From assembly GCA_035506535.1 (NCBI GenBank), contig DATJPE010000063.1, forward strand, positions 163,903-227,902: a stretch of DNA of 64,000 bases. The letters are read 5' to 3'. Positions 1 to 64,000 of the stretch are shown here, one piece after another. Under the pieces are notes generated by a model that worked only from the letters and a program-made list of their open reading frames with translations, ran no database searches and had not been told where the DNA came from. Origin of the DNA: Actinomycetes bacterium. Its GTDB lineage: Bacteria > Actinomycetota > Actinomycetes > DATJPE01. Position numbers and translations under genes: made by a program. How positions within the stretch are numbered: the stretch's first letter is position 1; each line of letters opens with the position of its first letter.

Positions 1-648
1 GTCCTCCAGCGTCGATACGACGGCGACCCGAAGGGCCTCCCGCTCGTCGGGATCCAGCGTCCCCGCGAGCTTGAACGGCGACATGCGCGCGACGTGCAGG
101 ATCTCGTCGCTGTAGGCGTTCCCGACGCCGGCGATGACGGACTGGTCACGCAGCAGGCCCTTGAGCTGGGTACGCGCGTGCTCGGTGACGATCTCGTCGA
201 ACACCTCCGACGTGAAGCCGGGCGAGAGCGGGTCGGGGCCTAGCCGGGCGATGCCCTCCACCTGCCCGACGTCGTGCACGACGTAGACCGCGAGCTTCTT
301 CTGGGTCCCCTGCTCCGTGACGTCGAAACCGGAGCCGTCGTCGAGGTGCACCCGCAGGGCCAGCGGTCCGCGCCCGGGGCCGACCGGAGTGCGCGGCAGC
401 TCCTCACGCCAGCGAAGCCACCCGGCGCGGGCGAGGTGGATGACCAGGTGCAGGCCGTCGACGTCGAGGTCGAGGAACTTGCCGTGCCGGCCCACATCGG
501 TGACCTCGAGCCCGGCGAGGGCGCTCGGCGGCGGGTCGTAGGTCTTGAGGACGCTGATCGCCGCCACGTCGACACGGGCGACGACCCGCCCCGCGGTCCG
601 CTCGCGCAGGAAGGCGGCGAGGGCCTCGACCTCGGGCAGCTCCGGCAC
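1..648 (-). CDS. Fpg/Nei family DNA glycosylase (formamidopyrimidine/endonuclease VIII type); C-terminal end lies outside the window
   Basis: The reverse-complement translation starts (M)PELPEVEALAAFLRERTAGRVV...GRHGKFL..., the canonical Fpg/Nei N-terminus with catalytic Pro2. The start is a GTG at 648. The ORF runs off the 5' edge of the window. Confidence 0.85.
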   Translation of the reverse strand, partial: MPELPEVEALAAFLRERTAGRVVARVDVAAISVLKTYDPPPSALAGLEVTDVGRHGKFLDLDVDGLHLVIHLARAGWLRWREELPRTPVGPGRGPLALRVHLDDGSGFDVTEQGTQKKLAVYVVHDVGQVEGIARLGPDPLSPGFTSEVFDEIVTEHARTQLKGLLRDQSVIAGVGNAYSDEILHVARMSPFKLAGTLDPDEREALRVAVVSTLED

Positions 649-716
649 CCACCCAGCGTAGGCAGCCGGGTGACGTGACGGCGGAGTTCACCCGATCGGT
701 GTAGCCGGTCGCGGCC

Positions 717-1748
717 GTGGGCACCGACAACCCTGACATGGCCGTGCCCGACACCACGCTCGACGTGCCTGTCCGGACGCGGTCTGACGGGGGTCGACGA
801 CGGCGGCCGAAGCGCTGGGCAGGAGCGCTGGCCGCCGTCGTCGGCGCCGCCGTGGTGATCGGGGCACTCGCACCGGCAGCCGGCGTACGAGCCGGCGCCA
901 GCCCCGGACAGTTCGTCTCCCTGACCAACGGGGCTCGCTCCGCGAACGGGGTGCACGCCCTCGCGAGCGCCGGCGACCTGGCATCGATCGCGCAGCGGCA
1001 GGCCCAGCGGATGGCCGACAAGGGACAGCTCTTCCACAACCCGAACCTGGCCAGCGAGGTGAAGAACTGGCAGAAGGTGGGCGAGAACGTCGGCTACGGT
1101 CCCGACGTCCAGAGCATCCACAACGCCTTCATGCACTCACCCCCGCACCGCGCCAACATCCTCGACTCCGACTTCACCCAGATCGGCGTCGGCGTGGTCG
1201 TGAAGAACGGCGTCGTCTGGGTGTCCGAGGTCTTCCGCGAGCCAGCGGGCAGTGCCTCGACACCGAAGCATCACCACGCCCCGACGCCGAAGCCATCACC
1301 GTCGCCGAAGGCGAAGGCGAAGGCGAAGGCGAAGCCCACCCGCCACGCGTCCTCGAAGGCGACGAAGCGGACCACCGCAACCCATCACGCCACCGCGTCG
1401 GCGACCGCGGCGTCGACGACCGCCGCGCGCGCCCACCGAACGGCCCGCAAGGCCCACCGTCACGCCGTCACCACGGCACCGGCCCTCCTATGGCCGAAGC
1501 GGTACGGCCCGCCGCCCTTCCCCGCCCTCGCGCTCATCGCGCACCTGGCGTCCTCCGGCGCCGAGACGTCCCCATCGCCCGCGTCGTCCGTCGCCGCCGC
1601 CTCGGCGAGCCCCGTCCCAGGCGCGTCCGGCTCCCCGCCGGCTCCAACGCCACCCGCGTCCGCGGGGAGCGGGTCCCAGCCGCCAGTCGGTGGGATCGCC
1701 GCCGCCGTCACGGCCGCGGTGTCCCTGCTGCTCGGCTCCACCGGCTGA
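717..1748 (+). CDS. CAP/SCP (PR-1-like) domain secreted protein with a Lys/Ala/Pro-rich low-complexity linker and a C-terminal hydrophobic segment
   Basis: The translation has an N-terminal hydrophobic signal-like segment and CAP-domain motifs (HNPNL..., GENVGYG, FMHSPPHRANILDSDFTQIGVGV). This is followed by a KAKAKAKAK/PSPSP linker encoded by a hexanucleotide repeat, and a C-terminal hydrophobic stretch. Confidence 0.7.
   Translation: MGTDNPDMAVPDTTLDVPVRTRSDGGRRRRPKRWAGALAAVVGAAVVIGALAPAAGVRAGASPGQFVSLTNGARSANGVHALASAGDLASIAQRQAQRMADKGQLFHNPNLASEVKNWQKVGENVGYGPDVQSIHNAFMHSPPHRANILDSDFTQIGVGVVVKNGVVWVSEVFREPAGSASTPKHHHAPTPKPSPSPKAKAKAKAKPTRHASSKATKRTTATHHATASATAASTTAARAHRTARKAHRHAVTTAPALLWPKRYGPPPFPALALIAHLASSGAETSPSPASSVAAASASPVPGASGSPPAPTPPASAGSGSQPPVGGIAAAVTAAVSLLLGSTG
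1307..1336 (+). repeat. in-frame hexanucleotide tandem repeat (GAAGGC)x4 plus one imperfect unit, inside the CAP-domain gene
   Basis: Direct reading at 1307-1336 (gaaggcgaaggcgaaggcgaaggcgaagcc). It encodes the KAKAKAKAK linker. Confidence 0.8.
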
Positions 1749-1769
1749 TCCCGGCCCCACACTGGGGCC

Positions 1770-2579
1770 GTGGAACGCGTCGAGCTGCTGCGCGACGTCG
1801 ACCGCCCGAGCGGCTGGTTGCTGCTCGTCGACGGCGTCCCGCAGTCCTACGTCGACCCGACCGACCCGGCGTACCTCGACTTCGACTACGTCCGCGCCAT
1901 CGCCGGCCTCGTCGACCTCGCCCTCCCACGACCGCGGCCCCTGTCCGCGGTGCACGTCGGCGGAGGGGGCCTGACGCTGCCCCGGTGGCTGGCCGCGACC
2001 CGACCGGGCTCGATCCAGCTCGTGCTGGAGCCCGACACGGAGGTCACCGCCGAGGTGCGCCGCGTGCTGCCGCTGCCGAGACGAAGCGGCATCCGGGTAC
2101 GGGGCCAGGGCGGGCGCGAGGCCCTGGCCTCCCGGCCTGACGCGAGTGCGGACCTCGTGGTCCTCGACGCCTTCGAGGAGGGTCGGGTGCCCTTCGAGCT
2201 CACCACCACCGAGTACGTCCGCGAGGTGGCCCGCGTCCTGCGTCCCGGCGGGACCTACGTCGTCAACCTCGCGGACGCGCCTCCGCTGACCTTCGCCCGG
2301 CGCGCGGTACGGACCGTCCGGGAGGTCTTCGCGGGCGAGGTCACGGTGCTCGCGCACGCCTCGGTCGTCCGGCGCCGAAGGCACGGGAACGTCGTCATCG
2401 CCGCGGGAGCACCGGTCGACTCCGCCGTCCTGGGGAGGAGCCTGCGATCCGACCCGTTCGCCCTCACGCCGGTGGCGGACGTGGACCGCTTCGTGGGTGG
2501 CCTTCCCCCGCTGCGCGACGGAGATCCGCCGCCCGCTCAGGGCGGGCCGGTCGACGGGTGGCGCATCCCGCGGATGTGA
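1770..2579 (+). CDS. spermidine synthase-like (polyamine aminopropyltransferase fold) protein
   Basis: GTG start immediately after the upstream stop. The translation contains HVGGGGLTLPRWL and DLVVLDAF...YVVNL, typical of the spermidine-synthase-like SAM-fold family. Confidence 0.55.
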   Translation: MERVELLRDVDRPSGWLLLVDGVPQSYVDPTDPAYLDFDYVRAIAGLVDLALPRPRPLSAVHVGGGGLTLPRWLAATRPGSIQLVLEPDTEVTAEVRRVLPLPRRSGIRVRGQGGREALASRPDASADLVVLDAFEEGRVPFELTTTEYVREVARVLRPGGTYVVNLADAPPLTFARRAVRTVREVFAGEVTVLAHASVVRRRRHGNVVIAAGAPVDSAVLGRSLRSDPFALTPVADVDRFVGGLPPLRDGDPPPAQGGPVDGWRIPRM

Positions 2580-2629
2580 GAGGCGCCCCTGCGTCCGGCG
2601 CCAGTCGGCCCATCAGGGAGACTCCTGGG

Positions 2630-3028
2630 ATGCTCGCGTCCTTCGCCGACACCGTCCGCCTGTCGTTGCACGTGCTCGGGGCGACCATCTGGGTGGGCGG
2701 TCAGATCACTCTGGCCGCGCTGGTGCCCGTCCTGCGCCGCACTCCGGAGGCTGCCCAGGCGGCCGCGCGGGCGTTCAACCGCATCGCGTGGCCGGCCTTC
2801 GCCGTGCTCGTGCTGACCGGCTTCTGGAACGTGGCCGTCCAGCCGTCGGACACGACCAGCAGCTATCGAGCGGTGCTCGGCCTCAAGATGGCTGTCGTCG
2901 TGCTGTCCGGTGTCTCCGCCTACGTGCACACCAAGGTGAGCGGCCGCACCCAGATCGCCGTGTGGGGCGCGATCAGTGGCCTGACCGCGATCACGGCCGT
3001 CGTCCTGGGCGTGCTGCTCGCGGGCTAG
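2630..3028 (+). CDS. small integral membrane protein (about 4 predicted TM helices), function unknown
   Basis: ATG at 2630 (MLASFADTVRLSLHVLGATIWVGG...). The sequence is strongly hydrophobic throughout. The longer ORF from 2558 would overlap the upstream gene, so I prefer the shorter start. Confidence 0.5.
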   Translation: MLASFADTVRLSLHVLGATIWVGGQITLAALVPVLRRTPEAAQAAARAFNRIAWPAFAVLVLTGFWNVAVQPSDTTSSYRAVLGLKMAVVVLSGVSAYVHTKVSGRTQIAVWGAISGLTAITAVVLGVLLAG

Positions 3029-3059
3029 CAGGCTAGCCAGGGGTCGCCCCGACGTCTCC

Positions 3060-4613
3060 TCAGGTGATCTTCACCGAGCAGACGCCCTTGTAGTACAGGG
3101 ACTTGGATGCGGTCGCGGTCACGGTGCCCTTGGCGTGCCCCTTGGCCACGGTGATCTTCGCAACGCCGTGGCTGTTCGTGTGGGCCTTGTGCCCGAGGAA
3201 GGTCACCGTCGCACCGGAGACCGCCTGACCGGCGTCGGTGACGGTGAAGGTGACCGCCGTGGACTTGGCGTGGCTCACCTTGGTCGGGGACGCCTTGATC
3301 GTCAGCCCCTCGAGCACCTGCGTGTGGTAGAGGTTGACCGGCGCTCCGTTGGAGCCCTGCTGCACAGCCGCAACCAGGTCGATGCGGCCCGACGACGACT
3401 CCGAGAACAACCCGTCGAAGTTGGCGAAGTCGGACTGCTTGATCGGGTTCTTGACGGTGCGCACGACCCCGAAGCCCGTCGCGCTCGTGTTGGTCCGCAC
3501 GACGTCGATGACGTCCTTGGTGTTGTCGAACCACGCCACCACGAGCCGGCCCTTCGGCCCGGCGCTGAGGCTGACGTGCCGCACGTCGTGCCCGGAGGAC
3601 CCGGGGACCACCTTGGCGGTCGAGCTGCCGACCTTCCACAGGTCGATGTGGGCGCAGGCCAGCGCCTTGGTCGGAACGCAGTAGGCCAGGTAGACACCCC
3701 CACCGGTCCGGGCGGCCAGCCCGATCGGACCGTGCGGCTCGTTGTCGGGCAGGTTGGTGTCCTTGGAGTGCGGGGCGAGCATCGGCGTACCCAGCTTCGG
3801 GGTGCCTTGCGGGGTCAGGATCTGCCGGATCCAGTAGCCCGGCTGGGTGTTGGACCCCTCGTACCACGCCTCGTAGATCGTGCCGTCCGAGTTGCGCACG
3901 AGGGCGTTGTTCTCGAGGTCGTAGGCCGACCCGTGGGTGAAGGTCGAGTCGAGCGTCTTCGCAGGGATCGAGGGATCGACGCCCACGTGGAAGTACAGCG
4001 TGTTGTTCAGCCCCTGCGAGGCGACTGGCGTGCCGTCCTTCTCGGTCGTCGCGGCGTCGTACTGGTTGAAGGCGGTGTGGCTGGAGAGGGAGCCGTTGAC
4101 CAGGGTCCAGGAGTTCCCGTTGGTGCTGGTCGCGGTGTAGACGGTCCCGATCGAGAAGGGGTTCTTGTTGTTGCCGTCCTGTCCACCGTCGAAGACCACC
4201 CGGAGGCCGGTACCGTCGGGCACGAGGGAGAGGGCATCACCCAGGCCGAACCAGTGGCTGATCGCGGCACCGTTGTGGAGGATGCCGCCCGACAGCGCGA
4301 AAGTCGTGGACCGGATGTCTTCGTCGTCGAACTTGTTCGTGGTGACCCAGACCGCGTGCAGGTGCCCGTCGGCGGTACGGAGCAGCCCGACGTTGACGAA
4401 CGAGCTCACCGTGCCGCTGGAGAACTTCTGCCACACACCCGGGGCGACGCTCGCCACCCGGGTCCGCGTCGCCGAGGTGGACGAACCCGCACCCGACGGC
4501 CTGGCCGGCGCCCCGGTCGACACCGAACGCGCCTGCGCGGCTTGCGGGACCAGCAAGCCGCCTGCCGCGAGGATGCTCGCTCCACCCACTACGAGGATGC
4601 GCCGACGTCCCAT
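3060..4613 (-). CDS. secreted protein of unknown function (signal peptide, C-terminal Ig-like beta region)
   Basis: ATG at 4613 gives MGRRRILVVGGASILAAGGLLVPQAAQA, a signal peptide. The mature protein is about 490 aa and Ser/Thr/Gly-rich. The C-terminus (TFTVTDAGQAVSGATVTFLGHKAHTNSHGVAKITV) resembles a bacterial Ig-like domain. Confidence 0.55.
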   Translation of the reverse strand: MGRRRILVVGGASILAAGGLLVPQAAQARSVSTGAPARPSGAGSSTSATRTRVASVAPGVWQKFSSGTVSSFVNVGLLRTADGHLHAVWVTTNKFDDEDIRSTTFALSGGILHNGAAISHWFGLGDALSLVPDGTGLRVVFDGGQDGNNKNPFSIGTVYTATSTNGNSWTLVNGSLSSHTAFNQYDAATTEKDGTPVASQGLNNTLYFHVGVDPSIPAKTLDSTFTHGSAYDLENNALVRNSDGTIYEAWYEGSNTQPGYWIRQILTPQGTPKLGTPMLAPHSKDTNLPDNEPHGPIGLAARTGGGVYLAYCVPTKALACAHIDLWKVGSSTAKVVPGSSGHDVRHVSLSAGPKGRLVVAWFDNTKDVIDVVRTNTSATGFGVVRTVKNPIKQSDFANFDGLFSESSSGRIDLVAAVQQGSNGAPVNLYHTQVLEGLTIKASPTKVSHAKSTAVTFTVTDAGQAVSGATVTFLGHKAHTNSHGVAKITVAKGHAKGTVTATASKSLYYKGVCSVKIT

Positions 4614-4763
4614 GGCCGCCCCCAGCCGAGAAGACCTGATGTCTCGGCGAACGTAAGCCCGCTGCCGCCGGGGGTCAACGGCGGATCGATGAACGTTGCC
4701 CGAAGGGCCACTCGATCGAGTGACCAGGGAGCCCACGGCTCCAACCGGACGCTGACGAACCGC

Positions 4764-5177
4764 TCAGAAGAAGGAGTCGAGCAGCGCTGTGAGCTCGACT
4801 TCGACGAGCTGTCCGGCGTAGCCGAGCTGACTGACCCCGAGCAGCGTGCTCGCGGTGCTGAAGGCCGGGGCGAGCGCGGAGCGAGTGAGCCGGTCCCAGG
4901 CCTGCGCGAGGTCGCCGCGGTCCCACGACTGGACGTAGATGACGCTGCGCACGACCTGGTCGGCTCGGGCGCCGACGGACGCGAGCGCCGCCAGGCAGTT
5001 CGCCACGACCTGGTCGACCTGGGCGTCCAGGTCGTCGCGGCCAACGAGGTTGCCGTCGGCATCGAGGGGGCACTGGCCCGCAAGGTAGGCGCGACGGTTC
5101 CCCTCGGCGATCGTCACGTGCGCGTAGCCGGGGGTCCGGTGCAGCCCGGGCGGGTTGATGCGCCTGATCTTCGCCAC
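4764..5177 (-). CDS. RidA/YjgF/TdcF family reactive-intermediate deaminase
   Basis: 137 aa. The translation has the YjgF-family C-terminal region (VRSVIYVQSWDRGDLAQAWD...LGVSQLGYAGQLVEVELTALL). Confidence 0.8.
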   Translation of the reverse strand: MAKIRRINPPGLHRTPGYAHVTIAEGNRRAYLAGQCPLDADGNLVGRDDLDAQVDQVVANCLAALASVGARADQVVRSVIYVQSWDRGDLAQAWDRLTRSALAPAFSTASTLLGVSQLGYAGQLVEVELTALLDSFF

Positions 5178-5188
5178 GGCCCGTCAGC

Positions 5189-5920
5189 CTAGGAGAGGAT
5201 CGCCGCCACCTGGTTCGCGAGGGCGACCGCGACCTCTCGCTGCTCGCGTGACGGGTGGCTCCCGCTGCGCGCTCGCATGAGGTAGCGGCCGCGCAGGGCA
5301 CCTCCGCGCTCCACCACCAGCTCGACCTCGTCGACCGGGAGCGGGGCAGCGTCGTCGGGGAGCAGCCGGCCGTGCCACTCCAGCTCCGCGTCGGGTCGCA
5401 GTCTGACCGGGGATCCGACACCGGCAACCCCACGCTCGAAGCGACACTCGGACAGGCCGAGCACCCTGGTCAGCTCAGACCCGACCTGGGTGAGCACGGC
5501 CGAGGCCGAGGTTCCCGACGTCGCGGCTTCGGCGGCCGCCCTGATGCCGGCCAGGTACGCCGCGTCGCGCTCCGCGCGTGCATAGGACTTGCGTCCCCAC
5601 CAGGCGATCTCGGTGACGGCGACTCCCACCGCGAGCAGCAGCACCGTGGTCCACACGTCGGCGCGATTGGTGATCGTGAGGTGGCCATAGGGCTTGGTGA
5701 GAAGCACGTCGAACCACACACCCGAGGAGATCGCCGCGACCACCCCGGCGACCCGGTTGCCGTTGGCCGCCACCGCGACCACGACGAGAACCAGGACGAG
5801 AGCGGCATTGGTGTTCGCCACGTGCCCACGGAACGGAACGAGGGCGGCGGTGACCAGCAACGGCCCGAGGAGGGCGCCGAGCAGGGCGATCCGGTCGCGA
5901 AGGGGCCAGCGGGTCTGCAC
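5189..5920 (-). CDS. DUF4118-containing membrane protein (KdpD-type sensor transmembrane domain) with a C-terminal soluble domain
   Basis: The TM block ALVLVLVVVAVAA...GVWFDVLLTKPYGHLTITNRADVWTTVLLLAVGV matches the KdpD N-terminal membrane domain signature (FDFFF..P...T..d). Confidence 0.6.
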   Translation of the reverse strand: MQTRWPLRDRIALLGALLGPLLVTAALVPFRGHVANTNAALVLVLVVVAVAANGNRVAGVVAAISSGVWFDVLLTKPYGHLTITNRADVWTTVLLLAVGVAVTEIAWWGRKSYARAERDAAYLAGIRAAAEAATSGTSASAVLTQVGSELTRVLGLSECRFERGVAGVGSPVRLRPDAELEWHGRLLPDDAAPLPVDEVELVVERGGALRGRYLMRARSGSHPSREQREVAVALANQVAAILS

Positions 5921-6012
5921 CCTTCCGATGGTCTACGGCAGCCGCCGGAGGTCAACGCCCCGAGGCCGTTCTCTACGCGACCTTGACGCCCGCAGCGTCG
6001 TACCTGACACCG

Positions 6013-7635
6013 TCAATCGGCCAGCGCTGCGGCCACGATCGCCTTTGCCTCCTCCTGAACCCGGGCCAGGTGCTGCGGACCGAGGAAGGACTCGGCGTAG
6101 AGCTTGTAGACGTCCTCGGTGCCCGACGGCCGAGCCGCGAACCAGGCGTTGCGCGTGCAGACCTTCAGCCCGCCCAGTGCCGCGCCGTTGCCCGGCGCGG
6201 TGGTGAGCCGCGCCGTGATCGGCTCCCCGGCCAGCTCGGTGACGCTCACCTGCTCCGGCGACAGCTGGGAGAGGAGCACCTTCTGCTCGCGGGTCGCCGG
6301 GGAGTCGATGCGCGCGTACGCCGGATCGCCGTACTTACGCGTCAGCTCGCGGTAGCGCGCCGACGGTGACTCACCGGTGACCGCGGTCATCTCCGAGGCG
6401 AGCAGGCACAAGATGATGCCGTCCTTGTCGGTGGTCCACACCGACCCGGAACGTTGGAGGAAGCTCGCCCCCGCCGACTCCTCGCCGCCGAAGGCGACCG
6501 ACCCGTCGAGCAGGCCCGGCACGAACCACTTGAAGCCGACCGGGACCTCGAGCAGGGTCCGGCCGAGGCCCTCGGTGACTCGGTCGATCATCGAGGAGCT
6601 CACGAGGGTCTTGCCGACCGCCGCCTCCGCGGGCCAGCCGTCGCGGCGCGCGTACAGGTAGTCGATGGCGACCGCGAGGTAGTGGTTGGGGTTCATCAGC
6701 CCGCCATCCGGCGTGACAATGCCGTGGCGGTCGGCGTCGGTGTCGTTGCCCGTCGCGATGTCGTAGTCGGCCTGCTTGGCGATCAGGCTCGCCATGGCCG
6801 ACGGCGACGAGCAGTCCATCCGGATCTTGCCGTCCCAGTCGAGGGTCATGAAGCGGAAGGTGGGGTCCACCTCCGGGTTGACGACGGTGAGGTCGAGGTC
6901 GTAACGCTCGCCGATCGCCCCCCAGTACGCGACGCTCGCGCCACCGAGGGGGTCGGCTCCGATGCGTACGCCCGCCTCGCGGATCGCGTCCAGGTCGACG
7001 ACGGCGCCCAGCGAGCCGACGTAGGCGTCGAGGAAGTCGTAGGTCTTGGGCGCGACGCGGGCGAGGGAGACCCGGCGGACCCCGTGGAGCCCGGCACGCA
7101 GCAGAGAGTTGGCGCGGTCCTGGATCCACCCGGTGATCTCCGTGCCCGCCGGGCCGCCGTCCGGTGGGTTGTACTTGAACCCGCCGTCGGGCGGGGGATT
7201 GTGCGACGGCGTCACGCACACGCCGTCCGCCCGAGCACCCGCGGCGTTGGCCTCGAGGATCGCCCGGGACACCGACGGGGTCGGCGTGTAGCCGCCTCGG
7301 GCGTCGACGAGGACCTCGACGTCGTTGGCGAGGAACACCTCCTGGGCACTCACCGTCGCCGGCTCGGACAAGGCGTGGGTGTCCGCGCCCAGGAACAGTG
7401 GCCCGGTGATGCCCTGCGTCGCGCGGTAGTCGCAGATGGCCTGGCTCGTCGCGAGGATGTGGTCCTCGTTGAAACTCGCGGTGAAAGCGGAGCCGCGGTG
7501 CCCGGAGGTGCCGAAGGCGACCCGTTGCCCCGGGTCGTCCGGGTCAGGGTGGACGGTGAAGTAGGCGGTGACCAGCTTCGCGACGTCGACCAGGTCGGCC
7601 GCCGTCGCAGGATGCCCGGCGCGGGGGTGGCTCAT
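6013..7635 (-). CDS. pgm: phosphoglucomutase (alpha-D-glucose phosphate-specific)
   Basis: The translation [26 protein letters not shown]...FGTSGHRG contains the catalytic phosphoserine loop TSGHRG. It is full length (about 540 aa) and collinear with E. coli Pgm. The ATG at 7635 was chosen by alignment with the E. coli Pgm N-terminus. Confidence 0.9.
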
Positions 7636-7695
7636 GAGGCCGATCCTGGCACTGTCCGGCCCGAGCGGCATCGCCCTCGAGGCAGGCCGCTCGCA

Positions 7696-8382
7696 TCAGC
7701 CGAGGGGTGGCTCGTGCCCGCCCGTGTCCAGCCGGAACGGCGGGTAGGTGTCGGTCATCAGAGCGGCGTACGCCGCCACGCGCAGGACCCAGCGGTCCAG
7801 GCCGATGATCAGGTCGAACAGCGAGCTCGGGTAGCGGCCGGTCACCGCCAGCACGACGGCCGCGACCACGGCGAGCAACCCGACCAGGCCACCCCCGAGG
7901 CTGACCCAGCTGTGCTGGAGCGCCAGCCAGGACCCGCCGACGAAGATCCCCACGATGATGTAGTGGGGCAGCCCGATGAGCCACTTGACGAGGACCAGGC
8001 CATGGGAGAGCCGCTCTGGGTACTCCACGTCGAGGCGCGCCGGGTAGTCGGGCACCTCGCCGAGGGAGAACGGCGGGTAGCGGTCGGTCCCGAAACCGCC
8101 CTCCGAGTAGTAGGCCACCCGCCAGGTCCAGCGCAGCACGCCCAGGTTGTAGTCGAACAGCGGGCGCGGGTAGCGCCCGGTCACGACGATCGCCACCAGC
8201 GCGGCCAGTGCGGCGACGACGAAACCCAGCCACAGGAAGGCGAGCACCACCAGGTGGGGGATCACGAGGACCCACTTGACGAGCCACAGCCAGCGCGACA
8301 GGGGCACCTGCAGCGTGGCGTCGACACGGACGGCGTACGGCCTCGGGGCAGGGAGGGCACCCGGTGTCGCGGCAGTCGACAT
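7696..8382 (-). CDS. DUF4389-like membrane protein with an internal tandem duplication
   Basis: ATG at 8382 is preceded by GAGAGGAGG. The translation has two homologous halves, each ending in a TGRYP..LFD...W..R(V)..Y....YPPF(S/R)L motif. Confidence 0.5.
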   Translation of the reverse strand: MSTAATPGALPAPRPYAVRVDATLQVPLSRWLWLVKWVLVIPHLVVLAFLWLGFVVAALAALVAIVVTGRYPRPLFDYNLGVLRWTWRVAYYSEGGFGTDRYPPFSLGEVPDYPARLDVEYPERLSHGLVLVKWLIGLPHYIIVGIFVGGSWLALQHSWVSLGGGLVGLLAVVAAVVLAVTGRYPSSLFDLIIGLDRWVLRVAAYAALMTDTYPPFRLDTGGHEPPLG

Positions 8383-8641
8383 CGTCGGCCTCCTCTCACT
8401 CTCAGGTGGTGACCGACCGGAGGTTGGCCGTGCCGAGAAGGACGATCGCCAACCCCTCCACGGTGGCCGGTCGTGGCCGGTCCGGGCCAGGGCCCAAGGG
8501 CCCGGCGGGGACCTGCCGTGCGAGCTGGTCAGGTTCGCCCGTTGGGGCGGACCTGACGCCACGAAGGACCATGTCCGGGGGGAGCCTCGTCCTGACCGCG
8601 CGAACAGGAGCAGACTCGGGCTGCCGCCCCGGGAGGACTGC
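8383..8641 (+). promoter_or_regulatory. 259-bp GC-rich, structured 5' leader/intergenic region upstream of the decarboxylase-Crp operon
   Basis: This is an unusually long non-coding gap for this window. It contains nested GC inverted repeats (ggccggtcgtggccggtccgggccagggcccaagggcccgg). I recognise no known riboswitch consensus. Confidence 0.25.
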
Positions 8642-9838
8642 ATGACCCTCACTCAGCGTCAGCGCGACCACATCGACGCACATCCCGACCGCAGCCCGTA
8701 CGTCGTGCTCGACCTCGACGTCGTCGCTCACAAGTACGTCGAGCTCGTGGAGTCGCTCCCCGGCGTCGCCGTGTACTACGCGGTCAAGGCCAACCCGGCA
8801 CCGGACGTGCTGAGCCTGCTGAACCGGATGGGTTCGTCCTTCGACGTGGCCTCCATCGGCGAGGTGCGCCAGTGCCTCGACGTGGGTGTGCAGCCGCAGC
8901 AGATGAGCTTCGGGAACACGGTCAAGAAGGCGAGCGCCGTGCGCGAGGCCGTCGAGCTCGGAGTCACCACCTTCGCCTTCGACAGCGACAGCGAGCTGGA
9001 CAAGCTCATCGAGCTCGCGCCGGGGTCCATAGCCTTCTGCCGAGTCCTGTGCGACGGGCTCGGTGCCGCGTGGCCGCTGTCCCGCAAGTTCGGCTGCACC
9101 CCAGGGCTGGCCGTCGGGATGCTGCGGCGGGCGGCGAGGAGCGGCCTGCGGCCGGGGATCTCCTTCCATGTCGGGTCCCAGCAGTTCGACCCGGCGGCCT
9201 GGGACCGCGCCCTCGCCCTCGTGGCGGACCTGCGCGCGGAGCTGCGGGCAGACGGCATCGAGCTCGAGCTGGTCAACCTGGGGGGTGGGCTCCCGGGTTC
9301 GTACGTCGAGCGGGTCCCGCCCACGGCCGAGTACGGCCGTGCCATCACCGACGCGGTGCGCCGACGGCTCGGACCGGCGCTGCCGCCACAGCTGCTCGTC
9401 GAGCCCGGCCGCTACCTGGTCGGGGACGCCGGCGCCCTCGCGTGTGAAGTCGTGACGGTCGGCCGGAAGTCGGCGAGCGACGAGCACCGGTGGGTCTACC
9501 TCGACGTGGGCGCCTTCTCCGGACTCGCCGAGACGCTCGGTGAGGCCATCCGCTACCCGATCGAGGTCTACGGCGGCGCGCCCGGGCGAGCGAGTGGTCC
9601 GGTGGTCCTCGCCGGCCCGACCTGCGACAGCGCCGACATCCTCTACGAGACCGTCGACTACGAGCTGCCGCTCGACCTGCGACCCGGCGAGCGGATCGTG
9701 ATCCGGTCCGTCGGCGCGTACACGACGAGCTACAGCACGGTCGGGTTCAACGGCTTCCCGCCGCTGGAGCTCGAGGTCCTGCCGGCCACCGTCGACCTGT
9801 CCGTCGTGCGCCTCTCGCCCGAACGGGCGAGCGCCTGA
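8642..9838 (+). CDS. fold-III PLP-dependent decarboxylase (ornithine/lysine/diaminopimelate decarboxylase family)
   Basis: ATG at 8642. The PLP-lysine motif VYYAVKANPAPDVL is present, and the protein (about 398 aa) has an alanine-racemase-like N-domain and a C-terminal beta domain. Confidence 0.8.
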   Translation: MTLTQRQRDHIDAHPDRSPYVVLDLDVVAHKYVELVESLPGVAVYYAVKANPAPDVLSLLNRMGSSFDVASIGEVRQCLDVGVQPQQMSFGNTVKKASAVREAVELGVTTFAFDSDSELDKLIELAPGSIAFCRVLCDGLGAAWPLSRKFGCTPGLAVGMLRRAARSGLRPGISFHVGSQQFDPAAWDRALALVADLRAELRADGIELELVNLGGGLPGSYVERVPPTAEYGRAITDAVRRRLGPALPPQLLVEPGRYLVGDAGALACEVVTVGRKSASDEHRWVYLDVGAFSGLAETLGEAIRYPIEVYGGAPGRASGPVVLAGPTCDSADILYETVDYELPLDLRPGERIVIRSVGAYTTSYSTVGFNGFPPLELEVLPATVDLSVVRLSPERASA

Positions 9839-10461
9839 TGAGCTCGGCCATGCCGGGGATCGTCGCCCAGGTCGTCACCGAGTTGGCCGCGGGCGGGACC
9901 CGCCGGCGCTACCCCGAGGGCTCCTTGATCTTCGCCCAGGGTGACAGCAGCACCGACGCCCTGCTGGTCCGGTCGGGGTCGGTGCGGGTCGTCGTGGAGG
10001 AACGCCACCACGTCGTGGACCTGCACGAGGGCGACGTCCTCGGAGAGTTCGCCGCCATCGACGGCGGCCCCCGGTCGGCTTCCGCCTACGCCCTCACCGA
10101 CGTGGACCTGGTCGCGATCAGCGCACTCGACCTCGCGGCCGGGCTGGGCTCGCAGGGGGTGGACCTCCCGGAGCTGACCGCGCACACCGCCGAGCTGAGG
10201 CGACGGACCGACGCGAGGACGCTGGCCGCGGGAGGCGTACCCGTCTCCGGCGTCGCGCGCCGGCTGGCCGAACGGGCAGGCCACAGCGGCGAGCTCGAGC
10301 CGCTTGACCCGGGCGAGCTGGCCACGTCGCTCGGCTGCGGGCGCGAGGTGGTGTCGAGGGCCTTGGAGCACCTGGCGGACGGTGGCGCCATCGCGCTGGA
10401 TCGTGGCCGGATCGTCGTCCTGGACCTTCCCGCGCTGCGCGGCTACGGCGCCGGCGCCTGA
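9838..10461 (+). CDS. Crp/Fnr family transcriptional regulator (cNMP-binding domain plus HTH)
   Basis: Its ATG overlaps the decarboxylase stop (ATGA). The translation has a cNMP-binding beta-roll (VVDLHEGDVLGEFAAIDGGPRSASAYALTDVDLVAI) and a C-terminal HTH (LATSLGCGREVVSRALEHL). Confidence 0.75.
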   Translation: MSSAMPGIVAQVVTELAAGGTRRRYPEGSLIFAQGDSSTDALLVRSGSVRVVVEERHHVVDLHEGDVLGEFAAIDGGPRSASAYALTDVDLVAISALDLAAGLGSQGVDLPELTAHTAELRRRTDARTLAAGGVPVSGVARRLAERAGHSGELEPLDPGELATSLGCGREVVSRALEHLADGGAIALDRGRIVVLDLPALRGYGAGA

Positions 10462-11096
10462 CGGGCACGCAGCGCCAGCCAGGTGAAGGGCTGCAACGCG
10501 CCGTCCGGGGCACGGTGAGTCTCTCGCCGCTCGGCGAGCACGTCGAACGGGCCGCCCAGCGCTACGAGCAACGCCGGTGCGTCGTAGCGGGCGACCGGCC
10601 GGCCTGAACACTGCGTCGGCCCGTCCGCCGCGAAGGTGCCGATCACGACGACTCCGTCCGCAGCCAGGCCGCGGGAGAGAAGCTGCCGGTAACGGTGACG
10701 GTCCTGCTCCTCGACGAGGAAGTGGAAGACGGCGCGATCGTGCCAGAGGCCGTAGCGACGATCAGGCGTCCACGTCCTGAGGTCGGCGCGCAGCAGCTGG
10801 AGACCAGGGGGAACGGGAGCTGCGAGCCGGGCGCGCACGGAGTCGAGCGCCTCCTGCGACACGTCGAGAACGGTGACGTCGGACCAGCCGGCGCCGAGAA
10901 GACGGTCGACCAGCCGGCTGGCTCCTCCCCCGACGTCGATCGTCGGTGTCGACGGGTCCAGCCCCGTGAGCGAGATCAGGTCCACGGACATCCAGGGGTT
11001 GGCCTCGAACCAGCTGACCGACTCGACGCCGCCGTCCCGGTGACGCCCGTCCCAGTGCGCCGCGGAAGGGAAGTCCTCGTTGCTCATCGCGGTCAT
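10443..11096 (-). CDS. class I SAM-dependent methyltransferase
   Basis: Motif I IDVGGGASRLVDRLL is present, followed by a DVTVLDVS acidic loop. Its ATG overlaps the mgtA stop (ATGA). Confidence 0.7.
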   Translation of the reverse strand: MTAMSNEDFPSAAHWDGRHRDGGVESVSWFEANPWMSVDLISLTGLDPSTPTIDVGGGASRLVDRLLGAGWSDVTVLDVSQEALDSVRARLAAPVPPGLQLLRADLRTWTPDRRYGLWHDRAVFHFLVEEQDRHRYRQLLSRGLAADGVVVIGTFAADGPTQCSGRPVARYDAPALLVALGGPFDVLAERRETHRAPDGALQPFTWLALRARQAPAP

Positions 11097-13789
11097 CCTG
11101 CCGCGGTGCGCGTGCGCCCGTGAGGTCGTCGGGGGGGCCTGGGCTGCGCGGTGCTGAAGCGCGCCGCCCGGCGAGCGCGGTGCGGCAGCGGGCTGTACGG
11201 CCGCGGCAGGCGGGGCTCGGTCGGAACCCGGAAGAACAGCGTCTTGGCGACCTCGACAAGGACCAGATAGGCGATCACCAGGCCGACGAGCACGGCGAAG
11301 AAGCCCCCGGGCAGCGGCGCGAAGCCCAGCGTCGGTCCGAGCGGCGATGCGGGCAGCGCAGCGCCGACGAGAACCACGCTGATCGCGGCCAGTGTGAGGG
11401 GCAGGCTGGGACGGCTGCGGAAGAACGGGACACGCCTGGTGCGGATCGCAAAGATGATCAGCGTCTGGGTGGCGAGGGACTCCACGAACCAGCCGGAACG
11501 AAACTGCGCCGCACCGGAGTGGAAGACCCCCAGCATGATCGCGAACGTGATCAGGTCGAAGACGGAGCTCAGCGGTCCGAAGCAGATCATGAAACGGCGG
11601 ATGAACCCGATGTCCCAGTGCGAGGGCTTGCGCAGCTGCTCCTCGTCGACGTGGTCGGTCGGGATGGCGAGCTGGCTGGTGTCGTAGAGCAGGTTGTTGA
11701 GCAGGATCTGGGAGGGGAGCATCGGAAGGAAGGTCAGGAACAGTGACGCGGCCGCTGCAGAGAACATGTTCCCGAAGTTGCTCGACGTGCCCATCAGGAC
11801 GTACTTGATGGTGTTCGCGAACACTCTGCGCCCCTCGGCGACGCCATCGGCCAGGACGTCGAGGTCCTTCGCCAGCAAGATGACGTCGGCCGCGTCCTTG
11901 GCGACGTCCGTGGCGGAGTCGACCGAGATCCCGACGTCCGCCGCGTGCAGCGCGAGCGCGTCGTTGACGCCGTCGCCGAGGAACGCGACGCCGCCCCCCT
12001 TGAGGCGCTGGACGCGCACGATGCGGGCCTTGTGCTCGGGGTTGACCCGCGCGAACACCGTGGCGTCGGGGACGGCGGCGGCCAAAGCGGTGTCGTCGAG
12101 CGCGTCGATGTCCCGGCCGGTCAGCACCTTCCCGTCGGTGAGGCCCAGGTCATGGCACACCTTGGCCGCGACCTCGGGATTGTCTCCGGTCACCACCTTG
12201 ACGGTGATGCCCAGACCGGCCAGCCGATCCAGCGCCTGGGCCGCGTCGACCTTGGGCGGGTCGAGGAAGACGAGCAGGCCGAGGAGGGTGAGGTCGGACT
12301 CGTCGGACGCGGCCAGCGGACCCTCCCGGCCCATCGGCCGGGAGGCGACCGCCACCACCCGGTTGCCAGCGGCGAACTCCCGCGCCAGGACATCGTGCGC
12401 CTCAGGCGCGACGTCGCGGCAGCGGTCGATGACCGACTCGGGCGCACCCTTGGTCACGAGCACCAGACGCCCGTCGAGGCGAACCAGAACCGAGACCATG
12501 CGGCGCTCGTGGTCGAAGGGAAGGACCGCCAGCCGCTCGACACGGACGGCTCCCTCGCGCAAGGTCACTGCGGCTGGGGACTGCCACAGCGCCTGGTCGA
12601 GCGGGTTGCCGCCGACTGCGGCACCGGCGGTGAGGTTCTCGGTGCAGAGCAGCCCCCAGCGCAGCAAGGTATCGGCGTCCATCGAGTCTGTGGGGACGGC
12701 TCGCATGAACTCGATACGGCCCTCGGTCAGAGTGCCGGTCTTGTCGGTGAACAGGATGTCGATGTCGCCGAGGTCCTCGATGCAGACCAGGCGCTTGACG
12801 AGCACCTTGCGCTTGCTCATCTGACGCGACCCGGCCGCCAGGCTGGTGGAGACGACCGCGGGAAGCAGCTGCGGAGTGATCCCCACGGCGATGGCGAGGG
12901 AGAAGAGCAGGGCGTCGATGATCGGTTTCCCCAGGAGCACGTTGAACACGAAGATCGTGGTGGTCAGCACGCCGGCGACGTACACGAGCATCATCGAGAA
13001 GCGGCGCAGGCCGAGCTGGAACTCGGTGTCGAGAGGATGGGTGCTCAGGCCGGCAGCGATGACGCCGAACTCCGTCACCGCGCCCGTGGCCACCACGACC
13101 CCCCGGCCGCGGCCGGAGTGGACGACGGTTCCCATCAGGGCGCAGCAGCTGAGCTCCGCGAGACTGCTGCCCTCGGGGACGGGGAGCGTCGTCTTGTCGA
13201 CCGGCAGCGACTCCCCAGTCAGCACCGACTCCTCGCACTCGAGGTCCGAGACCTCGACCAGCCGTATGTCGGCCGGGACGATCTCGCCGAGGGTGAGCTC
13301 GACGAGGTCCCCGGGGACCAGCTCGGTGACGTCGACGGAGACTGCGCGGCCGCCGCGGGTCACCACGGCCTGATGGCGGATCTGGCTGTGCAGGGCCTCG
13401 GCCGCCTTCTCCGCGCGGTACTCGTTGACAAACCCCAGGCCGACGGACGCGGCGACGATGATCGCGATGATCTTCGCGTCCGTCCCCTCGCCGACGAGGG
13501 CCGACACGAGCGCGGCCGCCAACAGCAGGCCGAGCAGCGGGGACCTCAGCTGGCGCCACAGGACCGAGACCCAGTTGACCCGGTGTGAGGCCACGGCGTT
13601 GAGCCCGTAGCGACCCTGCCGACGCACGACCTCCTCGGCCTCGAGCCCCTCAGCGGGGACGTCGAGCTCGCGCAGCACTCGCTCGGGGTCCATCGCGGCC
13701 GCGGCCGTGATGGTCAGCCGCCCGCCCGCCGCTGACGCCTCGAGGCGTACCGTCGGTCCTCCAGACCCGACCACGCGGCGCGCCGCCAT
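11093..13789 (-). CDS. mgtA: magnesium-translocating P-type ATPase
   Basis: P-type ATPase hallmarks are present (TGES, DKTGTLT, GDGVNDALAL). The N-terminus (LNAVASHRVNWVSVLWRQLRSP) matches MgtA-type pumps. A GGGAGG RBS precedes the ATG at 13789. Confidence 0.9.
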   Translation of the reverse strand: MAARRVVGSGGPTVRLEASAAGGRLTITAAAAMDPERVLRELDVPAEGLEAEEVVRRQGRYGLNAVASHRVNWVSVLWRQLRSPLLGLLLAAALVSALVGEGTDAKIIAIIVAASVGLGFVNEYRAEKAAEALHSQIRHQAVVTRGGRAVSVDVTELVPGDLVELTLGEIVPADIRLVEVSDLECEESVLTGESLPVDKTTLPVPEGSSLAELSCCALMGTVVHSGRGRGVVVATGAVTEFGVIAAGLSTHPLDTEFQLGLRRFSMMLVYVAGVLTTTIFVFNVLLGKPIIDALLFSLAIAVGITPQLLPAVVSTSLAAGSRQMSKRKVLVKRLVCIEDLGDIDILFTDKTGTLTEGRIEFMRAVPTDSMDADTLLRWGLLCTENLTAGAAVGGNPLDQALWQSPAAVTLREGAVRVERLAVLPFDHERRMVSVLVRLDGRLVLVTKGAPESVIDRCRDVAPEAHDVLAREFAAGNRVVAVASRPMGREGPLAASDESDLTLLGLLVFLDPPKVDAAQALDRLAGLGITVKVVTGDNPEVAAKVCHDLGLTDGKVLTGRDIDALDDTALAAAVPDATVFARVNPEHKARIVRVQRLKGGGVAFLGDGVNDALALHAADVGISVDSATDVAKDAADVILLAKDLDVLADGVAEGRRVFANTIKYVLMGTSSNFGNMFSAAAASLFLTFLPMLPSQILLNNLLYDTSQLAIPTDHVDEEQLRKPSHWDIGFIRRFMICFGPLSSVFDLITFAIMLGVFHSGAAQFRSGWFVESLATQTLIIFAIRTRRVPFFRSRPSLPLTLAAISVVLVGAALPASPLGPTLGFAPLPGGFFAVLVGLVIAYLVLVEVAKTLFFRVPTEPRLPRPYSPLPHRARRAARFSTAQPRPPRRPHGRTRTAAG

Positions 13790-13862
13790 GGGACACCTCC
13801 CGCCAGTGCGGCATCGCCTCGCCGGCGAGCCCCACTCCCGCCACGGTAGAGCCAGAGGGGGT

Positions 13863-14153
13863 TCAGGCCTGCGGGGGCTCCCAGGTCACGCTCAGCTCGT
13901 TGCGTCGGCCGAAACGTTCGAGGTGGCGGCCGGCGACGTCGCACACCACGGCCAGGTCGTCCTCGGTGGGGGCGTCCGCGGTCAGCACCAGCTCTCCGGG
14001 CTGGGACTCGAGGACGACCACCCCCTTGGTGAGCGTGATGCGTCCGCGTCCGTCGGCATAGCTCGCCTCGGACCGGTGACCGAGGTGATCGCAGAGCTGC
14101 TTGGCGTATCGCTCGGGAGTCTCGGTGGCCACACGTGCGGTGGCGGTGGGCAT
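13863..14153 (-). CDS. DUF2218 domain protein
   Basis: 96 aa; the translation is MPTATARVATETPERYAKQLCDHLGHR...TLTKGVVVLESQPGELVL, which I recognise as DUF2218. Confidence 0.55.
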   Translation of the reverse strand: MPTATARVATETPERYAKQLCDHLGHRSEASYADGRGRITLTKGVVVLESQPGELVLTADAPTEDDLAVVCDVAGRHLERFGRRNELSVTWEPPQA

Positions 14154-14176
14154 GGGGCGCGCCTCCTCGGTGCTGC

Positions 14177-15262
14177 TCAGATCTCGTTGCCCCAGTAGTA
14201 GCGGGCCAGGGTCTCCACGAGCCGCAGCTTCGCCTTCTGCTGCTCCGCGCTGAGTCTTCCATCGGATGCCGCCTGCGCGAACCCGGCATTGGTCGAGATG
14301 GCGACGTCGTCGGTGCCGCGCACCTCGACCGCCGCGTCACACAGCGGGAGAAGCTCCTCCACCGACTCCTCGGCCGGGTCGGTCACATCGACGACGCCGA
14401 GGCTCACGACGAGGCCCGGCTTCACCTCGTGCAGGGGCAGGCGCGCCTGCGGGTCGCGGGGGAAGTCGACGCAGATCCGTCGGAACCGGGTCCCGTCGAG
14501 CAGCCGGTGCAGTGACGCGAGATCCCACCCCTTGTCCGTCGTCGGCAGGGGTCCGCTGTCGGTGAGGTCCAGCCCGAGCCGGAAGTCATCCGGTACGTCG
14601 AGCCCGTCGAAGACGGCGTCGTCGACCCTCGCCATCAATTCGAGCGCAGCATCGACGTCGAGGCCCGCGGCGCGCAGCTGGTGACGTCCGGCCACCGTCA
14701 GCAGGGGTGCGTAGAGCGGGTTGGCCAGCGGGACGTACACGACGCCCTGCGCGGCGAGCGCCGCCGCCTCCTGGCGGATGATCCCGGCGAGGGCCGGGCC
14801 GACCTGCTCCGCCGCAGCCAGCGACGAGCTGTCGGCCGTGCCGCCGGCGACGGCGAGGTATCCCGGCGAGGGCAGCGTGACGAACACCGGGCGCTGGGTG
14901 GTCGCCAGGACCAGCGACGCCTCGTGCTCGGCGAGTCGTCCCTTCGCGACAGGGGTCCCGGCGACGGACCGGCGCCGGCCCGACGGGATGCCCGCGAGCT
15001 GGGCCAACGGGTTCTCCGCCTCCGGGGTGCCGAACCCGTCGACCCCGTCGTGCACCACCGACTCGACGTACGCCCGACGGAGCTGCCCGTCGCCCACGGC
15101 GGAGAGTCCGAGCCGGCGCTGCACGTGGACGATCGCGGTCACCGCGTCGCGCTCGGCCTCGGCGAGGGCGCGCGGGTCGGCCCCGGCCCGGGCCGCCAGC
15201 AGCTCCGCCGGGCGCACGAGGCTCCCGTGGTGGTCGATGTGGTAACCGAAGTCGTCGGCCAT
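14177..15262 (-). CDS. cobalamin-independent methionine synthase (MetE) C-terminal-domain-like protein
   Basis: ATG at 15262 (MADDFGYHIDHHGSLVRPAELL). This is the MetE-like UROD/MetE TIM-barrel family. The ORF's 65-aa N-terminal extension is Ser/Pro/Arg-rich junk. Confidence 0.7.
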   Translation of the reverse strand: MADDFGYHIDHHGSLVRPAELLAARAGADPRALAEAERDAVTAIVHVQRRLGLSAVGDGQLRRAYVESVVHDGVDGFGTPEAENPLAQLAGIPSGRRRSVAGTPVAKGRLAEHEASLVLATTQRPVFVTLPSPGYLAVAGGTADSSSLAAAEQVGPALAGIIRQEAAALAAQGVVYVPLANPLYAPLLTVAGRHQLRAAGLDVDAALELMARVDDAVFDGLDVPDDFRLGLDLTDSGPLPTTDKGWDLASLHRLLDGTRFRRICVDFPRDPQARLPLHEVKPGLVVSLGVVDVTDPAEESVEELLPLCDAAVEVRGTDDVAISTNAGFAQAASDGRLSAEQQKAKLRLVETLARYYWGNEI

Positions 15263-15338
15263 GGTGGGCTCCGGGTGTCGAGGCGCTGGTTGTGGGCGTG
15301 GGGACTGCGAACCGGCCGCTGATTGCGCGGACGAGTGG

Positions 15339-15785
15339 CTAGTGGCGCGGGGGTCCGCCCCACTCGGGGAACTCCGTGGCGAAGCCGGCCGCGCGGACGA
15401 CGTCCTCGCAGATCTGCTGGTCCTCGGCGGGGCTGCCCCCGGACACCCCGATGCCACCCAGGAAGACCCCGTCGCGTTTCAGGGTGTAGCCGCCGGGCGT
15501 CGCCACGACCGGCTGGTGTCCCATCCGCGCGACCTGGCTGAAGAACACGGGATCGGACTCCGACCAGCCACGAAGCATCGCGCTGGGCCGCTGCATCACC
15601 GCAGCGGTGTAGGCCTTCGCGAGCGCGATGCTCGGGGTCAGCGGCCGAGCGCCGTCCATCCGGTCGAGCGTGACCAGGTAGCCGCCCGCATCGACGACGG
15701 CCACGGAGATCACCTTGCCGATCGCCGCGGCGGCGGCGTTGGCGGCGTCAACCAGCCCACGGGCCTCGGCCAGCTCGACCCTCAC
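15339..15785 (-). CDS. GlcG/HbpS-like heme-binding (DUF336) protein
   Basis: The translation (RVELAEARGLVDAANAAAAAIGKVISVAVVDAGGYLV...GGIGVSGG) is the DUF336/GlcG family. The GTG start overlaps the upstream stop (GTGA). Confidence 0.7.
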   Translation of the reverse strand: MRVELAEARGLVDAANAAAAAIGKVISVAVVDAGGYLVTLDRMDGARPLTPSIALAKAYTAAVMQRPSAMLRGWSESDPVFFSQVARMGHQPVVATPGGYTLKRDGVFLGGIGVSGGSPAEDQQICEDVVRAAGFATEFPEWGGPPRH

Positions 15786-16582
15786 GCCGTCACCTCGGCG
15801 TAGACGCTCCCCAGGAACCGCACCAGCGCCGCGTTGAACAGGTCCGGTCGCTCGAAGTACATGGAGTGCGGGCCCTCCGGCACGACGTCGACCGCCACCC
15901 CGGGCAGCAGCTCGCCGGCCTTGCGTACCGTCGTCGCGCTGAGCACGGCGTCGAGCTCGCCCGCGAGCAGCAGGATCGGGAACCCGGCCGCGGCCAGGTC
16001 GTCGGGCCGGGGTCCGTCACTGGTCAGGTTCGTCAGGTCGGCCATCTTCGCGGTGTTGAACGTGCCCATCTGCTGGAACAGGAACGCCTTGTCCGGCCGC
16101 TCCCGCTGGAAGGCGGGGCTGAGCAAGCGGTCGAGCACCGGCATCGTCTCCGCGGCCGCGCGGTCGGCCTTGACCAGGGCAGCGAGCTCCGGGTGGTCGA
16201 CGCCACCGAGGGAGTGGGCGAGGACCACGCCCGCCACGCGGGCCGGCGTACGCAACGCCGCCTTCAGCGCCGCCGCGGCACCGATCGACTGCCCGACGAG
16301 CACCGCCCGGGTCACCCCCTGGGCGGCCACCTCGTCGAGAACCGCGGTGATGTCGTCGACGAAGAGGCGGGCATCGAGCGGACCTCCGGTCGTCGAGGAG
16401 GATGACCGCCCGAAGCCCCGCAGGTCGACGGTCACGGTGGTGTACGTCTGGCGCAGCGCCGACACCTGCTGCCACCACGCCATGTGGTGACCGCCGGAGC
16501 CGTGCACGAACAGCACGGCGGGGCCACTGCCGTGGACCTCGTAGTAGACGCGCGCTCCGTCGCGCGCCTCGACGAATGGCAC
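15782..16582 (-). CDS. alpha/beta hydrolase (meta-cleavage product hydrolase-like)
   Basis: HGSGGHH oxyanion region and a GQSIGAA nucleophile elbow; 266 aa. Confidence 0.7.
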   Translation of the reverse strand: MPFVEARDGARVYYEVHGSGPAVLFVHGSGGHHMAWWQQVSALRQTYTTVTVDLRGFGRSSSSTTGGPLDARLFVDDITAVLDEVAAQGVTRAVLVGQSIGAAAALKAALRTPARVAGVVLAHSLGGVDHPELAALVKADRAAAETMPVLDRLLSPAFQRERPDKAFLFQQMGTFNTAKMADLTNLTSDGPRPDDLAAAGFPILLLAGELDAVLSATTVRKAGELLPGVAVDVVPEGPHSMYFERPDLFNAALVRFLGSVYAEVTA

Positions 16583-16583
16583 G

Positions 16584-17039
16584 TCAGACCCCCGTGGCCG
16601 CGGGCTCGGAGGGCTCGTACCCGACGGGTGTCCCGGCGGCCGCCCACGCAGGAGGCCAGGTCACCGGGGTGTACTCCCGCCGGTTGTGATAAACGAGCTC
16701 GATCATCGTGTGGTCGGGGTCGTGGATGTAGCAGAACTTGGAGTGGTTCTCCGGACGTTCGATCGGTCGGGTGTGCCGGATCCCGAGCTCGGCGAGATGA
16801 GCGAGGAACCCGTCCCAGTCCTCCACCTCGATGGCGAAGTGGTACGGCGCCATGCGGTCCATCTCGTCGACGGGGGTGAAGTGGAGGTCGAAGTTCCCCC
16901 GGGTCATCAGGACGACCTTGGTGTTGCTCTTCGGGGTGACCGACTTCATCCCGAAGACCTTCGAGTACCACTCCTTGGTCCGCTCGGGGTCCGTGGTCGG
17001 GAAGTTGACGTGGTGGATGTACGCCGGCCGGTTGCTCAC
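16584..17039 (-). CDS. VOC family protein (glyoxalase/bleomycin-resistance/extradiol dioxygenase fold)
   Basis: The GTG at 17039 overlaps the FAH-gene stop (GTGA). The translation AYIHHVNFPTTDPERTKEWYSKVFGM...YHFAIEV is typical of single-domain VOC proteins. Confidence 0.6.
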   Translation of the reverse strand: MSNRPAYIHHVNFPTTDPERTKEWYSKVFGMKSVTPKSNTKVVLMTRGNFDLHFTPVDEMDRMAPYHFAIEVEDWDGFLAHLAELGIRHTRPIERPENHSKFCYIHDPDHTMIELVYHNRREYTPVTWPPAWAAAGTPVGYEPSEPAATGV

Positions 17040-17821
17040 GTCTGGTCCTCCTCGACGACGGGGTTGCTGAGCGTGCCTAGGCCCGAGATCGACACCTCGA
17101 CGGTGTCCCCGGGGACGAACGGTGGCGTCTCGTCGGTCCCCATCCACAAGACGTCGCCCGGGGACAGGGTGATGTAGCGGGAGACCTCGCTGATGTACTG
17201 GAACGGATCGAAGATCATGTCGCCGGTGGCGAAGCTGGCCCTCTCCTCGCCGTTGACCCGGACCGTGGTGGTGGACGCCATCGGGTCCACGTCCGTGACG
17301 AGGAAGGGCCCCATCGGCTTGAAGGAGTCGCAGTTCTTCGCCCGCCACAAGGTGCGGTCGCTGCGCTGCCACCACCGCGCGCTCACGTCGTTGCCGATCG
17401 TCCAGCCGACGACCCCGGCGCGTGCGTCGTCGACACTGCAGTGCCGCAACGGGCGCCCCACCACAGCCACGAGCTCGCCCTCCGCCTCGAGCGGGTACGG
17501 GTAGTCCGCCGGTCGCACGATGGGGCTGCCCGAGGCGACGAGGGCGCTGTTGGCGCGGTAGCCGACCTCCGGGCGCTCCGGTGCGACCACGCTGGTATGG
17601 CCGTGCTCCAGCGCCCGCTCGACGTGCGCACGGTAGTTCAGGCCGGCGCAGAAGAAGGTGCGTGGTTCGACCGGCGGGAGCAGCTCCACGTCCGAGAGCG
17701 GCAGCGGGTCGCCGCTCTCGTAGTGGGAAGAGAACGGCGACCCCACGACAGGCTGGGCCTTCTCCCCGTCGACGATCGCGAACCGCGGACCCTCGACGTC
17801 GCGGTAACGGCACCAGATCAC
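17036..17821 (-). CDS. FAH-family hydratase/decarboxylase (2-oxopent-4-enoate hydratase / 4-oxalocrotonate decarboxylase / OHED hydratase-like)
   Basis: 261 aa FAH-fold protein (GDPLPLSDVELLPPVEPRTFFCAGLNYRAHV...). Its GTG start overlaps the ALDH stop (GTGA). Confidence 0.75.
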   Translation of the reverse strand: MIWCRYRDVEGPRFAIVDGEKAQPVVGSPFSSHYESGDPLPLSDVELLPPVEPRTFFCAGLNYRAHVERALEHGHTSVVAPERPEVGYRANSALVASGSPIVRPADYPYPLEAEGELVAVVGRPLRHCSVDDARAGVVGWTIGNDVSARWWQRSDRTLWRAKNCDSFKPMGPFLVTDVDPMASTTTVRVNGEERASFATGDMIFDPFQYISEVSRYITLSPGDVLWMGTDETPPFVPGDTVEVSISGLGTLSNPVVEEDQT

Positions 17822-19296
17822 GGCGCCAGCTTGTGCGAGACGCGCTTGGTGACGAGGTAGCCCGACAGTCCCTCGGGACCACCCTCGCGGCCGTACCCGC
17901 TCTCCTTGACGCCTCCCGAGGGAGCCTGCGGCACCGACCCTCCGCAGTGGTTGATGGAGAGGATGCCGGCATCGAGGCCGCGTACCAGCCGCTCGGCGGT
18001 GGCCGCCGAGTCGGTGAAGCCGTACGCGGCCAGGCCATACGGCAGCCCGTTCGCCTCGTCGAGCACCTGGTCGAGGTCGTCGAAGGTGAGCAGCGGGGCG
18101 ATCGGGCCGAACGGCTCCTCATGGAGCATCTCCGCCTCGGGCGGCACGTCGACCAGCGTGGTGACCGGATAGAAGAACCCGTCGCCCTCGAGGCGGCGGC
18201 CGCCGGTCAGCACCCGGGCGCCGCGGCTCACGGCGTCGGTGACGAGGCGGTCCACCGCATCGCGCCGGCGGGCGCTCGCGAGCGGCCCCATCTGAACGCC
18301 CGGCGCCAGCCCCGGCCCGACCACCACCTGCTCGGCCGCGGCCACGAACGCCTCGGTGAACGGCTGCGCCACGTCGCGGTGGACGTAGAAACGGCTCGGC
18401 GAGGTGCACACCTGCCCGGCGTTGACGACCTTCGCGCGCACGCACGCGCGCGCCGCGGCGACCGGGTCGGTGTCGGCGCACACGATGACGGGGGCGTGCC
18501 CACCGAGCTCCATGACCGCAGGCTTCATGCGTTCCGCCGCGAGCCCAGCGATGTGCTTGCCCACCGGCACGGACCCGGTGAACGCGACGAAGCGGATCCT
18601 GGGGTCGGCGATCAGCGCCCGGGACACCTCGTCCGGGACACCGAAGAGGACGTTCAGCACACCCGCGGGCAGCCCGGCGTCGTGGAAGGCCGAGGCCAGC
18701 GCGCACGCGGTGCCCGGGACCTCCTCCGAGGGCTTGATGACGATCGTGCAACCGGCGGAGAGCGCGGCGGCGATCTTGCGCATCGGGCCGCCCGCCGGGA
18801 AGTTCCAGGGGACCAGCGCGGCGACCGGCCCCACCGGGAATCGACGTACCGTCAGCACCTCGCCGGGGCCGCTCGGGATGATCCGGCCGTACGCGCGACG
18901 CCCTTCCTCGACGTCCCACTCGAGCAGCGTCGCTGCGCGGTGCACCTCCGCGGTCGCCTCCGGCAGCGGCTTGCCCTGCTCGAGGCTCATCACGGAGCCG
19001 ATGGCCTCGGCCCGGGAATGCAGGAGGCCGGCCGCCCGGCGCAGGGTGGCGGAGCGTTCCTCGACCGAGGTCTGGGCCCATGTCGTGAACGCCCGGTGCG
19101 CGGCGGCGACGGCCCGCTCGACGTCCCGTGCCTCCGCCACGGGCACCTTGCCGATGACCCGTTCGCTCGCGGGGTCCACGACGTCGAACGTGCGCCCGGG
19201 GGCGCCGTCGCACCAGGCGCCGTCGACGTACAGGCCCAAGGGGTGATAGCCGACCACGGGCTCGGCCGCGGCCGGTGTCGTGCTGGGTGCGCTCAC
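17818..19296 (-). CDS. NAD(P)+-dependent aldehyde dehydrogenase (2-hydroxymuconic-semialdehyde dehydrogenase-like)
   Basis: GTG at 19296 is preceded by GGAGG. ALDH motifs are present (ELGGHAP, VTLELGGKSP-like region, catalytic Cys in NAGQVCTSPSR). Confidence 0.85.
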   Translation of the reverse strand: MSAPSTTPAAAEPVVGYHPLGLYVDGAWCDGAPGRTFDVVDPASERVIGKVPVAEARDVERAVAAAHRAFTTWAQTSVEERSATLRRAAGLLHSRAEAIGSVMSLEQGKPLPEATAEVHRAATLLEWDVEEGRRAYGRIIPSGPGEVLTVRRFPVGPVAALVPWNFPAGGPMRKIAAALSAGCTIVIKPSEEVPGTACALASAFHDAGLPAGVLNVLFGVPDEVSRALIADPRIRFVAFTGSVPVGKHIAGLAAERMKPAVMELGGHAPVIVCADTDPVAAARACVRAKVVNAGQVCTSPSRFYVHRDVAQPFTEAFVAAAEQVVVGPGLAPGVQMGPLASARRRDAVDRLVTDAVSRGARVLTGGRRLEGDGFFYPVTTLVDVPPEAEMLHEEPFGPIAPLLTFDDLDQVLDEANGLPYGLAAYGFTDSAATAERLVRGLDAGILSINHCGGSVPQAPSGGVKESGYGREGGPEGLSGYLVTKRVSHKLAP

Positions 19297-20204
19297 TCGC
19301 CGGCCTCCTGTCCGCGGTTGCCCTGGAGCTGCCACAAGTGGTGCGGGGGCGCCTGCTCGTGCACGTTCGGGCCGTACGTGTCGTCGACGCGGTCCATGTC
19401 CGCGGCGAGCTCGACACGCCCTCCGCAGGGCGCTTGCACGAACCGGAACACGTTCGAGCCGACGGTGTGCCTGCCCAGCCGGCGCGACTCGCGCCAGCCC
19501 TGCTCGACCATGTGGTTCACGCCGACGACGACCTCGTCGAATCCCTCGACCTCGTAGGCGGTGTGGTTCACGCCCGCCTTGTCCGGCCGGTGGCACAACA
19601 GGAAGGTGTGCTGGTCCTGGTCGCCGTCGGCGCGCATGAACACGCCCATGTCCCGCACGTCGTCGGTGACCTTGAAGCCCAGGCGGTCGACGTAGAAGGC
19701 GACGGCAGCCTCACGACCCGCCTTGGGGATGTTCAGCGCGACATGGCAGAGCCGCAGCGGGTGCACAGGGCCGAGGGGCTGGCGCGAGGTGTTCCACCGG
19801 GTGACCCACCCGGTGCGGTTGTAGCCCGGGACGTCGACGTCCATCGGAGCCGGAGCGGCCACCGTCAACCCGACCCCATAACCGGTCTCGTCCACCGCGT
19901 GCGCCGAGTCCCCCCGTACGTCCACGGGCCGGTCCGCGCCGATGCGGGCCAGGAGGTCCTCGAGGGCCTGCTCGGTGTCGACGCCCCAGACGACCTCGCG
20001 CAGGCTGTTCGTGCCCTCGACGGAGGGCGGCAGCTCGGGGTCGTCGGCGGGGCGCAGCTCCACGACCTGCCCCGCGCGGGTGACGAGCGCCGCCCCGGGG
20101 CCATCGGCGTCGAGCGGCGTCAGCCCGAGGTCACGGAAGAAGCGCAAGCACTCCGGGACGTCGTCGACACCGTAGACGGCCCGCTCCACGCGTACGACTG
20201 ACAC
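19293..20204 (-). CDS. class I (VOC-type, two-domain) extradiol ring-cleavage dioxygenase (catechol 2,3-dioxygenase-like)
   Basis: 303 aa. The protein has two VOC modules; LCHVALNIPKAGREAAVAFYVDRLGFKV and HTAYEVEGFDEVV contain candidate metal-ligand His residues. Confidence 0.75.
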   Translation of the reverse strand: MSVVRVERAVYGVDDVPECLRFFRDLGLTPLDADGPGAALVTRAGQVVELRPADDPELPPSVEGTNSLREVVWGVDTEQALEDLLARIGADRPVDVRGDSAHAVDETGYGVGLTVAAPAPMDVDVPGYNRTGWVTRWNTSRQPLGPVHPLRLCHVALNIPKAGREAAVAFYVDRLGFKVTDDVRDMGVFMRADGDQDQHTFLLCHRPDKAGVNHTAYEVEGFDEVVVGVNHMVEQGWRESRRLGRHTVGSNVFRFVQAPCGGRVELAADMDRVDDTYGPNVHEQAPPHHLWQLQGNRGQEAGE

Positions 20205-20316
20205 CCTGGCCCGGCTCCCTCATCTGCGGTCCCCGCGAGCCTACGGAGGCGTCTCGGGACACTCAACGCGCCGGGACCGCTTGCGGTGCAGTCATTCCTT
20301 GCAGGAAGCGGACGGC

Positions 20317-21249
20317 TCACCCGGAGGCGGCGGCGGGCAGCTCGTCCCGGTGCTCGATGGGGTGCTTGCGGAACCAGTCGGCGATGAAGTCGAGGAAGAC
20401 GCGAACCCTGGTCAGGGTGTACTTCCCGGGCGCGTAGATGACGTAGAGCGAGCGGTGCGGGACCTCCACGGCGTCCAGGACCGGCACGAGATGCTCCGAG
20501 CGCAGCTCGCCGAGGGCGGGGCCGACGGGGAGCATGGTCACGCCTCGGCCCGCGACCGCGGCCTTCTGGAGCGTGAGGTAGCTGTTCGAGACGTAGGCGG
20601 TGCGCGCGATCTTCAGGTGCACGTCCCGCCCGTCCTCCCTCAGCTGCCAGATCGGGTAGTTCGAGTGCACGAGGCAGTCGTGGTCGGCCAGGTCCGCGGA
20701 CGTCCTCGGGACCCCGGCGCGGTCCAGGTAGCCGGGTGAGGCACAGACCAGGAACTCCAGGTCCGCCACCTTCTTGATCATCAGGCCGGAGTCGCGGACC
20801 TGCTTGGTGTGGAACGCGACGTCGTAGCCGCGGGCGAGGAACTCGTGCGGCCGGTCCGACATCCCGCCCACCTCGAAGCGCACGAGGATCTTCGGGTAGG
20901 CGACGGAGAAGGCCGCGATCGCGTCTCCGACGTCGAGGTTCCCGATCCACTTGGGGCACACGACCGAGAGCGCTCCCTCGGGCTTGTCCCGCATCCCGAG
21001 CAGCGCGGCGTCCTCCTGGTCGATCTCGTCGAGGATGCGGGCCGCGAACTCCGCGTACTGCGCCCCGGCCTCGGTGAGGGTCACGTTGCGGGCGGTGCGA
21101 TTGACCAGCCGGATGCCCACCTGGCGCTCGAGCTCGGCGACGTGCCGGGAGACCAGCGACCCGGAGATGCCCAGGCTGCGGGCGGCCTGGATGAAGCTGT
21201 TCGAGTGGGCCACCTCGACGAAGCTGCGCATCACCGTGATGCGGTCCAT
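20317..21249 (-). CDS. LysR family transcriptional regulator
   Basis: ATG at 21249 is preceded by AGGAGGG. The N-terminal wHTH is MDRITVMRSFVEVAHSNSFIQAARSLGISGSLVSRHVAELE. Confidence 0.8.
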   Translation of the reverse strand: MDRITVMRSFVEVAHSNSFIQAARSLGISGSLVSRHVAELERQVGIRLVNRTARNVTLTEAGAQYAEFAARILDEIDQEDAALLGMRDKPEGALSVVCPKWIGNLDVGDAIAAFSVAYPKILVRFEVGGMSDRPHEFLARGYDVAFHTKQVRDSGLMIKKVADLEFLVCASPGYLDRAGVPRTSADLADHDCLVHSNYPIWQLREDGRDVHLKIARTAYVSNSYLTLQKAAVAGRGVTMLPVGPALGELRSEHLVPVLDAVEVPHRSLYVIYAPGKYTLTRVRVFLDFIADWFRKHPIEHRDELPAAASG

Positions 21250-21340
21250 GTCCCTCCTGCGCCGACCCGCACCCCGGGAGGGTCCCGGGCCGCCGGCCGT
21301 GGGCAGCAGGATAGGCGCGCTCGCGGGGGGCGAGGAGGTT

Positions 21341-22951
21341 TCAGCGGGCAACGTCGCCCGCGGAGGGGTCGTCCGGCGAGGATCCGGCGCGCGTCCCGGT
21401 GCCGGGCTCGAGGCCGAACGTGGCGTGCACGATGGCGTCCTGGTCGAGGTCGCCGGTGAGCTCTGCGCTGACCCGTCCGTCGCGGAACACCAGCACGCGG
21501 TCGCAGAGCACCGCGAGGTCAGCGGCGTCGACCGAGGCGACGACGATGGCGCATCCGCCCGCGGCCGCCTCGCGCAACGCGTCGATGATGTCGTGCCGGG
21601 CGCCGACGTCCACCGCCTGGGTCGGCTCGTGCAGGACCAGCAGCCGCGGCGACCCCGCCAGCCACTTGCCCAGCAGCACCTTCTGCTGGTTGCCGCCGCT
21701 CAGCGTTCCCACCAGGGCCTTGGGATCGGCCGGCTTGATGTCCAGCCGCGTGATCATCCGCTGGGCCTCGTCGGCCTGCCAGGCGGAGCCGATGCGCAGT
21801 CGGCTGCCTCGGCTGCGGACCCGCGGCAGGGTGAGGTTCTCGGCGACCGAGAGCTCGAGGGCCACCCCCTCCTCGACCCGGCGTTCCGGCACCAGTGCGA
21901 CCCCGGCGTCGACGAACTCCTCGGTCGACCCGCGTCGCCGGTCGAGGGCCACCACGCGCCCGTCCACGCTGAGCCGACCGGCGAGGGCGCGCCGCGCGCC
22001 GCCGAGCGCGTGGGCCACCTCCTCGAAACCCGAGCCGAGCAGACCGGTCAGCCCGACGATCTCCCCCTGCCGAACCTGCAGGTCGAGGCCGCTCACCTGC
22101 CCGACGGCCAGGTGGTCGACCGTGGCGACGACCTCGGAGCCCGCATGGCTGTCGACGCGCCGATGGGTCACGAGGTGCCGGCCCAGCATCATGCGGGTGA
22201 GAGCCGTCTCGTCGACCTCTCGGGTGGGCACCCCGGACTCGACGACCTGGCCGTCGCGGAGCACGGTGACCCGGTCGGTCGACGCCACGACCTCCTCGAG
22301 CTGGTGGGAGATGAGCAGGACCGACGCGCCGCCGGCGAGGACCGACTCCACGATGGCGAAGAACCGCTCTCGGGCCGTCCGTCCGAGGGCGCGGGTCGAC
22401 TCGTCGAAGATGATCATCCCGCCACCAGGGCGGTGGTCCTGCAGTGCCCGGGCGATCGCGACGGCCGCCCGGTCCTCCGCCGACAGCGACCCCACGGGCG
22501 CCTTGATGTCGAGCCGGCGCCCGAGGCGGGCCAGGACCGCCTCGACGGCCTCCTGCTCCTCGCGCCGGTTGATCCGGCGCGAGAAGCGGGCCGCGCGATA
22601 GCGCCCGAGCCGTACGTTCTCCCACACGGTCCGGTCGTCCACCAGCCCAAGGTTCTGGTGGACGACCGACACCCCCGCGGCCCGCGCGTCGAGCGGCTGG
22701 ACCGGCAGTCTCAGTGCCTGACCGTCGACCTCGACCAGCGCGCCGGGGTCCGGCGTGTAGATGCCGGTCAGGATCTTCACGAGGGTCGACTTGCCGCATC
22801 CGTTCTGACCGACCAGTCCGTGGATCTCCCCCGGCGCGACCCGGAGATGGACGTCCCGCAGCACCCGAGCCGGACCGAAGGTCTTGGACAGGTGCGCCAC
22901 GTGCAGGCGCTGCTCCGAGACCTCCGGCTCGACCTGCTGCGGGACGCTCAC
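21341..22951 (-). CDS. sugar ABC transporter ATP-binding protein (duplicated ABC cassette, RbsA/MglA type)
   Basis: There are two Walker A sites (GQNGCGKST and GLLGSGFE) and a signature motif (LSGGNQQKV). Confidence 0.85.
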   Translation of the reverse strand: MSVPQQVEPEVSEQRLHVAHLSKTFGPARVLRDVHLRVAPGEIHGLVGQNGCGKSTLVKILTGIYTPDPGALVEVDGQALRLPVQPLDARAAGVSVVHQNLGLVDDRTVWENVRLGRYRAARFSRRINRREEQEAVEAVLARLGRRLDIKAPVGSLSAEDRAAVAIARALQDHRPGGGMIIFDESTRALGRTARERFFAIVESVLAGGASVLLISHQLEEVVASTDRVTVLRDGQVVESGVPTREVDETALTRMMLGRHLVTHRRVDSHAGSEVVATVDHLAVGQVSGLDLQVRQGEIVGLTGLLGSGFEEVAHALGGARRALAGRLSVDGRVVALDRRRGSTEEFVDAGVALVPERRVEEGVALELSVAENLTLPRVRSRGSRLRIGSAWQADEAQRMITRLDIKPADPKALVGTLSGGNQQKVLLGKWLAGSPRLLVLHEPTQAVDVGARHDIIDALREAAAGGCAIVVASVDAADLAVLCDRVLVFRDGRVSAELTGDLDQDAIVHATFGLEPGTGTRAGSSPDDPSAGDVAR

Positions 22952-22982
22952 CGCGGACTCCGTGCCCTGACCCGACGCGTCG

Positions 22983-24257
22983 TCAGCTGACGCCCCAGAG
23001 AGTGGCGAAGGCGCTCTTGAACGAGGCGTCGCCGAACCACTCGCCGGACAGCTGGGCCGCTGGGGTGACCGAGATCGAGCCGATGTTGCTCTCGTCGAAC
23101 AACCGGGACGGGATGGTCTCGGTGGTCGGACCGGTCTTGGTGGCCATCCGAAGCGCCTGGTCGGTCAGAGCCCAGCCCTCGTAGGCCTCGTCGGCGACGA
23201 TCACGCACTTCACCACGGAGTTGGCCTTGAGCAGACCGAGACCGTTGGTGGTACCGGCACCCACCGCCAGAGACATGGTCGACGACTTGCCGGACTGCTG
23301 GATGCCCTGGATGGTCGGCTGCAGGCTGTCCTCGAACTCGGTGTAGTAGTACGTGGCGTCCGGGTTGGCGAGGATGTTGGAGCTGGTCGCCGACGCGAGG
23401 AGCGCGTTGGTCGTCGCCGTGATCGTCTTCACGGTGATCTTGCAGCCCGGGCAGTACGTCTTGTAGATCGACAGCGAGTCGGCGACGAACTTCATCGACG
23501 AGGGGTTGTCCGCCTCCTGGGCGATGATCGCGTTGGCCGCACCCTTCGAGTCGGCGATCATCCACCACGCGACCTGGCTCGGGAAGTCGGTCACACCGGG
23601 GACGTAGCTCACCGCGTTGCTGTTCGTGAAGCCGGCGGTCGGGTACTGGTCGCCCACGACGATCGGGATGCCCTTGGACTTGGCCGAGTCCAACGCGTTC
23701 TGCGCCATGCCGTAGGGGATCGCGTCGAGGACGATCGCCGCGGCGTTGGACGTGATGGCCTGCTGGACGCAGGCAGCCACGCCGCTCGGGTTCGCCTTGC
23801 CGTTACAGACCTGGAGCTTGAGCCCGGCCTTCTCCACGGCGCCCTTCATCGTGGCGGCCGCGACGGCGAACGTCGGGATCTGCTGGAGGAGCGGGATGTA
23901 GAAGATGGTGCGGCCCTTGAGGCTGGCGACGTTCGAGACCGGTGTCGTCGGCACGGGGTACTTGAGGGTCTTCGCCGACAGCTGGGCGACCTGCGCCTGC
24001 GCCTTGGCGACGCCGGCGGCCGCGCCGCCACCCGCGGACGCGGCGCTCGAGGCGCCGCTCGAGGCCGACGTACCCATCGAGGTGCTCGGGGCGGACGAGC
24101 TGGAGCTCGACCCCGAGCTGGAGGAGCTGCTGCAGGCGGCGAGCCCTAGCGCCGCGGCGGCGAGCAGGGCTACGCCGGAGAGGAGACTCGTGCGGCGCCG
24201 AGCGCCGGACCTGACCCGTCGATCGGTTGGTGCCATCGGGGACGGCGCTGTGGCCAT
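22983..24257 (-). CDS. sugar ABC transporter substrate-binding lipoprotein (periplasmic-binding-protein type I)
   Basis: ATG at 24257 sits 8 nt downstream of AGGAGG. The RR-containing signal with lipobox (RRRTSLLSGVALLAAAALGLAAC) is followed by a Ser-rich linker and a PBP fold. Confidence 0.8.
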   Translation of the reverse strand: MATAPSPMAPTDRRVRSGARRRTSLLSGVALLAAAALGLAACSSSSSSGSSSSSSAPSTSMGTSASSGASSAASAGGGAAAGVAKAQAQVAQLSAKTLKYPVPTTPVSNVASLKGRTIFYIPLLQQIPTFAVAAATMKGAVEKAGLKLQVCNGKANPSGVAACVQQAITSNAAAIVLDAIPYGMAQNALDSAKSKGIPIVVGDQYPTAGFTNSNAVSYVPGVTDFPSQVAWWMIADSKGAANAIIAQEADNPSSMKFVADSLSIYKTYCPGCKITVKTITATTNALLASATSSNILANPDATYYYTEFEDSLQPTIQGIQQSGKSSTMSLAVGAGTTNGLGLLKANSVVKCVIVADEAYEGWALTDQALRMATKTGPTTETIPSRLFDESNIGSISVTPAAQLSGEWFGDASFKSAFATLWGVS

Positions 24258-24321
24258 GGAACGTGACCTCCTGTGAGCTGACATGGCTGACGTACGGCAG
24301 AGGACTTGGCGTGAAGCCGCG

Positions 24322-25356
24322 CTAGGTGGCGCGCTTGTGCAGAACGGTGGAGATCGTGACGGCGGCGATGAGGACGCCGCCGTAGAAGACCGGGGACACC
24401 CAGGCCTCGAGACCGAGGAGCTGCAGGCCGAGGATGCCGGTCTCCAGGAAGTAGATGCCGAGGAAGGTCCCGATCGGGTTGAAGCGACCGGGCTCGATGA
24501 TGGCCGTGCTCAGGAAGACCGCGGCGAAGGTGGGGAGCAAGAAGCTGTCCGATGTGGTCGCGTTGTAGCCGCCGAGCGCGGCGACGGCGATGACCGCGCC
24601 CACGCCGCAGAGCAGGCTCGACACCACGAAGGAGCCGAACCGGATCCGGTCGACGCGCACGCCGGAGAGGCGGCTCACCTCGCGGCTGGCCCCGACGAAG
24701 CGCATGTGACGCCCCAGCGGGGTGTACGCGAGGACGTAGGCGAAGCCCGCGACCAGGATGACGCCGTAGTAGAAGGAGACGGGCAGCCCGCCCACGTCGT
24801 ACAGGGCGATCTTGCCGAACCCGGTCGGCAGACCGCTGATCGTGTTGAGCGAGGAGATCCAGAGCGAGATGCCGAGCAGGAAGGTGCTCATGCCGAGCGT
24901 GACCACGATGGTGTTGACGCCGACCTTCACGACGAGGAAGGCGTTCACGAAGCCGACGGCGAGGGCCGAGGCGATCGCGGCGACCGACGCGGCCCAGACG
25001 TTCCAGTGGTGGTTGACCACGAGGACGGGCAGCACGGTCGCCGCCAGGCCGAAGACCGCGGGGACCGACAGGTCGACGAACTCCCCGACGCAGATGGTGC
25101 AGAGCAGCGCCATGGTCATGAAGACGAGTGGCTGCTGAGAGCTGAGGATGGTCTGCAGGCTCGCCTTGGTGAGGAAGAGCTTCGGTTCCACGACGCCGTA
25201 GAAGGCGATCATCAGGAGCCAGACGCCGATGACGGCGTAGCGACCGGCGAAGTGACGAAGTCCTTCGGACCTGGCGTGCGCGGTGGCGACGGGCTGCGGC
25301 TCCCGCCCCGCCTCGGGCATGGTCGACACCTGGTCGTCTCCTCGCGTGGTCGCCAT
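24322..25356 (-). CDS. sugar ABC transporter permease (RbsC/AraH type)
   Basis: Multi-TM protein of 344 aa with RbsC-like topology. Its ATG overlaps the CMD-gene stop (ATGA). Confidence 0.85.
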   Translation of the reverse strand: MATTRGDDQVSTMPEAGREPQPVATAHARSEGLRHFAGRYAVIGVWLLMIAFYGVVEPKLFLTKASLQTILSSQQPLVFMTMALLCTICVGEFVDLSVPAVFGLAATVLPVLVVNHHWNVWAASVAAIASALAVGFVNAFLVVKVGVNTIVVTLGMSTFLLGISLWISSLNTISGLPTGFGKIALYDVGGLPVSFYYGVILVAGFAYVLAYTPLGRHMRFVGASREVSRLSGVRVDRIRFGSFVVSSLLCGVGAVIAVAALGGYNATTSDSFLLPTFAAVFLSTAIIEPGRFNPIGTFLGIYFLETGILGLQLLGLEAWVSPVFYGGVLIAAVTISTVLHKRAT

Positions 25357-25943
25357 CAGCCTGCCTCACGCTCCGAGTCGGGCACGACCTTCTGGTAGCC
25401 GCGGACGTCCGGGAACGGCGGTTCGCGGTCCGGCTGCAGGTCGACCTGGAAGGTGTTGAGGAGCATGCCGAGCATGCTGAAGTTGCCCAGGCACCCGATG
25501 GTGTCCACCAGCCCTTGCTCTCCGAACAGGTCCAGGGCCTCGCGGAAGGTCTCGTCGTCGACGAAGTGGTCACGCAGAACCCGGGTCGCGAACGCGTAGA
25601 ACACCTGGTCCTCTCGGTTCGCGAACGTCGCCGGGCGGTTCGCGGCGATGTCCAGGACCGCTTGCTCCTCCACGCCCGCCGCGATCGCGCGTGCGACGTG
25701 TGCGTTCCAGGAGTACTGCGCGTCCCAGGCGCGAGCGGCCAGGAGAAGGCTCAGCTCCCGCAGCCGCTCCGGCAACGCGGACTCGAACCGGCAGTAGGCA
25801 CCCAGCGCCTCGACGCGCTCGCAGAGCTCGGGGCTGCGCAGCCACACGAGGAACGGGCCGCGGGTTCCGCCGCGCCGGCTGGTGATGCGGGCGCTGATCT
25901 CCGCCTGACGTTCCGTCAGGTCGGTGAGAGCAGGGAGTCGCAC
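25356..25943 (-). CDS. carboxymuconolactone decarboxylase (CMD/AhpD-like) family protein
   Basis: GTG at 25943; about 194 aa with a CMD-family helical core (YSWNAHVARAIAAGVEEQAVLDIAANRP). Confidence 0.65.
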   Translation of the reverse strand: MRLPALTDLTERQAEISARITSRRGGTRGPFLVWLRSPELCERVEALGAYCRFESALPERLRELSLLLAARAWDAQYSWNAHVARAIAAGVEEQAVLDIAANRPATFANREDQVFYAFATRVLRDHFVDDETFREALDLFGEQGLVDTIGCLGNFSMLGMLLNTFQVDLQPDREPPFPDVRGYQKVVPDSEREAG

Positions 25944-26117
25944 AGTCCGGGGCCTTCCAGGTCGGTCACAAGTCGTGCGCTCGTAACCTTGAGGACACGC
26001 GGCGGCGATGTCCACGGTTTCGCGGTAACGACTGGCCCCCAGGACCGAAGCCATATCTTGCGCCGATTGCGCGCCCGCTCCGGGGAGAGGGGAACGGCCG
26101 CGACGTACGGTGTCCGC

Positions 26118-26531
26118 ATGTCCGTCGTGAAGGCCGCCGATACTCGCCTGCTCGATCGCGGAGGGGGGGTGCAGACCCTCCCGCTCGTGACCCGGACGAG
26201 CGTGAGCGAGGACATCAAGGTGACGACCGGCATCAGCACGTACCCGCCCGGGACGGGCGCTCCGCTGCACACCCACAACTGCGACGAGCACGTGATCCTG
26301 CTGGAGGGAAGAGGCGAGGTCGAGGCGGCGGGCGTGGTGACGCCGCTGGTGCCCTACGACTCCACGTACGTCCTGGCCGGCATCGAGCACGCCTTCCGCA
26401 ACACCGGTGACTCACCGATGGTGATCCTGTGGGTCTATCCCTCGGCGGTGGTGACGCGCACGTTCGTGGCCACCGGCGAGACCGTCGAGCACCTGTCCGC
26501 CGCGGACCTCATGGTCAGCGACAGCACCTGA
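26118..26531 (+). CDS. cupin domain protein
   Basis: ATG at 26118. Cupin motifs G(X)5HXH(X)3,4E(X)6G (PLHTHNCDEHVILLEG) and YVLAGIEHAFRN are present. Confidence 0.7.
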   Translation: MSVVKAADTRLLDRGGGVQTLPLVTRTSVSEDIKVTTGISTYPPGTGAPLHTHNCDEHVILLEGRGEVEAAGVVTPLVPYDSTYVLAGIEHAFRNTGDSPMVILWVYPSAVVTRTFVATGETVEHLSAADLMVSDST

Positions 26532-26575
26532 CCCCGCTCAGGCGTCTGGGCAACGCGCCTTCGCCCGTGCCCGGC

Positions 26576-27628
26576 TCACTCGATGGGGTCGGGTACGTCG
26601 ATCCCGAGCGACGTCGCCGCGTCGGTGAGCTCCTTCCACACCTTGGGGCCGAGCGGCACGCCGGATGCCCGGCGCTGCTCCTCGGACCGGTCCCCACGCT
26701 CGCCGGGGACGAGGATCTCCCTCGTCTCGTCCTCGCGTGGCAGGCCCTTGATCGCGGCCACGGTGTCACCGACGATGGCCTGGAAGTCTCCCAGCGGCTG
26801 GAACGCGGACACATCGATCGCGAGGAGCGCACCGTTTTGCCGGTGCCGTCGGCCGGCCGGATCGTCGCTGTGGTAACGGCTCACGATGGGGTTGGCGACC
26901 AACCCGCTCGCGAGGAGCTCGAAGAGCAGGCTCATGCCCGACCCCTTCGCGCCTCCCACCGGCAGCGGGATCGCCGCCTCCGTCGGGTCGGTCGTCGGCC
27001 GGCCGTCCTTGGTCAGCGCGACCCCGGGCGCCAGCTCGGTGCCGCTCGCCTTGAGCTGGGCCAGCCGGCCGAGAGCGATGACCGCCGTCGCCATGTCCAG
27101 CAGCACCGGTCGCCCGGGTGAGGGCACCGCGATGGAGAGGGGGCTGGTCGCGACGCCGACCGCGCGGCTGCCGTGATAGGCCATCGTCGGCCCGCCCGCC
27201 ACCAGGCCGAGACCGGCCATCCCGGCGTCGGCGATGTGCGTGGTGTAGTAGCCGATCGCGCCGGTGTGGACCGTCCCACGCACCGCGGCCCACGCCACCC
27301 CAGTCTCCGCCGCGGCCGTGACGACCTCGGCCGCCGCGCGAGTCATCGCGACCGGACCCGGGGCGGTGTGCGCGTCGACGAGCACGATCGCCGAGCGGAG
27401 ACGACTCACCTCGATCTCGGCGTCCGGGGCGGAGTCCCCCTTGTCGAAGAGCTCGAGGTAGCGCGGGACCCGGGAGACGCCGTGCGAGTCGATGCCCCGC
27501 AGATTGGCCCACACGAGAGTGTCGGCGATGGTCTCGGCATCTGTGGGCTTGCACCCACGGGCCACGAAGACCTCGGTCACGAGGGTGCGGAGGCTCTGCG
27601 CGCGGACGAGGACCTTGGGGGCAGGCAT
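26576..27628 (-). CDS. Ldh_2 family (malate/L-lactate dehydrogenase family 2) NAD(P)H-dependent oxidoreductase
   Basis: ATG at 27628 (MPAPKVLVRAQSL). The translation contains IDSHGVSRVPRYLE and AVAMTRAAAEVV, typical of the Ldh_2 family (sulfolactate / ureidoglycolate / pyrroline-2-carboxylate reductases). Confidence 0.8.
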   Translation of the reverse strand: MPAPKVLVRAQSLRTLVTEVFVARGCKPTDAETIADTLVWANLRGIDSHGVSRVPRYLELFDKGDSAPDAEIEVSRLRSAIVLVDAHTAPGPVAMTRAAAEVVTAAAETGVAWAAVRGTVHTGAIGYYTTHIADAGMAGLGLVAGGPTMAYHGSRAVGVATSPLSIAVPSPGRPVLLDMATAVIALGRLAQLKASGTELAPGVALTKDGRPTTDPTEAAIPLPVGGAKGSGMSLLFELLASGLVANPIVSRYHSDDPAGRRHRQNGALLAIDVSAFQPLGDFQAIVGDTVAAIKGLPREDETREILVPGERGDRSEEQRRASGVPLGPKVWKELTDAATSLGIDVPDPIE

Positions 27629-27647
27629 CGGTGGGTTCTCCCAGTGC

Positions 27648-29348
27648 TCAGCGGGTGAGGTGGACTGACACGACGGCGGGCTGGCCGGCACGCGCGACCT
27701 CGACCGCCTCCTTGAGGGCCGAGGGCAGCTCGTGTGCGGTGTCGACGCGAACACCGTGAGCGCCGCAGGCGCGCGCGATCGCCGCCGGGTCCGGCTGGCC
27801 GTCGAGGGAGACGCCGAAGAACCTCCCCGTCGAGACGGCCGCGCCGTCGGGATATGACCGGACATGGTTGTGCCGCATGGACAGGTAGCTGCCGTTGGTG
27901 AAGACGACCACGAGAAGCGGCAGACCGAGCACGCGGGAGGCCATGAGCGCCTGGACGAACGGGTTGTACAGCAGTGAGCCGTCGCCGACGGTGAGGACGA
28001 CCAGCCGCTCCCCGACGGCGAGCTTGACGCCGAGCGCCCATCCGCTGCCCTGGCCGAGTCCGCCCTGGACGTAGTAGTACCGTCCCGGCTGGTCCGCCAT
28101 GAGGTGCTGGACGAGCAGGCGACTGTGCGTGATCGTCTCGTCGACGACCACCGCGTCCTCCGGCAGCGTCTCGCGCAGCGCAACCGCGAGCGCTACGGGG
28201 TCCACCGGCCCGTCGGGCCGACCGGCCGCCCGCTCCTCGGCTGCTCGGCGGTCACGTTCACGAGCCTCGTGGACTGCCACGGCAGCGGTACGGCGCTCCT
28301 CGACCACCCCGCTGTCGGGCACACCGATCTCCCGCAACCTCCTGGTGAGCGCGCCCAGCGTGAGCGCCGTGTCCCCGCGCACGTAGGCGTCGGCGTCGAG
28401 CACCTGGTAGGCGACGTGGGGTCGCTGGGGTACGTCGTCGACGACGAGCGTGCGGATCCCGTCGGGAACCGCGGACGGCGGGTACCAGGGAGCACGGCAG
28501 CTGAGGAGCACCACGAGGTCGGCGTCGGCGGCAGCGTCGGCCGCGTCCCCCCCACCGTGCAGGGGGTGACGGCGCGAGAAGTTCGCGCACACGGCGGACT
28601 GCGGCTCGACCACCGGTGCGCCAACCGTCTCGGCGAAGGCGAGCAGCGCCGCCCACTGGGCGGTCGTACGTCCGCCCGACTCGGTGACCACGACGGGCCG
28701 GCGGGCGGCGGCCAGCATCCGAACAGCGACGTCGAGGTCGGCCTCACTCGCGACAGTGGCCCCCACCGGGGGGACCCGACGGCCACCGCGTGGAGCCCAC
28801 GGGGCGAGCAGCACCTCGACCGGAACGTTGACATAGACCGGGCCGGCGGGTGGTGCCGCGGCCAGCTCCGCCGCGCGTGTGACCATGCCGCGCACGACGG
28901 CGACGTCGGCGGCGGTGTTCGACCACTTCGTGAACGGGGCCGCCACTCCCTGGGGACCGCCGACCACGGAGAGGTTGCGATACCACTGCGACCCGGGGTC
29001 CGGTCCGGCTGCATCGCCATACCCGGTGGACTCACCGGAGCACACCACCATCGGCACTCCGGCGAGCAGCGCGCCGTGGATCGCGTTCGCCCCCTGCAAC
29101 AGGCCGGCCGCGGCGTGCAGGAGGACCACCTGCGCGCGTCCGGTGACCAGGCCGTACCCGGTGGCCATGCCGACGGCGAGCGTCTCGTGCGTCAGGTCCA
29201 GGTACCGCGGACCGGGGATCGCGTCGCGCTCGGCGCGGGCCAGCGCCTCCCACACCGGCGCCCACTCAGAACCCGCCGAGGAGAAGACGTAGTCCGCGCC
29301 GAGGTCACGGCACGCCTGCAGGAGCGCCTCGCCGCCGTCCAGGCTCAC
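27648..29348 (-). CDS. thiamine-diphosphate-dependent enzyme (acetolactate-synthase-like three-domain architecture)
   Basis: GTG at 29348. The N-terminal Pyr domain is LLQACRDLGADYVFSSAGSEW; the C-terminal PP domain is GLGQGSGWALGVKLA...GDGS...N. Confidence 0.8.
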   Translation of the reverse strand: MSLDGGEALLQACRDLGADYVFSSAGSEWAPVWEALARAERDAIPGPRYLDLTHETLAVGMATGYGLVTGRAQVVLLHAAAGLLQGANAIHGALLAGVPMVVCSGESTGYGDAAGPDPGSQWYRNLSVVGGPQGVAAPFTKWSNTAADVAVVRGMVTRAAELAAAPPAGPVYVNVPVEVLLAPWAPRGGRRVPPVGATVASEADLDVAVRMLAAARRPVVVTESGGRTTAQWAALLAFAETVGAPVVEPQSAVCANFSRRHPLHGGGDAADAAADADLVVLLSCRAPWYPPSAVPDGIRTLVVDDVPQRPHVAYQVLDADAYVRGDTALTLGALTRRLREIGVPDSGVVEERRTAAVAVHEARERDRRAAEERAAGRPDGPVDPVALAVALRETLPEDAVVVDETITHSRLLVQHLMADQPGRYYYVQGGLGQGSGWALGVKLAVGERLVVLTVGDGSLLYNPFVQALMASRVLGLPLLVVVFTNGSYLSMRHNHVRSYPDGAAVSTGRFFGVSLDGQPDPAAIARACGAHGVRVDTAHELPSALKEAVEVARAGQPAVVSVHLTR

Positions 29349-29352
29349 CGGC

Positions 29353-30219
29353 TCACGCCTTGACCGGGATCGGCCAGTCGATGCACTCGCAGATCCCCCT
29401 TCCCATGATCCACTCGAGCTCCTCGGGAGTGAACGTGAAGTGCTTGGTGAACTGCTCGATGGTGTCGGTGTAGGTCAACCCGTGGCCCAGCAGTCGAGTG
29501 ATGTCGGTGCCCCAGAAGCAGCGCCGTGCGCCCATCTTGTCGACCATCTCGCGGACGTACTTCTCGATGTTCAGGTTCGGGAAGGGCTGCGTCGAGTAGC
29601 CGGGGATCGCGGAGACCTTCACGTAGATGTTCGGGTGTCCGGCGAGGTCAGCGGTCTCGCTCACCCAGTAGCCGATCGCGTCGTCGACGCAGCGAGCCAT
29701 GATCCCCATGTGGTCGATGATGATCCGCAACCCGGGGTGACGGTCGGCGATGGCGCCGAGCTCGGCCTTCCAGATCGGGGCATGGACCATGGTCGGGATG
29801 CCCAGCTCCTCCGCGACGGGCCAGTACCAGTCGTTGGTCCCGTCGATCATCCAGTTCCGGTCGATCGGGCGGTGGAAGGTCAGCCGGACGCCCTTGACGT
29901 GCGGGTTCTGGGCGAAGTCGTACAGCATCGCGGTGCCCTCGTCCGGCTTGTTCTGCGGGACCCGCGCCATCACGCCGAAGCGGTCCGGGTGGGCCTCACA
30001 CGCCTCGAGGGCGTAGTCGATGCGGTCTCCCTCCCAGGACGGCGGGAGGATCAGCGCGCGGTCGACGCCTGCCTCGTCCATGAGCCGCAGGCACTCCTCG
30101 TAGCTGAACGCCTCCTCGCGGTGCCCGTTGAGGCGGATCCGCTCACGGGCGCCAGGGACCCAGGGACGGTCGGGAGTCTCCTCGCGCCAGATGTGCACCT
30201 GGGAGTCGACGATGAACAC
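29353..30219 (-). CDS. amidohydrolase_2 family protein (ACMSD / LigI-lactonase-like metal-dependent hydrolase)
   Basis: GTG at 30219. The translation contains (M)FIVDSQVHIW...DHMG..., the HxH...H...D metal-ligand pattern of the amidohydrolase superfamily (cog3618-like). Confidence 0.7.
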   Translation of the reverse strand: MFIVDSQVHIWREETPDRPWVPGARERIRLNGHREEAFSYEECLRLMDEAGVDRALILPPSWEGDRIDYALEACEAHPDRFGVMARVPQNKPDEGTAMLYDFAQNPHVKGVRLTFHRPIDRNWMIDGTNDWYWPVAEELGIPTMVHAPIWKAELGAIADRHPGLRIIIDHMGIMARCVDDAIGYWVSETADLAGHPNIYVKVSAIPGYSTQPFPNLNIEKYVREMVDKMGARRCFWGTDITRLLGHGLTYTDTIEQFTKHFTFTPEELEWIMGRGICECIDWPIPVKA

Positions 30220-30222
30220 ACT

Positions 30223-31437
30223 TCACCTTCCAATCGGGGTGGAACACATCTGGTCGACGACGTGCCGCGCGATCGCGAGGCATGCCGTCGCCGCGGGGGA
30301 GGGGGCGTTGCGGACCGCGAGGACGCCGTCCGTCCCGCTGAGGCGGAAGTCATCGACGAGGCTGCCGTCCGGGTCGACGGCCTGGGCACGTACGCCCGCC
30401 GGCGCACGGACGACGTGCTCCGCGCGAAGCCACGGCAGATACGTCCGCGCCTCTGCCAGGAAGGCTCGACGCGACAGGGAGCCGCGCAGCTCGCGGACAC
30501 CCGTCCGCCAGTGCTGGCGCGCCAGCTTTCGCACACCCGGTGTGCGAAGCAGCTCGCGGATCTCGGCAGCGGATACGTCTCGCCGGCGGTACCCCTCGCG
30601 TGACAGCGCGAGCACCGCGTTCGGGCCGATGTCGACCTCGCCGTCGACGCGAGGCGTGACGTGCACGCCGAGGAACGGATAGGCCGGGTCGGGCACCGGG
30701 TAGATGAGATGGCGGACGCGACCGCGCACGTCCGGACGCAGGCGGAGGTACTCCCCGCGGAACGGCACGATCCGCGGGTCGGCCGGGTCGCCCGCCAGGG
30801 CGGCGACCCGGTCGCTCTGCAGGCCGGCGCAGATCACCAGCTGCCGCACCGTCCTGCTCGCGCCGGCCGCCTCGACGAGAACTCCGTCGGAGGTCCGGGT
30901 GATCGCCATCACCTCGGCCTCGGTGAGGACCTCGCCGCCGGCCGCCCGAACGTCCTCGGCGAGGGCACGAGCCACGGCGGGGTAGTCGACGATCGCGGTG
31001 GTCGGGGAGTACAGCGCGGCACGCCCCACGACCCCTGGCTCGCGCTCCGCGATCTGACGCTCCGAGAGCCACTCGAGACCCGGCACGCCGTTCGCCTCGC
31101 CGCGCCGTCGCAGCTCACGCAGTCGTGCGACCTCGGCCTCGTCGCGGGCCACGATCAGCTTCCCGATCTCGTCGTAGGCGATGCCTCGAGTCGCGCAGTA
31201 AGCCTTGAGCTCCGTGGCCCCCTCTCGGCACAGCCGCGCCTTGAGGCTCCCCGGCTCGTAGTAAACCCCCGCGTGGACGACGCCGGAGTTGTGGCCGGTC
31301 TGATGACGGCCGACATCCGGCTCCTTCTCCAGGACCACGACCCGCGAACCCGGACGTGACTCGACGAGCCGAGCCGCGATCCCCAGCCCGACGATGCCCG
31401 CGCCGACCACACCGACGTCGGCCCCCCCGGTCACCAC
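30223..31437 (-). CDS. FAD-dependent oxidoreductase, L-2-hydroxyglutarate oxidase/dehydrogenase (LhgO)-like
   Basis: N-terminal FAD dinucleotide fold (DVGVVGAGIVGLGIAARL); about 404 aa; DAO-family architecture. Confidence 0.65.
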   Translation of the reverse strand: MVTGGADVGVVGAGIVGLGIAARLVESRPGSRVVVLEKEPDVGRHQTGHNSGVVHAGVYYEPGSLKARLCREGATELKAYCATRGIAYDEIGKLIVARDEAEVARLRELRRRGEANGVPGLEWLSERQIAEREPGVVGRAALYSPTTAIVDYPAVARALAEDVRAAGGEVLTEAEVMAITRTSDGVLVEAAGASRTVRQLVICAGLQSDRVAALAGDPADPRIVPFRGEYLRLRPDVRGRVRHLIYPVPDPAYPFLGVHVTPRVDGEVDIGPNAVLALSREGYRRRDVSAAEIRELLRTPGVRKLARQHWRTGVRELRGSLSRRAFLAEARTYLPWLRAEHVVRAPAGVRAQAVDPDGSLVDDFRLSGTDGVLAVRNAPSPAATACLAIARHVVDQMCSTPIGR

Positions 31438-32904
31438 TCGTGCCTCACCGCCGCCGTCTTCAGGCGGGTGTAGAAGCGCAGCCCGCTCGTGCCCTGCTCC
31501 TTGAACGGCGACCCCGAGTCGCGGAACCCGCCGAAGGGGTGGTGGACGTCCCAGCCGGCCGTAGGCAGGTTGACCGCAACCTGCCCCACGTCGACCCGCT
31601 CGACGAACGACGCCGATGCGGTGAGGCTTGTCGTGAACACGGCGGCCGCGAGGCCGTACGCCGAGTCGTTGACCAGGGCCACTGCCTCGTCCAGACCGTG
31701 GCAGGTAGCGACGGCGAGCACTGGGCCGAAGACCTCCTCGCGCCAGAGCCGCATGTCGGGCGTCACCCCGTCGACCACGGTCGGCTCGACGAAACAGCCA
31801 TGAGCCAGGAGCTCGTCAGTGGGGGTCCGGCCGCCGTGGACGACGCGCGCGCCGGCGTCGCGGGCGGTCACGACATGCTCCAGCGCGGTCCTCTGCTGAG
31901 CCTTGCTGACCACCGGACCCATCGTCGTGCGCGGGTCTCGGCCCGGCCCGACGACGATGCGCGAGACCCGGTCGAGGAGCAGTTCCATGAACGCGTCGGC
32001 GACCGAGGCGTCGACGACCAAGCGGCTCGTCGCGGTGCAGCGCTGCCCACTCTGCGCGAACGCGGCCGACGTGACGACGCTCGCCGCCAGCTCGAGGTCG
32101 GCGTCGGCGAGGACCACGGAGGCGTTCTTGCCGCCGGTCTCCGACTGCAGCCGTACGCCGGTGCCGGCGAGCCGGCCCTCGAGCAGCCGCCCGACCGGCG
32201 TCGATCCGGTGAAGGTCACCGCGGCCACCCGGGGATCGAGGAGCAGGGCGTCGGACAGGACACGGCTGCTGCCGGTGACGGTCCCCAGGACGCCGGGGGG
32301 CAGGCCCGCGTCGCGCAGCACCTGCGCAAGGCGCAGCGTGATGAGTGGCGACTCCTCCGACGGCTTGATCACGACGGCGTTGCCCGCCGCCAACGCGGGT
32401 GCGAGCTTGCGCGCCGGCGTCAGCAGCGGGTCGTTCCACGGCGTGATCGCCAGGACGACGCCAACCGGCTCAACGCGGACCTCCGTACGCGTGCCGGGGC
32501 GCGCGTCCGCCAGCAGCTCGCCCTGGGGCAGGCGCGCGAGCGATGCGTAGAAGTCGAAGAAGTCGGCCGTCTTCGCGACCTCGACCCCGGCCTCTGCGAG
32601 GGTCTTGCCCATCTCGCTCACGATCAGCCCGGCGAGGTCCTGCTGGTCGCGTCGCAGCAGGTGCGCCGCACGCTGCAGGACAGTGGCTCGGTCGAGCGGA
32701 CCGGTCGCTCGCCAGACCTCGAGCCCGGCCGCGGCCGCCTGGTACGCCGCACCGACGTCCTCGGGGGTCATCGAAGGGACTCGGCCGACGACGATCCGCA
32801 GATCCGCGGGGTCCCTGACCTCCAGCGGGTCGCCCCCGGAGCCCTGCACCCACGCGTCAGCGAGCAAGTTGCCGAACACCGGCGCTTCAGCGGAGGTCGA
32901 CACT
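31431..32904 (-). CDS. NAD(P)+-dependent aldehyde dehydrogenase
   Basis: GTG at 32904 is preceded by GGAGGAG. ALDH motifs are present (catalytic Cys in SGQRCTATSRL; ETGGKN). Confidence 0.85.
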
Positions 32905-33106
32905 CGGCTCCTCCTTCGCGCGTCCGGGCTCCGACGATTCGTCGCCGACCGGGCCGATGCTAGGTGGGAGGTCGGCCCCCGACATCCGCGAAAGCCGCAA
33001 CCTTTGGTGTACGTCCGACCGCGCCGACGACGCGCCGCCCGGGCACCCACGAAGGGCGTGAGCGACCACACTGTGGTGCCTGCCATAGCAAGGCGAGGAG
33101 GTCGCG

Positions 33107-33415
33107 GTGGCGTTCACGGTGGTCGCGCAGTACCGGGTGGTGCCGGAGGAGGTCCAGACGGTCCACGAAGCGCTGCGGCAGATGCTCGAACCGACGAGGG
33201 CGGAGCCGGGCTGCCGGTCCTACCAGGTCTACGTCGACCCCTCCGACGAGCTGCGCGTGGTGCTCGTCGAGACCTACGCCGACGAGGCGGCGTTCCAGGC
33301 GCACCTGGCATCCCCTCACTTCGAACGCTGGCTGCGCGGCACGGTCCTGCCCCGGCTCACCGAGCGCACGCGTTGGGACCTGATCCCGCTCGATACCTCG
33401 GACGGCGAAGCCTAA
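33107..33415 (+). CDS. antibiotic-biosynthesis-monooxygenase (ABM) family protein
   Basis: GTG start; 102 aa. The translation (YQVYVDPSDELRVVLVETYADEAAFQAHLASPHF) matches the ABM ferredoxin-like fold. Confidence 0.7.
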   Translation: MAFTVVAQYRVVPEEVQTVHEALRQMLEPTRAEPGCRSYQVYVDPSDELRVVLVETYADEAAFQAHLASPHFERWLRGTVLPRLTERTRWDLIPLDTSDGEA

Positions 33416-33510
33416 GGATTCGAAGCCCGTCATCCGCGCACCGTCGACGTGGGGCGTCGGCGCACTACGGTCACGCACGTCCGTCCGGCTGTGGTCGGAC
33501 CTGACCGACC

Positions 33511-34620
33511 TTGGGGGTTGGCGTGCCGCTTCGAACCGAGCACGTCGGCAGCCTGCTCCGACCGGCGTCCCTCATCGAGGCCCGGCACCGCTTCGCCGAC
33601 GGCGCCATCGGACGGGAGGAGCTGACCGCCGCCGAGGACAGCGCGATCGTCGAGGCTCTGCGTGCCCAGGAGCAGACGGGGATCGACGTCGTCACGGACG
33701 GGGAGTTTCGCCGCGAGGAGTTCCGAGCCGGGTTCGCGGCCGCCGTGTCCGGCCTCGAGGAGGAGGAGTTCGACCTGCCGTGGCGGGGCCCCGAGGGGCG
33801 GGTCATGCTGCGTTCGCGGCGTTGGCGCGTCGTCGGGAACGTCACCCGCGTCGAGGACATCGCGCTGGGCGAGGCCGGCTTCCTCGCGGAGCACACCGGG
33901 CGGCCGTACAAGATCACCCTGCCGTCGCCGGCCTTCCTGGCCGACCGCTTCGTCATCGAGGGCGGGCCCTATGCCACGACCGCCGACCTGGCCCAAGCCT
34001 TCCAGGCGATCATGGCCGATGAGATCAGCCGGCTGGTGTCTGCCGGGGTCTCCTACGTGCAGATCGACAACCCGGGCTACGGGGTGTTCCTGGACGCGGA
34101 TGCCCGCGCTCGCATGGCCGCGGGGGGACGCGATCCGCAGGCCGCCTTCCGCGCCATGCTCGCCGCCGACACGGCGCTGCTCTCCTCCATCCCACGCGAC
34201 GAGGCGACCACGGTCGCGCTGCACGTCTGCCGGGGGAACAACGCGAGCCACTGGATGAACGAGGGCGGCTACGACCCCGTCGCCGAGGAGTTGTTCGCCA
34301 CCTTGCCCGTGGACCGGCTGCTCCTCGAGTTCGACGACGAGCGCTCAGGCGGATTCTCCTGCCTGGCCCACGTCCCCAAGGGCCGCGTCGCCGTCCTCGG
34401 GCTCATCAGCACGAAGGTCGCGGAGGTGGAGTCCCCCGAGCGGCTGATGCGGCGGCTGGACGACGCGGCCGCGTCCATCGATCCCGACCAGCTGGCGATC
34501 AGCCCGCAGTGCGGCTTCGCCACCCACGCCGAGGGCGCCAACCTCCTCTCTGTCGAGCAGCAGTACGCCAAGCTCGCCGTGGCGGCCGAGACGGCTCGGC
34601 GGTGGTTCGCCGACGGGTAG
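33511..34620 (+). CDS. cobalamin-independent methionine synthase (MetE) C-terminal-domain-like protein, second paralogue
   Basis: TTG at 33511, or alternatively GTG at 33523. It belongs to the same MetE-like family as 14177..15262 and carries a conserved C-terminal Cys (ISPQCGFATH). Confidence 0.7.
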   Translation: MGVGVPLRTEHVGSLLRPASLIEARHRFADGAIGREELTAAEDSAIVEALRAQEQTGIDVVTDGEFRREEFRAGFAAAVSGLEEEEFDLPWRGPEGRVMLRSRRWRVVGNVTRVEDIALGEAGFLAEHTGRPYKITLPSPAFLADRFVIEGGPYATTADLAQAFQAIMADEISRLVSAGVSYVQIDNPGYGVFLDADARARMAAGGRDPQAAFRAMLAADTALLSSIPRDEATTVALHVCRGNNASHWMNEGGYDPVAEELFATLPVDRLLLEFDDERSGGFSCLAHVPKGRVAVLGLISTKVAEVESPERLMRRLDDAAASIDPDQLAISPQCGFATHAEGANLLSVEQQYAKLAVAAETARRWFADG

Positions 34621-34657
34621 CCCGCTCGCGCGGCCGGGACGGGCGCCGCGGGCTACA

Positions 34658-34674
34658 TTGGCTCGAAGAGCCAA
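34658..34674 (+). promoter_or_regulatory. perfect palindrome TTGGCTCGAAGAGCCAA (T-N11-A LysR-box-like) immediately upstream of the LysR gene start
   Basis: 7-bp arms with a 3-nt spacer, read directly from the sequence. It lies 10 nt upstream of the GTG at 34684 and 38 nt downstream of the MetE-like stop. Confidence 0.35.
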
Positions 34675-34683
34675 GGGAGTTCG

Positions 34684-35646
34684 GTGACACCCAGCCAGTT
34701 GCGCGCGTACTCGGCGGTCGCCAGGCACGGCTCGGTCAAGGAGGCTGCGGCCGAGCTCGGCGTGACCGAGGCAGCCGTCTCGCTGCACGTCGGCCAGCTG
34801 CGCCGCGAGTTCTCCGACCCACTGTTCGCGCGTACCGCGTCGGGACTCGCGTTCACGCCGGGTGGCCTGCGACTCGCGAGCCGCGCCGCGGAGATGCTCG
34901 GGCTGCAGGACCAGACGATCCGCGAGGTCAACCAGGCCGGCATGGGCCGGCGCCTGCTCCGGGTCGCAGCCACGAGCCTGTTCGCCGAGCACTCCGCTCC
35001 CGGACTCATCGAGCTGTTCGTCCGACGCGCTGCCGACATCGACGTGGAGCTCAGCGTGCGCAGCCCCACCTCCTTCGCCGCCCTGCTCGGCTCGCGCGCC
35101 GTCGACGTCGCGATCGGACCCGAGGTGGTCGGACCCGCGAGCGGGCTGGTGTCGAGGCCGTTCCTGCACTACCAGGTGGTCGCCGTCGTCGGTGCCGGGC
35201 ACCCGCTCGCGGGCGCGGGGGAGGAGGTTCCCTCGCCCGCGCTGCGCGACCAGGTGTGGCTGCTCGGCCCGTCCGCGGTCACCCCGGAGGGCGCCGTTCC
35301 CCGCCTGCTGCGCACGCTCAACGTGCCCGAGACGCGGCAGCGGATCTTCCAGAGCCACGCAGCGGCGCTCGAGGAGGCCAAACGCGGAACGGGGGTGGCG
35401 CTGGCTCTCTCCTTCGCGGTCTCGGGGGACGTCGCGAACGGGCGCCTCGTGCTCCTTCGCTGCCCGGAGCTGCCCGCCGAGGGCGTCTGGTCGACGACGA
35501 CGCTGCCCGACCACTCGGTCGTCCCCGCCGCTTCCGAGCTGACGAGGTTCGTCTCCACCCCACGGGCCATCCAGGCCATGCTCGCCGGGACCGGGGTCAA
35601 CGTCGGCCACTTCCGTCCGTCGATCCACGTCACGCTCTGGCAGTGA
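34684..35646 (+). CDS. LysR family transcriptional regulator
   Basis: GTG at 34684 with an AAGGGAG RBS. The wHTH is QLRAYSAVARHGSVKEAAAELGVTEAAVSLHVGQLRREF. Confidence 0.8.
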   Translation: MTPSQLRAYSAVARHGSVKEAAAELGVTEAAVSLHVGQLRREFSDPLFARTASGLAFTPGGLRLASRAAEMLGLQDQTIREVNQAGMGRRLLRVAATSLFAEHSAPGLIELFVRRAADIDVELSVRSPTSFAALLGSRAVDVAIGPEVVGPASGLVSRPFLHYQVVAVVGAGHPLAGAGEEVPSPALRDQVWLLGPSAVTPEGAVPRLLRTLNVPETRQRIFQSHAAALEEAKRGTGVALALSFAVSGDVANGRLVLLRCPELPAEGVWSTTTLPDHSVVPAASELTRFVSTPRAIQAMLAGTGVNVGHFRPSIHVTLWQ

Positions 35647-36853
35647 CCGACCCGGTTGGGGGCGCTCGCCCATCCGAGACGACCGCGATGGCGTCGACCA
35701 GGGCTCTCAGGGTGTGGGCAGGGAGCAACCGGTCGCAGTACGGCAGGGCCGCGGCCATCGCACCGACGCGAGGCTCGAAGCCCTCGGCACCGGCGCGGGG
35801 GTTCAGCCAGAACACGCGGTACGCCCTTCGTCGCAGCCGCGCCATCACCCGGTCCAGCTGCTCGGGCGGGTCGCTGTCCCACCCGTCGGAGGCGATCACG
35901 ACGACCGCTCCCCTGAGCAGGTCGCCGTGACGCGACCGCAGCAAGGTGGTCAGGTTGCTCGCGATGCGAGTGCCCCCGAACCGGTCGGTCACCACGGCGC
36001 CGGCTCTCTCGAGCGCCACGTCGACCGACCGGTGGGCCAGCACCGGGGTCAGCCGCGAGAGCTCGGTGGCAAAGGCGAACACCTCGGCGTCGCTCGCCTG
36101 GACGGCTGCTCGCATGAGGTGCAGGTAGGACGTCGCATAGGCCTCCATCGACCGGCTCACGTCGCAGACGAGCACGAGGCGCCGGGGTCGTCGACGGTGC
36201 GCCGAGCGCACCAGCACAGCCGGCTCCCACCCCGTCCGCCTGGCTCGCCCGAGCGTGCGGCGTAGGTCGACGTACGGTCCGCCGGTCCGTGGCTCGAGCC
36301 GACGGCTCCGCCTCGTCGGCCAGCGGGAGAAGGCTTGTTCCAGCCACTCGCCCAAGCGCGCCAGGTCGGCGGGGTCGAGGGCGTCGAAGGGTTGGTCGGC
36401 GATCGCCGAGAGCTCGCTGGGCAGCCGCTGCGGCAGCGCAACCCCCTCGTCCTCGGCCTCGACCGCCGTCTGGAGGGCCGGCAGCGTGGCCCACGGCAGG
36501 GCGCTGCCCTGCTCGGGGCCGCCGTCGGTCCCGCGCACCGGGGCGAGTCGTTCGTCGTCCGCCGCCGCGCTCGGCGCGCCACGGGCGCTCGACCCGGGCC
36601 GGCCGACGTCGAGCTCGACAGCCTCGAAGACCAGCCGATAGAGCTCGTCCCAGATCGGGATCTCGCAGGCCCGGTGCACCAGGCACAGCCGGCCGACCCA
36701 GTAGACGTCGAGCGGCTCCTCGAGAGGGGAGCGCTCCAGCGCCGCGGCGAACACCGCGGCGTCGCCCGTGGTCGCGCTCGCCCCGCGGCGGCGCAGGCGG
36801 TCGGTGAGCCCGATCGCGAACGAGGCCCGGTCGACGCCGGAGAGGACGCTCAC
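35630..36853 (-). CDS. coxE: VWA-domain protein, CoxE family (CO dehydrogenase accessory)
   Basis: A C-terminal VWA domain with a MIDAS motif (LVCDVSRSM) is present. The gene sits in the cox accessory position, and its GTG start overlaps the coxD stop (GTGA). Confidence 0.8.
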   Translation of the reverse strand: MSVLSGVDRASFAIGLTDRLRRRGASATTGDAAVFAAALERSPLEEPLDVYWVGRLCLVHRACEIPIWDELYRLVFEAVELDVGRPGSSARGAPSAAADDERLAPVRGTDGGPEQGSALPWATLPALQTAVEAEDEGVALPQRLPSELSAIADQPFDALDPADLARLGEWLEQAFSRWPTRRSRRLEPRTGGPYVDLRRTLGRARRTGWEPAVLVRSAHRRRPRRLVLVCDVSRSMEAYATSYLHLMRAAVQASDAEVFAFATELSRLTPVLAHRSVDVALERAGAVVTDRFGGTRIASNLTTLLRSRHGDLLRGAVVVIASDGWDSDPPEQLDRVMARLRRRAYRVFWLNPRAGAEGFEPRVGAMAAALPYCDRLLPAHTLRALVDAIAVVSDGRAPPTGSVTARA

Positions 36854-37747
36854 CGGCCCGCGTTCTCCTCAGCGTTGAGGTCGTCCAGCGCGGCCGTGAT
36901 CGCGGCTCGGTCGTCAGGGGTCTTGGCCAGCGTGCCCAGGGTGTCGACGACGTCCTCGCGCACGAGCTCGGAGACACCGAGTGCCGCCAGGGCCCCCAGC
37001 CAGTCGATGGTCTCTGCCATCCCCGGTGCCTTGTCGAGTTCCAGTGAGCGGACCCGCCCCACGAACTGCGCCGCGTCTCGGATCAGGGGTTCGGCGGCCC
37101 CGGGGACCGTGCGTCGGAGGATCTCCACCGCGCGTGCCGGTTCGGGGAACTCGATCCAGTGGTACAGACAGCGGCGGCGCAGCGCGTCGTGCAGCTCGCG
37201 GCTGCGGTTGGAGGTCAGGACGACGTACGGCGGGCGGGCGGCGGTGAACGTCCCCAGCTCCGGGACGGTCACCGCCGCCTCGCCGAGGAACTCGAACAGC
37301 AGGGCCTCGAACTCGTCGTCGGCCCGGTCGACCTCGTCGATCAGCAGGACCGGCGGCAGGGCGCCGGCGTCTCGGATGGCCTGCAGGATCGGCCGCTCCT
37401 GGAGGAACTCCTCGACGAACAGGTCCGAGCCGTGCGGAGTCTCCGCGCGTGCCTCGGCGATGCGGATGGCCAGCAGCTGACGCTGGTAGTTCCACTCGTA
37501 CAGCGCCTCGGCGACGGTGAGGCCCTCATAGCACTGCAACCGGATGAAGCGCGTGCCCAGGGCGCTGGCGAGCGCCTTGGCGGCGGCCGTCTTGCCGACG
37601 CCTGGCTCACCCTCGAGCAGCAGCGGCCTGCCCAGTCGCAGGGCGAGGAAGATCGCGGTCGCCAGGCCGCGGTCGACGAGGTAGTCGACCGCGTCGAGGC
37701 GGCGTTGGACGTCGGCCGCGTCGACGGGCAGGGGTGCGGTGGCGATG
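36850..37747 (-). CDS. coxD: MoxR-family AAA+ ATPase, CoxD-like (CO dehydrogenase accessory); start codon uncertain
   Basis: Walker A GEPGVGKT and Walker B LLIDEVDRA are present. The N-terminus PLPVDAADVQRRLDAVDYLVDRGLATAIFLALRLGRPLLLEG aligns with CoxD. No in-frame ATG/GTG/TTG exists near the expected start; I placed the 5' end at the ATC at 37747. Confidence 0.65.
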
Positions 37748-37759
37748 GGGGCTCTCCCG

Positions 37760-38344
37760 TCACTGGGTGGACAGCAGTCTCGCGTAGTCGTCCCACGTGT
37801 CCACGTCGAGGGGCACGGGGGAGTCCACGTCCTGCTCGACGACGCGGTGTCGACCGGACTCGAGCAGCCGCCACACGCCCTTGTCGCCATGCAGCTCGGC
37901 GAGGTCGCCGAAGACCTCACGGGCCAGCCACAGGGGGTGGCCGCGGCCGTCGACGTAGCGGCACACACCCATCGGCGCCGAGGCGGCGAACACACGCTCC
38001 AGCAGCTCGAGCACGACGGAGGCCCGCACCCCTGGCTGGTCCCCGAGCAGCAGCACGAGCCCGTCGGCCCGGTCGTCCACCACGGGCAGCGCCGCGCGCA
38101 CCGAGGACGCGCACCCGGTGCGGTGGTCGGGGTTGTCCACCACGACCAGGCCCGAGAGGTCGACGCCGCCCCGGACGAGCGGCGCGTCTCCGCCGAGCGC
38201 GACGACCAGCTGGTCGAACTCGCAGGCCCGAGCCGTGGCGAGAGTGGTCCCCAGCACGGTGCCCCCACGGTAGGGGAGCAGCTGCTTGGGGGCGCCGAGT
38301 CGGCTCGACGACCCGGCGGCGAGCACCAGCCCCGTGACGAACAC
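37760..38344 (-). CDS. MocA-like nucleotidyltransferase (molybdenum cofactor cytidylyltransferase family)
   Basis: GTG at 38344. GLVLAAGSSSRLGAPKQLL is the NTP_transf_3 signature, and the C-terminus DVDTWDDYARL matches MocA-type proteins. Confidence 0.75.
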   Translation of the reverse strand: MFVTGLVLAAGSSSRLGAPKQLLPYRGGTVLGTTLATARACEFDQLVVALGGDAPLVRGGVDLSGLVVVDNPDHRTGCASSVRAALPVVDDRADGLVLLLGDQPGVRASVVLELLERVFAASAPMGVCRYVDGRGHPLWLAREVFGDLAELHGDKGVWRLLESGRHRVVEQDVDSPVPLDVDTWDDYARLLSTQ

Positions 38345-38346
38345 GC

Positions 38347-39251
38347 TCAGGCCAGGCCGACCTGCGCGGCGTACCGGTCGCGGCAGGAGCGGCCGCAGAA
38401 CCAGTGCTCGACGCCGCCGACCACCAGGCTGGGGGTGTCCGGGCCGATGAGCACCGTCATGCCGCAGATCGGGTCCGTGGTGGTCGTCGGCACGGCCTGC
38501 TCGTGGCCGGTGGGCGTCACGCCTCCGGCCCGCCTGGCCTGGACGACGGCGGCGAGGATCGACAACGCGATCTCCGCTGGGGTCCGAGCCCCGATGGGCA
38601 CGCCCACGGGTGAGTGGACGAGCGCACGTTCCTCCTCGGCGAGGCCCATCGCGTCGAGGACCGCGCCGCCGCGCTTTCGGCTGGCGACCAGTCCCACGAA
38701 CCCGACGCCCGCATCGAGCGCCGCGCGGACGGCCATGGCCTCGTCGTGGCCGTGAGTGGAGATGACGACGGCCACAGTTCCGCCGCGTGGCGACGCTCCC
38801 GCCGCCGCTCTCGCCACGTCGAACCCCAGGACCTCCGCCAAGGCGACCACGGCCTGCGCGATGGGTGTGTCCCCGACCACCTGCAGCACGTCGGCGGGCG
38901 GCCTCGGTTCGAGGAAGATCTCCAAGGCGCCTCCCGACAGGCACGGGTTCACCACGACGTGCGCCCCCGGGGTCCGCGGGAAGGCGCCGAGGTCGTCGGG
39001 GAGGACCCGCAGGAGGACTGGCTCCCCCGACCTGAGCGAGTCGACCGCGGCGACCCGGACCGACTCCTCCGCGCACTCCCCGCCGACGAAGCCCTCGATG
39101 GTGCCGTCCGACAACACGATCGCCCGGTCACCGGCCCGGGTGGCCGTGGGCGCCTGTGCCCGGACGACGGTCGCGAGGACGTACGGCGTGCGGCTGCGGA
39201 CCAGCTCGCCGACCCGACGGGCCAGGCGTTCGTCGATCTGCTTCTCGAGGC

Positions 39252-39255
<4 letters not shown>
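38347..39255 (-). CDS. XdhC/CoxF/CoxI-family Mo-enzyme maturation factor fused to a C-terminal YHS (putative Cu-binding) domain
   Basis: The GTG at 39255 overlaps the coxL stop (GTGA). The XdhC N-domain (TPYVLATVVRAQAP...GFVGGECAE) and Rossmann part (TVAVVISTHGHDEAMAV) are followed by DPICGMTVLIGPDTPSLVVGGVEHWFCGRSCRDRY, which matches the YHS consensus DPVCGM.V...Y.FCS..C...F. Confidence 0.75.
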
Positions 39256-41638
<2,383 letters not shown>

Positions 41639-41642
<4 letters not shown>

Positions 41643-42130
41643 GACGCGCTCCCCACCTGCTCCGCGGCCATGGCTTCCTTGGCGGCGGCCCACCTGATCG
41701 AGCGGATGATCGTCGAGTATCCGGTGCACCGGCAGATCTGGCCGGAGATGGCCTCGCGGATCTCCTCCTCCGACGGGTCGGGGTTGCGGTCGAGCAGGGC
41801 GCGCGCGGTCATCATCATCCCCGGCGTACAGAACCCGCACTGCAGACCATGGCACTCCATGAAGCCTTGCTGCACGGCATCGAGGCCGGCTGCCGTCTCC
41901 AGCCCCTCGACCGTGCGCACCTCGTGGCCGCTGGCCATGGCAGCGAGGACGGTGCACGACTTCACCGGCTCGCGGTCCAGCCAGACCACGCACGTGCCGC
42001 AGTTGCTCGTGTCGCAGCCCCAGTGGGTCCCGGTGAGACCGAGATGGTCGCGCAGGAAGTGCACGAGGAGCAGCCGCCCCTCGATGTCGGCGGTGACCGG
42101 TTCGCCGTTGACCGTCATCGAGACCTGCAT
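41639..42130 (-). CDS. coxS: CO dehydrogenase small subunit (two [2Fe-2S] clusters)
   Basis: The translation carries a plant-type ferredoxin motif (CDTSNCGTC) and a second cluster motif (CGFCTPG...C.C). Confidence 0.9.
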
Positions 42131-42132
42131 GC

Positions 42133-43011
42133 TCAGACGTCCTCTCCGTTGATCCTGGCCACTGCCCGGCGCAGGGTGCGGCGGGTGAGCTCGTCGGCCA
42201 GGTGTCGCTTGTACTCCTCGCTGCCGCGCATGTCGGCCACCGGGCTGCAGCTTCGCGCCGCGATCGCGCCCGCCTGCTCGTACAGCTCCTCCGAGGGCTG
42301 CTGGCCCCGAAGCAGCTCGGAGATCCCCGGGATGGCCGTCGTGTTGGGCCCGACCGCCGCCAGCCCCACGCGTGCGTCGGTGATCTCGCCGCCGTCCATC
42401 CAGACGGCCGCGCCCGCGGACACCACCGCCCAGTCCCCGGCCCGGCGCTCGACCTTCTCGTAGGCGCTGGAACCGTTCGGCCGGATCGGGATGCGCACCT
42501 CGGTGAGGATCTCGTCGTCACCGACGGCGGTCTCGTACGGCCCGCGGTGGAAGTCCTCCATCGTCACGACCCGCACCCCGGAGCTGCCCACGATCACGCA
42601 GCTGGCGTCAAGGGTCGTGCACACGGCCGAAAGGTCCTCGGAGGGGTCGGCCTGGCACAACGAGCCGCCGATGGTGCCGCGGTTGCGGACCACGGGATCG
42701 GCGATCACCCGCTCCGCGTCGTGGAAGATCGGGAAGATACGGCCGAGCTCCGCCGACTCGAGCAGCTCGCGGTGCCGGGTCATCGCCCCGACCCTGACCT
42801 GGGTCGCCTCGACCGTGATCCCGCCGAGCTCGTCGTGCAGGTCGTTGATGTCGATCAGGTACTCGAAGTTGGCCAGCCTCAGCTTCATCATCGGCAAGAG
42901 GCTGTGGCCGCCGGCCACGAGACGGGCCGAGCTGCCGAGCCGTTCGAGGAGACCGATCGCCTCCTGGACACTGCTGGCTCGCTGGTACTCGAACGGCGCA
43001 GGCACCTGCAT
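42133..43011 (-). CDS. coxM: CO dehydrogenase medium subunit (FAD-binding)
   Basis: FAD-binding PCMH domain (RLVAGGHSLLPMMKLRL, RNRGTIGGSL); 292 aa. Confidence 0.9.
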   Translation of the reverse strand: MQVPAPFEYQRASSVQEAIGLLERLGSSARLVAGGHSLLPMMKLRLANFEYLIDINDLHDELGGITVEATQVRVGAMTRHRELLESAELGRIFPIFHDAERVIADPVVRNRGTIGGSLCQADPSEDLSAVCTTLDASCVIVGSSGVRVVTMEDFHRGPYETAVGDDEILTEVRIPIRPNGSSAYEKVERRAGDWAVVSAGAAVWMDGGEITDARVGLAAVGPNTTAIPGISELLRGQQPSEELYEQAGAIAARSCSPVADMRGSEEYKRHLADELTRRTLRRAVARINGEDV

Positions 43012-43086
43012 GACGACCTCACTTCGCCGCGAAGGACCGCAGACGTGCGCAGTATCCGTCCGCCCGTCGCTTCGGTGTCAACGGCA

Positions 43087-43104
43087 CCTAAGCGAACGCT
43101 TAGG
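43087..43104 (+). promoter_or_regulatory. perfect inverted repeat CCTAAGCG-AA-CGCTTAGG upstream of coxM (candidate operator)
   Basis: 8-bp arms with a 2-bp spacer, read directly. It lies 76-93 nt upstream of the coxM ATG in the coxM/moaA divergent region, in a locally AT-richer patch. Confidence 0.35.
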
Positions 43105-43434
43105 GTCGCTGGACATCGGCGTCGCTCCTACCGACGATGCGGATGTGCCAGCGTCGGTCGACACCGCGGATCACCAAGCCGGACAAGGGTTCCGATGGCT
43201 TGCTGCGTGATCGTGCTGATGCTCGCCCGACGGCTCGGGAACGCCGCAAGTGCGGTGCCTGGACGCCTCTCGAGCCGCACCTGCGTCGGCCCCCTTTCGG
43301 CGGCGAGGACCGGATGTGGGCGTCGACTGGGCAGCGGTCCCCACCCCCTGGGCGGGGGACACTGTCGCGCGCGTCGCTTTGGTGCTCGAGGTCGCGACCT
43401 CACGCCGCTGTTCCGGCTCAGCGAGGTCCAGCCG

Positions 43435-43791
43435 GTGTTCCACGAGTTCGTCCACGTGTGCTTGCTCGCCTGCGGGCTGATGTTCTGGGTCCCCGTGCTC
43501 GGCCAGGACCCCGCGACCAGGCGTCCGCGCTATCACCGCGGGCTGGCGATGGTCGCGATTGGTGTGCCGGTCTACGCGGCCATAGCGTGGGGGATGTGGG
43601 CCGAGGGGCAGTTCGTCAGCCCTGATCACTCCTTGTCCGACATCCACCTGGGAGCAGTGGCGATGGTCGTCGGTGGCGCCGCCCTGTCGCTCGCCGGCGC
43701 CGCCGTCGCGATGGTGCAGGAGCTCCACCACCGCCGGCTGGTCCGGTCGCGCGCGACCCGGCGCGCCACAAACGTGGTGGCGGCCGCATGA
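43435..43791 (+). CDS. small hydrophobic ORF (possible remnant of a CopD/CtaG-like membrane protein); coding status uncertain
   Basis: There is a high-GC3 frame from the GTG at 43435 (alternative ATG at 43480) to a stop overlapping the moaA ATG (ATGA). The translation is hydrophobic (LLACGLMFWVPVLGQ...LAMVAIGVPVYAAIAWGMWAEG...AVAMVVGGAALSLAGAAVAMV). The upstream 420 bp have no clean ORF. Confidence 0.35.
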   Translation: MFHEFVHVCLLACGLMFWVPVLGQDPATRRPRYHRGLAMVAIGVPVYAAIAWGMWAEGQFVSPDHSLSDIHLGAVAMVVGGAALSLAGAAVAMVQELHHRRLVRSRATRRATNVVAAA

Positions 43792-44801
43792 GCGCCACAC
43801 GGGACGCCTTCGGGCGTCGGCTCGGCGACCTTCGGCTGTCGGTCACCGACCGGTGCAACCTGCGGTGCACGTACTGCATGCCGCGGGAGCTCTTCGGCGC
43901 CAACCACGAGTTCCTGCCTCGTCAGGAGATCCTCAGCTACGAGGAGTTCGCCCGGCTGGTGTCGGTGTTCGCCGGGCTCGGCGTAGGCAAGGTACGGCTC
44001 ACCGGCGGCGAGCCACTTCTGCGCCGCGACGTCGAGACGCTCGTGACCGCCGTCGCCCGCACTCCCGGCATCACCGATGTGGCGATGACGACCAACGGCA
44101 CCCTCCTCGCCGCCCGCGCCGCCTCGCTGCGCGACGCCGGGCTCGACCGGCTGACCGTGAGCCTCGACAGCGTCGACCCGGACACCTTCGCCTCGATGGC
44201 GGACACCCGCGTGGCGCTCCAGACCGTCCTCGACGGCATCGACGCCGCGGTTGCGGCCGGCTTCGCGCCGGTGAAGCTCAACGCCGTGGTGCGCCGGGGG
44301 GTCAACGACGCGGGGATCCTCGACCTGGTGCGCTACGCCCGGGACGGCCGGCACGTGCTGCGCCTCATCGAGTACATGGACGTCGGGGCGACCAACGGCT
44401 GGGTGCTCGACGACGTCGTGCCCGCCGAGGAGATCTTGCGCCGGATCGACGAGGTGTACCCCCTGCGGGCGCTGGCCCCTGCCCGCCCCGGAGAGGTGGC
44501 CAAGCGCTGGGCGTACGCCGACGGCGGCGGCGAGATCGGACTGATCACCTCGGTGAGCCGGCCCTTCTGCGGGGACTGCACCCGCGCGCGAATCACCTCG
44601 ACCGGCGAGCTGTTCACCTGCCTGTTCGCCTCCCGTGGGACCGATCTGCGGGCCTTGCTGCGGGGCGGGGCGACCGATGAGGACCTTCGCCAGGCGATCC
44701 GGCGGGTCTGGGCCTCCCGCGACGACCGCTATTCCGAGCTGCGGCACCAGCTGACCCCCGCCCACCCGGCGCGCGCCGAGATGTCCTACCTCGGCGGCTG
44801 A
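43788..44801 (+). CDS. moaA: GTP 3',8-cyclase (molybdenum cofactor biosynthesis protein A, radical SAM)
   Basis: Radical-SAM motif CNLRCTYCMP and a MoaA C-terminal cluster (CGDCTRARITSTGELFTCLF). Confidence 0.9.
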   Translation: MSATRDAFGRRLGDLRLSVTDRCNLRCTYCMPRELFGANHEFLPRQEILSYEEFARLVSVFAGLGVGKVRLTGGEPLLRRDVETLVTAVARTPGITDVAMTTNGTLLAARAASLRDAGLDRLTVSLDSVDPDTFASMADTRVALQTVLDGIDAAVAAGFAPVKLNAVVRRGVNDAGILDLVRYARDGRHVLRLIEYMDVGATNGWVLDDVVPAEEILRRIDEVYPLRALAPARPGEVAKRWAYADGGGEIGLITSVSRPFCGDCTRARITSTGELFTCLFASRGTDLRALLRGGATDEDLRQAIRRVWASRDDRYSELRHQLTPAHPARAEMSYLGG

Positions 44802-44904
44802 CCCGCCGCCTCGGCAAGCCCTGCCTCGCGGGTGCCGGTTGAGGACCAAGGTCCCGGTGTCGCGGGCAGTTGGCCCGCGGCAGCGGCTGGCCGGAGGGGC
44901 CAGC

Positions 44905-45519
44905 ATGGAGGAGGCTTCATCGCGAGGAGGCGGGCTGCGCGTGTTCCAGATCCGGGTCCACGGCCGAGGCGGGCAGGGCGTGGTCACGACAGCCGAGCTG
45001 CTGTCGGTGGCCGCGTTCCTCGACGGTCACGAGGCACAGGCCTTCCCGAGCTTCGGCTCCGAGCGGATGGGCGCGCCCGTCATGGCGTTCTGCCGGATCG
45101 ACCACGTGCCCATCAGGGTGCGCGAGCCGGTGGCCGAGCCCGACGCCGTGATCGTGTCCGACCCGACCCTGCTCCACCACGTCGCGGTCTTCGCCGGCCT
45201 GGATCCGGACGGGTACGTGCTCATCAACTCCACGCACGGATGGGAGGAGCTCGGCCTGGCCGACCTGCACGAGTCGCACCGGCCGGAGCGGCTGGTCACC
45301 GTCCCGGCCACCGAGATCGCGCGCAGGTACACCGGCCGCCCGCTTCCCAACGCCTGCCTGCTCGGCGCGTTCGTCGCGCTCACCGGGGTGGTGGCCATGG
45401 ACTGCGTCGAACAAGCGATCCGCGAGCGGTTCTCGACGCGGGTCGCCGAGGGCAACATCGCCGCCGCGCTCGCGGCGTACGAGCGTGCCGGTGCTCGCGA
45501 GGAGGCCCTCGATGCGTAG
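44905..45519 (+). CDS. 2-oxoacid:ferredoxin oxidoreductase gamma subunit (PorC-like)
   Basis: ATG at 44905 follows GGAGGGG. The translation (IRVHGRGGQGVVTTAELLSVAAF...ERMGAPV) matches the POR/KOR gamma subunit fold. Confidence 0.8.
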   Translation: MEEASSRGGGLRVFQIRVHGRGGQGVVTTAELLSVAAFLDGHEAQAFPSFGSERMGAPVMAFCRIDHVPIRVREPVAEPDAVIVSDPTLLHHVAVFAGLDPDGYVLINSTHGWEELGLADLHESHRPERLVTVPATEIARRYTGRPLPNACLLGAFVALTGVVAMDCVEQAIRERFSTRVAEGNIAAALAAYERAGAREEALDA

Positions 45520-46762
45520 GCAGATTGAAGGCTCCCGAGCCATCGCCGAGACCGTCGCCTGCTGCCGCCCCGGGGTCGTGGCCGCCTACCCCATCACGCC
45601 CCAGACGCACATCGTCGAGGCCCTCGGATCGGCGGTGAAGAGCGGTGCGCTCACCGGGTGCCGCTTCATCCCCGTCGAGTCCGAGTTCGCTGCGATGTCG
45701 GCGTCGATCGGGGCCTCGGCCGCCGGCTCGCGCGCCTATACCGCGACAGCCAGCCAGGGGCTGCTGTACATGACCGAGGCACTGTTCAACGCCTCCGGTC
45801 TCGGGCTGCCCATCGTCATGACCGTCGCCAATCGCGCGATCGGGGCCCCCATCAACATCTGGAACGACCAGAGCGACTCGATGAGCCAGCGCGACTGCGG
45901 CTGGGTGCAGCTGTACGCGGAGGACAACCAGGCCGCGGTCGATCTCCACGTGCTCGGGTTCCGGCTGGCGGAGGAGTTGTCCGTCCCCGTCATGGTGTGC
46001 ATGGACGGGTTCGTTCTCACCCACGCCGTCGAGCCCATCGACGTCCCGGCCCAGGAGCAGGTCGACGCCTTCCTGCCGTCTTATCGGCCGCAACAGGTGC
46101 TGGACCCCGACGAACCGGTCACCATCGGCGCGATGGTGGGCCCCGAGGCGTTCACCGAGGTCCGCTACCTCGCCCACCACCACCAGCTGCGGGCGCTCGA
46201 GATCCTGCCGTCGCTCGCCCAGGAGCTTCATGCGGTTCTGGGGCGGACGGTCGCGCCGTTGACGGCGTACGGCGTCGACGGCGCCGAGACCGTCGTCGTC
46301 ACGATCGGGTCGGCCACCGGGACCATGCGCGACGTCGCGGACGAGCTCGAGGCCCGCGGGGAGCAGATCGGCGTGCTCGCGCTCACCGCCTTCCGCCCGT
46401 TCCCGTACGCGGAGGTGCGCTCGGCTCTGGAGGGTGCCACGCACGTGATCGTCCTCGAGCGCGCCTTCGCCCCGGGGGCCGGCGGAATCGTGAGCTGCGA
46501 TGTGGCATCGGCGCTCGAGGACCTGCCGGTCGACGTGAGCACCGTCGTCGCCGGCCTGGGCGGTCGGGCGGTGAGCAAGAGCTCGCTGCACCGGATGCTC
46601 GCCGACGCCGCGGACGGCCGGCTGGCGCGCCTGGCCTTCCTCGACCTGCAGACCGACCTGGTCGAGCAGGAACTGGCCCGCGTCGGGCACCCGCAACGGA
46701 CGCGGTCTCCGACCCTCGACGTGCTGCGCGACGCAGGCGTCCCCGGCTCGCGGGTCCGGTGA
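45512..46762 (+). CDS. 2-oxoacid:ferredoxin oxidoreductase alpha subunit (PorA-like)
   Basis: The translation (GSRAIAETVACCRPGVVAAYPITPQTHIVE) shows POR alpha domains I and II; about 416 aa. Confidence 0.85.
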   Translation: MRRQIEGSRAIAETVACCRPGVVAAYPITPQTHIVEALGSAVKSGALTGCRFIPVESEFAAMSASIGASAAGSRAYTATASQGLLYMTEALFNASGLGLPIVMTVANRAIGAPINIWNDQSDSMSQRDCGWVQLYAEDNQAAVDLHVLGFRLAEELSVPVMVCMDGFVLTHAVEPIDVPAQEQVDAFLPSYRPQQVLDPDEPVTIGAMVGPEAFTEVRYLAHHHQLRALEILPSLAQELHAVLGRTVAPLTAYGVDGAETVVVTIGSATGTMRDVADELEARGEQIGVLALTAFRPFPYAEVRSALEGATHVIVLERAFAPGAGGIVSCDVASALEDLPVDVSTVVAGLGGRAVSKSSLHRMLADAADGRLARLAFLDLQTDLVEQELARVGHPQRTRSPTLDVLRDAGVPGSRVR

Positions 46763-46772
46763 GGAGGCCGTC

Positions 46773-47777
46773 ATGCCCACGCAGGACGTGAAGTTCTATC
46801 AGGTGGGAAGCCGTGCCGTCGGGAACCGGCTGCTCGACGAGGAACAGCGCACCGAGCAGGCCAGTCCCCTGCGGCGCAACTCGCTGAACTCCGGCCACCG
46901 TGCCTGTCAAGGGTGCGGGGAGGCGCTCGGCGCGCGCTACGTCGTCGACGCGGCGTACCGCGCGACCGGGGGGCGCCTGGTGGTCGTGAACGCGACCGGC
47001 TGCCTGGAGGTGTTCTCCTCCCCCTACCCAGAGAGCTCCTGGCAGGTGCCGTGGCTGCACTCGGTGTTCGCCAACGCGCCCGCGGTCGCCGCGGGAGTCG
47101 CCGCCGCCCTGGAGGCCCAGGGACGGACCGACGTACGCGTTCTCGCGCAAGGTGGTGACGGTGGGACCGTCGACATCGGACTGGCCTGCCTGTCCGGCAT
47201 GTTCGAGCGAAACGACGACGTGTTCTACGTCTGCTACGACAACGAGGCGTACATGAACACCGGCGTGCAGCGCTCCGGTGCGACGCCGGCGTACGCCCGC
47301 ACGGCGACCACCGAGGCGGTCGGACCCGAGCCCGGCAACCCGATCGGGCAGGGCAAGGACGTCCCGAGGATCGCGATGGCGCACGACATCCCCTACGTCG
47401 CCACGGCGACGGTCGCGGAGCTGCACGACCTCGAGGCCAAGGTGGCCCGCGCGATGGCGATGCGTGGAGCGCGGTACCTGCACGTGCTCGTCCCGTGCCC
47501 CCTCGGGTGGGGGTCGGCGGCATCGGACACGGTGCGCCTGGCCAGGCTCGCGCAGCGCAGCGGACTGTTCCCGGTCTTCGAGGCCGAGCACGGCGAGGTC
47601 ACGTCGGTGCTCCCCATCCGCGGTCAGGTACCCGTCGAGGACTACCTGCGTCCCCAGAAGCGATACGCCCACCTGTTCCGTGAGCCCGAACGCACCGACC
47701 TGATCGCGCGGATCCAGGGGGTCGCCGACCGCACCATCGCTCGCTACGGGCTGCTGCGAGACGGAGGGGAACGGTGA
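46773..47777 (+). CDS. 2-oxoacid:ferredoxin oxidoreductase beta subunit (ThDP-binding, PorB-like)
   Basis: A GAGGAGG RBS precedes the ATG. The translation has an N-terminal Cys cluster SGHRACQGCGE and a ThDP motif GDGG...N. Confidence 0.85.
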   Translation: MPTQDVKFYQVGSRAVGNRLLDEEQRTEQASPLRRNSLNSGHRACQGCGEALGARYVVDAAYRATGGRLVVVNATGCLEVFSSPYPESSWQVPWLHSVFANAPAVAAGVAAALEAQGRTDVRVLAQGGDGGTVDIGLACLSGMFERNDDVFYVCYDNEAYMNTGVQRSGATPAYARTATTEAVGPEPGNPIGQGKDVPRIAMAHDIPYVATATVAELHDLEAKVARAMAMRGARYLHVLVPCPLGWGSAASDTVRLARLAQRSGLFPVFEAEHGEVTSVLPIRGQVPVEDYLRPQKRYAHLFREPERTDLIARIQGVADRTIARYGLLRDGGER

Positions 47778-49402
47778 TGGAGAAGCCCTTCGCGATCACC
47801 CTCGACGTGCGGTCCAGCCTGGCCAACCACACCGGCACCTGGCGCACCGAACGGCCGGTGTACGTCGACCGGGAGCCGCCGTGCAACGCGAACTGCCCGG
47901 CGGGCGAGGACATCCAGGGCTGGCTCTATGCCGCGGAGGACGGCAGCTACGAGGCGGCCTGGCGTCATCTGGTGGCCGTCAACCCCTTCCCCGCGGTGAT
48001 GGGCCGGGTCTGCTACCACCCGTGCGAGACGGCGTGCAACCGCGCGCAGCTCGACACCGCGGTCGGCATCAACTCCGTCGAGCGCTTCCTCGGCGACGAG
48101 GCGATCGCCCGCGGCTGGGACCTGCCGAGCCCGCAGGCCGGGACCGGCAAACGCGTCCTCGTCGTGGGCGCGGGGCCGTGCGGGCTCTCCGTCGCCTACC
48201 ACCTCCGGCAGGGCGGCCACGAGGTGGAGATCCACGACGCCGGCGACCAGGCGGGCGGGATGATGCGCTACGGCATCCCGACGTTCCGGCTTCCGCGGCA
48301 CATCCTCGACCACGAGATCGACCGGCTGCTGGCCACGGGCATCACGTTGCGCCCGAGCACGACGGTGACCGACCTGCTCGCCACCTTGCGCGACGGCGGC
48401 TTCGACGCCGCCTTCCTCGCCGTCGGCGCTCAGCTCAGCCATCGGACCTACGTCCCCGCGGGACAGTCCGCGCGCATCCTCGACGCGCTCGACGTCCTGG
48501 CGCGCACGGAGGGTGGCGAGCGCCCGCAGCTCGGCCGCCGGGTCGCGGTGTACGGCGGAGGCAACACCGCCATGGACGTCGCCCGGACCGCCCGTCGTCT
48601 CGGCGCCGACGAGGCCGTGGTCGTCTACCGGCGCACGCGCGAGCGGATGCCCGCCGACGACGTCGAGGTGCGCGAGGCGCTGGAGGAGGGTGTGCAGATC
48701 CGTTGGTTGTCGACGGTGAAGCACGCCGACGGCGGCCGACTGACGCTGGAGCGCATGGAGCTCGACGACGAGGGCGTGCCTCAGCCGACCGGTGAGTTCG
48801 ACGAGCTCGAGGCCGACTCCCTCGTCCTCGCGCTCGGCCAGGACGTCGACCACTCCCTCGTCGACTCGTTGCCCGGCGTTCAGGTCACCGACGGCGTCGT
48901 GCAGGTCGGTCCGGACATGATGACGGGCTACCCCGGGGTCTTCGCCGGCGGTGACATGGTCCCGTCGACCCGTTCGGTGACGGTCTCGATCGGGCACGGC
49001 CGTACGGCGGCCCGACACATCGACGCCTGGCTGCGGGGCGGCGCCGTCGAGCCGGCCGTCGAGCGCGAGCCGGCGGACTTCGAGCTGCTCAACACGTGGT
49101 ACTACAGCGACGCCCCGCGCACCATGCGCCCGAGGCTGGACGCGGCTCGCCGGGTCTCCGACTTCGCCGAGGTGGTCGGGGGGCTGGACTCCGAGACAGC
49201 GCTGTTCGAGGCGCGACGGTGCCTGTCGTGCGGCAACTGCTTCGGCTGCGACAACTGCGTGGGGGTGTGCCCGGACAACGCGGTCCTCAAGGTCGACGCG
49301 GCGCACGGCTACGCGATCGACTACGACTACTGCAAGGGCTGCGGCATCTGCGTCGAGGAGTGTCCCTGCGGCGCGATCACCATGGAGCCCGAGATCACCT
49401 GA
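47777..49402 (+). CDS. fusion protein: GltD-like FAD/NAD(P)H pyridine-nucleotide oxidoreductase with a C-terminal 2x[4Fe-4S] ferredoxin (POR delta-like) domain
   Basis: N-terminal Fe-S Cys motifs are CNANCPAGEDIQ and VCYHPCETACNRAQ. They are followed by dinucleotide folds (VLVVGAGPCGLS and VAVYGGGNTAMD). The C-terminus has two ferredoxin CxxCxxCxxxCP motifs (CLSCGNCFGCDNCVGVCP, CKGCGICVEECPCGA). A GTG at 47774 is an alternative start. Confidence 0.8.
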   Translation: MEKPFAITLDVRSSLANHTGTWRTERPVYVDREPPCNANCPAGEDIQGWLYAAEDGSYEAAWRHLVAVNPFPAVMGRVCYHPCETACNRAQLDTAVGINSVERFLGDEAIARGWDLPSPQAGTGKRVLVVGAGPCGLSVAYHLRQGGHEVEIHDAGDQAGGMMRYGIPTFRLPRHILDHEIDRLLATGITLRPSTTVTDLLATLRDGGFDAAFLAVGAQLSHRTYVPAGQSARILDALDVLARTEGGERPQLGRRVAVYGGGNTAMDVARTARRLGADEAVVVYRRTRERMPADDVEVREALEEGVQIRWLSTVKHADGGRLTLERMELDDEGVPQPTGEFDELEADSLVLALGQDVDHSLVDSLPGVQVTDGVVQVGPDMMTGYPGVFAGGDMVPSTRSVTVSIGHGRTAARHIDAWLRGGAVEPAVEREPADFELLNTWYYSDAPRTMRPRLDAARRVSDFAEVVGGLDSETALFEARRCLSCGNCFGCDNCVGVCPDNAVLKVDAAHGYAIDYDYCKGCGICVEECPCGAITMEPEIT

Positions 49403-49420
49403 CCCGCTCGGGAGCAGACC

Positions 49421-50776
49421 TCACATTCCGGCGATGGGCGGTAGCCCCGGGCGTCCTGCCGCCTCCTCGAGCTGAGCGGCCAGGCCGAGCAGCAGCCCCT
49501 CCCGACCGGGAGGGGCGACGAGCTGCACGGCGTACGGCGCACCGTCGGCTCGGGGCAGCGGCAGGGTGACCGCGGGATAGCCGGTCAGGTTCCAGGCCTG
49601 CGTGTACGGCGTCGTCGTCGCGCCCCACAGGTAGCTGCGCCAGTAGCCGGAGTCCCGCATCCCGCCCAGCCGGGCGGGAGCCCGGGCGACCGTCGGCGAC
49701 ACCAGGACGTCGAAGGTGCCGAACCACGCGTCCGCCGTGCGCGTCCAGGACGTACGCGCCTCGGCCGTGGGCCTCCCCCGGCGCCGCAGCCGTCGCCCCC
49801 GGCGCACCATGGCGAGGGTTCGCGGTTCCAGCCGAGTCTCGTCGAGACCCATGACCTCGACGTCCTCGGCGATCCCGGCCAGCCAGCACCGCCCCCAGTC
49901 GTTGGCCATGGTGAGCGGGTACGGCGGGTCGGCCGGGGTCGCCGCATGACCGGCCGCGGTCAGCAGCTCGACCGCGCGCCCGATCCCGGCCCGGGTGACG
50001 CCGTCGGGACGCGCGATCGGCACCGGTGCGCGCATCGACACCGCGACCCGCAGCGCCCGCGGCGGCACCGTGACCGATGTGACGGTCCGGCCGGCGAGGA
50101 CGTCGGTCACCGCTGACACGTCGGCGACCGACGACGCGATGGCGCCGAACACCGAGCAGCCGTACCAGTGCTCCTGCGCCCCACCGGCCAGCGGCACGAC
50201 AGCACGAGCCGGCTTGTAGCCGACAACGCCGCAGAAGGCGGCGGGGATCCGCAGCGACCCGCCGCCGTCGGACCCGAGCGCGACAGGGACCAGGCCCGCC
50301 GCGACCGCTGCCGCCCCGCCCCCGGTCGAGCCACCGGCGTTGCGAGAAAGGTCCCACGGGGTCGCCGTCCCACCGTGGGCGCGGCTTTCGGTGAAGCTCC
50401 AGATCGCCAGCTCGGGCAGCTTCGTCTTGCCCACCACCACGGCCCCCGCGTCGCGCAGGCGGCGCACCAGCTCGTCGTCCTTCTCGGCAGGAGCCGTTGT
50501 CGTCGCCCCGGAGCCGTATCTCGTGGGCAGCCCCTGGACGTCGACGTTGTCCTTGATCGCGACGGGTACTCCCGCCAGCGGGAGCCCGGCCAGGTCGCGG
50601 CGGGCGAGGTCACTCGCCTCTGCCCGCGCGGCATCGGCGCACACGATCTGGAACGCGCCGAGCCGCGGGTCGAGCGCCGCGATCCGGTCGAGGCACTCCT
50701 CGACGACCCGCGGCGCCGACGTCGGGTCGGCACGGACCTGTCCTGCGATGTCGGCGGCGGTGCGCGCAGGGGACAT
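49421..50776 (-). CDS. amidase (amidase-signature family)
   Basis: The Ser-cisSer-Lys signature region GGSTGGGAAAVAAGLVPVALGSDGGGSLRIPAAFCGVVGYKP is present. Confidence 0.85.
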   Translation of the reverse strand: MSPARTAADIAGQVRADPTSAPRVVEECLDRIAALDPRLGAFQIVCADAARAEASDLARRDLAGLPLAGVPVAIKDNVDVQGLPTRYGSGATTTAPAEKDDELVRRLRDAGAVVVGKTKLPELAIWSFTESRAHGGTATPWDLSRNAGGSTGGGAAAVAAGLVPVALGSDGGGSLRIPAAFCGVVGYKPARAVVPLAGGAQEHWYGCSVFGAIASSVADVSAVTDVLAGRTVTSVTVPPRALRVAVSMRAPVPIARPDGVTRAGIGRAVELLTAAGHAATPADPPYPLTMANDWGRCWLAGIAEDVEVMGLDETRLEPRTLAMVRRGRRLRRRGRPTAEARTSWTRTADAWFGTFDVLVSPTVARAPARLGGMRDSGYWRSYLWGATTTPYTQAWNLTGYPAVTLPLPRADGAPYAVQLVAPPGREGLLLGLAAQLEEAAGRPGLPPIAGM

Positions 50777-50878
50777 GGGTCAAGCCTGCTCCCAACTGCC
50801 GCGTCGCGGAACGCAGATGAGCACGCTGGTCTGCGGGGCCCCTTGTCCGACCGACCGGTCGGTCTCTAGAGTGCGGTC

Positions 50879-51901
50879 ATGGCGGCACTGCCCGGGCTCG
50901 ACCTCGACGTGCTCGGTGCCTGGATGGACACGGTTCACCCCGGGCTGCGAGCGGGACCGCTGCGGGGCGCCCTGCTGCCGGGGGGAAAGTCGAACCTGAC
51001 CTACCGGGTCGACGACGGGCGCTCGACCTGGGCGGTCCGGCGCCCGCCGCTGGGCCACGTCCTGCCCACCGCGCACGACATGGCGCGCGAGTTCCGCGTG
51101 ATCAGCGCGCTCGCCGCCACCGACGTCCCGGTGCCCCCACCGGTCGGCCTGTGCGAGGACGTCGAGATCCTCGGTGCGCCCTTCTATGTCATGCGATTCG
51201 TCGAGGGCGTGGTGCTGGACACCCCGGCGGCGATCGAGTCGGTGCCCGTCGATGCCGCCACCACCCTCAGCGAGCAGCTCGTCGACACCCTCGCCGCCCT
51301 CCACGCCGTCGACCCCGAACAGGTCGGCCTGGCGGACTTCGGGCGACCGGACGGCTTCCTGGCCCGGCAGGTCGCCCGCTGGCACAAGCAGTGGCAGGCC
51401 TCGCAGACGCGCGTACAGCCGCTCGAGCCCGAGGTCGTCGACCTGCTCACCCAGCGCCTTCCGGAGTCGGCGCCCGGCACGGTCGTGCACGGCGACTACC
51501 GGCTCAGCAACGTCATCGTCACCCCCGCCCTCGACGGCATCGCGGCGATCCTCGACTGGGAGATGGCGACGCTCGGCGACCCCCTGACCGACGTCGGTCT
51601 GCTCTACGTCTACCGCCGCGTCGCCGACGGCAGCAACACGATCCTGCCCCGGATGACGGTGGACCGGGGCTTCCCCGCCGCCGACGAGCTGGCCCGACGC
51701 TACGGGCGGGCCTCGGGCCGGGACCTGTCCACGCTCCCCTGGTACGTGGGCTTCGGCTACTTCAAGCTCGCCGTCATCGCCGAGGGCATCGCGGCTCGCT
51801 TCCAGCAGGGCAAGACGGTCGGCGAGGGGTTCGACCGCATCGGGGAGGCCGTACCCGGCCTGCTCGAGCACGCGCGCGGCGCTCTCGCCGCCCTGGACTG
51901 A
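50879..51901 (+). CDS. phosphotransferase-family (APH-like) kinase, ACAD10/11-type partner of the acyl-CoA dehydrogenase
   Basis: Brenner/APH motifs are present (VVHGDYRLSNVIV, ILDWEMATLGDPLTDVG). The gene lies immediately upstream of an ACAD. Confidence 0.75.
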   Translation: MAALPGLDLDVLGAWMDTVHPGLRAGPLRGALLPGGKSNLTYRVDDGRSTWAVRRPPLGHVLPTAHDMAREFRVISALAATDVPVPPPVGLCEDVEILGAPFYVMRFVEGVVLDTPAAIESVPVDAATTLSEQLVDTLAALHAVDPEQVGLADFGRPDGFLARQVARWHKQWQASQTRVQPLEPEVVDLLTQRLPESAPGTVVHGDYRLSNVIVTPALDGIAAILDWEMATLGDPLTDVGLLYVYRRVADGSNTILPRMTVDRGFPAADELARRYGRASGRDLSTLPWYVGFGYFKLAVIAEGIAARFQQGKTVGEGFDRIGEAVPGLLEHARGALAALD

Positions 51902-51915
51902 GCCGGGAACCAGCA

Positions 51916-53142
51916 ATGGACTTCACCCACAGCGAGCGCTCACGGCAGCTCCAGGCGGCGATGCACGCCTTCCTCGCCGAGCGGGTCTACCCCGCGGAGG
52001 AGGAGTTCGAGCGCGAGGCAGCCGCGCTGCGGGCCGCCGGCACACCGTTTCGCACGCCGGCGGTGATGGCTGACCTCAAGGCCGAGGCCCGCTCACGAGG
52101 GCTCTGGAACCTGTTCCTGCCGGACGCGGAGCACGGCGCCGGACTGTCCGTGCTCGACTACGCCCCGGTCGCGGAGCTGTCGGGACGCTCGCCGAGCATC
52201 GCTCCCGAGGCCATGAACTGCGCGGCTCCGGACACCGGGAACATGGAGCTGCTGGCGCTGTTCGGGACGGCGGAGCAGAGGGCCCAGTGGCTGGAGCCGC
52301 TGCTGGCGGGTGAGATCCGTTCCTGCTTCTCGATGACCGAGCCGGATGTCGCCAGCAGCGATGCCACGAACATCGCCACCCGCATCCGCGAGGACGGCGG
52401 GGAGTGGGTGGTCACCGGTCGCAAGTGGTGGTCCACCGGTGCCATGCGTCCGGAGTGCCGCATCGCGATCGTCATGGGGGTCACCGACCCCGACGCCGGA
52501 CGGGGCTCCCGCCACTCGATGATCCTCGTTCCGCTGGACACGCCCGGCGTCGAGGTCAGCGGTTCCACCACCGTGTTCGGCTATGACGACGGGCCGCACG
52601 GCGGACACGCCGTCATCGACTTCCGCAACGTGCGCGTCCCCGCGACGAGCCTGCTCGGCGAGCGCGGCCAGGGCTTCGCCATGGCGCAGGCGCGGCTCGG
52701 CCCGGGTCGGGTCCATCACTGCATGCGCAGCCTGGGCATGGCCGAACGCGCGCTCGAGGCGATGTGCGAGCGTGCCCTGTCTCGCAGTGCCTTCGGCGGC
52801 CCCATCGCCGCGCAGGGCGTCGTACGGGAGTGGATCGCGGAGTCGAGGCTGGCCCTCGACCAAGCCCGGCTGCTGGTGTTGAAGACCGCGTTCCTCATCG
52901 ACACCGTCGGCGTGCGGGCGGCTGCGACCGAGATCGCCGCGATCAAGGTCGCGGCACCGCGCGCGGCGTCGTACGTGCTCGACCGCGCCATCCAGGTGCA
53001 CGGCGGAGCGGGCGTCTCCGGGGACCTTGCCCAGGCATGGGCGGCGCTGCGCACGCTGCACCTCGCCGACGGCCCCGACGAGGTGCACCTACGGTCGGTG
53101 GCCAGGGAGGAGCTGCGGCGGCACACCGCGAGCGCCGGATGA
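51916..53142 (+). CDS. acyl-CoA dehydrogenase
   Basis: ACAD fold with a catalytic region near the C-terminus (QVHGGAGVSGD); 408 aa. Confidence 0.85.
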   Translation: MDFTHSERSRQLQAAMHAFLAERVYPAEEEFEREAAALRAAGTPFRTPAVMADLKAEARSRGLWNLFLPDAEHGAGLSVLDYAPVAELSGRSPSIAPEAMNCAAPDTGNMELLALFGTAEQRAQWLEPLLAGEIRSCFSMTEPDVASSDATNIATRIREDGGEWVVTGRKWWSTGAMRPECRIAIVMGVTDPDAGRGSRHSMILVPLDTPGVEVSGSTTVFGYDDGPHGGHAVIDFRNVRVPATSLLGERGQGFAMAQARLGPGRVHHCMRSLGMAERALEAMCERALSRSAFGGPIAAQGVVREWIAESRLALDQARLLVLKTAFLIDTVGVRAAATEIAAIKVAAPRAASYVLDRAIQVHGGAGVSGDLAQAWAALRTLHLADGPDEVHLRSVAREELRRHTASAG

Positions 53143-53726
53143 CCGTCTCGGAAACGGGCGTTCGCGACCGCGTGCTCGAGGCAGGAGTGCAGCTGTTCGC
53201 GGCCCAGGGCTATGACGCCACCAGCGTGGCGCAGATCGTCGCGATGGCGGGCGTGGCCAAGGGCGGCTTCTATCACCACTTCACGAGCAAGGAGCAGCTG
53301 CTCTACGCGGTCTACGGAGACCTGATCGAGCGTCAGCTGCTGGGGATGGACCGCATCCTCGCGGCGGGCAGGGGTCCGGCGGAGACGTTGCGGGCCCTGA
53401 TCCTCGACCTCGTCGAGACGACTGCCGAGCGCGCGCCGCAGGCACTCGTGTTCATGCGCGAGCGTCATCGTCTCGGTGACGAACGCACCGAGCAGTTCCG
53501 CGTCGCCAGACGGCGCTACCACGACGCCGTCGTCCGCCTGGTCCACGACGCCCAGGCCGACGGCAGGTTCTCCGCGGTCGCGTCGCCGGAGACCGTGACC
53601 CTCACCATCTTCGGTGTGATCAACGAGCTGCCAGTGTGGTACCGGCCGCGCGGCCGCAAGCAGCCACGACAGCTGGGCTCCGAGATCGCCGACTTCGTCC
53701 TGGCCGCATTGGAGCGCACGTCATGA
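53139..53726 (+). CDS. TetR family transcriptional regulator
   Basis: Its ATG overlaps the ACAD stop (ATGA). The HTH is GYDATSVAQIVAMAGVAKGGFYHHFTSKEQLL. Confidence 0.8.
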   Translation: MTVSETGVRDRVLEAGVQLFAAQGYDATSVAQIVAMAGVAKGGFYHHFTSKEQLLYAVYGDLIERQLLGMDRILAAGRGPAETLRALILDLVETTAERAPQALVFMRERHRLGDERTEQFRVARRRYHDAVVRLVHDAQADGRFSAVASPETVTLTIFGVINELPVWYRPRGRKQPRQLGSEIADFVLAALERTS

Positions 53727-54484
53727 GCATCCTCGACCTCTTCCGCCTCGACGACCGCGTCTCCATCGTCACTGGAGCATCCGCGGGTCTGGGGGTCTCC
53801 TTCGCCCGCGCCCTGGCCGAGGCCGGATCGGACGTCGTCGTGGCGGCACGGCGTACCGACCGCCTGGTCGCGACCCGCGACCTCGTCGAGGCGACCGGAC
53901 GCCGCTGCCTGGTCCTGCCTCTGGACGTCTCGCAGCCCGTGCAGTGCACGGCGGTCGTGGACGCCGCGGTGGCCGAGTTCGGCCGCGTCGACGTCCTCGT
54001 CAACAACGCCGGCATCGGCACCGCCGTCCCCGCGAGCCGCGAGACGCCGGAGGAGTTCCGCACCGTCATCGAGACCAACCTCAACGGCAGCTACTGGATG
54101 GCCCAGGCATGCGGTCGCGTGATGCGCCCGGGCAGCAGCATCATCAACATCAGCAGCGTGCTGGGGCTGAGGACGGGTGGACTGCCGCAGGCCGCCTACT
54201 CGGCGAGCAAGGCTGGCCTCATCGGTCTGACCCGTGACCTGGCGGCGCAGTGGACGGGACGCAAGGGGATCCGGGTGAACGCGCTCGCACCGGGCTTCTT
54301 CGCCTCCGAGATGACCGAGCTGTACCCGCCCGGATACCTCGACGCGATGCTGCCCCACATCCCCGTCGGCCGGCTCGGTCTCCACGAGGAGCTGGCGGCG
54401 GCCGTCGTGTTCCTCGCCAGCGACGCCGGCGGCTACGTGACCGGCCAGACCTTGGCCGTCGACGGCGGGATCACCATCGCCTGA
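53723..54484 (+). CDS. short-chain dehydrogenase/reductase (SDR)
   Basis: TGASAGLG cofactor motif, NNAG, and the catalytic YSASK. Confidence 0.85.
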   Translation: MSILDLFRLDDRVSIVTGASAGLGVSFARALAEAGSDVVVAARRTDRLVATRDLVEATGRRCLVLPLDVSQPVQCTAVVDAAVAEFGRVDVLVNNAGIGTAVPASRETPEEFRTVIETNLNGSYWMAQACGRVMRPGSSIINISSVLGLRTGGLPQAAYSASKAGLIGLTRDLAAQWTGRKGIRVNALAPGFFASEMTELYPPGYLDAMLPHIPVGRLGLHEELAAAVVFLASDAGGYVTGQTLAVDGGITIA

Positions 54485-54584
54485 CCGACCGCCTGCCGCC
54501 CCCACGACGGAGGCCGAGGTGAGACGACGAACGGAGCGAATCCCGCTGTCGTGAGCAGGCTCGGTCAGTCCCCCTCGACGAGCG

Positions 54585-54995
54585 TCAGCAGGTGCTGGAG
54601 ACCGCCGAGGCGAGCGCCTTGGCCGAGGTCGCGGTGGCGCCCACCGCGGTGGCGACGGCGGCCAGGCTCGTCACGCTGGGCGCGGCCTGGGCGGCCGAGA
54701 CGCTGGTCTGCAGCGAGGTCAGCGATGACGACAGCGCCGAGATCTCGCTGGCGTACTGCTGCTTGGCGTCGGCCTCGAGGGTCTGCAAGTCCCGCTGAAT
54801 CGTGGTCAGGTCGCTCTTGACGGTCGCGAGCGCGCCCTGGCCGATCGAGACGTTCTTCAGCGCCTGGACCGACGTCTGCAGGTTGTCCAGGTCGTTGCAG
54901 ACCGCGGGCTTGCCGCTGCCGCTGCCGCACCCCGTGACCATCGTGGCGAGCACCAGGTAGCCGGCCAACGTCGCACGCAGCGCGAGAGGTCTCAT
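54585..54995 (-). CDS. small lipoprotein of unknown function
   Basis: Signal peptide with lipobox (LVLATMVTGC), then an Ala/Ser/Thr/Leu/Gln-rich mature part of low complexity. Confidence 0.5.
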   Translation of the reverse strand: MRPLALRATLAGYLVLATMVTGCGSGSGKPAVCNDLDNLQTSVQALKNVSIGQGALATVKSDLTTIQRDLQTLEADAKQQYASEISALSSSLTSLQTSVSAAQAAPSVTSLAAVATAVGATATSAKALASAVSSTC

Positions 54996-55057
54996 GGTCA
55001 GATCCTCGCAGCCGGCCGCCCGCCCGACGGACCCAGGTCAGCCTCACCCGGGCGCCG

Positions 55058-55342
55058 TCACGCGTTCGAGTGGTCGAGCTCGAAGGTCTCGTACGGGATG
55101 GGCGGACCGCCGACCATGGCCTGCTCCATCACACCCGCGTCGGCGAAGGCCTTCATGATCACTGGGGTGAACTCCTCGATCGCGGTGCGGCTCTCCCAAA
55201 CGTCGACAATCTGAATACGCCCGTCGGGCAGCTGCGCGGCAGCGTGGATCAGCCGTCCGGCCGGGCGCTCGCCTCCCAGGGCCACCAGGACGGAGTCGTA
55301 CGCCGCTCGGCTCGGGGCTTCGGAGACCTGCACGAATGCCAT
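55058..55342 (-). CDS. small ABM/Dabb-like alpha+beta barrel protein (tentative)
   Basis: 94 aa. The ATG at 55342 follows GGAGAG. The ...IVDVWESRTAIEEF... motif resembles the ABM family. Confidence 0.45.
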   Translation of the reverse strand: MAFVQVSEAPSRAAYDSVLVALGGERPAGRLIHAAAQLPDGRIQIVDVWESRTAIEEFTPVIMKAFADAGVMEQAMVGGPPIPYETFELDHSNA

Positions 55343-55376
55343 CGTCTCTCCTCATCTTAGTTTGTCGCTAGAGTCC

Positions 55377-55412
55377 GTCACTAGTGGGTGACACGAGTAA
55401 TGTGACCGTCAC
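55377..55412 (+). promoter_or_regulatory. two palindromic operator-like sites, GTCACTAGTGGGTGAC (55377-55392) and GTGACCGTCAC (55402-55412), in the divergent region between the ABM-like gene and the TetR gene
   Basis: Read directly from the sequence. They share a GTGAC/GTCAC half-site and sit in a 71-bp intergenic gap overlapping the TetR 5' end. Confidence 0.45.
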
Positions 55413-55413
55413 T

Positions 55414-56070
55414 ATGACTCCTGTCAAGAGCTCGCGAGCTGGCGCGTCGCGCAAGGAGCAGGCACGCACGACGGCCCTGCGGATCGTCCGAGCCGCCCAT
55501 ACGCTCTTCATCGAGCGGGGATACACCGGCACGCGGATGGCCGATGTCGCCGACGCGGCAGGGGTAGCCGTCCAGACCGTGTACTTCCGGTTTCACACCA
55601 AGGCGGAGCTGCTCCATGCCTGCTACGAGCTGGCCGTGCTCGGCGAGGACGACCCGCGTCCCCCGATGGAACAGGCCTGGTTCGCGATGTTCGTGTCGGC
55701 ACGATCCGGCCCGGCCGCCATCCGCGCCTTCGCGGAGGGCAACACCGGGATCGCCACGAGGGTCGGCCAGCTCGACGACATCGTGCGCAGCGCCGTGCAC
55801 GAGCCGGAGGCCGTCGAGGTACGCCGGCGCAGCGAACAACTGCGGCGCGACGGTTACCGGCAGATGCTCCAGTCGCTCCACGATCGCTTCGGGCTGCGCG
55901 ACGGGCTGGACGTGCAGCGGGGGACCGACCTCCTCCTCGCCTTCGGAGGGACCGCGCTATGGCGCCCTCTCGTCGTCGAGTACGGCTGGACGACCGAGGA
56001 CTTCGTCGGATTGCTCACGGACGTCCTGTGCGACCAGCTCCTGCCACCCCGGCGCCGCCGGGCCCGCTGA
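55414..56070 (+). CDS. TetR family transcriptional regulator
   Basis: ATG at 55414; the longer GTG ORF from 55384 would cover the operator sites. The HTH is GYTGTRMADVADAAGVAVQTVYFRFHTKAELL. Confidence 0.75.
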   Translation: MTPVKSSRAGASRKEQARTTALRIVRAAHTLFIERGYTGTRMADVADAAGVAVQTVYFRFHTKAELLHACYELAVLGEDDPRPPMEQAWFAMFVSARSGPAAIRAFAEGNTGIATRVGQLDDIVRSAVHEPEAVEVRRRSEQLRRDGYRQMLQSLHDRFGLRDGLDVQRGTDLLLAFGGTALWRPLVVEYGWTTEDFVGLLTDVLCDQLLPPRRRRAR

Positions 56071-57076
56071 TCCGCGAGCCTGCCGCGCGCAGCCCGGCGG
56101 CCCACCCCGGGGCTCTGCCCAGGCCCGGCGGGTCGACCCCGCTCAGCTCGTGGCCGCTTCTGGCGAGGAGCCAGGACACGAGGCTGTTGGAGTTCCACAT
56201 CTCCCCGTAGCCACGTTCGTCGCGCCCCCACGTCAGGGTCGGGAACGAGGCGGCGAGGTCGAGCAGCGCGCGTACGCGCGATGAGTCCGTGGACAGCCGC
56301 ATCGGGGGACCGACACGCGCGTCGAGATCGGGGATGACCCCGTCGCGCCAGAGCCGAACCTCGTAGCGAAACCAGCGCGATCGCCCCCAGGACCTGAGCC
56401 CCACGGGCCCCGAGCAGACGACACCGCGGTCGCCACGGGGCCCTGACCAAGCGGGTGCCATCTCGACGGTGTACGGAACACCGTCCGCTGTCACCTCGAG
56501 CGCCGAATGGAAGAGCTGGCCGGGCCGGCGATGGTCGCGCCACGACTGGAGGAGCTCGAAGAGACGGCCACTCGCGCGGACCAGGCCGATCCGGTCGCCG
56601 GCCCCGAGCGGGATCCAGGACAGCGCGACCGACCAGCCGCGCGTGCAGAGCACGGCGACCACCTCGTCGGCTGCGCGCCCGACGGCGGCGGCCACGGCCT
56701 CGGACAGCTCGGACCCGACCGCGACGCTCGCCGCCTCGACGCCGACCACGGTGAGCCGAGCGGGCAGGCGGCCCAGGCCCCGGGCCAGCTCGATCGACTC
56801 GCGGACGCCGAACCCGTGGGTGCCTCCGGCACGGGGCGGGGACCGCTCGGCGGCCTGGTCCACGACGACAGATCCCGGCGGTCGGCCGGAGCGGATCGCG
56901 TCGACGACGACGACGTCGTCCCAGCCCTGCCAGGCGTCCACGAGCCGAGTGGGGACGGGGACGGCCATGAGCTCCAGGTCAGGCGTCGCGCGGCGGCGCA
57001 GCTCCTCGACCACCGCCAAGCCGACGCCGTCGTCCCCCCGGTACGGATTGCCGACTCCCACCACGAGCGCCCTCAC
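56015..57076 (-). CDS. hydrogenase maturation endopeptidase (HyaD/HybD family) carrying an additional ~190-aa C-terminal domain of unknown function
   Basis: The GTG at 57076 overlaps the large-subunit stop (GTGA). The translation is (M)[26 protein letters not shown]...DAIRSG, and the protease domain ends near residue 150. The frame continues uninterrupted to 56015. Confidence 0.65.
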
Positions 57077-58383
57077 GAGCGGTCCACCGTCACGTCGAGG
57101 AAGTGCGTCGCGCAGGAGATGCACGGGTCGTAGTTGCGGATCGCCTGCTCGCAGCGGCGGGTGAGCTCCTCGTCGTCGAGAGCGAGATTGGCCTGGGTGA
57201 AGCTCAGGAGGTCCGCCTCGATGCTCGCCTGGTTCTGCGACGTTGGCGGGACGATGCGGGCGTCGAGGATCGAGCCGTCGGCGTCGATCTCGTACCGGTG
57301 GAAGAGCACCCCGCGAGGCGCCTCTGTCGCGCCGTAGCCGACGCCGGCCCGCGGCGCCACCTCCACCGACGGTGCCGAGGCACCGGTCCAGCCGTCGATG
57401 ATGGCCAGCGCCTCCTCGCAGGCGTAGACGGTCTCCACTGCGCGCACGACGATGGAGCGGAACGGGTTGCGGCAGGGGGCGCCGAGCCCCGCCTCACTGG
57501 CTGCCTCCGCCGCACGTGGTGAGAGCCGGTCGGCGTTGAGCGCGTACCGCGCGAGGGGGCCCACGGCGTAACGTGCGCCGGACCCGGCGAGGTGCGAGTG
57601 CAGCGCGGTCGATCGTGCGACGTGCTCCTCGACGACGTGTCGGTCCAGCTCGGCGGCGTCGAAGGCCAACCCGCCCGTGGTCGTCACGCGACCACGCTCC
57701 AGCGGATAACCTTCGCCGGGCGCGCGCAGCGCGAGGTACTCGTGCGGCTGCTCGAAGACGGGGAACGCGAAAGTTCCCACGAGGCGGACTGTCTCCAGCG
57801 CGTCATCGAGCGCCTGTGCGAGCGCCGGACGGAGGTCGTCGAGCTCCTCACGGTGGGGCAGGCGATAGAAGCCGCCGACACGGACGTTCACCGGATGGAC
57901 GGAGCGACCGCCCACCAGGGTCATGAGCGCGTTGCCCGCCTTCTTCAGCCGCAACCCTCGCTCGACGACCTCGCGGTGGTCGCGCGCGAGGTCGATCGCG
58001 CTGTCGTAGCCGAGGAAGTCGGGGGCGTGCAGGAGATAGACGTGCAGCGAATGGCTCTCGATCCACTCGCCGCAGTAGAGCAACCGCCGCATGCGCCGGA
58101 TCTCGTCGGGAACCTCGACACCGCACGCCGCCTCGATGGCCTGGCAGGCACTCATCTGGTAGGCCACCGGGCAGATTCCGCAGATGCGCGCGGTGATGTC
58201 CGGCGCCTCCACGAACGAGCGTCCACGCAGCAGCGCCTCGAAGAACCTGGGCGGCTCGTAGATCCTCAGTTCGACCTCGGTGACCCGCCCGTCGACCACC
58301 CGGACGTGCATCGCCCCCTCGCCCTCGACGCGTGCCAGCGCGTCGACGCGCAGCAGGTGGTCACCGTCATGCGCGTGAGTCAT
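57073..58383 (-). CDS. [NiFe]-hydrogenase large (alpha) subunit, cytoplasmic group-3-like
   Basis: ATG at 58383 follows GGAGGAGG. The N-terminal motif is [10 protein letters not shown]. The C-terminal [18 protein letters not shown] has the DPCxxCxxH Ni-Fe site plus a short extension that the protease would remove. Confidence 0.9.
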
Positions 58384-59161
58384 GCGTGTCGGCCTCCTCC
58401 CGGAAGGCGGGCGCCTCGGCGGTGAACGTACGCAGGATCCGGACCACATCCGGCTCGCCCATCCCGTTCTCGAGCAGCCGCCCGACGAGCGACCCGACAT
58501 TGACGCCCGGGGCAGGCCCGAAGCACCCGTAGCAGCCTCGAGCGCAGGACGGGCACAACGCGCCGCAGCCGGACTGGGTCACCGGTCCGAGGCACGCCTG
58601 TCCGTGCGCGACGACGACGCAGACGTTGCCGCGACGCTTGCAGTCCGCGCAGACCGTCTCGGCCGGGATGCGCGGCGTACGTCCGTCCAGGTACGCCACG
58701 ACCACCTCGAGAAGCTGTCGCCGGTCGACCGGGCACCCGTGCAGCTCGAAGTCCACCGGCACGTGGGCGGAGATCGGCGTGGACCGGGCCAAGGTGTCGA
58801 TGTACTCGGGGCGGGCGTAGACGAGCGAGGTGAACTCGCCGACGTCGGCGAAGTTGCGTAGCGCCTGGATGCCCCCGCTGGTGGCGCAGGCGCCGATCGA
58901 GACGAGTCGGCGCGAGGCCCGTCGGATCTCCTGGACGCGTTCCAGGTCTGCGGGGGTCGTGATGGACCCTTCGACCAGCGACAGGTCGTAGGGTCCGTCG
59001 ACGTGGGCGCTGGAGGCCTCGGTGAAGTGTGCGATCTCGACGGCGTCGGCGAGCAGGAGCAGCTCGTCCTCGCAGTTCAGCAGGGTCAGCTGGCAGCCGT
59101 CGCAGGACGCGAACTTCCACACGGCCAGCCGTGGGCGAGCCGTCGCACCTCGAATCGTCAT
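58367..59161 (-). CDS. [NiFe]-hydrogenase small (delta) subunit, cytoplasmic type (no Tat signal)
   Basis: 264 aa. The proximal-cluster Cys motifs are FASCDGCQ and GACATSGG. There is no twin-arginine signal or C-terminal anchor. The ATG at 59161 overlaps the gamma stop (ATGA). Confidence 0.85.
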
Positions 59162-59967
59162 CACAGCCCCCGCATCGTCATGAGGGTGCGCGCGCGGTCG
59201 TAGCCGAGAACCGGGCCGTCGACGCACACGAACACCTCGCGAAGCTGGCAGTGACCGCAGAGCCCCACACCGCAGCGCATGTTGCGCTCCATGGACACCC
59301 GGATCTGCGACGGCACGACGCCCCGACGTACGAGCGCGTCTGCCGTGAGACGCATCATGACCTCCGGGCCGCACACGAGCACCAGAGTCGCGGCCGGGTC
59401 GAGGTCGGGCAGCACGTCGGTCACCAGGCCGACGTTGCCACGCCACGACGGCTCTCCGGCATCGACGGTCACCACGACGTCGAGATCGTCGCGAGCGGCC
59501 CACTCCTCCAGCTGAGGTCGGTAGAGCAGGTCGGTAGGTGTTCGGCTGCCGACGACGACGACGACACGACCGTAGCGCTCGCGGTGCCGCAGCACTGCGA
59601 GGACGACCGGGCGCACGGGGGCAAGGCCGATCCCGCCGGCCACCACGAGGACGTCTCCGTCGGTACCGCTCTCCTCCTCCCAGCCCCGACCGTACGGGCC
59701 CCGCGCGAAGACCGGATCGCCCACCGCGCAGCGCGTCAACGCGGCGGTCGCGTCCCCCACCGCCCGAACCGTGTGCATGAGACGCGCTGGCTCGTCAGGG
59801 TCGCCGCTGATGGAGATGGGTACCTCGCCGAAGCCCGGGCGGCCCACCATGGCGAACTGGCCCGGCCGGAACGCCATGGGGATGCCATCCACCGGTGCCA
59901 GCCCGAGCGTGACCGTGTCATGGGTCTCGGCTTGGACGTCCAGCACGGTGAACCGCCGCGGGAGCAT
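59161..59967 (-). CDS. hydrogenase gamma subunit: FNR-like FAD/NAD(P)-binding oxidoreductase with a C-terminal [2Fe-2S] motif
   Basis: ATG at 59967. The FAD-binding barrel ([22 protein letters not shown]) and NAD-binding domain ([11 protein letters not shown]) are followed by a C-terminal Cys cluster (CGVGLCGHC). Confidence 0.8.
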
Positions 59968-59995
59968 CGGCTCCGGCGGGGCGGGGCGAGTCCGC

Positions 59996-60463
59996 TCAGC
60001 GAGCACTCGGGGCCCCGTAGAGGTCGAGCAGGCGGACACGCGCCGACATCATCCGGTCGTGCATGGCACGCGCGAGTCTCTGCAGCATCAGGTACCCGAC
60101 CCGCGGGTCCTGGTCGCACTTCTCGCGCAGGCAGCCTGCGTCGAGAGCCACCGCGCTCGTGGACGACAGCGCCCGGGCGTCCATCGAGTGCCGGTACGGC
60201 GGGAACAGCCACGACAGGCCGACCACGCTGCCCGGGCCCTGCGTCTCCACGATGAGCCGCCGCTCGCCGGGTCCCTGGATCTCGATCGCGACCGAGCCAC
60301 CGCGCAGTAGGAAGAAGGTCTCGGCCGGGTCGTCCGCGCGGAACAGGTACTCGTCGGCGTCGAAGTGCCGGTTCAGCGCGCAGCCGGCGAGATGACGCAC
60401 GGTCTCCTCGTCGAGGTCCACGAAGAACGGGTGCCCCGCGATCAGCTGCTCGACGCTTCTCAT
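59996..60463 (-). CDS. cyclic-nucleotide-binding (Crp-type effector) domain protein without a DNA-binding domain
   Basis: 155 aa. The cNMP-binding beta-roll is [46 protein letters not shown]. It sits between the hydrogenase beta and gamma genes on the same strand. Confidence 0.7.
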
Positions 60464-60465
60464 GC

Positions 60466-61569
60466 TCAGCCGTCCTCTCCGCTCGCGCGGCGCAGCGCGG
60501 CGAGCTCCTGCGTGACGTCGATGCCGACCGGGCACCAGGTGACGCAGCGGCCACAGCCGACGCAGCCGCTGGTCCCGAACTGGTCCTGCCAGGAGGCGAA
60601 CTTGTGGGTCAGCCACTGGCGGTAACGCGACGCGGTCGATGCCCGCACCGGCTGACCGTGCATGAGCGAGTGCCCGCTGGTGAAGCACGAGTCCCACACA
60701 CGGTCCCTCGAGACGGACTCGGCCAGGCCCGTCGGTTCGACGGTCGTGACGCAGAAGCACGTCGGGCAGACCATCGTGCAGTTCCCGCAGGACAGGCACC
60801 GCGAGGCGACGTCGTCCCAGTGCGGGTCGTCGGCGCTCGCATAGATCAGGTCGCGGATGTCGGTCGTGTCGACGGCGCGCCCCATCGACGCAGCCGCCCG
60901 GGCCGCGACGGCCTCGGACGCGGCCAGGTCCTCCTCAGCCGCGATGCGGCTGGGGAGATCCGCCAGCAGCGAGGCGCCGGCATCGGTCCCCGCCTCGGCG
61001 ACGAAGCGATGCCCCTCGTCATCGAGGATCTCGGTCAGCGCGACGTCATACCCGCTGTCGGGCCGCGGGCCGGACCCCATCGACACGCAGAAGCAGGTTC
61101 CGCCGGGAACAGCGCACGTGACGGCGACGACGAACGTGCGGCTGCGGCGCTCGGCGTAGTCGGGATCGGCGTACTGCCGGCCGGTCAGGACGGTGTCGAG
61201 GACGGCGAGCGCCCGCAGGTCGCACGAGCGCACTCCGATGAGCGCGCGCGGGACCCGGTCCAGCGGCTCCGCGGTGGGTTCACCGTCGTCGGCCGCACGC
61301 CAGAGAGTCCGCTGCGATGGGAAGAGATAGGCCTTCCACGTGCTCACCGTCGCCGCCTGGTCGAAGAGGCGCGACTCCGCCGTCCGCTCGGCGCGGTAGC
61401 GCCCGGGGGACTGCTCGTCCCGGACCCCTCGCGGCAGGTCGTCGACGCCCGAGATCGGCGCCAGGACCACCACGCCGTCCCGAAGCGTCGGCCCGATCAG
61501 GGTGAAGCCGCGTCCGGCCAGAGTGTCCAAGAGCGCACCCAGTCCGGCGACGTCCACAACGGCGGCCAT
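60466..61569 (-). CDS. hydrogenase beta subunit: iron-sulfur (4Fe-4S dicluster) protein
   Basis: ATG at 61569 follows AGGAG. Ferredoxin-type motifs are [16 protein letters not shown] and [12 protein letters not shown]. Confidence 0.8.
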
Positions 61570-61684
61570 GGCGCTCCTACGAGGTCGACAGGCACACGAT
61601 CGGATCCGGCGCGGGACCGACAGACCCATGGTGTCGCGCCGCGCGCCACCCGGACAGGGTCACTGGTCCCCCACGTGCACGCGT

Positions 61685-61715
61685 CCCCGGGGGGGTCAGA
61701 TCCCCCCGGGGCCCC
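61685..61715 (-). terminator. strong GC hairpin (CCGGGGGG-gtcagat-CCCCCCGG) downstream of dabA; intrinsic-terminator-like, without a U tract
   Basis: Perfect 8-bp GC stem with a 7-nt loop at 61687-61709. On the transcribed strand it lies 38-60 nt after the dabA stop, in the 177-bp gap before the hydrogenase operon. Confidence 0.35.
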
Positions 61716-61746
61716 TCGAGAGGCAGAACCGACCCGCCGCTCGAGA

Positions 61747-64000
61747 TCAGAGGTCCTCCCGCGCGAGCGGCACGAGTGCTCGACGGGTCGGTGAGTGCTC
61801 CTCCCAGAGGCGCCAGTCGAGGCGACGGGTCAGCCGCCAGGCGCTGGCGTCGAACGGATCGATGGCCGCGACCGCGACCCAACCGTTGGCCACCAGGCGG
61901 GCCAGCAGGTCGTGGGAGCCGACGATCTCGCCGACCCGGCGAGGGGTGGCCCAGACGACGATCAGCTCACGCAGGGGCTCGTGCCGGCGCTCGCTCGTCG
62001 GGTGGCCCGGCGCGCCATCGAACAGCGCCTGCCACGGCAGGCCGAGCCGGAGATCACCATGAGCCCCGGTGAGCACGCCCACCTCCCCGACGACGTTGTG
62101 CGTCGACTTGTCCCCCGCGCCCAGGACGCCGGGGTCGACGGTCGACGCGTAGTACTGCGCGTTGATCCACTGGGTGACAACGGCCGGCGCCGTGAGGATC
62201 GAGGCGAGGATCGATCCGTCGGGGTCGAGCGCCGGGTCGTAGGAGTGCAGGAACACCCGGCCGTCCAGGTCGAGGCCCCGCGTGAGGGACCGCGGACCGA
62301 TGACGAAGGCTGCGTTGCCGGCCAGGCCCCACTCCGGCGCCGGCTCCGCCCAGTCGAGCGCCCGGGCGCGGACGTGCCTGGTGAGCGCGGCCGGCGCGGA
62401 TCCCGGGCGAGGCGCGCCGGGCAGGGACCCGGCACGCTCCGCACGCACGGCCCGCCCGGCGGCGCCGAGGGCCTCGCGCAGCGTCGCGACCCGTTCGGAG
62501 TACGCGGGAAACGGCGCGAACGCCGGGTCGAGCTCGACCTCGTCGGTCGTCGTGTCGTGGGCAGCCGCAACGGCCACGGTCGAGTCCGGCAGCCGGATGC
62601 CGTCGGCCGCAAGGGTCTCGCGCACCGTTGGGTCGTTGAGCACCTCGGCCAGGACTCGGGCGTTGACGTGACCACCGTTGCCGCCGCAGGCGCCGCAGTC
62701 GTAGGCGGTCGCAAAGGCGTTGTTCTCGACTGTGGCGGCATGCCCGCAGATCACCAGCAAGGGCGCGAAGTCCTCGACCAGACCGATGGTGCGCAGTGCT
62801 CCGGCGGCGAGCGCGACCCGTTGTCCATGGGTCATCCCGACCGGCAGCCCGGTATGCACCCGCCCGTGGCCGTCGGATCGTGTCGTGTCTGCAGGGATAC
62901 CCCAGCGGTCGGGCAGAGTCCACCGCTTCGACAGGCGATGCCACAGGCGTGGGGCCGCGGTCTGGACGACCGCCGCGACGCCGGCGAGCCAGCCGGTGGC
63001 CTCGGCGACGAGCAGCGGCGTCAGCGGTGCTGCTCCGATCCCCAGGGCGGCACCACGGACGGGCGGGCGGAGGCCGTCCGGCCGCGGTTGCGCGACGACG
63101 GCGAAGCTGGGCTCGAGGAGAGCCGGGCACTGGTCGAACTCGGCGCCATCGCCGGTGACATGGCGCAGCGCGGCGCCGAAGAACCCGGCGAAGCCGTACG
63201 TCGCGAACGGCCCCTGCGCCTCGAGAGCGCGACGTAAACGCTCCGAGCGGACGTCGATGCAGAAGACAGCCTGAGCCAGCGGGACAGGCCGCTTCTCCTC
63301 CAGTGAGCGACACGCAGATGCCAGTGTCTCACCACCAGCGCGAAGGTCGTCGAGAAGCGGTCGGCGGAAGCCCGCCTCGAGGGCTCGCTGCCAGGTCTCG
63401 CAGCGCGAGAGCTCCGCCGGATCCACCGGCTCGTCGTCGGCCCGGGCCCTCAGGGTGTTTGTCGCGTCGCCGACGAGGAGCAGCTCGAGTACGACCCGCA
63501 CAACAGCGAGCTCCAGCACTGGCGTCGGGTCAGCGAAGACGCGCGCGCGCCACTGGGCGTGAGCCGTCCAGCCCGGAAGGCCGCTCAGCAACCGGGTCAG
63601 GTACTCGACGATCATCGTTTCGTCGATGCCGGCGCGGCTGCACAGGAGGGCAAGCGCCTCGGCGGGATCCTCGGGGAGGCCCTCGATGAGGCGACTGGCC
63701 CCGCGCAGGCCCAGAGCCCCGTCGTACGCGCTGTGCACGCACGTCTGGCGGAGCCGCACCCACGGGCCCGAGCCGTTCGACGCGGTCCCCGACCACGCGC
63801 GCTGGCACCACCAGGCGGCGTGCTCGTCGGATGTCTCGGAGGAATCGGGTCGGCGCTTCGCGTCCGCGGGAGCGGGCTCGCGGGACGCGGCGCAGCGAGC
63901 GGTGCGGACGAGCGACTCGACCATGGCGTCGAGGTTGGCCCCTGGGGCCGGGATCCCTCGGTCCACGAACTGCTCGACCAGCGCCTCTCTCAGGTCGGCG
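61747..64000 (-). CDS. dabA: DabA (DUF2309/UPF0753), putative CA-like subunit of a DAB-type energy-coupled inorganic-carbon pump; 5' end lies outside the window
   Basis: The frame stays open to the window edge. The translation contains DabA-family metal-site motifs (VFCIDVRSE and ICGHAATVEN...YDCGACGG) and a C-terminal YYASTVDPG...GAGDKSTHNV region. Confidence 0.8.
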   Translation of the reverse strand, partial: ADLREALVEQFVDRGIPAPGANLDAMVESLVRTARCAASREPAPADAKRRPDSSETSDEHAAWWCQRAWSGTASNGSGPWVRLRQTCVHSAYDGALGLRGASRLIEGLPEDPAEALALLCSRAGIDETMIVEYLTRLLSGLPGWTAHAQWRARVFADPTPVLELAVVRVVLELLLVGDATNTLRARADDEPVDPAELSRCETWQRALEAGFRRPLLDDLRAGGETLASACRSLEEKRPVPLAQAVFCIDVRSERLRRALEAQGPFATYGFAGFFGAALRHVTGDGAEFDQCPALLEPSFAVVAQPRPDGLRPPVRGAALGIGAAPLTPLLVAEATGWLAGVAAVVQTAAPRLWHRLSKRWTLPDRWGIPADTTRSDGHGRVHTGLPVGMTHGQRVALAAGALRTIGLVEDFAPLLVICGHAATVENNAFATAYDCGACGGNGGHVNARVLAEVLNDPTVRETLAADGIRLPDSTVAVAAAHDTTTDEVELDPAFAPFPAYSERVATLREALGAAGRAVRAERAGSLPGAPRPGSAPAALTRHVRARALDWAEPAPEWGLAGNAAFVIGPRSLTRGLDLDGRVFLHSYDPALDPDGSILASILTAPAVVTQWINAQYYASTVDPGVLGAGDKSTHNVVGEVGVLTGAHGDLRLGLPWQALFDGAPGHPTSERRHEPLRELIVVWATPRRVGEIVGSHDLLARLVANGWVAVAAIDPFDASAWRLTRRLDWRLWEEHSPTRRALVPLAREDL

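What the first reader, a model, noticed from the sequence alone, without database searches (positions are those of the whole stretch)
35630..64000. Co-localised CO-oxidation, H2-oxidation, CO2-uptake and low-potential 2-oxoacid oxidoreductase genes form a possible trace-gas/lithotrophy island
Within 28 kb the window carries five systems. There is a form-I-like Mo-Cu CO dehydrogenase with its maturation genes and moaA. There is a ferredoxin-linked 2-oxoacid oxidoreductase with an NAD(P)H module. There is a cytoplasmic NAD(P)-coupled (group 3b-like) NiFe hydrogenase. There is a DabA inorganic-carbon pump subunit. This combination is what one expects of an actinobacterium that scavenges atmospheric CO/H2 and can handle CO2 and reducing equivalents at low potential. 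No RuBisCO or CODH/ACS gene is seen here, so a CO2-fixing role is only a hypothesis. If the OFOR ran in reverse it could be a carboxylation point.
Basis: partly seen in the sequence, partly recalled or inferred. Interest (0 to 1): 0.7.

Follow-up and report, generated by a model that had tools for sequence, protein, structure and literature searches.

The report
Four unrelated redox modules, not island
Only the carbon-monoxide dehydrogenase has anything to do with scavenging atmospheric trace gases.

Summary
Window 35.6-64 kb holds:
- a form-I Mo-Cu CO dehydrogenase cluster (coxMSL, XdhC-like, MocA-like, CoxD, CoxE). CoxL is 85.7% identical to the M. smegmatis atmospheric-CO enzyme;
- moaA;
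- a four-gene PFOR-type 2-oxoacid oxidoreductase whose delta subunit is fused to a GltD/NfnB-like NAD(P)H flavoprotein;
- a six-gene group 3b [NiFe]-hydrogenase operon;
- a DabA gene cut by the window edge.

On the source contig the DabA gene is a 1315-aa DabB-DabA fusion, so the dabB partner exists.

The "coordinated trace-gas/lithotrophy island" reading is not supported.
- GC and codon usage match the rest of the window, and there are no tRNA or mobility genes.
- 6.6 kb of unrelated genes splits the region.
- None of 80 OFOR loci carries cox or moaA.
- Only 1 of 80 dabBA loci carries any hydrogenase, and it is a non-orthologous Hox type.
- The four closest hyh operons have unrelated flanks.
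- In the studied actinobacterial model, group 3b hydrogenase is a hypoxia-induced, H2-evolving redox valve. Atmospheric H2 uptake is attributed to groups 1h and 2a.
- DABs are common in heterotrophs.
- No RuBisCO, reverse-TCA, hyp or coxG gene lies within the roughly 76 kb visible.

Verdict: ordinary new members of known systems, juxtaposed by chance. Low interest.

The parts
42133..43011 (-). coxM, the FAD-binding medium subunit of Mo-Cu CO dehydrogenase
   Evidence: PF00941 and PF03450. It is the first gene in the M-S-L order typical of form I.
41639..42130 (-). coxS, the [2Fe-2S] small subunit
   Evidence: PF01799 and PF00111.
39252..41642 (-). coxL, the form-I Mo-Cu CO dehydrogenase large subunit
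   Evidence: AYACSFR at residue 375. TIGR02416 equivalog at 1434 bits against a cut-off of 991. 85.7% identical to M. smegmatis CoxL (PDB 8UEM_A) over 791 residues.
38347..39255 (-). XdhC/CoxF/CoxI-like maturation factor
   Evidence: PF02625 and PF13478; XdhC_rel_AOR match below its cut-off.
37760..38344 (-). MocA-like molybdenum-cofactor cytidylyltransferase
   Evidence: PF12804. TIGR03310 at 123 bits, below its cut-off of 186.
36850..37746 (-). CoxD-like AAA+ (MoxR/MadB-type) ATPase, probably starting at a non-canonical ATC codon
   Evidence: AAA_5 and AAA; MadB_ATPase at 245 bits. There is no canonical in-frame start upstream of the Walker A motif. An ATC at 37746 has a GGGAGAG Shine-Dalgarno sequence 5 nt upstream.
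35630..36853 (-). coxE, a VWA-domain maturation protein
   Evidence: PF05762 VWA_CoxE at 203 bits.
43435..43791 (+). 118-aa CtaG-like membrane-protein fragment whose end overlaps the moaA start (ATGA)
   Evidence: Matches only positions 131-233 of the 237-position PF09678 profile. The upstream sequence in this frame is not protein-like. No NCBIfam hit.
43788..44801 (+). moaA, GTP 3',8-cyclase (first step of Mo-cofactor synthesis), divergent from cox
   Evidence: TIGR02666 at 381 bits against a cut-off of 284; Pfam.
44941..45519 (+). OFOR gamma subunit (PorC type). Start uncertain: 44839, 44905 or 44941
   Evidence: PF01558. TIGR02175 at 185 bits against a cut-off of 81. Candidate starts listed.
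45485..46762 (+). OFOR alpha subunit (PorA type)
   Evidence: PF01855 and PF17147. PorA_Arch at 427 bits. PDB 9BT4_B, a PFOR alpha subunit, at 345 bits.
46773..47777 (+). OFOR beta subunit (TPP-binding, PorB type)
   Evidence: PF02775. PorB at 323 bits.
47774..49402 (+). GltD/NfnB-like FAD/NAD(P)H flavoprotein fused to a PorD-type 2x[4Fe-4S] delta domain
   Evidence: PF14691, PF07992 and a C-terminal Fer4 dicluster. NF009410 at 733 bits against a cut-off of 516, and TIGR02179 PorD_KorD at 67.6 against 60 for residues 487-540. PDB relatives are NfnB- and GltD-type. The operon order g45-46-47-48 is conserved in every related locus with room to show it.
49421..56070 (.). Intervening block unrelated to gas metabolism: amidase, APH-family kinase, acyl-CoA dehydrogenase, TetR, SDR, two small hypotheticals, TetR
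   Evidence: Pfam.
56015..57076 (-). hycI-type hydrogenase maturation endopeptidase (residues 1-150) with an unusual 203-aa C-terminal extension
   Evidence: PF01750. TIGR00072 at 107 bits against a cut-off of 47. Relatives are about 150 aa. The extension belongs to a family with no Pfam model.
57073..58383 (-). hyhL, group 3b [NiFe]-hydrogenase large subunit
   Evidence: RICGIC and DPCISCATH motifs. Best NCBIfam matches are sulfhydrogenase alpha subunits ShyA (290 bits) and HydA (261 bits), against 154 and 149 for groups 3c and 3a. PDB 9NEZ_D at 248 bits over the full length.
58367..59161 (-). hyhS, hydrogenase small (delta) subunit
   Evidence: PF01058. ShyD and HydD are the best matches. 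The contig's own gene call is 264 aa.
59161..59967 (-). hyhG, FNR-like NAD(P)-binding [2Fe-2S] gamma subunit
   Evidence: PF00175 and PF10418. Matches AsrB, HydG and ShyC.
59996..60463 (-). 155-aa cNMP-binding-domain protein, a conserved member of actinobacterial hyh operons
   Evidence: PF00027. Found at the same position in all 4 closest operons.
60466..61569 (-). hyhB, AsrA-like Fe-S beta subunit
   Evidence: PF17179. Matches ShyB, HydB and AsrA. AGGAG lies 6 nt upstream of the ATG at 61569.
61685..61711 (-). GC-rich hairpin (stem of about 11 bp) just downstream of the dabBA stop codon. A possible terminator without a U-tract
   Evidence: Not statistically distinguishable from shuffled sequence at this GC content (z = -0.08).
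61747..64000 (-). C-terminal 750 aa (DabA part) of a fused DabB-DabA gene that continues to window coordinate 65694
   Evidence: PF10070 at 607 bits. Full ORF of 1315 aa with PF00361 and PF10070 on the source contig. Residues 500-1295 match DabA2 (9RD0_A, 316 bits) and residues 3-441 match DabB2 (9RD0_B, 110 bits). The zinc ligands C812, D814, H985 and C1000 are invariant.

Best explanation
The region is a juxtaposition of four separately conserved, separately inherited modules in the core chromosome of an uncultured soil actinomycete. Its closest named relatives are Jatrophihabitantaceae/Mycobacteriales.

1. Form-I Mo-Cu CO dehydrogenase (coxMSL) with its maturation genes (XdhC-like, MocA-like, CoxD, CoxE), and probably the divergent moaA. 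It oxidises CO to CO2, very likely with high affinity as in M. smegmatis. That CO is the substrate follows from orthology. The link to the respiratory chain is inferred, because no coxG is visible.

2. A PFOR-type oxidoreductase (gamma-alpha-beta) whose delta ferredoxin domain is fused to a GltD/NfnB-like flavoprotein. Electrons from oxidative decarboxylation of pyruvate, or a similar 2-oxoacid, would pass through the [4Fe-4S] chain to FAD and then to NAD(P)+. This mechanism is inferred from the domain architecture.

3. A cytosolic group 3b hydrogenase (HyhB, a cNMP-domain protein, HyhG, HyhS, HyhL, HycI) that interconverts NAD(P)H and H2. By analogy with M. smegmatis Hyh, it mainly disposes of excess reductant as H2 under hypoxia.

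4. A single-polypeptide DabB-DabA, with a divergent MarR-like regulator lying outside the window. It is a cation-gradient-driven vectorial CO2 hydratase that supplies bicarbonate. In a heterotroph, that bicarbonate would go to biotin-dependent carboxylases.

The modules are not co-transferred, not co-conserved and not contiguous. Their proximity is best read as coincidence of chromosome organisation.
For: Identities.

Each module is a conserved unit on its own.
- The OFOR operon order is kept in all 44 loci that include the gamma gene.
- The six-gene hyh core is kept in all 4 closest relatives.
- Fused dabBA is seen in more than 100 proteins, with a divergent wHTH regulator in 40 of 80 loci, including this contig.

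The modules do not travel together.
- None of 23 OFOR loci with at least 3 kb upstream has coxL, coxM or moaA. No OFOR locus has hyh downstream; 28 have at least 5 kb there.
- Only 1 of 80 dabBA loci has any hydrogenase and none has coxL.
- The flanks of the 4 closest hyh operons all differ and none contains DabA.

Divergence from the nearest database relative differs by module: OFOR 80%, HyhL 78%, DabBA 53%.

There is no island signature. GC is 0.69-0.73 throughout. Codon-usage correlation with the left half of the window is 0.98-0.997, against a same-genome control with mean 0.994. There are no tRNA genes.

6.6 kb of unrelated genes interrupts the region. A hairpin and a 177-bp gap separate dabBA from hyhB.

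Literature: group 3b Hyh is a fermentative H2 producer; atmospheric H2 uptake is by groups 1h and 2a; DABs occur in heterotrophs.
Against: Taken a priori, four redox or CO2-related modules within 30 kb is improbable.

One independent actinomycete locus, L017, also places a cytosolic NAD-linked hydrogenase (Hox type), fused dabBA, moaA and a PFOR within 20 kb. One metagenome locus, L121, has a HyhB-like gene divergent from the same OFOR operon.

dabBA and hyh are on the same strand only 177 bp apart, so read-through co-transcription is not excluded.

The synteny tests have limits. Flanks were 10 kb. Detection was by tblastn, which could miss very divergent hydrogenases. Apart from short 100%-identical contigs from other datasets, which add no neighbourhood information, the closest relatives available are 53-80% identical, so conservation within the immediate lineage is untested.
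Confidence: 0.75

Rival explanations
1. Hypoxia/fermentation neighbourhood. The NAD(P)-linked PFOR, the group 3b hydrogenase and DabBA work together when oxygen runs out. PFOR turns pyruvate into acetyl-CoA, CO2 and NAD(P)H. Hyh re-oxidises the NAD(P)H to H2. DabBA recaptures the CO2 as bicarbonate for anaplerotic carboxylation. The CODH cluster is merely adjacent.
For: PFOR and Hyh share the NAD(P)H currency. Hyh is a hypoxic H2-evolving redox valve in M. smegmatis. L017 repeats the theme with non-orthologous parts: HoxFUYH, dabBA, moaA and a NifJ-type PFOR. L121 has a HyhB-like gene divergent from the OFOR operon. dabBA lies directly upstream of hyhB on the same strand.
Against: Only 1 of 80 dabBA loci has a hydrogenase and 2 of 80 have a PFOR. 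About 0.6 hydrogenase hits are expected by chance. Only 1 of about 32 informative OFOR loci has a hyh gene. None of the 4 closest hyh operons has dabBA or an OFOR nearby. 6.6 kb of unrelated genes separates OFOR from hyh. A hairpin follows the dabBA stop codon.
Confidence: 0.14
2. One reading: a coordinated trace-gas/lithotrophy island in which CO and H2 are oxidised as energy sources, DabA imports inorganic carbon, and the OFOR runs in reverse as a carboxylase.
For: The form-I CODH is a close orthologue of the atmospheric-CO oxidiser. The hydrogenase is bidirectional in principle. DAB is part of CO2-concentrating mechanisms in chemoautotrophs.
Against: Group 3b is not the class linked to atmospheric H2 uptake. 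No RuBisCO/CBB, reverse-TCA, CODH/ACS or hyp gene lies within the roughly 76 kb visible. The OFOR is wired to NAD(P)H, at about -320 mV, which makes pyruvate synthesis at about -500 mV unfavourable without bifurcation (inference). The neighbourhood is not conserved. There is no island signature.
Confidence: 0.06
3. A horizontally acquired genomic island carrying the four modules as one mobile unit.
For: None specific. The region is dense in accessory metabolism.
Against: GC is flat. Codon usage cannot be distinguished from the rest of the window. There are no tRNA genes. No integrase or transposase appears in the Pfam annotations from -0.2 to 75.7 kb. The modules show different degrees of divergence from their nearest relatives.
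Confidence: 0.03

Closest known systems
Mycobacterium smegmatis Mo-Cu CO dehydrogenase CoxSML (PDB 8UEM; Nat Chem Biol 2025, PMC12202499; ISME J 2019, PMC6794299)
   Same: CoxL is 85.7% identical over 791 residues with an identical active-site loop. Gene order is coxM-S-L. AAA+ CoxD, VWA CoxE and XdhC-type maturation genes are present.
   Different: There is no coxG (the SRPBCC menaquinone shuttle) in the cluster or within the roughly 76 kb visible. In the published survey coxG lay inside the cluster in 24 of 30 genomes and elsewhere in the genome in 4 of 30. The CoxD-like gene appears to use an ATC start codon.
Group 3b [NiFe]-hydrogenase: Pyrococcus/Thermococcus sulfhydrogenase I/II (PDB 9NEZ, 5YXY) and M. 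smegmatis Hyh
   Same: Four-subunit beta-gamma-delta-alpha architecture with an AsrA-like Fe-S subunit and an FNR-like NAD(P) subunit. The Ni-binding motifs are present. The large subunit aligns over its full length with sulfhydrogenase alpha at 248 bits. A dedicated endopeptidase is present.
   Different: All subunits score below NCBIfam's archaeal equivalog cut-offs, so this is the actinobacterial subclade. An extra cNMP-domain gene sits between hyhB and hyhG, and it is conserved in actinobacterial relatives. HycI carries a 203-aa extension unique to this contig. No hyp genes are nearby.
DAB2 (DabA2/DabB2) of Halothiobacillus neapolitanus (PDB 9RD0; bioRxiv 10.1101/476713 and 10.64898/2026.03.13.711513); MpsAB of Staphylococcus aureus
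   Same: Both components are present. The beta-carbonic-anhydrase-like zinc ligands are conserved: C351, D353, H524 and C539 of DabA2 correspond to C812, D814, H985 and C1000 here. The N-terminal half matches DabB2 better than it matches NuoL.
   Different: The two components form one polypeptide in the order DabB then DabA. This architecture is common in Actinomycetes. It was already noted for Acidimicrobium ferrooxidans, and an engineered fusion in this order is functional. Here it sits in a probable heterotroph with no carboxysome or RuBisCO genes in view, and it pairs with a divergent MarR-like regulator.
Four-subunit archaeal-type pyruvate:ferredoxin oxidoreductase (PorABCD; PDB 9BT4) and NAD-linked OFORs such as phenylglyoxylate:NAD+ oxidoreductase PadEFGHI of Azoarcus evansii (enzymology recalled from memory; NCBIfam models NF045762/64/66)
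   Same: The alpha, beta and gamma subunits match PorA, PorB and PorC best. A PorD-type dicluster domain is present. As in PadEFGHI, an additional flavoprotein module should allow direct reduction of pyridine nucleotide. The Pad models are hit at 132-240 bits, below their cut-offs.
   Different: The delta domain is fused to the C-terminus of a GltD/NfnB-like protein (NCBIfam subfamily PRK12771). I found no biochemical characterisation of this fused type in the searchable literature. The substrate and the physiological direction are untested.

Membership tests
Form I aerobic Mo-Cu CO dehydrogenase | Active-site loop AYxCSFR in CoxL (form II has AYRGAGR) | tested here: met
   AYACSFR at residue 375. 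The loop is identical to that of M. smegmatis CoxL.
Form I aerobic Mo-Cu CO dehydrogenase | Gene order coxM-coxS-coxL | tested here: met
   42133-43011, 41639-42130 and 39252-41642, all on the minus strand.
Form I aerobic Mo-Cu CO dehydrogenase | Scores above the curated equivalog cut-off for the CO dehydrogenase large subunit | tested here: met
   TIGR02416 at 1434 bits against a cut-off of 991. The next family, glyceraldehyde dehydrogenase alpha, scores 615.
Form I aerobic Mo-Cu CO dehydrogenase | CoxD (AAA+), CoxE (VWA) and CoxF (XdhC-like) maturation genes | tested here: met
Form I aerobic Mo-Cu CO dehydrogenase | CoxG quinone-shuttle partner in the cluster | tested here: not met
   No SRPBCC/CoxG family appears among any annotated gene from -0.2 to 75.7 kb. 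It may lie elsewhere in the genome, as in 4 of 30 surveyed genomes.
Form I aerobic Mo-Cu CO dehydrogenase | CO-oxidising activity at atmospheric concentrations | not testable with these tools
   Inferred from 85.7% identity to the characterised enzyme.
Group 3b [NiFe]-hydrogenase | Large subunit with the N-terminal RxCGxC and C-terminal DPCxxCxxH Ni-Fe ligand motifs | tested here: met
   RICGIC and DPCISCATH.
Group 3b [NiFe]-hydrogenase | Closer to characterised group 3b enzymes than to groups 3a, 3c, 3d, 1 or 2 | tested here: met
   PDB scores: group 3b 248 bits over the full length, 3c 174, 3d 152, 3a 149, groups 1 and 2 at or below 72 over the N-terminus only. NCBIfam gives the same order.
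Group 3b [NiFe]-hydrogenase | HyhBGSL architecture: AsrA-like Fe-S beta subunit and FNR-like NAD(P)-binding gamma subunit | tested here: met
   PF17179; PF00175 with PF10418; matches to ShyB/HydB and ShyC/HydG.
Group 3b [NiFe]-hydrogenase | Placement in a curated hydrogenase phylogeny (HydDB) | not tested
   No such classifier was available.
DAB (DabA/DabB) vectorial CO2 hydratase | PF10070 DabA protein | tested here: met
   607 bits. 316 bits against DabA2, 9RD0_A.
DAB (DabA/DabB) vectorial CO2 hydratase | PF00361 DabB partner encoded with it | tested here: met
   Fused at the N-terminus (residues 3-441). 110 bits against DabB2, compared with 90 against NuoL.
DAB (DabA/DabB) vectorial CO2 hydratase | Beta-carbonic-anhydrase-like zinc ligands (Cys, Asp, His, Cys) | tested here: met
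   C812, D814, H985 and C1000 align with C351, D353, H524 and C539 of DabA2 and are invariant in 22 fusion proteins.
DAB (DabA/DabB) vectorial CO2 hydratase | Energy-coupled inorganic-carbon uptake activity | not testable with these tools
   An engineered DabB2-DabA2 fusion is active, which shows only that the architecture is compatible with function.
2-oxoacid:ferredoxin oxidoreductase (PFOR/VOR four-subunit type) | Alpha (POR_N + PFOR_II), beta (TPP_enzyme_C), gamma (POR) and delta (2x[4Fe-4S]) components | tested here: met
   The delta component is present as a fused domain (TIGR02179 at 67.6 against a cut-off of 60).
2-oxoacid:ferredoxin oxidoreductase (PFOR/VOR four-subunit type) | Substrate (pyruvate or another 2-oxoacid) and electron acceptor | not testable with these tools
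   The best matches are Por subunits, all below their equivalog cut-offs. NAD(P)+ as acceptor is inferred from the fused GltD-like module.
Genomic island / co-inherited functional gene cluster | Atypical base composition or codon usage | tested here: not met
Genomic island / co-inherited functional gene cluster | Boundary or mobility elements (tRNA, integrase, transposase, flanking repeats) | tested here: not met
   No tRNA genes. No mobility Pfam families.
Genomic island / co-inherited functional gene cluster | Neighbourhood conserved in related genomes | tested here: not met

The most novel reading that the evidence does not exclude
In some Actinomycetes a cytosolic NAD(P)-linked bidirectional hydrogenase, a pyruvate-oxidising OFOR and a fused DabB-DabA form a loosely clustered module for hypoxic H2 fermentation with CO2 recapture. 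The OFOR makes NAD(P)H and CO2. The hydrogenase vents the reductant as H2. DabBA traps the CO2 as bicarbonate for anaplerotic carboxylation. The module would have been assembled convergently from non-orthologous parts: Hyh with a four-subunit OFOR here, and Hox with a NifJ-type PFOR in the Dermatophilaceae locus L017.
Probability: 0.1. Interest if true: 0.5.

Novelty: new member of a known kind. Interest (0 to 1): 0.2.

Why it matters
If the island reading had held, it would have pointed to a packaged trace-gas lithotrophy kit in soil Actinomycetes. It does not hold.

What remains is useful mainly as a correction: a group 3b hydrogenase or a DAB gene next to a CODH should not be read as evidence of H2 scavenging or autotrophy.

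Three by-products may interest specialists:
- The NAD(P)-linked PFOR with a GltD-fused delta subunit is extremely widespread and highly conserved in aerobic soil Actinomycetes, yet I could find no biochemical study of it.
- Fused DabB-DabA with a divergent MarR-like regulator is the standard actinobacterial form of DAB.
- This high-affinity-type CODH cluster lacks the CoxG quinone shuttle that is essential in M. smegmatis.

Tried and rejected
1. Sigma-70 promoter and intrinsic-terminator scan of 54.4-62.2 kb found nothing. This is uninformative at 72% GC.

2. Folding the dabBA-hyhB gap gave z = -0.08 against shuffles, so the hairpins are only suggestive.

3. A CoxG/SRPBCC search among all unannotated small ORFs at E <= 0.5 found nothing.

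4. The CtaG-like ORF at 43435-43791 has no credible N-terminal half in its frame, and the alternative ORF 43137-43625 has no family hit. I treat it as a fragment.

5. HycI extension:
- There is no tblastn hit in any of 170 fetched loci, no Pfam hit and no second contig carrying the fusion.
- Other long members of its family are not HycI fusions.
- Foldseek against the PDB found nothing, and the afdb50 library was unavailable.
I reject the idea that the extension family is linked to hydrogenases.

6. Literature searches for a described GltD-fused OFOR delta subunit, and for PadH, found nothing relevant.

7. I considered whether the DabB-DabA fusion was a gene-calling artefact and rejected it. 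It is one uninterrupted ORF, and more than 100 homologues have the same architecture.

8. I considered whether the fusion is novel and rejected that too. It was already noted in 2018.

Full report
**Source and gene map.** The window is 72% GC, so raw ORF lists are dominated by spurious frames. I called genes by codon-position GC and annotated them with Pfam and NCBIfam. The window is the reverse complement of part of a 285-kb metagenome contig, ENA ERZ27256505 k141_2735718. That let me read 11.7 kb past the right edge and obtain precomputed Pfam annotation for the left half.

**What is there.**

(i) *cox cluster, minus strand, 35630-43011.* The gene order is coxM, coxS, coxL, an XdhC/CoxF-like gene, a MocA-like cytidylyltransferase, a CoxD-like AAA+ ATPase and the VWA protein CoxE.
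- CoxL has the form-I loop AYACSFR.
- It passes NCBIfam's form-I equivalog at 1434 bits against a cut-off of 991.
- It is 85.7% identical over 791 ungapped residues to the M. smegmatis enzyme whose cryo-EM structure (8UEM) explains atmospheric CO oxidation.

(ii) *Divergent plus-strand genes.* These are a 118-aa CtaG-like fragment, moaA (above its equivalog cut-off) and a four-gene OFOR.
- The gamma, alpha and beta subunits match PorC, PorA and PorB best.
- The fourth gene is a 542-aa GltD/NfnB-like flavoprotein. Its last ~55 residues are a PorD-type 2x[4Fe-4S] domain (NF009410 at 733 bits against 516; TIGR02179 at 67.6 against 60).

(iii) *49421-56070.* This stretch holds an amidase, an APH kinase, an acyl-CoA dehydrogenase, two TetR regulators, an SDR and two small hypotheticals. 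None relates to gas metabolism.

(iv) *hyh operon, minus strand, 56015-61569.* The genes are HyhB, a 155-aa cNMP-domain protein, HyhG, HyhS, HyhL and HycI.
- HyhL has the RICGIC and DPCISCATH motifs.
- It aligns over its full length with solved group 3b sulfhydrogenase alpha subunits at 248 bits. It scores 174 against group 3c, 152 against 3d and 149 against 3a. Respiratory group 1 and 2 enzymes match only the N-terminal motif, at 72 bits or less.
- NCBIfam ranks all four subunits the same way.

(v) *61747-64000, minus strand.* This is the DabA part of a gene that continues to coordinate 65694 as one uninterrupted 1315-aa ORF.
- Residues 3-441 match DabB2 and residues 500-1295 match DabA2 of the solved DAB2 complex.
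- The four zinc-site residues shown by mutagenesis to be essential in DabA2 (C351, D353, H524, C539) align with C812, D814, H985 and C1000. All four are invariant in 22 fusion homologues.

**Is it an island?** It is not, by composition or by mobility.
- GC is 0.69-0.73 across the whole window.
- Relative codon usage of each module correlates with the left half of the window at r = 0.98-0.997. Random same-genome gene sets give a mean of 0.994 and a minimum of 0.983.
- There are no tRNA genes, and no integrase or transposase family appears in any annotation.

**Is the neighbourhood conserved?** I tested it from three anchors.

(a) *dabBA.*
- More than 100 homologues of 1250-1450 aa carry both PF00361 and PF10070. 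The named ones are mostly Actinomycetes, and the best is only 53% identical.
- I fetched 80 species-representative genome loci with 10-kb flanks.
- tblastn with all window proteins, then again with added Hox and NifJ queries, found a hydrogenase in one locus (L017), a PFOR in two and CoxL in none.
- The real conserved neighbours are a divergent MarR-like winged-helix regulator in 40 of 80 loci, which is also present on this contig just outside the window, and a PII-like gene downstream in 10 loci.

(b) *OFOR.*
- The GltD-delta protein has thousands of homologues at 65-80% identity. The closest named ones are Jatrophihabitantaceae.
- In 80 metagenome loci the gamma-alpha-beta-(GltD-delta) order is invariant.
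- None of the 23 loci with at least 3 kb upstream carries coxL, coxM or moaA. None of the 28 with at least 5 kb downstream carries hyh. One locus, L121, has a HyhB-like gene divergently upstream.

(c) *hyh.*
- HyhL has thousands of homologues at 70-78% identity.
- The four closest on long contigs keep the six-gene core exactly, but their flanks are entirely different. The neighbours are a SulP transporter, a hybrid-cluster protein, a succinate-dehydrogenase-like gene and a 2-oxoacid dehydrogenase E2. None has DabA, an OFOR or cox.

Each module is therefore a tight, independently conserved unit, and the combination is idiosyncratic to this contig.

**Function.**
- *Hydrogenase.* In M. smegmatis the group 3b enzyme Hyh disposes of excess reductant as H2 during hypoxia under DosR control. 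Atmospheric H2 oxidation is attributed to groups 1h and 2a. The hydrogenase here therefore gives no support to H2 scavenging.
- *DAB.* DAB systems are widespread in heterotrophs, where they are proposed to supply bicarbonate to carboxylases. No RuBisCO/CBB, reverse-TCA or CODH/ACS gene lies between -0.2 and 75.7 kb.
- *OFOR.* Its internal electron path would run TPP, beta-subunit cluster, delta diclusters, GltD-type clusters, FAD, NAD(P)+. This is downhill for oxidative decarboxylation and uphill by roughly 180 mV for pyruvate synthesis from NAD(P)H. The carboxylation idea is therefore unfavoured unless the NfnB-like flavin bifurcates. This is inference from domain architecture, not a demonstrated mechanism.
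- *CODH.* It is the one component that fits the trace-gas theme. A caveat is that coxG is absent from the cluster and from the roughly 76 kb visible. CoxG is the menaquinone shuttle essential for CO oxidation in M. smegmatis. In the published survey it lay inside 24 of 30 clusters and elsewhere in the genome in 4 of 30.

**What keeps a small door open.** L017, a Dermatophilaceae MAG, has HypF, HoxFUYH plus a protease, fused dabBA, moaA and a NifJ-type PFOR within 20 kb. That is the same functional themes built from non-orthologous parts. With roughly two hydrogenase operons per 5-Mb genome and 20-kb windows, about 0.6 such hits are expected among 80 loci, so one hit is what chance gives. dabBA and hyhB are on the same strand 177 bp apart. 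A GC-rich hairpin with a stem of about 11 bp follows the dabBA stop codon, and hyhB has its own AGGAG Shine-Dalgarno sequence. Neither feature proves separate transcription.

**Novelty.** Every module is a new, in places divergent, member of a known kind.
- The DabB-DabA fusion was noted for Acidimicrobium ferrooxidans in the original DAB paper. An engineered fusion in the same order is functional and was used for the cryo-EM structure.
- The GltD-fused OFOR is catalogued as NCBIfam PRK12771, but I found no characterisation of it. It is the most under-studied item here.

**Verdict.** Interest is low (0.2).

Noticed in passing
window 36850-37746 (-): The CoxD-like AAA+ gene has no in-frame ATG, GTG or TTG upstream of its Walker A motif. 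An in-frame ATC at 37746 sits 5 nt after a GGGAGAG Shine-Dalgarno sequence and would give a 298-aa protein. The contig's own gene call (229 aa from a TTG at 37539) is truncated and has no Pfam hit. This is either a non-canonical start codon or a base error.
   Followed up: partly
[not shown]
   Followed up: yes
window 35630-43011 and the visible contig from -0.2 to 75.7 kb: [quoted passage not shown]
   Followed up: partly
L171:9579-9893 (window coordinates about 65802-66116, outside the window); L003-L082: Fused dabBA has a conserved divergent MarR-like winged-helix regulator in 40 of 80 loci, up to 76% identical to the one on this contig. In 10 loci, mostly Mycobacteriales, a small PII-like ORF lies immediately downstream, reminiscent of SbtB next to SbtA. 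This contig has no such ORF.
   Followed up: partly
L017:904-20492: A Dermatophilaceae MAG locus carries HypF, HoxFUYH with a protease, fused dabBA, moaA and a NifJ-type PFOR. It is a second juxtaposition of hydrogenase, DAB, moaA and PFOR, built from non-orthologous hydrogenase and PFOR genes.
   Followed up: partly
window 59996-60463 (-); L167-L170: A 155-aa protein consisting only of a cNMP-binding domain (no HTH) sits between hyhB and hyhG in this operon and in all four closest actinobacterial group 3b operons. Its role, as a regulatory subunit or otherwise, is unknown to me.
   Followed up: partly
window 43435-43791 (+): A 118-aa ORF matches only the C-terminal half of the Caa3_CtaG family (a copper-insertion factor type). 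Its stop overlaps the moaA start (ATGA). There is no credible N-terminal half in the same frame. It is possibly a gene remnant. Its position next to a Mo-Cu enzyme cluster is curious.
   Followed up: partly
window 44839-49402 (+); L087-L166: The gamma-alpha-beta-(GltD+delta) OFOR operon is extremely common and 65-80% conserved across soil Actinomycetes. One protein hit is named as Limnocylindrales (Chloroflexota). I could find no biochemical characterisation of it.
   Followed up: partly
L121:1-7493: A metagenome contig has a HyhB-like gene (48% identity) divergent from the same OFOR operon and a CoxS-like [2Fe-2S] gene (48%) immediately downstream of it.
   Followed up: no
window 15339-22951 (-): The left half of the window carries an aromatic meta-cleavage-type set (two glyoxalase/extradiol-dioxygenase-fold genes, an aldehyde dehydrogenase, an FAA-hydrolase-family gene, an alpha/beta hydrolase and a LysR regulator) next to an ABC sugar-type transporter. 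This is ordinary catabolism, unrelated to the finding.
   Followed up: no

Follow-up and report, generated by a model that had tools for sequence, protein, structure and literature searches.

In the 64,000-nucleotide stretch of Actinomycetes DNA analysed here (the window), positions 44905-49402 of the plus strand carry four translationally coupled genes, which encode the gamma, alpha and beta subunits of a 2-oxoacid:ferredoxin oxidoreductase (OFOR) and a 541-aa Fe-S flavoprotein (gene 4). The porC-like gamma gene (44905-45519, 204 aa from the ATG, GC3 0.91) could be extended to a longer ORF from a TTG at 44839, and a GGAGGGG precedes ATG 44905. The ATG of the porA-like alpha gene (45512-46762, 416 aa) overlaps the gamma stop by 8 nt (ATGCGTAG), the porB-like beta gene (46773-47777, 334 aa) follows after a 10-nt gap containing GAGGAGG, and gene 4, which may start at ATG 47777 or GTG 47774 and ends at 49402, overlaps the beta stop (GTGATG). 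These junctions, as well as the length of the last product, bear out the first-pass annotation, which had described genes for three subunits followed by a 541-aa protein, with overlapping or adjacent stops and starts. The coding frames are genuine for all four genes (GC3 0.89-0.95, window about 71% GC), and the alpha, beta and gene 4 products are the same when genes are called independently on the source contig (ENA ERZ27256505). No further ferredoxin or porD gene was found in the cluster, nor elsewhere in the window except that of the hydrogenase. A tentative regulatory palindrome with a DosR-box-like core (AGGACCAAGGTCCC, 44842-44855, low confidence) lies 50 nt upstream of the porC ATG. Such sites are not above chance across the window (8 observed vs 9.6 expected); palindrome-like sites occur 15-45 nt upstream of porC in three other loci (L001, L002 and L017), at 0.15/kb vs a background of 0.03/kb.

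The gamma product carries a POR domain (PF01558, E 9e-41) and scores 185 bits with TIGR02175 (cutoff 81). The alpha product contains POR_N (E 7e-67) and PFOR_II (E 5e-24) domains, and its top PDB match is 9bt4_B, the alpha chain of a four-subunit PFOR (E 8e-102), which has the same pocket motifs YPITPQTHIVE and VANRA..APINIWND, OOR having YPIRPYT instead. The beta product (TPP_enzyme_C; top PDB match 9bt4_C, E 5e-88) keeps C45, C48, C77, C242 and GGDGG...YDNEAYMNTG in the alignment with this chain, and is predicted to bind ThDP and a proximal [4Fe-4S] cluster. Thus, none of the three por genes is a fragment. The PorA, PorB and PorC equivalog models of NCBIfam rank first, yet their scores stay below the cutoffs (427 vs 550, 323 vs 405 and 195 vs 225, respectively), so the identity of the substrate is not secured by them.

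Gene 4 matches NF009410/PRK12771 over its full length (732.8 bits, cutoff 516), and profile searches of 47777-49402 detect Fer4_20, Pyr_redox_2 and a C-terminal dicluster of the PorD_KorD type. Residues 4-33 (PFAITLDVRSSLANHTGTWRTERPVYVDRE, 47786-47875) correspond to the N-terminal arm of PorD: for this short segment of 30 residues, 9bt4_G residues 3-32 give the top match of all PDB entries (E 0.004), PorD profiles match weakly at positions 6-31, and T19, G20, W22 and P27 are invariant over 80 sequences of 35-81% identity. An NfnB/GltD-type Fe-S region follows (residues 34-113, 47876-48115), in which Fer4_20 covers profile positions 29-112 only; its C36, C40, C79, C83, C87 and E102, all invariant, are the counterparts of C47, C51, C90, C96, C100 and E117 of Thermotoga maritima NfnB. 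The FAD- and NADPH-binding Rossmann domains (residues 124-425, 48146-49051; Pyr_redox_2 E 7.5e-30) are the two dinucleotide-binding folds recognised at first pass, and contain the motifs VVGAGPxG and VYGGGNTAMD and an invariant Y284-R285-R286, the YRR motif that marks NADP(H) specificity (PMC7596348). Residues 436-487 (49082-49237) match positions 4-51 of the GltD profile TIGR01318, that is, a displaced N-terminal element, ending in C482-x2-C485, which are equivalent to NfnB C39 and C42. With the list of NfnB cluster ligands taken from PMC7596348, all eight map onto invariant residues of gene 4. Of the GltD-type N-terminal Fe-S motifs proposed earlier, only a part (C36, C40, C79, C83 and C87) is found at the N-terminus; the missing C-x2-C sits near the C-terminus. 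The remaining segment (residues 488-541, 49238-49399) is the 2x[4Fe-4S] dicluster of the delta subunit type that had been suspected there: it scores 67.6 bits with the PorD_KorD model TIGR02179 (cutoff 60.05, profile positions 25-77), and residues 487-536 match 9bt4_G residues 32-80 (E 1.2e-11). Its eight cysteines (488, 491, 494, 498, 519, 522, 525 and 529) are invariant among 81 close homologues, C494 being kept in at least 90% once gamma-fused relatives are added.

The two PorD halves of gene 4 tile on one solved chain (9bt4_G, 3-32 then 32-80). A permuted construct, in which residues 436-487 are joined to 34-425, aligns contiguously with 4ylf_B (14-461), 5jca_L (8-470) and 6s6s_G (16-471), and outscores the native order by 15-25 bits against canonical NfnB and GltD. 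The AF2 model of gene 4, built without cofactors or partner subunits, has a pLDDT of 90.9 and a pTM of 0.89, and its top Foldseek matches are NfnA of NfnABC and StnC (TM 0.78-0.79 over about 590-614 columns). As judged from its sequence, gene 4 is a PorD into which a circularly permuted NfnB/GltD cassette has been inserted. The view that one protein unites a delta ferredoxin with a GltD-like flavoprotein thus holds, but the two are joined by insertion and not by a simple end-to-end fusion. The invariant NfnB ligands, the eight ferredoxin cysteines and the YRR motif suggest that the protein carries FAD and four [4Fe-4S] clusters, through which ThDP would be connected with NADP+.

The arrangement was followed in 67 testable loci from 80 species, including 43 Actinomycetota and 36 Pseudomonadota. 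The order gamma-alpha-beta-gene 4 is kept in about 65 of these 67 loci, and hence across two phyla; beta lies directly upstream of gene 4 in 65/69 loci (two of the misses are overlap artefacts), and alpha and gamma are found among the upstream por genes in 66/67 and 64/65, respectively. This four-gene design is widespread among soil and freshwater bacteria. CODH and hydrogenase genes do lie near the present cluster, as had been pointed out, and so does moaA, but this proximity is not conserved in other genomes. A PEP synthase gene (equivalog-level) is located upstream of porC on the same strand in 19 loci, with a median gap of about 4 nt, while GAPDH is nearby in 10 loci and PGK in 5. Other conserved neighbours include a CoA-transferase and, in one locus (L082), an ADP-forming acetyl-CoA synthetase; the window itself encodes a DabA inorganic-carbon transporter. 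In some relatives gamma, arm, cassette and dicluster form a single protein (P0154, P0169, P0173, P0200 and P0220), which is found in operons with alpha and beta, and in others an IorA-like catalytic unit is fused to cassette and dicluster (P0254, P0266 and P0203). Two loci, L057 (Trebonia) and L025, have gene 4 relatives without por genes in the flanks examined; here the flavoprotein may occur on its own, or the por genes may be elsewhere in those genomes.

The presence of both PorD halves and of a complete NfnB/GltD-type FAD/NADPH/2x[4Fe-4S] module, together with the position of gene 4 as the sole ferredoxin/porD candidate of the cluster, its coupling to porB, the conserved order and the fused relatives, supports its role as an integral OFOR subunit. 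The opposite view, of an independent NAD(P)H oxidoreductase ("glutamate synthase small-subunit-like") that only happens to lie beside an incomplete three-subunit OFOR, draws on database labels, among them "glutamate synthase" and "NAD(P)-binding protein", and on the two loci without por neighbours, but it is largely refuted by these same features, by the absence of any gltB or nfnA partner and by the OFOR being otherwise left without a delta subunit.

We consider, with a probability of about 0.7, that the locus encodes a ThDP-dependent 2-oxoacid oxidoreductase of the heterotetrameric type, most likely acting on pyruvate, in which a built-in path connects the electron outlet with NADP(H) and not with free ferredoxin: pyruvate + CoA + NADP+ <-> acetyl-CoA + CO2 + NADPH. 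Direct exchange of electrons with NADP(H) is probable by homology, and the transfer would be linear and non-bifurcating. Gene 4 would dock on the catalytic subunits in a PorD-like manner, by the retained arm and dicluster domain. Electrons would leave ThDP at the alpha/beta active site for the proximal [4Fe-4S] of beta, then pass through the two PorD-type clusters of the C-terminal domain to an NfnB-type "distal" cluster, held by C482 and C485 of the C-terminal segment and C36 and C87 of the N-terminal one, to the "proximal" cluster (C40, C79, C83 and E102), to FAD and finally to NADP+ at the YRR site. The new termini of the permutant would lie at the distal cluster, which may have made possible its insertion into PorD at about residue 32, just before the first Cys motif. 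Electron exchange with free ferredoxin may nonetheless occur at the outermost PorD-type cluster. The NADP+/NADPH couple has a potential of about -320 to -380 mV. PFOR clusters lie below it, at -385 to -505 mV (PMC12337175), so oxidative decarboxylation should be the thermodynamically favoured and presumably the physiological direction. A possible setting is oxygen limitation, where this oxidoreductase would take over from pyruvate dehydrogenase and supply acetyl-CoA and NADPH.

Pyruvate is probably the substrate, since the alpha and beta subunits are closest to the four-subunit PFOR 9bt4, with a pocket matching it and unlike that of OOR, and since a PEP synthase gene adjoins the cluster in 19 loci. 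An NADP-linked VOR- or IOR-like enzyme of amino-acid catabolism, acting, for example, on 2-oxoisovalerate or other branched-chain acids, 2-oxobutyrate or an aryl-pyruvate, is unlikely. It would agree with the missed equivalog cutoffs, with VOR families following close behind the Por families (alpha 270 vs 427; beta 273 vs 323), with the cassette in the IorA-like relatives and, by family names, with the aryl-substrate precedent of the phenylglyoxylate:NAD+ enzyme; however, pyruvate enzymes are the top matches at every subunit (9bt4 and the PorA/B/C families), the pocket motifs are identical to those of Methanosarcina acetivorans PFOR, and the PEP synthase linkage also speaks for pyruvate.

Somewhat less likely still, the same enzyme may work physiologically in the opposite direction and use NADPH to make pyruvate (acetyl-CoA + CO2 + NADPH -> pyruvate), with PEP synthase pulling the reaction; aerobes and microaerophiles could in this way build PEP from C2 units. 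The PEP synthase, GAPDH and PGK neighbours, the reversibility of OFORs (PMC12337175), the DabA gene and the fact that many carriers fix CO2 or come from CO2-rich niches (e.g. Gallionellaceae, Sideroxydans and Lamprocystis) are in line with this. Nevertheless, transfer from NADPH to the acetyl-CoA/pyruvate couple is uphill by roughly 100-180 mV and the conserved cluster has no bifurcation partner, while the CoA-transferase and the ADP-forming acetyl-CoA synthetase suggest catabolism, and the PEP synthase of Mycobacterium smegmatis is hypoxia-induced, its direction being unclear. It is very unlikely that gene 4 works as a bifurcating or confurcating flavoprotein like NfnB and links NADPH and the OFOR to a third partner, either free ferredoxin or NAD+. 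Homology of the cassette to bifurcating NfnB/NfnL and a possible solvent exposure of the outer PorD-type cluster would fit this, but the conserved unit has no NfnA/NfnS-like or BfuBC-like partner, only a single Fe-S path leads out of FAD, and the closest structures use the cassette as a non-bifurcating entry (see below).

The family is already modelled by NCBIfam (NF009410) and NAD(P)-linked OFORs have known precedents (Azoarcus 2-oxoglutarate:NADP+, phenylglyoxylate:NAD+ and Euglena PNO), while no biochemical study or data for any family member was found in the literature. The archaeal-type four-subunit PFOR PorABCD, solved for M. acetivorans (9bt4), has closely homologous gamma, alpha and beta subunits, with the ThDP motif, proximal-cluster cysteines and pocket motifs in common, and both the arm and the dicluster of its PorD are present in gene 4. 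There, however, PorD is a free 85-aa protein, whereas here it is cut at about residue 32 by a cassette of about 450 aa, the order is gamma-alpha-beta-delta' with delta' last, and the predicted acceptor is NADP+ instead of ferredoxin. In the phenylglyoxylate:NAD+ oxidoreductase Pad, the delta and flavoprotein subunits are separate. The 2-oxoglutarate:NADP+ oxidoreductase of Azoarcus evansii was reportedly described by Ebenau-Jehle et al. in 2003. This NADP+-dependent OFOR (KGOR) has a GltD-family subunit, according to PMC10134865. It and PadEFGHI (NCBIfam NF0457xx) resemble the present system in concept, from OFOR core through a GltD/NfnB-type Fe-S flavoprotein to pyridine nucleotide, but belong to other catalytic lineages, and Pad models score far below their cutoffs here (132 vs 300, 240 vs 700 and 174 vs 700).

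StnC (8oh5_C) and NfnA of NfnABC (9bov_A, 9n5u_A), which belong to Bfu-type transhydrogenases, have the same permuted order of the cassette, body and then the "...RCLxCG" element, and a non-Cys fourth ligand at the same position (Lys there, Glu in gene 4). In them the inserted NADPH-FAD-2x[4Fe-4S] entry does not bifurcate but feeds single electrons into an Fe-S wire (PMC10482914, PMC11829005), although the host is a NuoG/Fdh-like scaffold with bifurcating BfuBC subunits and no OFOR delta. NfnB/NfnL, GltD and the N-terminal module of dihydropyrimidine dehydrogenase share with gene 4 the FAD and NADPH Rossmann domains, two [4Fe-4S] clusters, seven Cys plus Glu/Gln and YRR; gene 4 differs from this group in its permuted order, in having por genes and not GltB/NfnA as partners, and in the added PorD arm and dicluster. 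DsrL, the NAD(P)H:acceptor oxidoreductase of dissimilatory sulfite reductase, likewise has an NfnB-like body, joined by a linker to a C-terminal ferredoxin domain (2x[4Fe-4S]) that feeds a partner enzyme, and there YRR vs non-YRR predicts NADPH vs NADH use, but its N-terminal ferredoxin-like motif is in the canonical position, the PorD arm is absent and the partner is DsrAB (PMC7596348). The Euglena/Cryptosporidium-type PNO is alike in its predicted net reaction and proposed low-oxygen use, since it oxidises pyruvate in anaerobiosis, linked to wax-ester synthesis (PMC8611851). The domain search found no flavodoxin or CPR domains in gene 4. In PNO, a single chain combines the PFOR with an FMN/FAD domain resembling cytochrome P450 reductase, and in the NADP module the resemblance is convergent, not homologous.

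At the G+C content of the window, about 71%, lists of raw ORFs are noisy, but a GC3 of 0.89-0.95 marks out four successive genes on the forward strand, packed into about 4.5 kb. The gene of the gamma subunit (porC) most plausibly starts at ATG 44905, with GGAGGGG 5' of it; that of alpha (porA) starts at ATG 45512, overlapping the gamma stop (ATGCGTAG); that of beta (porB) starts at 46773, 10 nt past the alpha stop and behind GAGGAGG; and the fourth gene starts at GTG 47774 or ATG 47777, overlapping the beta stop (GTGATG), and ends at 49402. Gene calls made independently for the source contig (ENA ERZ27256505, 285 kb) agree with these assignments in the window, and together with GC3 and the Pfam/NCBIfam matches they bear out the coordinates and content that the first-pass annotation gave to the four genes. 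No consensus promoter or terminator came up when 42.9-50.0 kb was scanned, sigma-70 rules being uninformative for this GC-rich organism.

The gamma subunit is a POR domain protein (PF01558, E 9e-41; TIGR02175, 185 bits against a cutoff of 81), alpha carries POR_N and PFOR_II, and beta carries TPP_enzyme_C. Alpha and beta are nearest to the solved four-subunit PFOR of Methanosarcina acetivorans (9bt4_B, E 8e-102, and 9bt4_C, E 5e-88, respectively). The alignment with 9bt4_B shows conservation of the substrate-binding YPITP(x)T and Arg motifs, the pocket motifs YPITPQTHIVE and VANRA..APINIWND being common to both proteins, while the alignment of beta with 9bt4_C preserves C45, C48, C77 and C242, the four cysteines for the proximal [4Fe-4S] cluster, as well as the ThDP motif GGDGG...YDNEAYMNTG. 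Oxalate oxidoreductase, the second match, has a different pocket (YPIRPYT), and OGOR models score very low (TIGR03710 gives 53-109 bits, its cutoff being 483). For the catalytic subunits, Por families head the NCBIfam matches, yet they stay under the curated equivalog cutoffs (PorA 427 against 550, PorB 323 against 405, PorC 195 against 225 bits), so that pyruvate is the probable, though not certain, substrate. No separate small PorD (about 80-105 aa, 2x[4Fe-4S]) was found at the por cluster, and the only ferredoxin-type motif of the 64-kb window besides that of the fourth gene lies in a hydrogenase beta subunit, which leaves this 2-oxoacid oxidoreductase (OFOR) without an alternative delta subunit.

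The 541-aa product of the fourth gene contains Fer4_20, Pyr_redox_2 and a C-terminal dicluster domain, the last of which passes the PorD_KorD model (67.6 against 60.05). It is matched end to end by NF009410/PRK12771, 'NAD(P)-binding protein' (732.8 bits against a cutoff of 516; residues 5-540 on profile positions 18-565 of 566). Across the whole PDB, the best match of its first 33 residues (PFAITLDVRSSLANHTGTWRTERPVYVDRE), which also give weak profile matches to PorD, is to residues 3-32 of the PorD chain of 9bt4 (E 0.004); residues 32-80 of that 85-residue chain are matched by residues 487-536 of the fourth subunit (E 1.2e-11). The two ends of the protein therefore tile a complete PorD, broken at about residue 32. 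The canonical GltD/NfnB order, in which an N-terminal C-x2-C-x4-C-x3-C-P precedes the body, is not found here: the N-terminal Fe-S region holds five cysteines only, and the remaining C-x2-C is located at 482/485, where the sequence aligns with the beginning of the GltD profile (TIGR01318 positions 4-51). An artificial construct, in which residues 436-487 were joined to residues 34-425, aligns unbroken across the junction of RCLSCGN with PPCNANCP to NfnB (4ylf_B 14-461; 5jca_L 8-470) and to GltD (6s6s_G 16-471). It scores 15-25 bits above the native order, the alignment being contiguous only when permuted, and on these grounds the flavoprotein module is a circular permutant, inserted between the two PorD-like parts. 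The first-pass annotation had described a delta-ferredoxin fused to a GltD-like oxidoreductase; its components were correctly named, but a simple GltD-PorD tandem is rejected, as both PorD halves, the split Fe-S motif and the permuted alignment favour insertion with permutation.

An AlphaFold2 model based on 26 close homologues scored poorly (pLDDT 63, and under 50 in the Fe-S regions) and was discarded, and a deeper alignment that included relatives fused to the gamma subunit gave a confident model (pLDDT 90.9, pTM 0.89), with disorder at residues 1-9 only. The best solved neighbours of this model are NfnA and StnC, with TM scores of 0.78-0.79 over about 590-614 columns, against 0.65-0.67 over about 420 columns for canonical NfnB, GltD and DPD.

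The cofactor ligands were mapped through the alignment with 4ylf_B and the published ligand list of Thermotoga maritima NfnB, in which C39, C42, C47 and C100 bind the distal cluster and C51, C90, C96 and E117 the proximal one (PMC7596348). They correspond to C482, C485, C36 and C87, and to C40, C79, C83 and E102, respectively. All eight, together with the ferredoxin cysteines 488, 491, 494, 498, 519, 522, 525 and 529, are invariant in 81 close homologues; when 54 gamma-fused relatives (35-43% identity) are added, they remain so with the exception of C494 (at least 90%), and most of the positions are also kept among 50%-cluster representatives. The fourth subunit is thus predicted to carry FAD and four [4Fe-4S] clusters, and beta one more. 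Only two residues separate C485 from C488, which should bring the distal cluster of NfnB type close to the first cluster of PorD type. The NfnB motif YRR, which binds the 2'-phosphate of NADPH and separates NADP(H)-specific DsrL-2 from NAD(H)-specific DsrL-1 (PMC7596348), aligns with Y284-R285-R286, and no member of the close family departs from it. Some distant full-length relatives, a minority (representatives P0137, P0141, P0147, P0155, P0163, P0189, P0204 etc.), instead carry an 'xLE'-type sequence (LALE, VCLE, ACIE), suggesting that these may be NADH-using versions of the same chimera.

A precedent for linear electron transfer through such a module is given by StnC, whose GltD domain (aa 102-565) binds FAD, NADPH and two [4Fe-4S] clusters and feeds a linear Fe-S chain without bifurcation (PMC10482914), and NfnA of NfnABC operates in the same way (PMC11829005). 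The FAD-proximal cluster of StnC has a non-cysteine ligand, K170 (PMC10482914), which aligns with E102 of the fourth subunit. The clusters of PFOR have potentials of about -385 to -505 mV (PMC12337175), below that of NADP+/NADPH, and electron flow from pyruvate to NADP+ would therefore be downhill. From this precedent and these potentials a linear path is proposed, each step of which is inferred by homology: electrons would pass from ThDP to the beta cluster, the two PorD-type clusters, the NfnB-type distal and proximal clusters, FAD and finally NADP+, the net reaction being pyruvate + CoA + NADP+ -> acetyl-CoA + CO2 + NADPH. The opposite direction, NADPH-driven pyruvate synthesis, is regarded as unlikely; it would run against this gradient and might be pulled by PEP synthase. 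At related loci PEP synthase is the commonest neighbour of the por genes (863 bits, passing the equivalog cutoff of 598): in 19 loci its gene precedes porC in the same orientation, at a median distance of about 4 nt.

The protein database contains at least 8,000 matches to the fourth subunit, the top 120 of them at 71-100% identity, under source names that include 'NAD(P)-binding protein', 'glutamate synthase' and '2-oxoacid:acceptor oxidoreductase delta subunit'. A genome scan with one genome per species confirmed at least 391 relatives, and the 80 closest, near-full-length ones (65-78% identity) were kept as loci. By record title, 43 of these belong to Actinomycetota (mostly Solirubrobacterales), 36 to Pseudomonadota (Burkholderiales, Gallionellaceae, Rhodobacteraceae, Lamprocystis and others) and one to Saccharimonadales, a label which is possibly a binning error (L058); Ramlibacter sp. 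AN1133 (L040) is the one cultured carrier. A survey of the four-gene arrangement found it elsewhere almost throughout: of 69 testable loci, 65 have beta directly upstream of the fourth gene (overlap artefacts account for two of the four misses), the upstream counts for alpha and gamma are 66 of 67 and 64 of 65, respectively, and the distance from the beta stop to the next start is mostly -8 to +11 nt. The true exceptions are L057 (7983-9650, a Trebonia sp. MAG) and L025 (1222-2922), which encode homologues of about 69% identity with the PorD-like N-terminal arm and the cysteines intact, and in the available flanks of which no por genes were found. The neighbours in L057 are two Zn-alcohol-dehydrogenase-like genes, a CBS protein and an acetyl-CoA hydrolase/transferase-family gene. 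Between Actinomycetota and Alpha-, Beta- and Gammaproteobacteria the proteins are still 65-70% identical (L001-L080), and since this identity is kept and the whole four-gene unit moves together, the distribution points to horizontal transfer between the phyla.

An exhaustive search of cluster representatives gave 4,182 clusters at E <= 1e-30, the wider GltD-like superfamily counted in. Among the top matches are proteins of about 750 aa, in which a POR gamma domain is fused ahead of the arm, the cassette and the dicluster, and proteins of about 1,000-1,130 aa, in which POR_N and TPP_enzyme_C (IorA-like) are fused to the cassette and the dicluster. The gamma-fused form is a large family itself, found in operons of the type [fusion]-alpha-beta, once followed by an ADP-forming acetyl-CoA synthetase. 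These fused relatives independently tie the cassette to OFOR catalysis. In one locus (L082, 1-2360) a second OFOR set (alpha-beta-gamma) with no delta gene is located directly upstream of the gamma-fused por operon, with response-regulator, USP and CBS/ACT genes between the two sets. The cassette was also seen fused to a dihydroorotate-dehydrogenase-like domain (DPD-like) and in an HdrA/MvhD(FlpD)-containing protein; representatives with other catalytic units are P0254, P0266, P0203, P0265 and P0251. The cassette behaves as a portable NAD(P)H plug.

Upstream of the por cluster, the window encodes an aerobic CO-dehydrogenase-type Mo-hydroxylase cluster on the reverse strand (35630-43011), including CoxM-like (42133-43011), CoxS-like (41639-42130), CoxL-like (39252-41642) and CoxE-like VWA (35630-36853) proteins, with moaA (43788-44801, forward strand) divergent from it. 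The CoxL-like protein carries the form-I signature AYACSFR at residue 375, so the CO dehydrogenase is predicted to be of form I, and moaA fits functionally with the Mo-hydroxylase cluster rather than with por. At 56015-61629 on the reverse strand lies a [NiFe]-hydrogenase cluster, group 3b-like and NAD(P)-linked, with the large subunit (57073-58500), a DHOD-B-like FAD/NAD(P) gamma subunit (59161-60039) and a Fer4_22 beta subunit (60466-61629), all on that strand; it also encodes a HycI-type protease. Its best NCBIfam matches, NAD(P)-dependent sulfhydrogenase ShyA/B/C and HydA/B/G, are all under the equivalog cutoffs, and for the small-subunit candidate (58380-59120) NCBIfam gave no match at E ≤ 1e-10. 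Adjoining this cluster is a DabA-type inorganic-carbon transporter subunit (61747-63966, reverse strand; PF10070, E 9e-182). A catabolic cluster (27648-33086, reverse strand) comprises a ThDP enzyme of acetolactate-synthase-like fold, Amidohydro_2, a DAO-type FAD oxidoreductase and an aldehyde dehydrogenase. Four well-supported frames (14177-15457, 3060-4736, 1770-2579 and 37739-38755; GC3 0.85-0.91) had no Pfam match at E <= 1e-5. The setting beside CODH and hydrogenase genes, pointed out in the first-pass annotation, is thus real in the window but is not conserved at the 80 related loci, where the flanking genes of this window (moaA, CoxM/S, amidase, APH) do not recur; a link of por to moaA, CODH or hydrogenase by conserved synteny is rejected, as none of them flanks the cluster there.

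PNO, the pyruvate:NADP+ oxidoreductase of Euglena, is a PFOR joined to a CPR-like flavodoxin/FAD/NADPH module. The por cluster may encode the bacterial counterpart of PNO, used under oxygen limitation in otherwise aerobic soil and freshwater bacteria and belonging, in Actinomycetota, to DosR-type hypoxia regulons. Pyruvate would be converted to acetyl-CoA and NADPH for TAG or wax-ester synthesis, and surplus NADPH would be vented as H2 via an NADP-coupled group 3b [NiFe]-hydrogenase; the system would have arisen by a rare insertion of a permuted NfnB/GltD cassette into PorD, followed by horizontal transfer between Actinomycetota and Pseudomonadota. This reading as a whole is tentative, with a probability of about 0.3. 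Among the hints for it are genes that recur beside por elsewhere, encoding PEP synthase, universal stress proteins, WS/DGAT, an M50-CBS protease, a response regulator of LuxR type, large subunits of [NiFe]-hydrogenases and an acetyl-CoA hydrolase/transferase-family protein (the CoA-transferase of this reading). GAPDH and PGK are further recurrent neighbours at those loci. The reading also draws on the group 3b-like hydrogenase 6.6 kb from the por cluster in the window and on the identity of the fourth subunit across two phyla. A further hint is that the DosR hypoxia regulon of Mycobacterium smegmatis includes the group 3b hydrogenase Hyh, TAG synthases (Tgs) and a putative PEP synthase, induced 70-fold (preprint 10.1101/2023.09.11.557286). 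In Euglena, PNO stands in for PDH under anaerobiosis and supports wax-ester synthesis (PMC8611851), a physiological picture that may be similar for the por cluster.

The last hint at this PNO-like role is the presence of GGGAC-N4-GTCCC-like palindromes, with one mismatch each, at 44842-44855, 50 nt upstream of porC, and at 61657-61670, just upstream of the hydrogenase cluster. Their positions may indicate a shared DosR-type regulator. Window-wide, such palindromes occur at chance frequency (8 observed, 9.6 expected), and in related upstream regions a DosR-like site was found in 3 of 62 (0.15/kb against a background of 0.03/kb), so that the sites are a suggestive, position-based regulatory hint only. 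A role in hypoxic metabolism is plausible.

If the proposed wiring works, many nominally aerobic bacteria, on the scale of at least 391 species and with thousands of clusters in the wider GltD/NfnB-like pool, own a pyruvate oxidoreductase of the oxygen-sensitive type tied directly to the NADP(H) pool. Models of carbon and reductant flow would then change for soil Actinomycetota and for iron- and sulfur-oxidising Proteobacteria under oxygen limitation, and metabolic engineering would gain a ferredoxin-independent module for the interconversion of pyruvate and acetyl-CoA + CO2. The protein would also be a clean natural case of domain insertion through circular permutation at an Fe-S cluster.

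The permuted cassette is already known structurally from StnC and NfnA, and NCBIfam already holds a curated model of the protein family. In the full-text literature searched, we found no account of a por-linked chimera, of the architecture of a split PorD with a permuted cassette, or of the wide occurrence of the chimera in aerobic lineages. The fourth subunit shares with canonical GltD/NfnB the FAD and NAD(P)H Rossmann domains and the ligand set for two [4Fe-4S] clusters, but its conserved partners are porC, porA and porB, not GltB/NfnA, and no GltB or NfnA/NfnS domain was found among the annotated genes of the window. The 2-oxoglutarate:NADP+ oxidoreductase of Azoarcus evansii reportedly consists of a KorAB-type core and a GltD-family third subunit, KorC; in contrast to this KorABC, the catalytic core here is Por gamma/alpha/beta, not a two-subunit KorAB. 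Coupling of an OFOR to NADP+ via a GltD-family flavoprotein is established for this Azoarcus enzyme, as cited in PMC10134865. By NCBIfam names, phenylglyoxylate:NAD+ oxidoreductase is the second established OFOR coupled in this way, and the por proteins score far below the cutoffs of this NADH-dependent PadEFGHI system (PadE 132 against 300, PadG 240 against 700, PadI 174 against 700 bits). Eukaryotic PNO differs in its CPR-like module, as the fourth subunit has no flavodoxin or FAD_binding_1 domain. Bfu-type NfnA/StnC proteins have a NuoG/Fdh-like scaffold and BfuB/BfuC partners, which are absent from the 541-aa protein and the por operon, but have the permuted NfnL-like cassette in common with it, 8oh5_C, 9bov_A and 9n5u_A being split in the same two-piece order. 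Overall, the predicted architecture of the fourth subunit is well supported.

Follow-up and report, generated by a model that had tools for sequence, protein, structure and literature searches.

A cyclic-nucleotide-binding-fold protein encoded between the beta and gamma genes as a putative fifth subunit of bacterial group 3b [NiFe]-hydrogenases

A gene for a stand-alone cyclic-nucleotide-binding (CNB) domain, located between the beta and gamma subunit genes of a group 3b [NiFe]-hydrogenase operon, was found to have been retained there in many phyla, with purifying selection as strong as that on beta and gamma. The protein is made in step with these two subunits through tight translational coupling and, in one lineage, is covalently joined to the C terminus of beta. 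The interpretation that we favour, and regard as probable on balance, is that the CNB protein would be a dimeric, CRP-derived sensor that docks on beta/gamma and modulates activity or reactivation of the enzyme via a non-cNMP ligand or the redox state. In bacteria of soils and sediments, few hydrogenases are as widespread as those of group 3b, and in mycobacteria these enzymes serve hypoxic H2 fermentation. The present picture of these enzymes rests on two four-subunit models, those of Pyrococcus furiosus and Mycobacterium smegmatis.

The window, which is the whole stretch of 64,000 nucleotides that was analysed, has a G+C content of 71% and carries the operon on its minus strand (Table 1). 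The best PDB matches of the alpha and beta subunits were the corresponding chains of P. furiosus sulfhydrogenase 1, 9nez_D (E = 1.6e-72) and 9nez_B (E = 8.5e-34), respectively. Because these chains are the best solved relatives of the two subunits, the operon was assigned to group 3b, and it is of this kind as judged by sequence similarity; for all four subunits the best NCBIfam match was a Shy/Hyd sulfhydrogenase subunit, though below the equivalog cut-offs.

Table 1. Features of the hydrogenase operon in the window.
Feature	Coordinates	Strand	Evidence
HycI-type maturation protease	56015-57124	minus	PF01750 and TIGR00072, residues 20-158
Alpha (large, [NiFe]) subunit	57073-58383	minus	PF00374; NCBIfam ShyA E = 5e-86; PDB 9nez_D; RICGIC and DPCISCATH motifs
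Delta (small) subunit	58367-59161	minus	PF01058 E = 6.6e-23; NCBIfam ShyD/HydD
Gamma subunit (HyhG/HydG, AsrB-like; FAD/NAD(P)-binding and 2Fe-2S)	59161-59967	minus	PF00175, PF10418; NCBIfam AsrB, HydG
CNB-like gene, 155 aa, putative fifth (accessory) subunit	59996-60463	minus	PF00027, AF2 model, family motif and three conserved cysteines
Beta subunit (HyhB/HydB, AsrA-like, two 4Fe-4S motifs)	60466-61629	minus	PF17179 Fer4_22 E = 5.5e-32; NCBIfam ShyB/HydB/AsrA; PDB 9nez_B

The CNB gene starts with an ATG at 60463-60461 and ends with a stop codon at 59998-59996. A gap of 2 nt separates its start from the TGA of beta (60468-60466), a Shine-Dalgarno-like motif, GGAGAGGA, lies ahead of the start within the 3' end of beta, and 28 nt separate the CNB stop from the gamma ATG at 59967. 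These coordinates agree with the original prediction, made from the sequence of the window, of a 155-aa gene on the same strand between beta and gamma with gaps of 2 and 28 nt. The gamma start was placed at ATG 59967, as homologues aligned from residue 1 to 4 of the ATG form; the longest gamma ORF, from GTG 60039, would overlap the CNB gene and was set aside on the basis of these alignments. The beta start was ambiguous between ATG 61629 and ATG 61569, and one base is common to the delta ATG and the gamma stop codon. A 267-aa GTG ORF at 59996-60799 was discarded as an out-of-frame artefact of high GC content. No family match was obtained for the uncharacterised C-terminal extension of the protease (∼210 aa; 56015-56644), and a scan of 55800-64000 for promoters and terminators, uninformative at 71% GC, detected nothing.

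The domain content of the CNB protein was examined by profile searches and structure prediction. Residues 32 to 119 matched PF00027 (cNMP_binding) with an E value of 4e-14 and 52.8 bits against a Pfam cut-off of 27.5, and no HTH or winged-helix DNA-binding domain was detected in the protein in either Pfam or NCBIfam. The AF2 model (pLDDT 91.5) had strands and helices in the order expected for a CNB fold, whose eight-stranded beta-roll is accompanied by a cassette helix and by alpha-B and alpha-C; the model comprised a beta-roll, a short cassette helix at residues 83 to 86 and a 30-residue C-terminal helix at residues 120 to 149. The top Foldseek matches, each with a probability of 1.00, were 3mdp, M. 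tuberculosis CRP and GlxR. The predicted stand-alone Crp-type beta-roll lacking an HTH was therefore upheld, with PF00027 as the sole match and a beta-roll and C-helix that end at the hinge. In an alignment with the E. coli CRP sequence, the CNB protein stopped at the hinge, 5 to 8 residues past the hinge-equivalent L-L-D-L, whereas CRP runs on into the HTH. The sensor domains of CRP/FNR factors (E. coli CRP, M. tuberculosis CRP, GlxR and DNR) share the fold and helix order of the CNB protein but, unlike these factors, it has no winged helix, and other residues stand in for the Glu and Arg that contact cNMP. The protein cannot bind DNA alone and is no transcription factor on its own. Its C-helix/hinge motif, R-x-R-L-L-D-L-Y-G, is the element by which CRP-family proteins dimerise. 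The protein would have arisen from a CRP/FNR-type regulator that kept its sensor domain and dimerisation helix and shed the DNA-binding domain.

The top fold match, 3mdp, is Gmet_1532 of Geobacter metallireducens, a structural-genomics 'putative cyclic nucleotide-binding protein'. This was the best match both in sequence (E = 2.2e-22) and in structure (TM of 0.92 on the target, rmsd of 1.8 A). It is likewise a stand-alone domain and has a related loop, G-V-S-S-L-I-K-P-Y-H-Y-T-S-S-A-R-A, but it is only 25% identical and has neither the three cysteines of the CNB protein nor the R-L-L-D-L-Y-G tail.

Searches for homologues of the CNB protein detected 482 at E <= 1e-3, nearly all of 150 to 160 aa, and, among representatives at 50% identity, 847 at E <= 1e-30, numbers well beyond chance. 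The gene order beta-CNB-gamma-delta-alpha-protease was present in at least eight phylum-level lineages. It was seen in other Actinomycetota, including Longivirga and Acidimicrobiales, on replicons of Rhodococcus and Streptomyces rimosus, on plasmids of Burkholderia, Paraburkholderia and Pandoraea, in one Deltaproteobacteria MAG and in one Chloroflexota (Limnocylindria) MAG. Culturable carriers of the five-gene operon include Rhodococcus equi 103S, R. qingshengii, Burkholderia thailandensis (on a plasmid), S. rimosus and Frankia casuarinae CcI3. Five loci were picked by beta similarity alone, in order to avoid selecting on the CNB gene, and all five (KSB1, a metagenome contig, Terriglobia, Fraserbacteria and Bipolaricaulia) had a CNB gene between beta and gamma; the CNB proteins tested from these loci scored 199 to 259 bits against the family HMM. 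A tblastn search of 72,556 plasmids with a concatenated beta+CNB+gamma query found the CNB gene in 12 of 15 plasmid-borne 3b beta-gamma pairs and in none of ∼40 plasmid asrAB operons. The family motifs also retrieved 80 metagenome loci; of the 70 that could be evaluated, 46 had beta immediately upstream of the CNB gene and 45 had gamma immediately downstream. In the operons sampled, which span many phyla, the five-gene order predominates among bacteria. The proposed check of related actinobacterial group 3b operons recovered the same gene in other Actinomycetota, but the gene is not an insert peculiar to some actinobacteria, nor was it absent from orthologous operons. Homologous operons were also observed to neighbour genes of a hypoxia type, encoding USP, ppsA and a wax-ester synthase.

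The anaerobic sulfite reductase AsrABC provides a comparison for the electron-input genes. The beta and gamma subunits of the window are AsrA-like and AsrB-like, but asrA directly adjoins asrB with no CNB gene between them (∼40 records). P. furiosus sulfhydrogenase I and the mycobacterial Hyh enzyme have homologous alpha, beta, gamma and delta subunits; these enzymes have four subunits, whereas the operons of the window and of most sampled bacteria encode five.

Coupling of the CNB gene to its neighbours was surveyed across loci. The distance between the stop codon of beta and the start codon of CNB had a median of -4 nt, with modes at -14, -4 and +1, and was 10 nt or less in 47 of 55 loci, while the gap from CNB to gamma had a median of +31 nt. 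This survey bore out the suggestion that the CNB protein is co-translated with structural subunits. In closely related operon pairs, dN/dS values were 0.17 to 0.44 for CNB, 0.16 to 0.51 for beta, 0.18 to 0.41 for gamma and 0.09 to 0.33 for delta and alpha (with one delta pair at 0.53); as NG86 dS is probably underestimated at a GC3 of ∼0.9, these values were used only for comparison with the neighbouring genes. Across 40 sequences with 46 to 63% identity to the window protein, 14 columns were invariant and 32 were nearly invariant.

These data bear on whether the gene is a decaying or selfish insertion without function, for which the missing canonical cNMP residues and the lack of the gene in some 3b operons could be cited. 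Decay had been named in the original prediction as the outcome that would count against it, but dN/dS was comparable to that of beta and gamma, indicating purifying selection on par with the neighbouring subunit genes, and both the invariant and nearly invariant columns and the occurrence in so many lineages run counter to decay. This reading is refuted by the selection and conservation data and has next to no chance of being correct.

Some 3b operons do not contain the gene. On three Streptomyces megaplasmids beta adjoined gamma without a CNB gene; in one of these records (Streptomyces sp. NBC_01340) the beta-gamma gap was ∼120 nt and a 39%-identical CNB paralogue was located 12 kb off. P. 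furiosus SHI has four subunits and no CNB protein among the chains of PDB 9nez. For M. smegmatis Hyd3, MSMEG_3931-3927 (beta, gamma, delta, alpha and protease), absence of the gene is inferred from the consecutive tags and the four-subunit descriptions (PMC2799521). As some 3b operons are without the gene, the CNB protein is not essential for catalysis.

Conversely, 29 of 81 close family members were encoded away from hydrogenase genes. The neighbours of these orphan copies varied and included genes for Band 7, VIT1, TetR, an aldehyde dehydrogenase, a nitroreductase and a HycI-like protein with pentapeptide repeats, with LuxR genes in some cases. In a rough NJ tree, the orphans fell into two clades that lie inside the spread of the operon-linked sequences; they retained the motif and the cysteines and look like escaped paralogues. 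As these copies lie away from hydrogenase genes, the CNB module is able to work outside the operon.

The orphans raise the question of whether the protein is a regulator that acts away from the enzyme, for example as a co- or anti-regulator pairing through its C-helix with a full-length CRP/FNR protein. Their unrelated neighbourhoods, some with TetR or LuxR genes alongside, would fit such a role, and so would the R-x-R-L-L-D-L-Y-G motif as a presumed dimerisation element. Database entries carry the annotation 'CRP/FNR family transcriptional regulator', and a Frankia genome paper called the gene a 'small transcriptional regulator' (PMC11879354). A distant regulator would, however, have to be reconciled with the lack of an HTH, with a fixed place between two structural genes and overlapping stop and start codons, with an evolutionary rate the same as that of beta and gamma, and with twelve diverged covalent fusions to beta; we consider it very unlikely.

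The fusions came to light in a profile search that detected P0176, a protein of 542 aa in which a beta part is followed by a family CNB domain. A search with P0176 yielded 12 distinct beta-CNB fusions of 539 to 546 aa, 49 to 76% identical to P0176, all with Fer4_22 and PF00027 and on contigs of up to 153 kb. Because the identities are spread over this range, the 12 fusions are not a sequencing artefact. The fused CNB domains scored 147 to 205 bits against the family HMM. As 12 diverged proteins join the two domains, the CNB protein probably binds the beta subunit. At one locus (L099/L100), the fusion was followed by a free CNB gene (133 aa, 141 bits) and then by gamma-delta-alpha-HycI and HypF-HypC-HypD. 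The presence of one fused and one free copy is suggestive of a CNB dimer at the beta C terminus, by analogy with HoxI, which is likewise a dimer. AF2 modelling of a fusion produced two confident domains with a disordered linker (pTM of 0.63) and no confident inter-domain geometry. Two further candidates were not counted: P0199 (773 aa) was rejected as an out-of-frame read-through of high-GC sequence, and P0200, an apparent CNB-gamma fusion, was treated as doubtful owing to a corrupted C-terminal motif.

The original prediction had proposed regulation at the allosteric or assembly level rather than transcriptional control. A role at the protein level, allosteric or within the complex, is the better fit and is supported by the fusions. 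In a rival reading, the protein would be an assembly or maturation factor that helps the beta/gamma module to acquire Fe-S or FAD or its subunits to dock, and would be absent from the mature enzyme. Operon position and coupling are consistent with such a factor, as is the dispensability of the gene in some 3b operons, and HoxI itself, which comes off at high salt and alkaline pH, readily dissociates from purified enzyme (PMC3189943). In the fusion clade, however, the CNB domain is kept on mature beta, and the conserved pocket suggests ligand binding. We also know of no chaperone role for the CNB fold, and an assembly factor is regarded as highly improbable.

The putative ligand pocket was compared with that of functional cNMP receptors, which have a canonical phosphate-binding cassette, G-E-x-x-x...R-[ST]-A. 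In this cassette the Glu contacts the ribose 2'-OH and the Arg contacts the phosphate. The CNB protein does not have the cassette. The equivalent of CRP Glu72 is Leu83 in the window protein and Trp in 78 of 90 family members, the equivalent of CRP Arg82 is His92 in the window protein and Trp or Tyr in the family (n = 90), and the loop of the window protein is 1 residue shorter than in CRP. Where cNMP binders have G-E...R-S/T-A, the family has a near-invariant motif, G82-W-S84-W85-L86-x-P88-P89-Y-R91-W-x-F-D95-A96-R97-A98. The C-terminal R137...R142-x-R-L-L-D147-L-Y149-G is invariant in the family. The conserved Arg91 falls just ahead of the canonical Arg site, by one position, and in principle might still bind phosphate. 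Degraded ligand-binding residues had been anticipated for a decaying gene; the cNMP residues are indeed missing, but another conserved motif is in place and there is no degradation.

The cyclic-nucleotide ligand implied by the original prediction did not hold up at these positions, with Leu/His in the window protein and Trp/Trp in the family replacing the Glu72/Arg82 equivalents, and the pocket residues make it unlikely that the CNB protein is a cAMP/cGMP receptor. As an allosteric switch of the hydrogenase by cyclic-nucleotide level, a genuine receptor would be in keeping with the significant PF00027 match, with cAMP-bound M. tuberculosis CRP and GlxR as the closest folds after 3mdp, with conserved Arg91 and Ser84 in the region of the phosphate-binding cassette and with the richness of cAMP signalling in actinobacteria. 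The replaced residues and shortened loop weigh against it, and no adenylate cyclase was found within ∼12 kb in the window. Moreover, many domains with the CRP/FNR fold bind heme, 2-oxoglutarate or Fe-S clusters. Overall, we judge such a switch to be decidedly unlikely.

Three cysteines were also highly conserved. In 90 sequences, from both operon-linked and orphan copies, Cys28 and Cys111 were present in ∼97% and Cys116 in ∼92%, and the triad also occurred in the KSB1 and Terriglobia copies. The operon copy of Rhodococcus qingshengii was without the triad, with Cys28 and Cys111 lost together, and the cysteines varied in the fusion clade, while the motif and tail were kept everywhere.

This pattern is relevant to a redox or O2 sensor, in which Cys28/Cys111(/Cys116) would act as a disulfide switch or as a binding site for a metal or Fe-S cluster, or heme would be bound in the aromatic pocket as in CooA and DNR, so as to gate electron flow or protect the enzyme on the return of O2. 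The level of conservation, the reach of the triad into KSB1 and Terriglobia and the joint loss of Cys28 and Cys111 in Rhodococcus all argue for a sensor of this type, as does the placement of operons among the hypoxia-type genes listed above. However, the Rhodococcus operon copy dispenses with the cysteines and the fusion clade varies in them, and to our knowledge their spacing resembles no Fe-S motif. Mycobacterial Hyh is a hypoxia-induced enzyme (bioRxiv 10.1101/2023.09.11.557286), which also speaks for this sensor. We rate it as unlikely.

A precedent for a CNB-domain accessory protein is HoxI of the Cupriavidus soluble hydrogenase; it attaches to the diaphorase module as a homodimer and constitutes the site of NADPH activation of the oxidised enzyme (PMC3702609, PMC3189943). 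HoxI of C. necator H16 (group 3d) resembles the window protein in being a stand-alone, CNB-only protein (155 to 167 aa) whose gene belongs to the operon of a cytoplasmic [NiFe]-hydrogenase linked to pyridine nucleotides, and in both proteins the canonical phosphate-binding Arg is absent and His-Ser stands in its place. Several differences were nevertheless apparent. With hoxI taken from pHG1, identity to the window protein was 22%. HoxI scored 43 bits against the family HMM, compared with 125 to 260 for members, 77 for 3mdp and 30 for E. coli CRP; PKG and M. tuberculosis CRP scored 60 to 70 bits, so that HoxI was no better than unrelated CNB proteins. HoxI has G-E-L and is without the W-S-W-L-x-P-P motif, the Cys triad and the R-L-L-D-L-Y-G tail. 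Finally, hoxI follows the gene for the protease in the operon of a HoxFU (complex I-like) enzyme, whereas the window gene lies between AsrA-like and AsrB-like genes. Orthology of the CNB protein with HoxI was rejected on the basis of the 22% identity and of 43 bits as against at least 125 for members. HoxI is the closest known functional analogue, the same fold having been recruited independently.

Returning to the favoured interpretation, we propose that the CNB protein would be a non-catalytic accessory subunit of the bacterial group 3b (NADPH-linked, sulfhydrogenase-type) [NiFe]-hydrogenase. It may dock on the beta/gamma electron-input module, probably as a C-helix dimer, where its remodelled pocket would sense a small molecule or the redox state and tune activity or reactivation post-translationally. 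By analogy with HoxI, the ligand would most plausibly be NAD(P)H or some other cofactor that contains adenine or is aromatic, and Cys28, Cys111 and Cys116 may have a redox role. A more far-reaching version can be put forward as a tentative possibility, on the whole doubtful: that most bacterial group 3b enzymes have five components instead of the textbook four, the fifth being a dimeric, CRP-derived sensor that no longer responds to cyclic nucleotides. With its Trp-rich pocket and a pair of cysteines, this sensor would detect NAD(P)H/NADP+ or the cellular redox/O2 state and turn electron flow between gamma (flavin) and beta (Fe-S) on or off. If this were true, the protein would act as a valve that controls fermentative H2 production post-translationally in aerobes under hypoxia, and orphan paralogues would put the same switch on other partners.

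The gene itself is already known from three genome papers: in addition to the Frankia report, it was listed without comment in that of Rhodococcus equi (PMC13332983) and called HoxI in that of a methanotroph (PMC12319191). HoxI is likewise an established precedent for CNB-domain accessory subunits of soluble [NiFe]-hydrogenases. A literature search found no functional or structural study of a 3b-linked CNB protein, no biochemistry for any family member and no relevant paper on the P. furiosus SHI structure; as far as we found in the literature, there is no earlier description of how prevalent the gene is, of its remodelled pocket, of its three conserved cysteines or of the natural fusions. If most bacterial 3b enzymes carry an extra subunit that senses a ligand or the redox state, the two models may not reflect how they are regulated, their specificity for cofactors or their recovery from O2, and the CNB gene should then be included in heterologous expression for biocatalysis. 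Annotation of the family should be corrected, in that the protein is neither a transcription factor on its own nor an orthologue of HoxI, and cAMP is probably not its ligand. Direct experimental handles are available in the family motif, the conserved cysteines and the naturally fused proteins. A protein identical to that of the window was also present in a database record from an 'Actinomycetes bacterium' MAG.

Paralogues of the cyclic-nucleotide-binding (CNB) gene were detected in unrelated gene neighbourhoods (loci L019, L025, L038, L045, L057, L060, L061, L068, L088 and L095, among others). These orphan paralogues carried the motif P-P-Y-R-Y-F-G-D-A-R-A and formed clades that were nested inside the diversity of the operon-linked sequences. 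In one small orphan clade (L026, L027, L028 and L053), genes for a HycI-like protease and for a pentapeptide-repeat protein came after the CNB gene, and no hydrogenase subunit genes were present within 4 kb of the CNB gene. A group 3b hydrogenase operon lacking a CNB gene was found on a plasmid, with a gap of about 120 nt between the beta and gamma genes; a stand-alone CNB paralogue with 39% identity was located on the opposite strand, 12 kb from this operon.

Fusions of the beta subunit to the CNB domain formed a clade of 12 clusters (539 to 546 aa). At one locus, a second, free CNB gene with a shortened N-terminus lay between the fusion and the gamma gene. A related CNB domain was repeated two to five times in tandem in each of the database proteins P0121, P0122-P0130, P0128, P0197 and P0249. 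The loop of these tandem proteins, G-W-S-A-V-x-E-P-x-V-Y-T-A-S-A-W, resembled that of PDB 3mdp, and some of the proteins shared a conserved domain at the C-terminus that included '...VIWDNGE.QLTTEAVLIGMG...PDVIPL...'. Two candidates were rejected: an out-of-frame 267-aa ORF overlapping the 3' end of the beta gene (window 59996-60799, minus strand), which was a typical high-GC artefact, and the public database entry P0199, a 'beta-CNB-gamma' protein of 773 aa, which was a spurious product of the same kind of read-through.

Coordinates of features in the window and at homologous loci
Locus	Position	Strand	Feature	Details
Window	43788-49402	+	MoaA, then 2-oxoacid:ferredoxin oxidoreductase (OFOR) gamma, alpha, beta, and NfnB/SudA-like protein	
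Window	56015-57124	-	HycI-type maturation protease ORF	369 aa
Window	61747-63966	-	DabA gene	PF10070, E = 9e-182
L099/L100	7001-9184		Beta-CNB fusion and second free CNB gene	Order fusion, free CNB, gamma
L014, Streptomyces sp. NBC_01340 plasmid	beta 14001-15029, gamma 15151-15948		3b operon without CNB gene	
L014	27307-27654		Stand-alone CNB paralogue	

In the window, the DabA gene was the immediate upstream neighbour of the beta gene and had the same orientation. DabA is probably an inorganic-carbon uptake subunit, and the gene for its partner, DabB, would be expected past the window end. The HycI-type protease was longer than its counterparts in homologous operons (150 to 175 aa), and its C-terminal ~210 aa (56015-56644) had no family match in Pfam or NCBIfam.

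The NfnB/SudA-like protein had the domains Fer4_20, Pyr_redox_2 and Fer4. As the same OFOR and SudA-like pair adjoined the 3b operon of a Fraserbacteria metagenome-assembled genome (L105:1-3770), a recurrent route from 2-oxoacid via ferredoxin and NADPH to H2 was suggested. Homologous 3b operons at L003, L011, L012 and L103 were flanked by hypoxia- or dormancy-type genes, comprising across these loci ppsA and genes for wax-ester synthase/DGAT, USP and CBS-domain proteins, in agreement with the DosR-regulated Hyh neighbourhood described in M. smegmatis (bioRxiv 10.1101/2023.09.11.557286).
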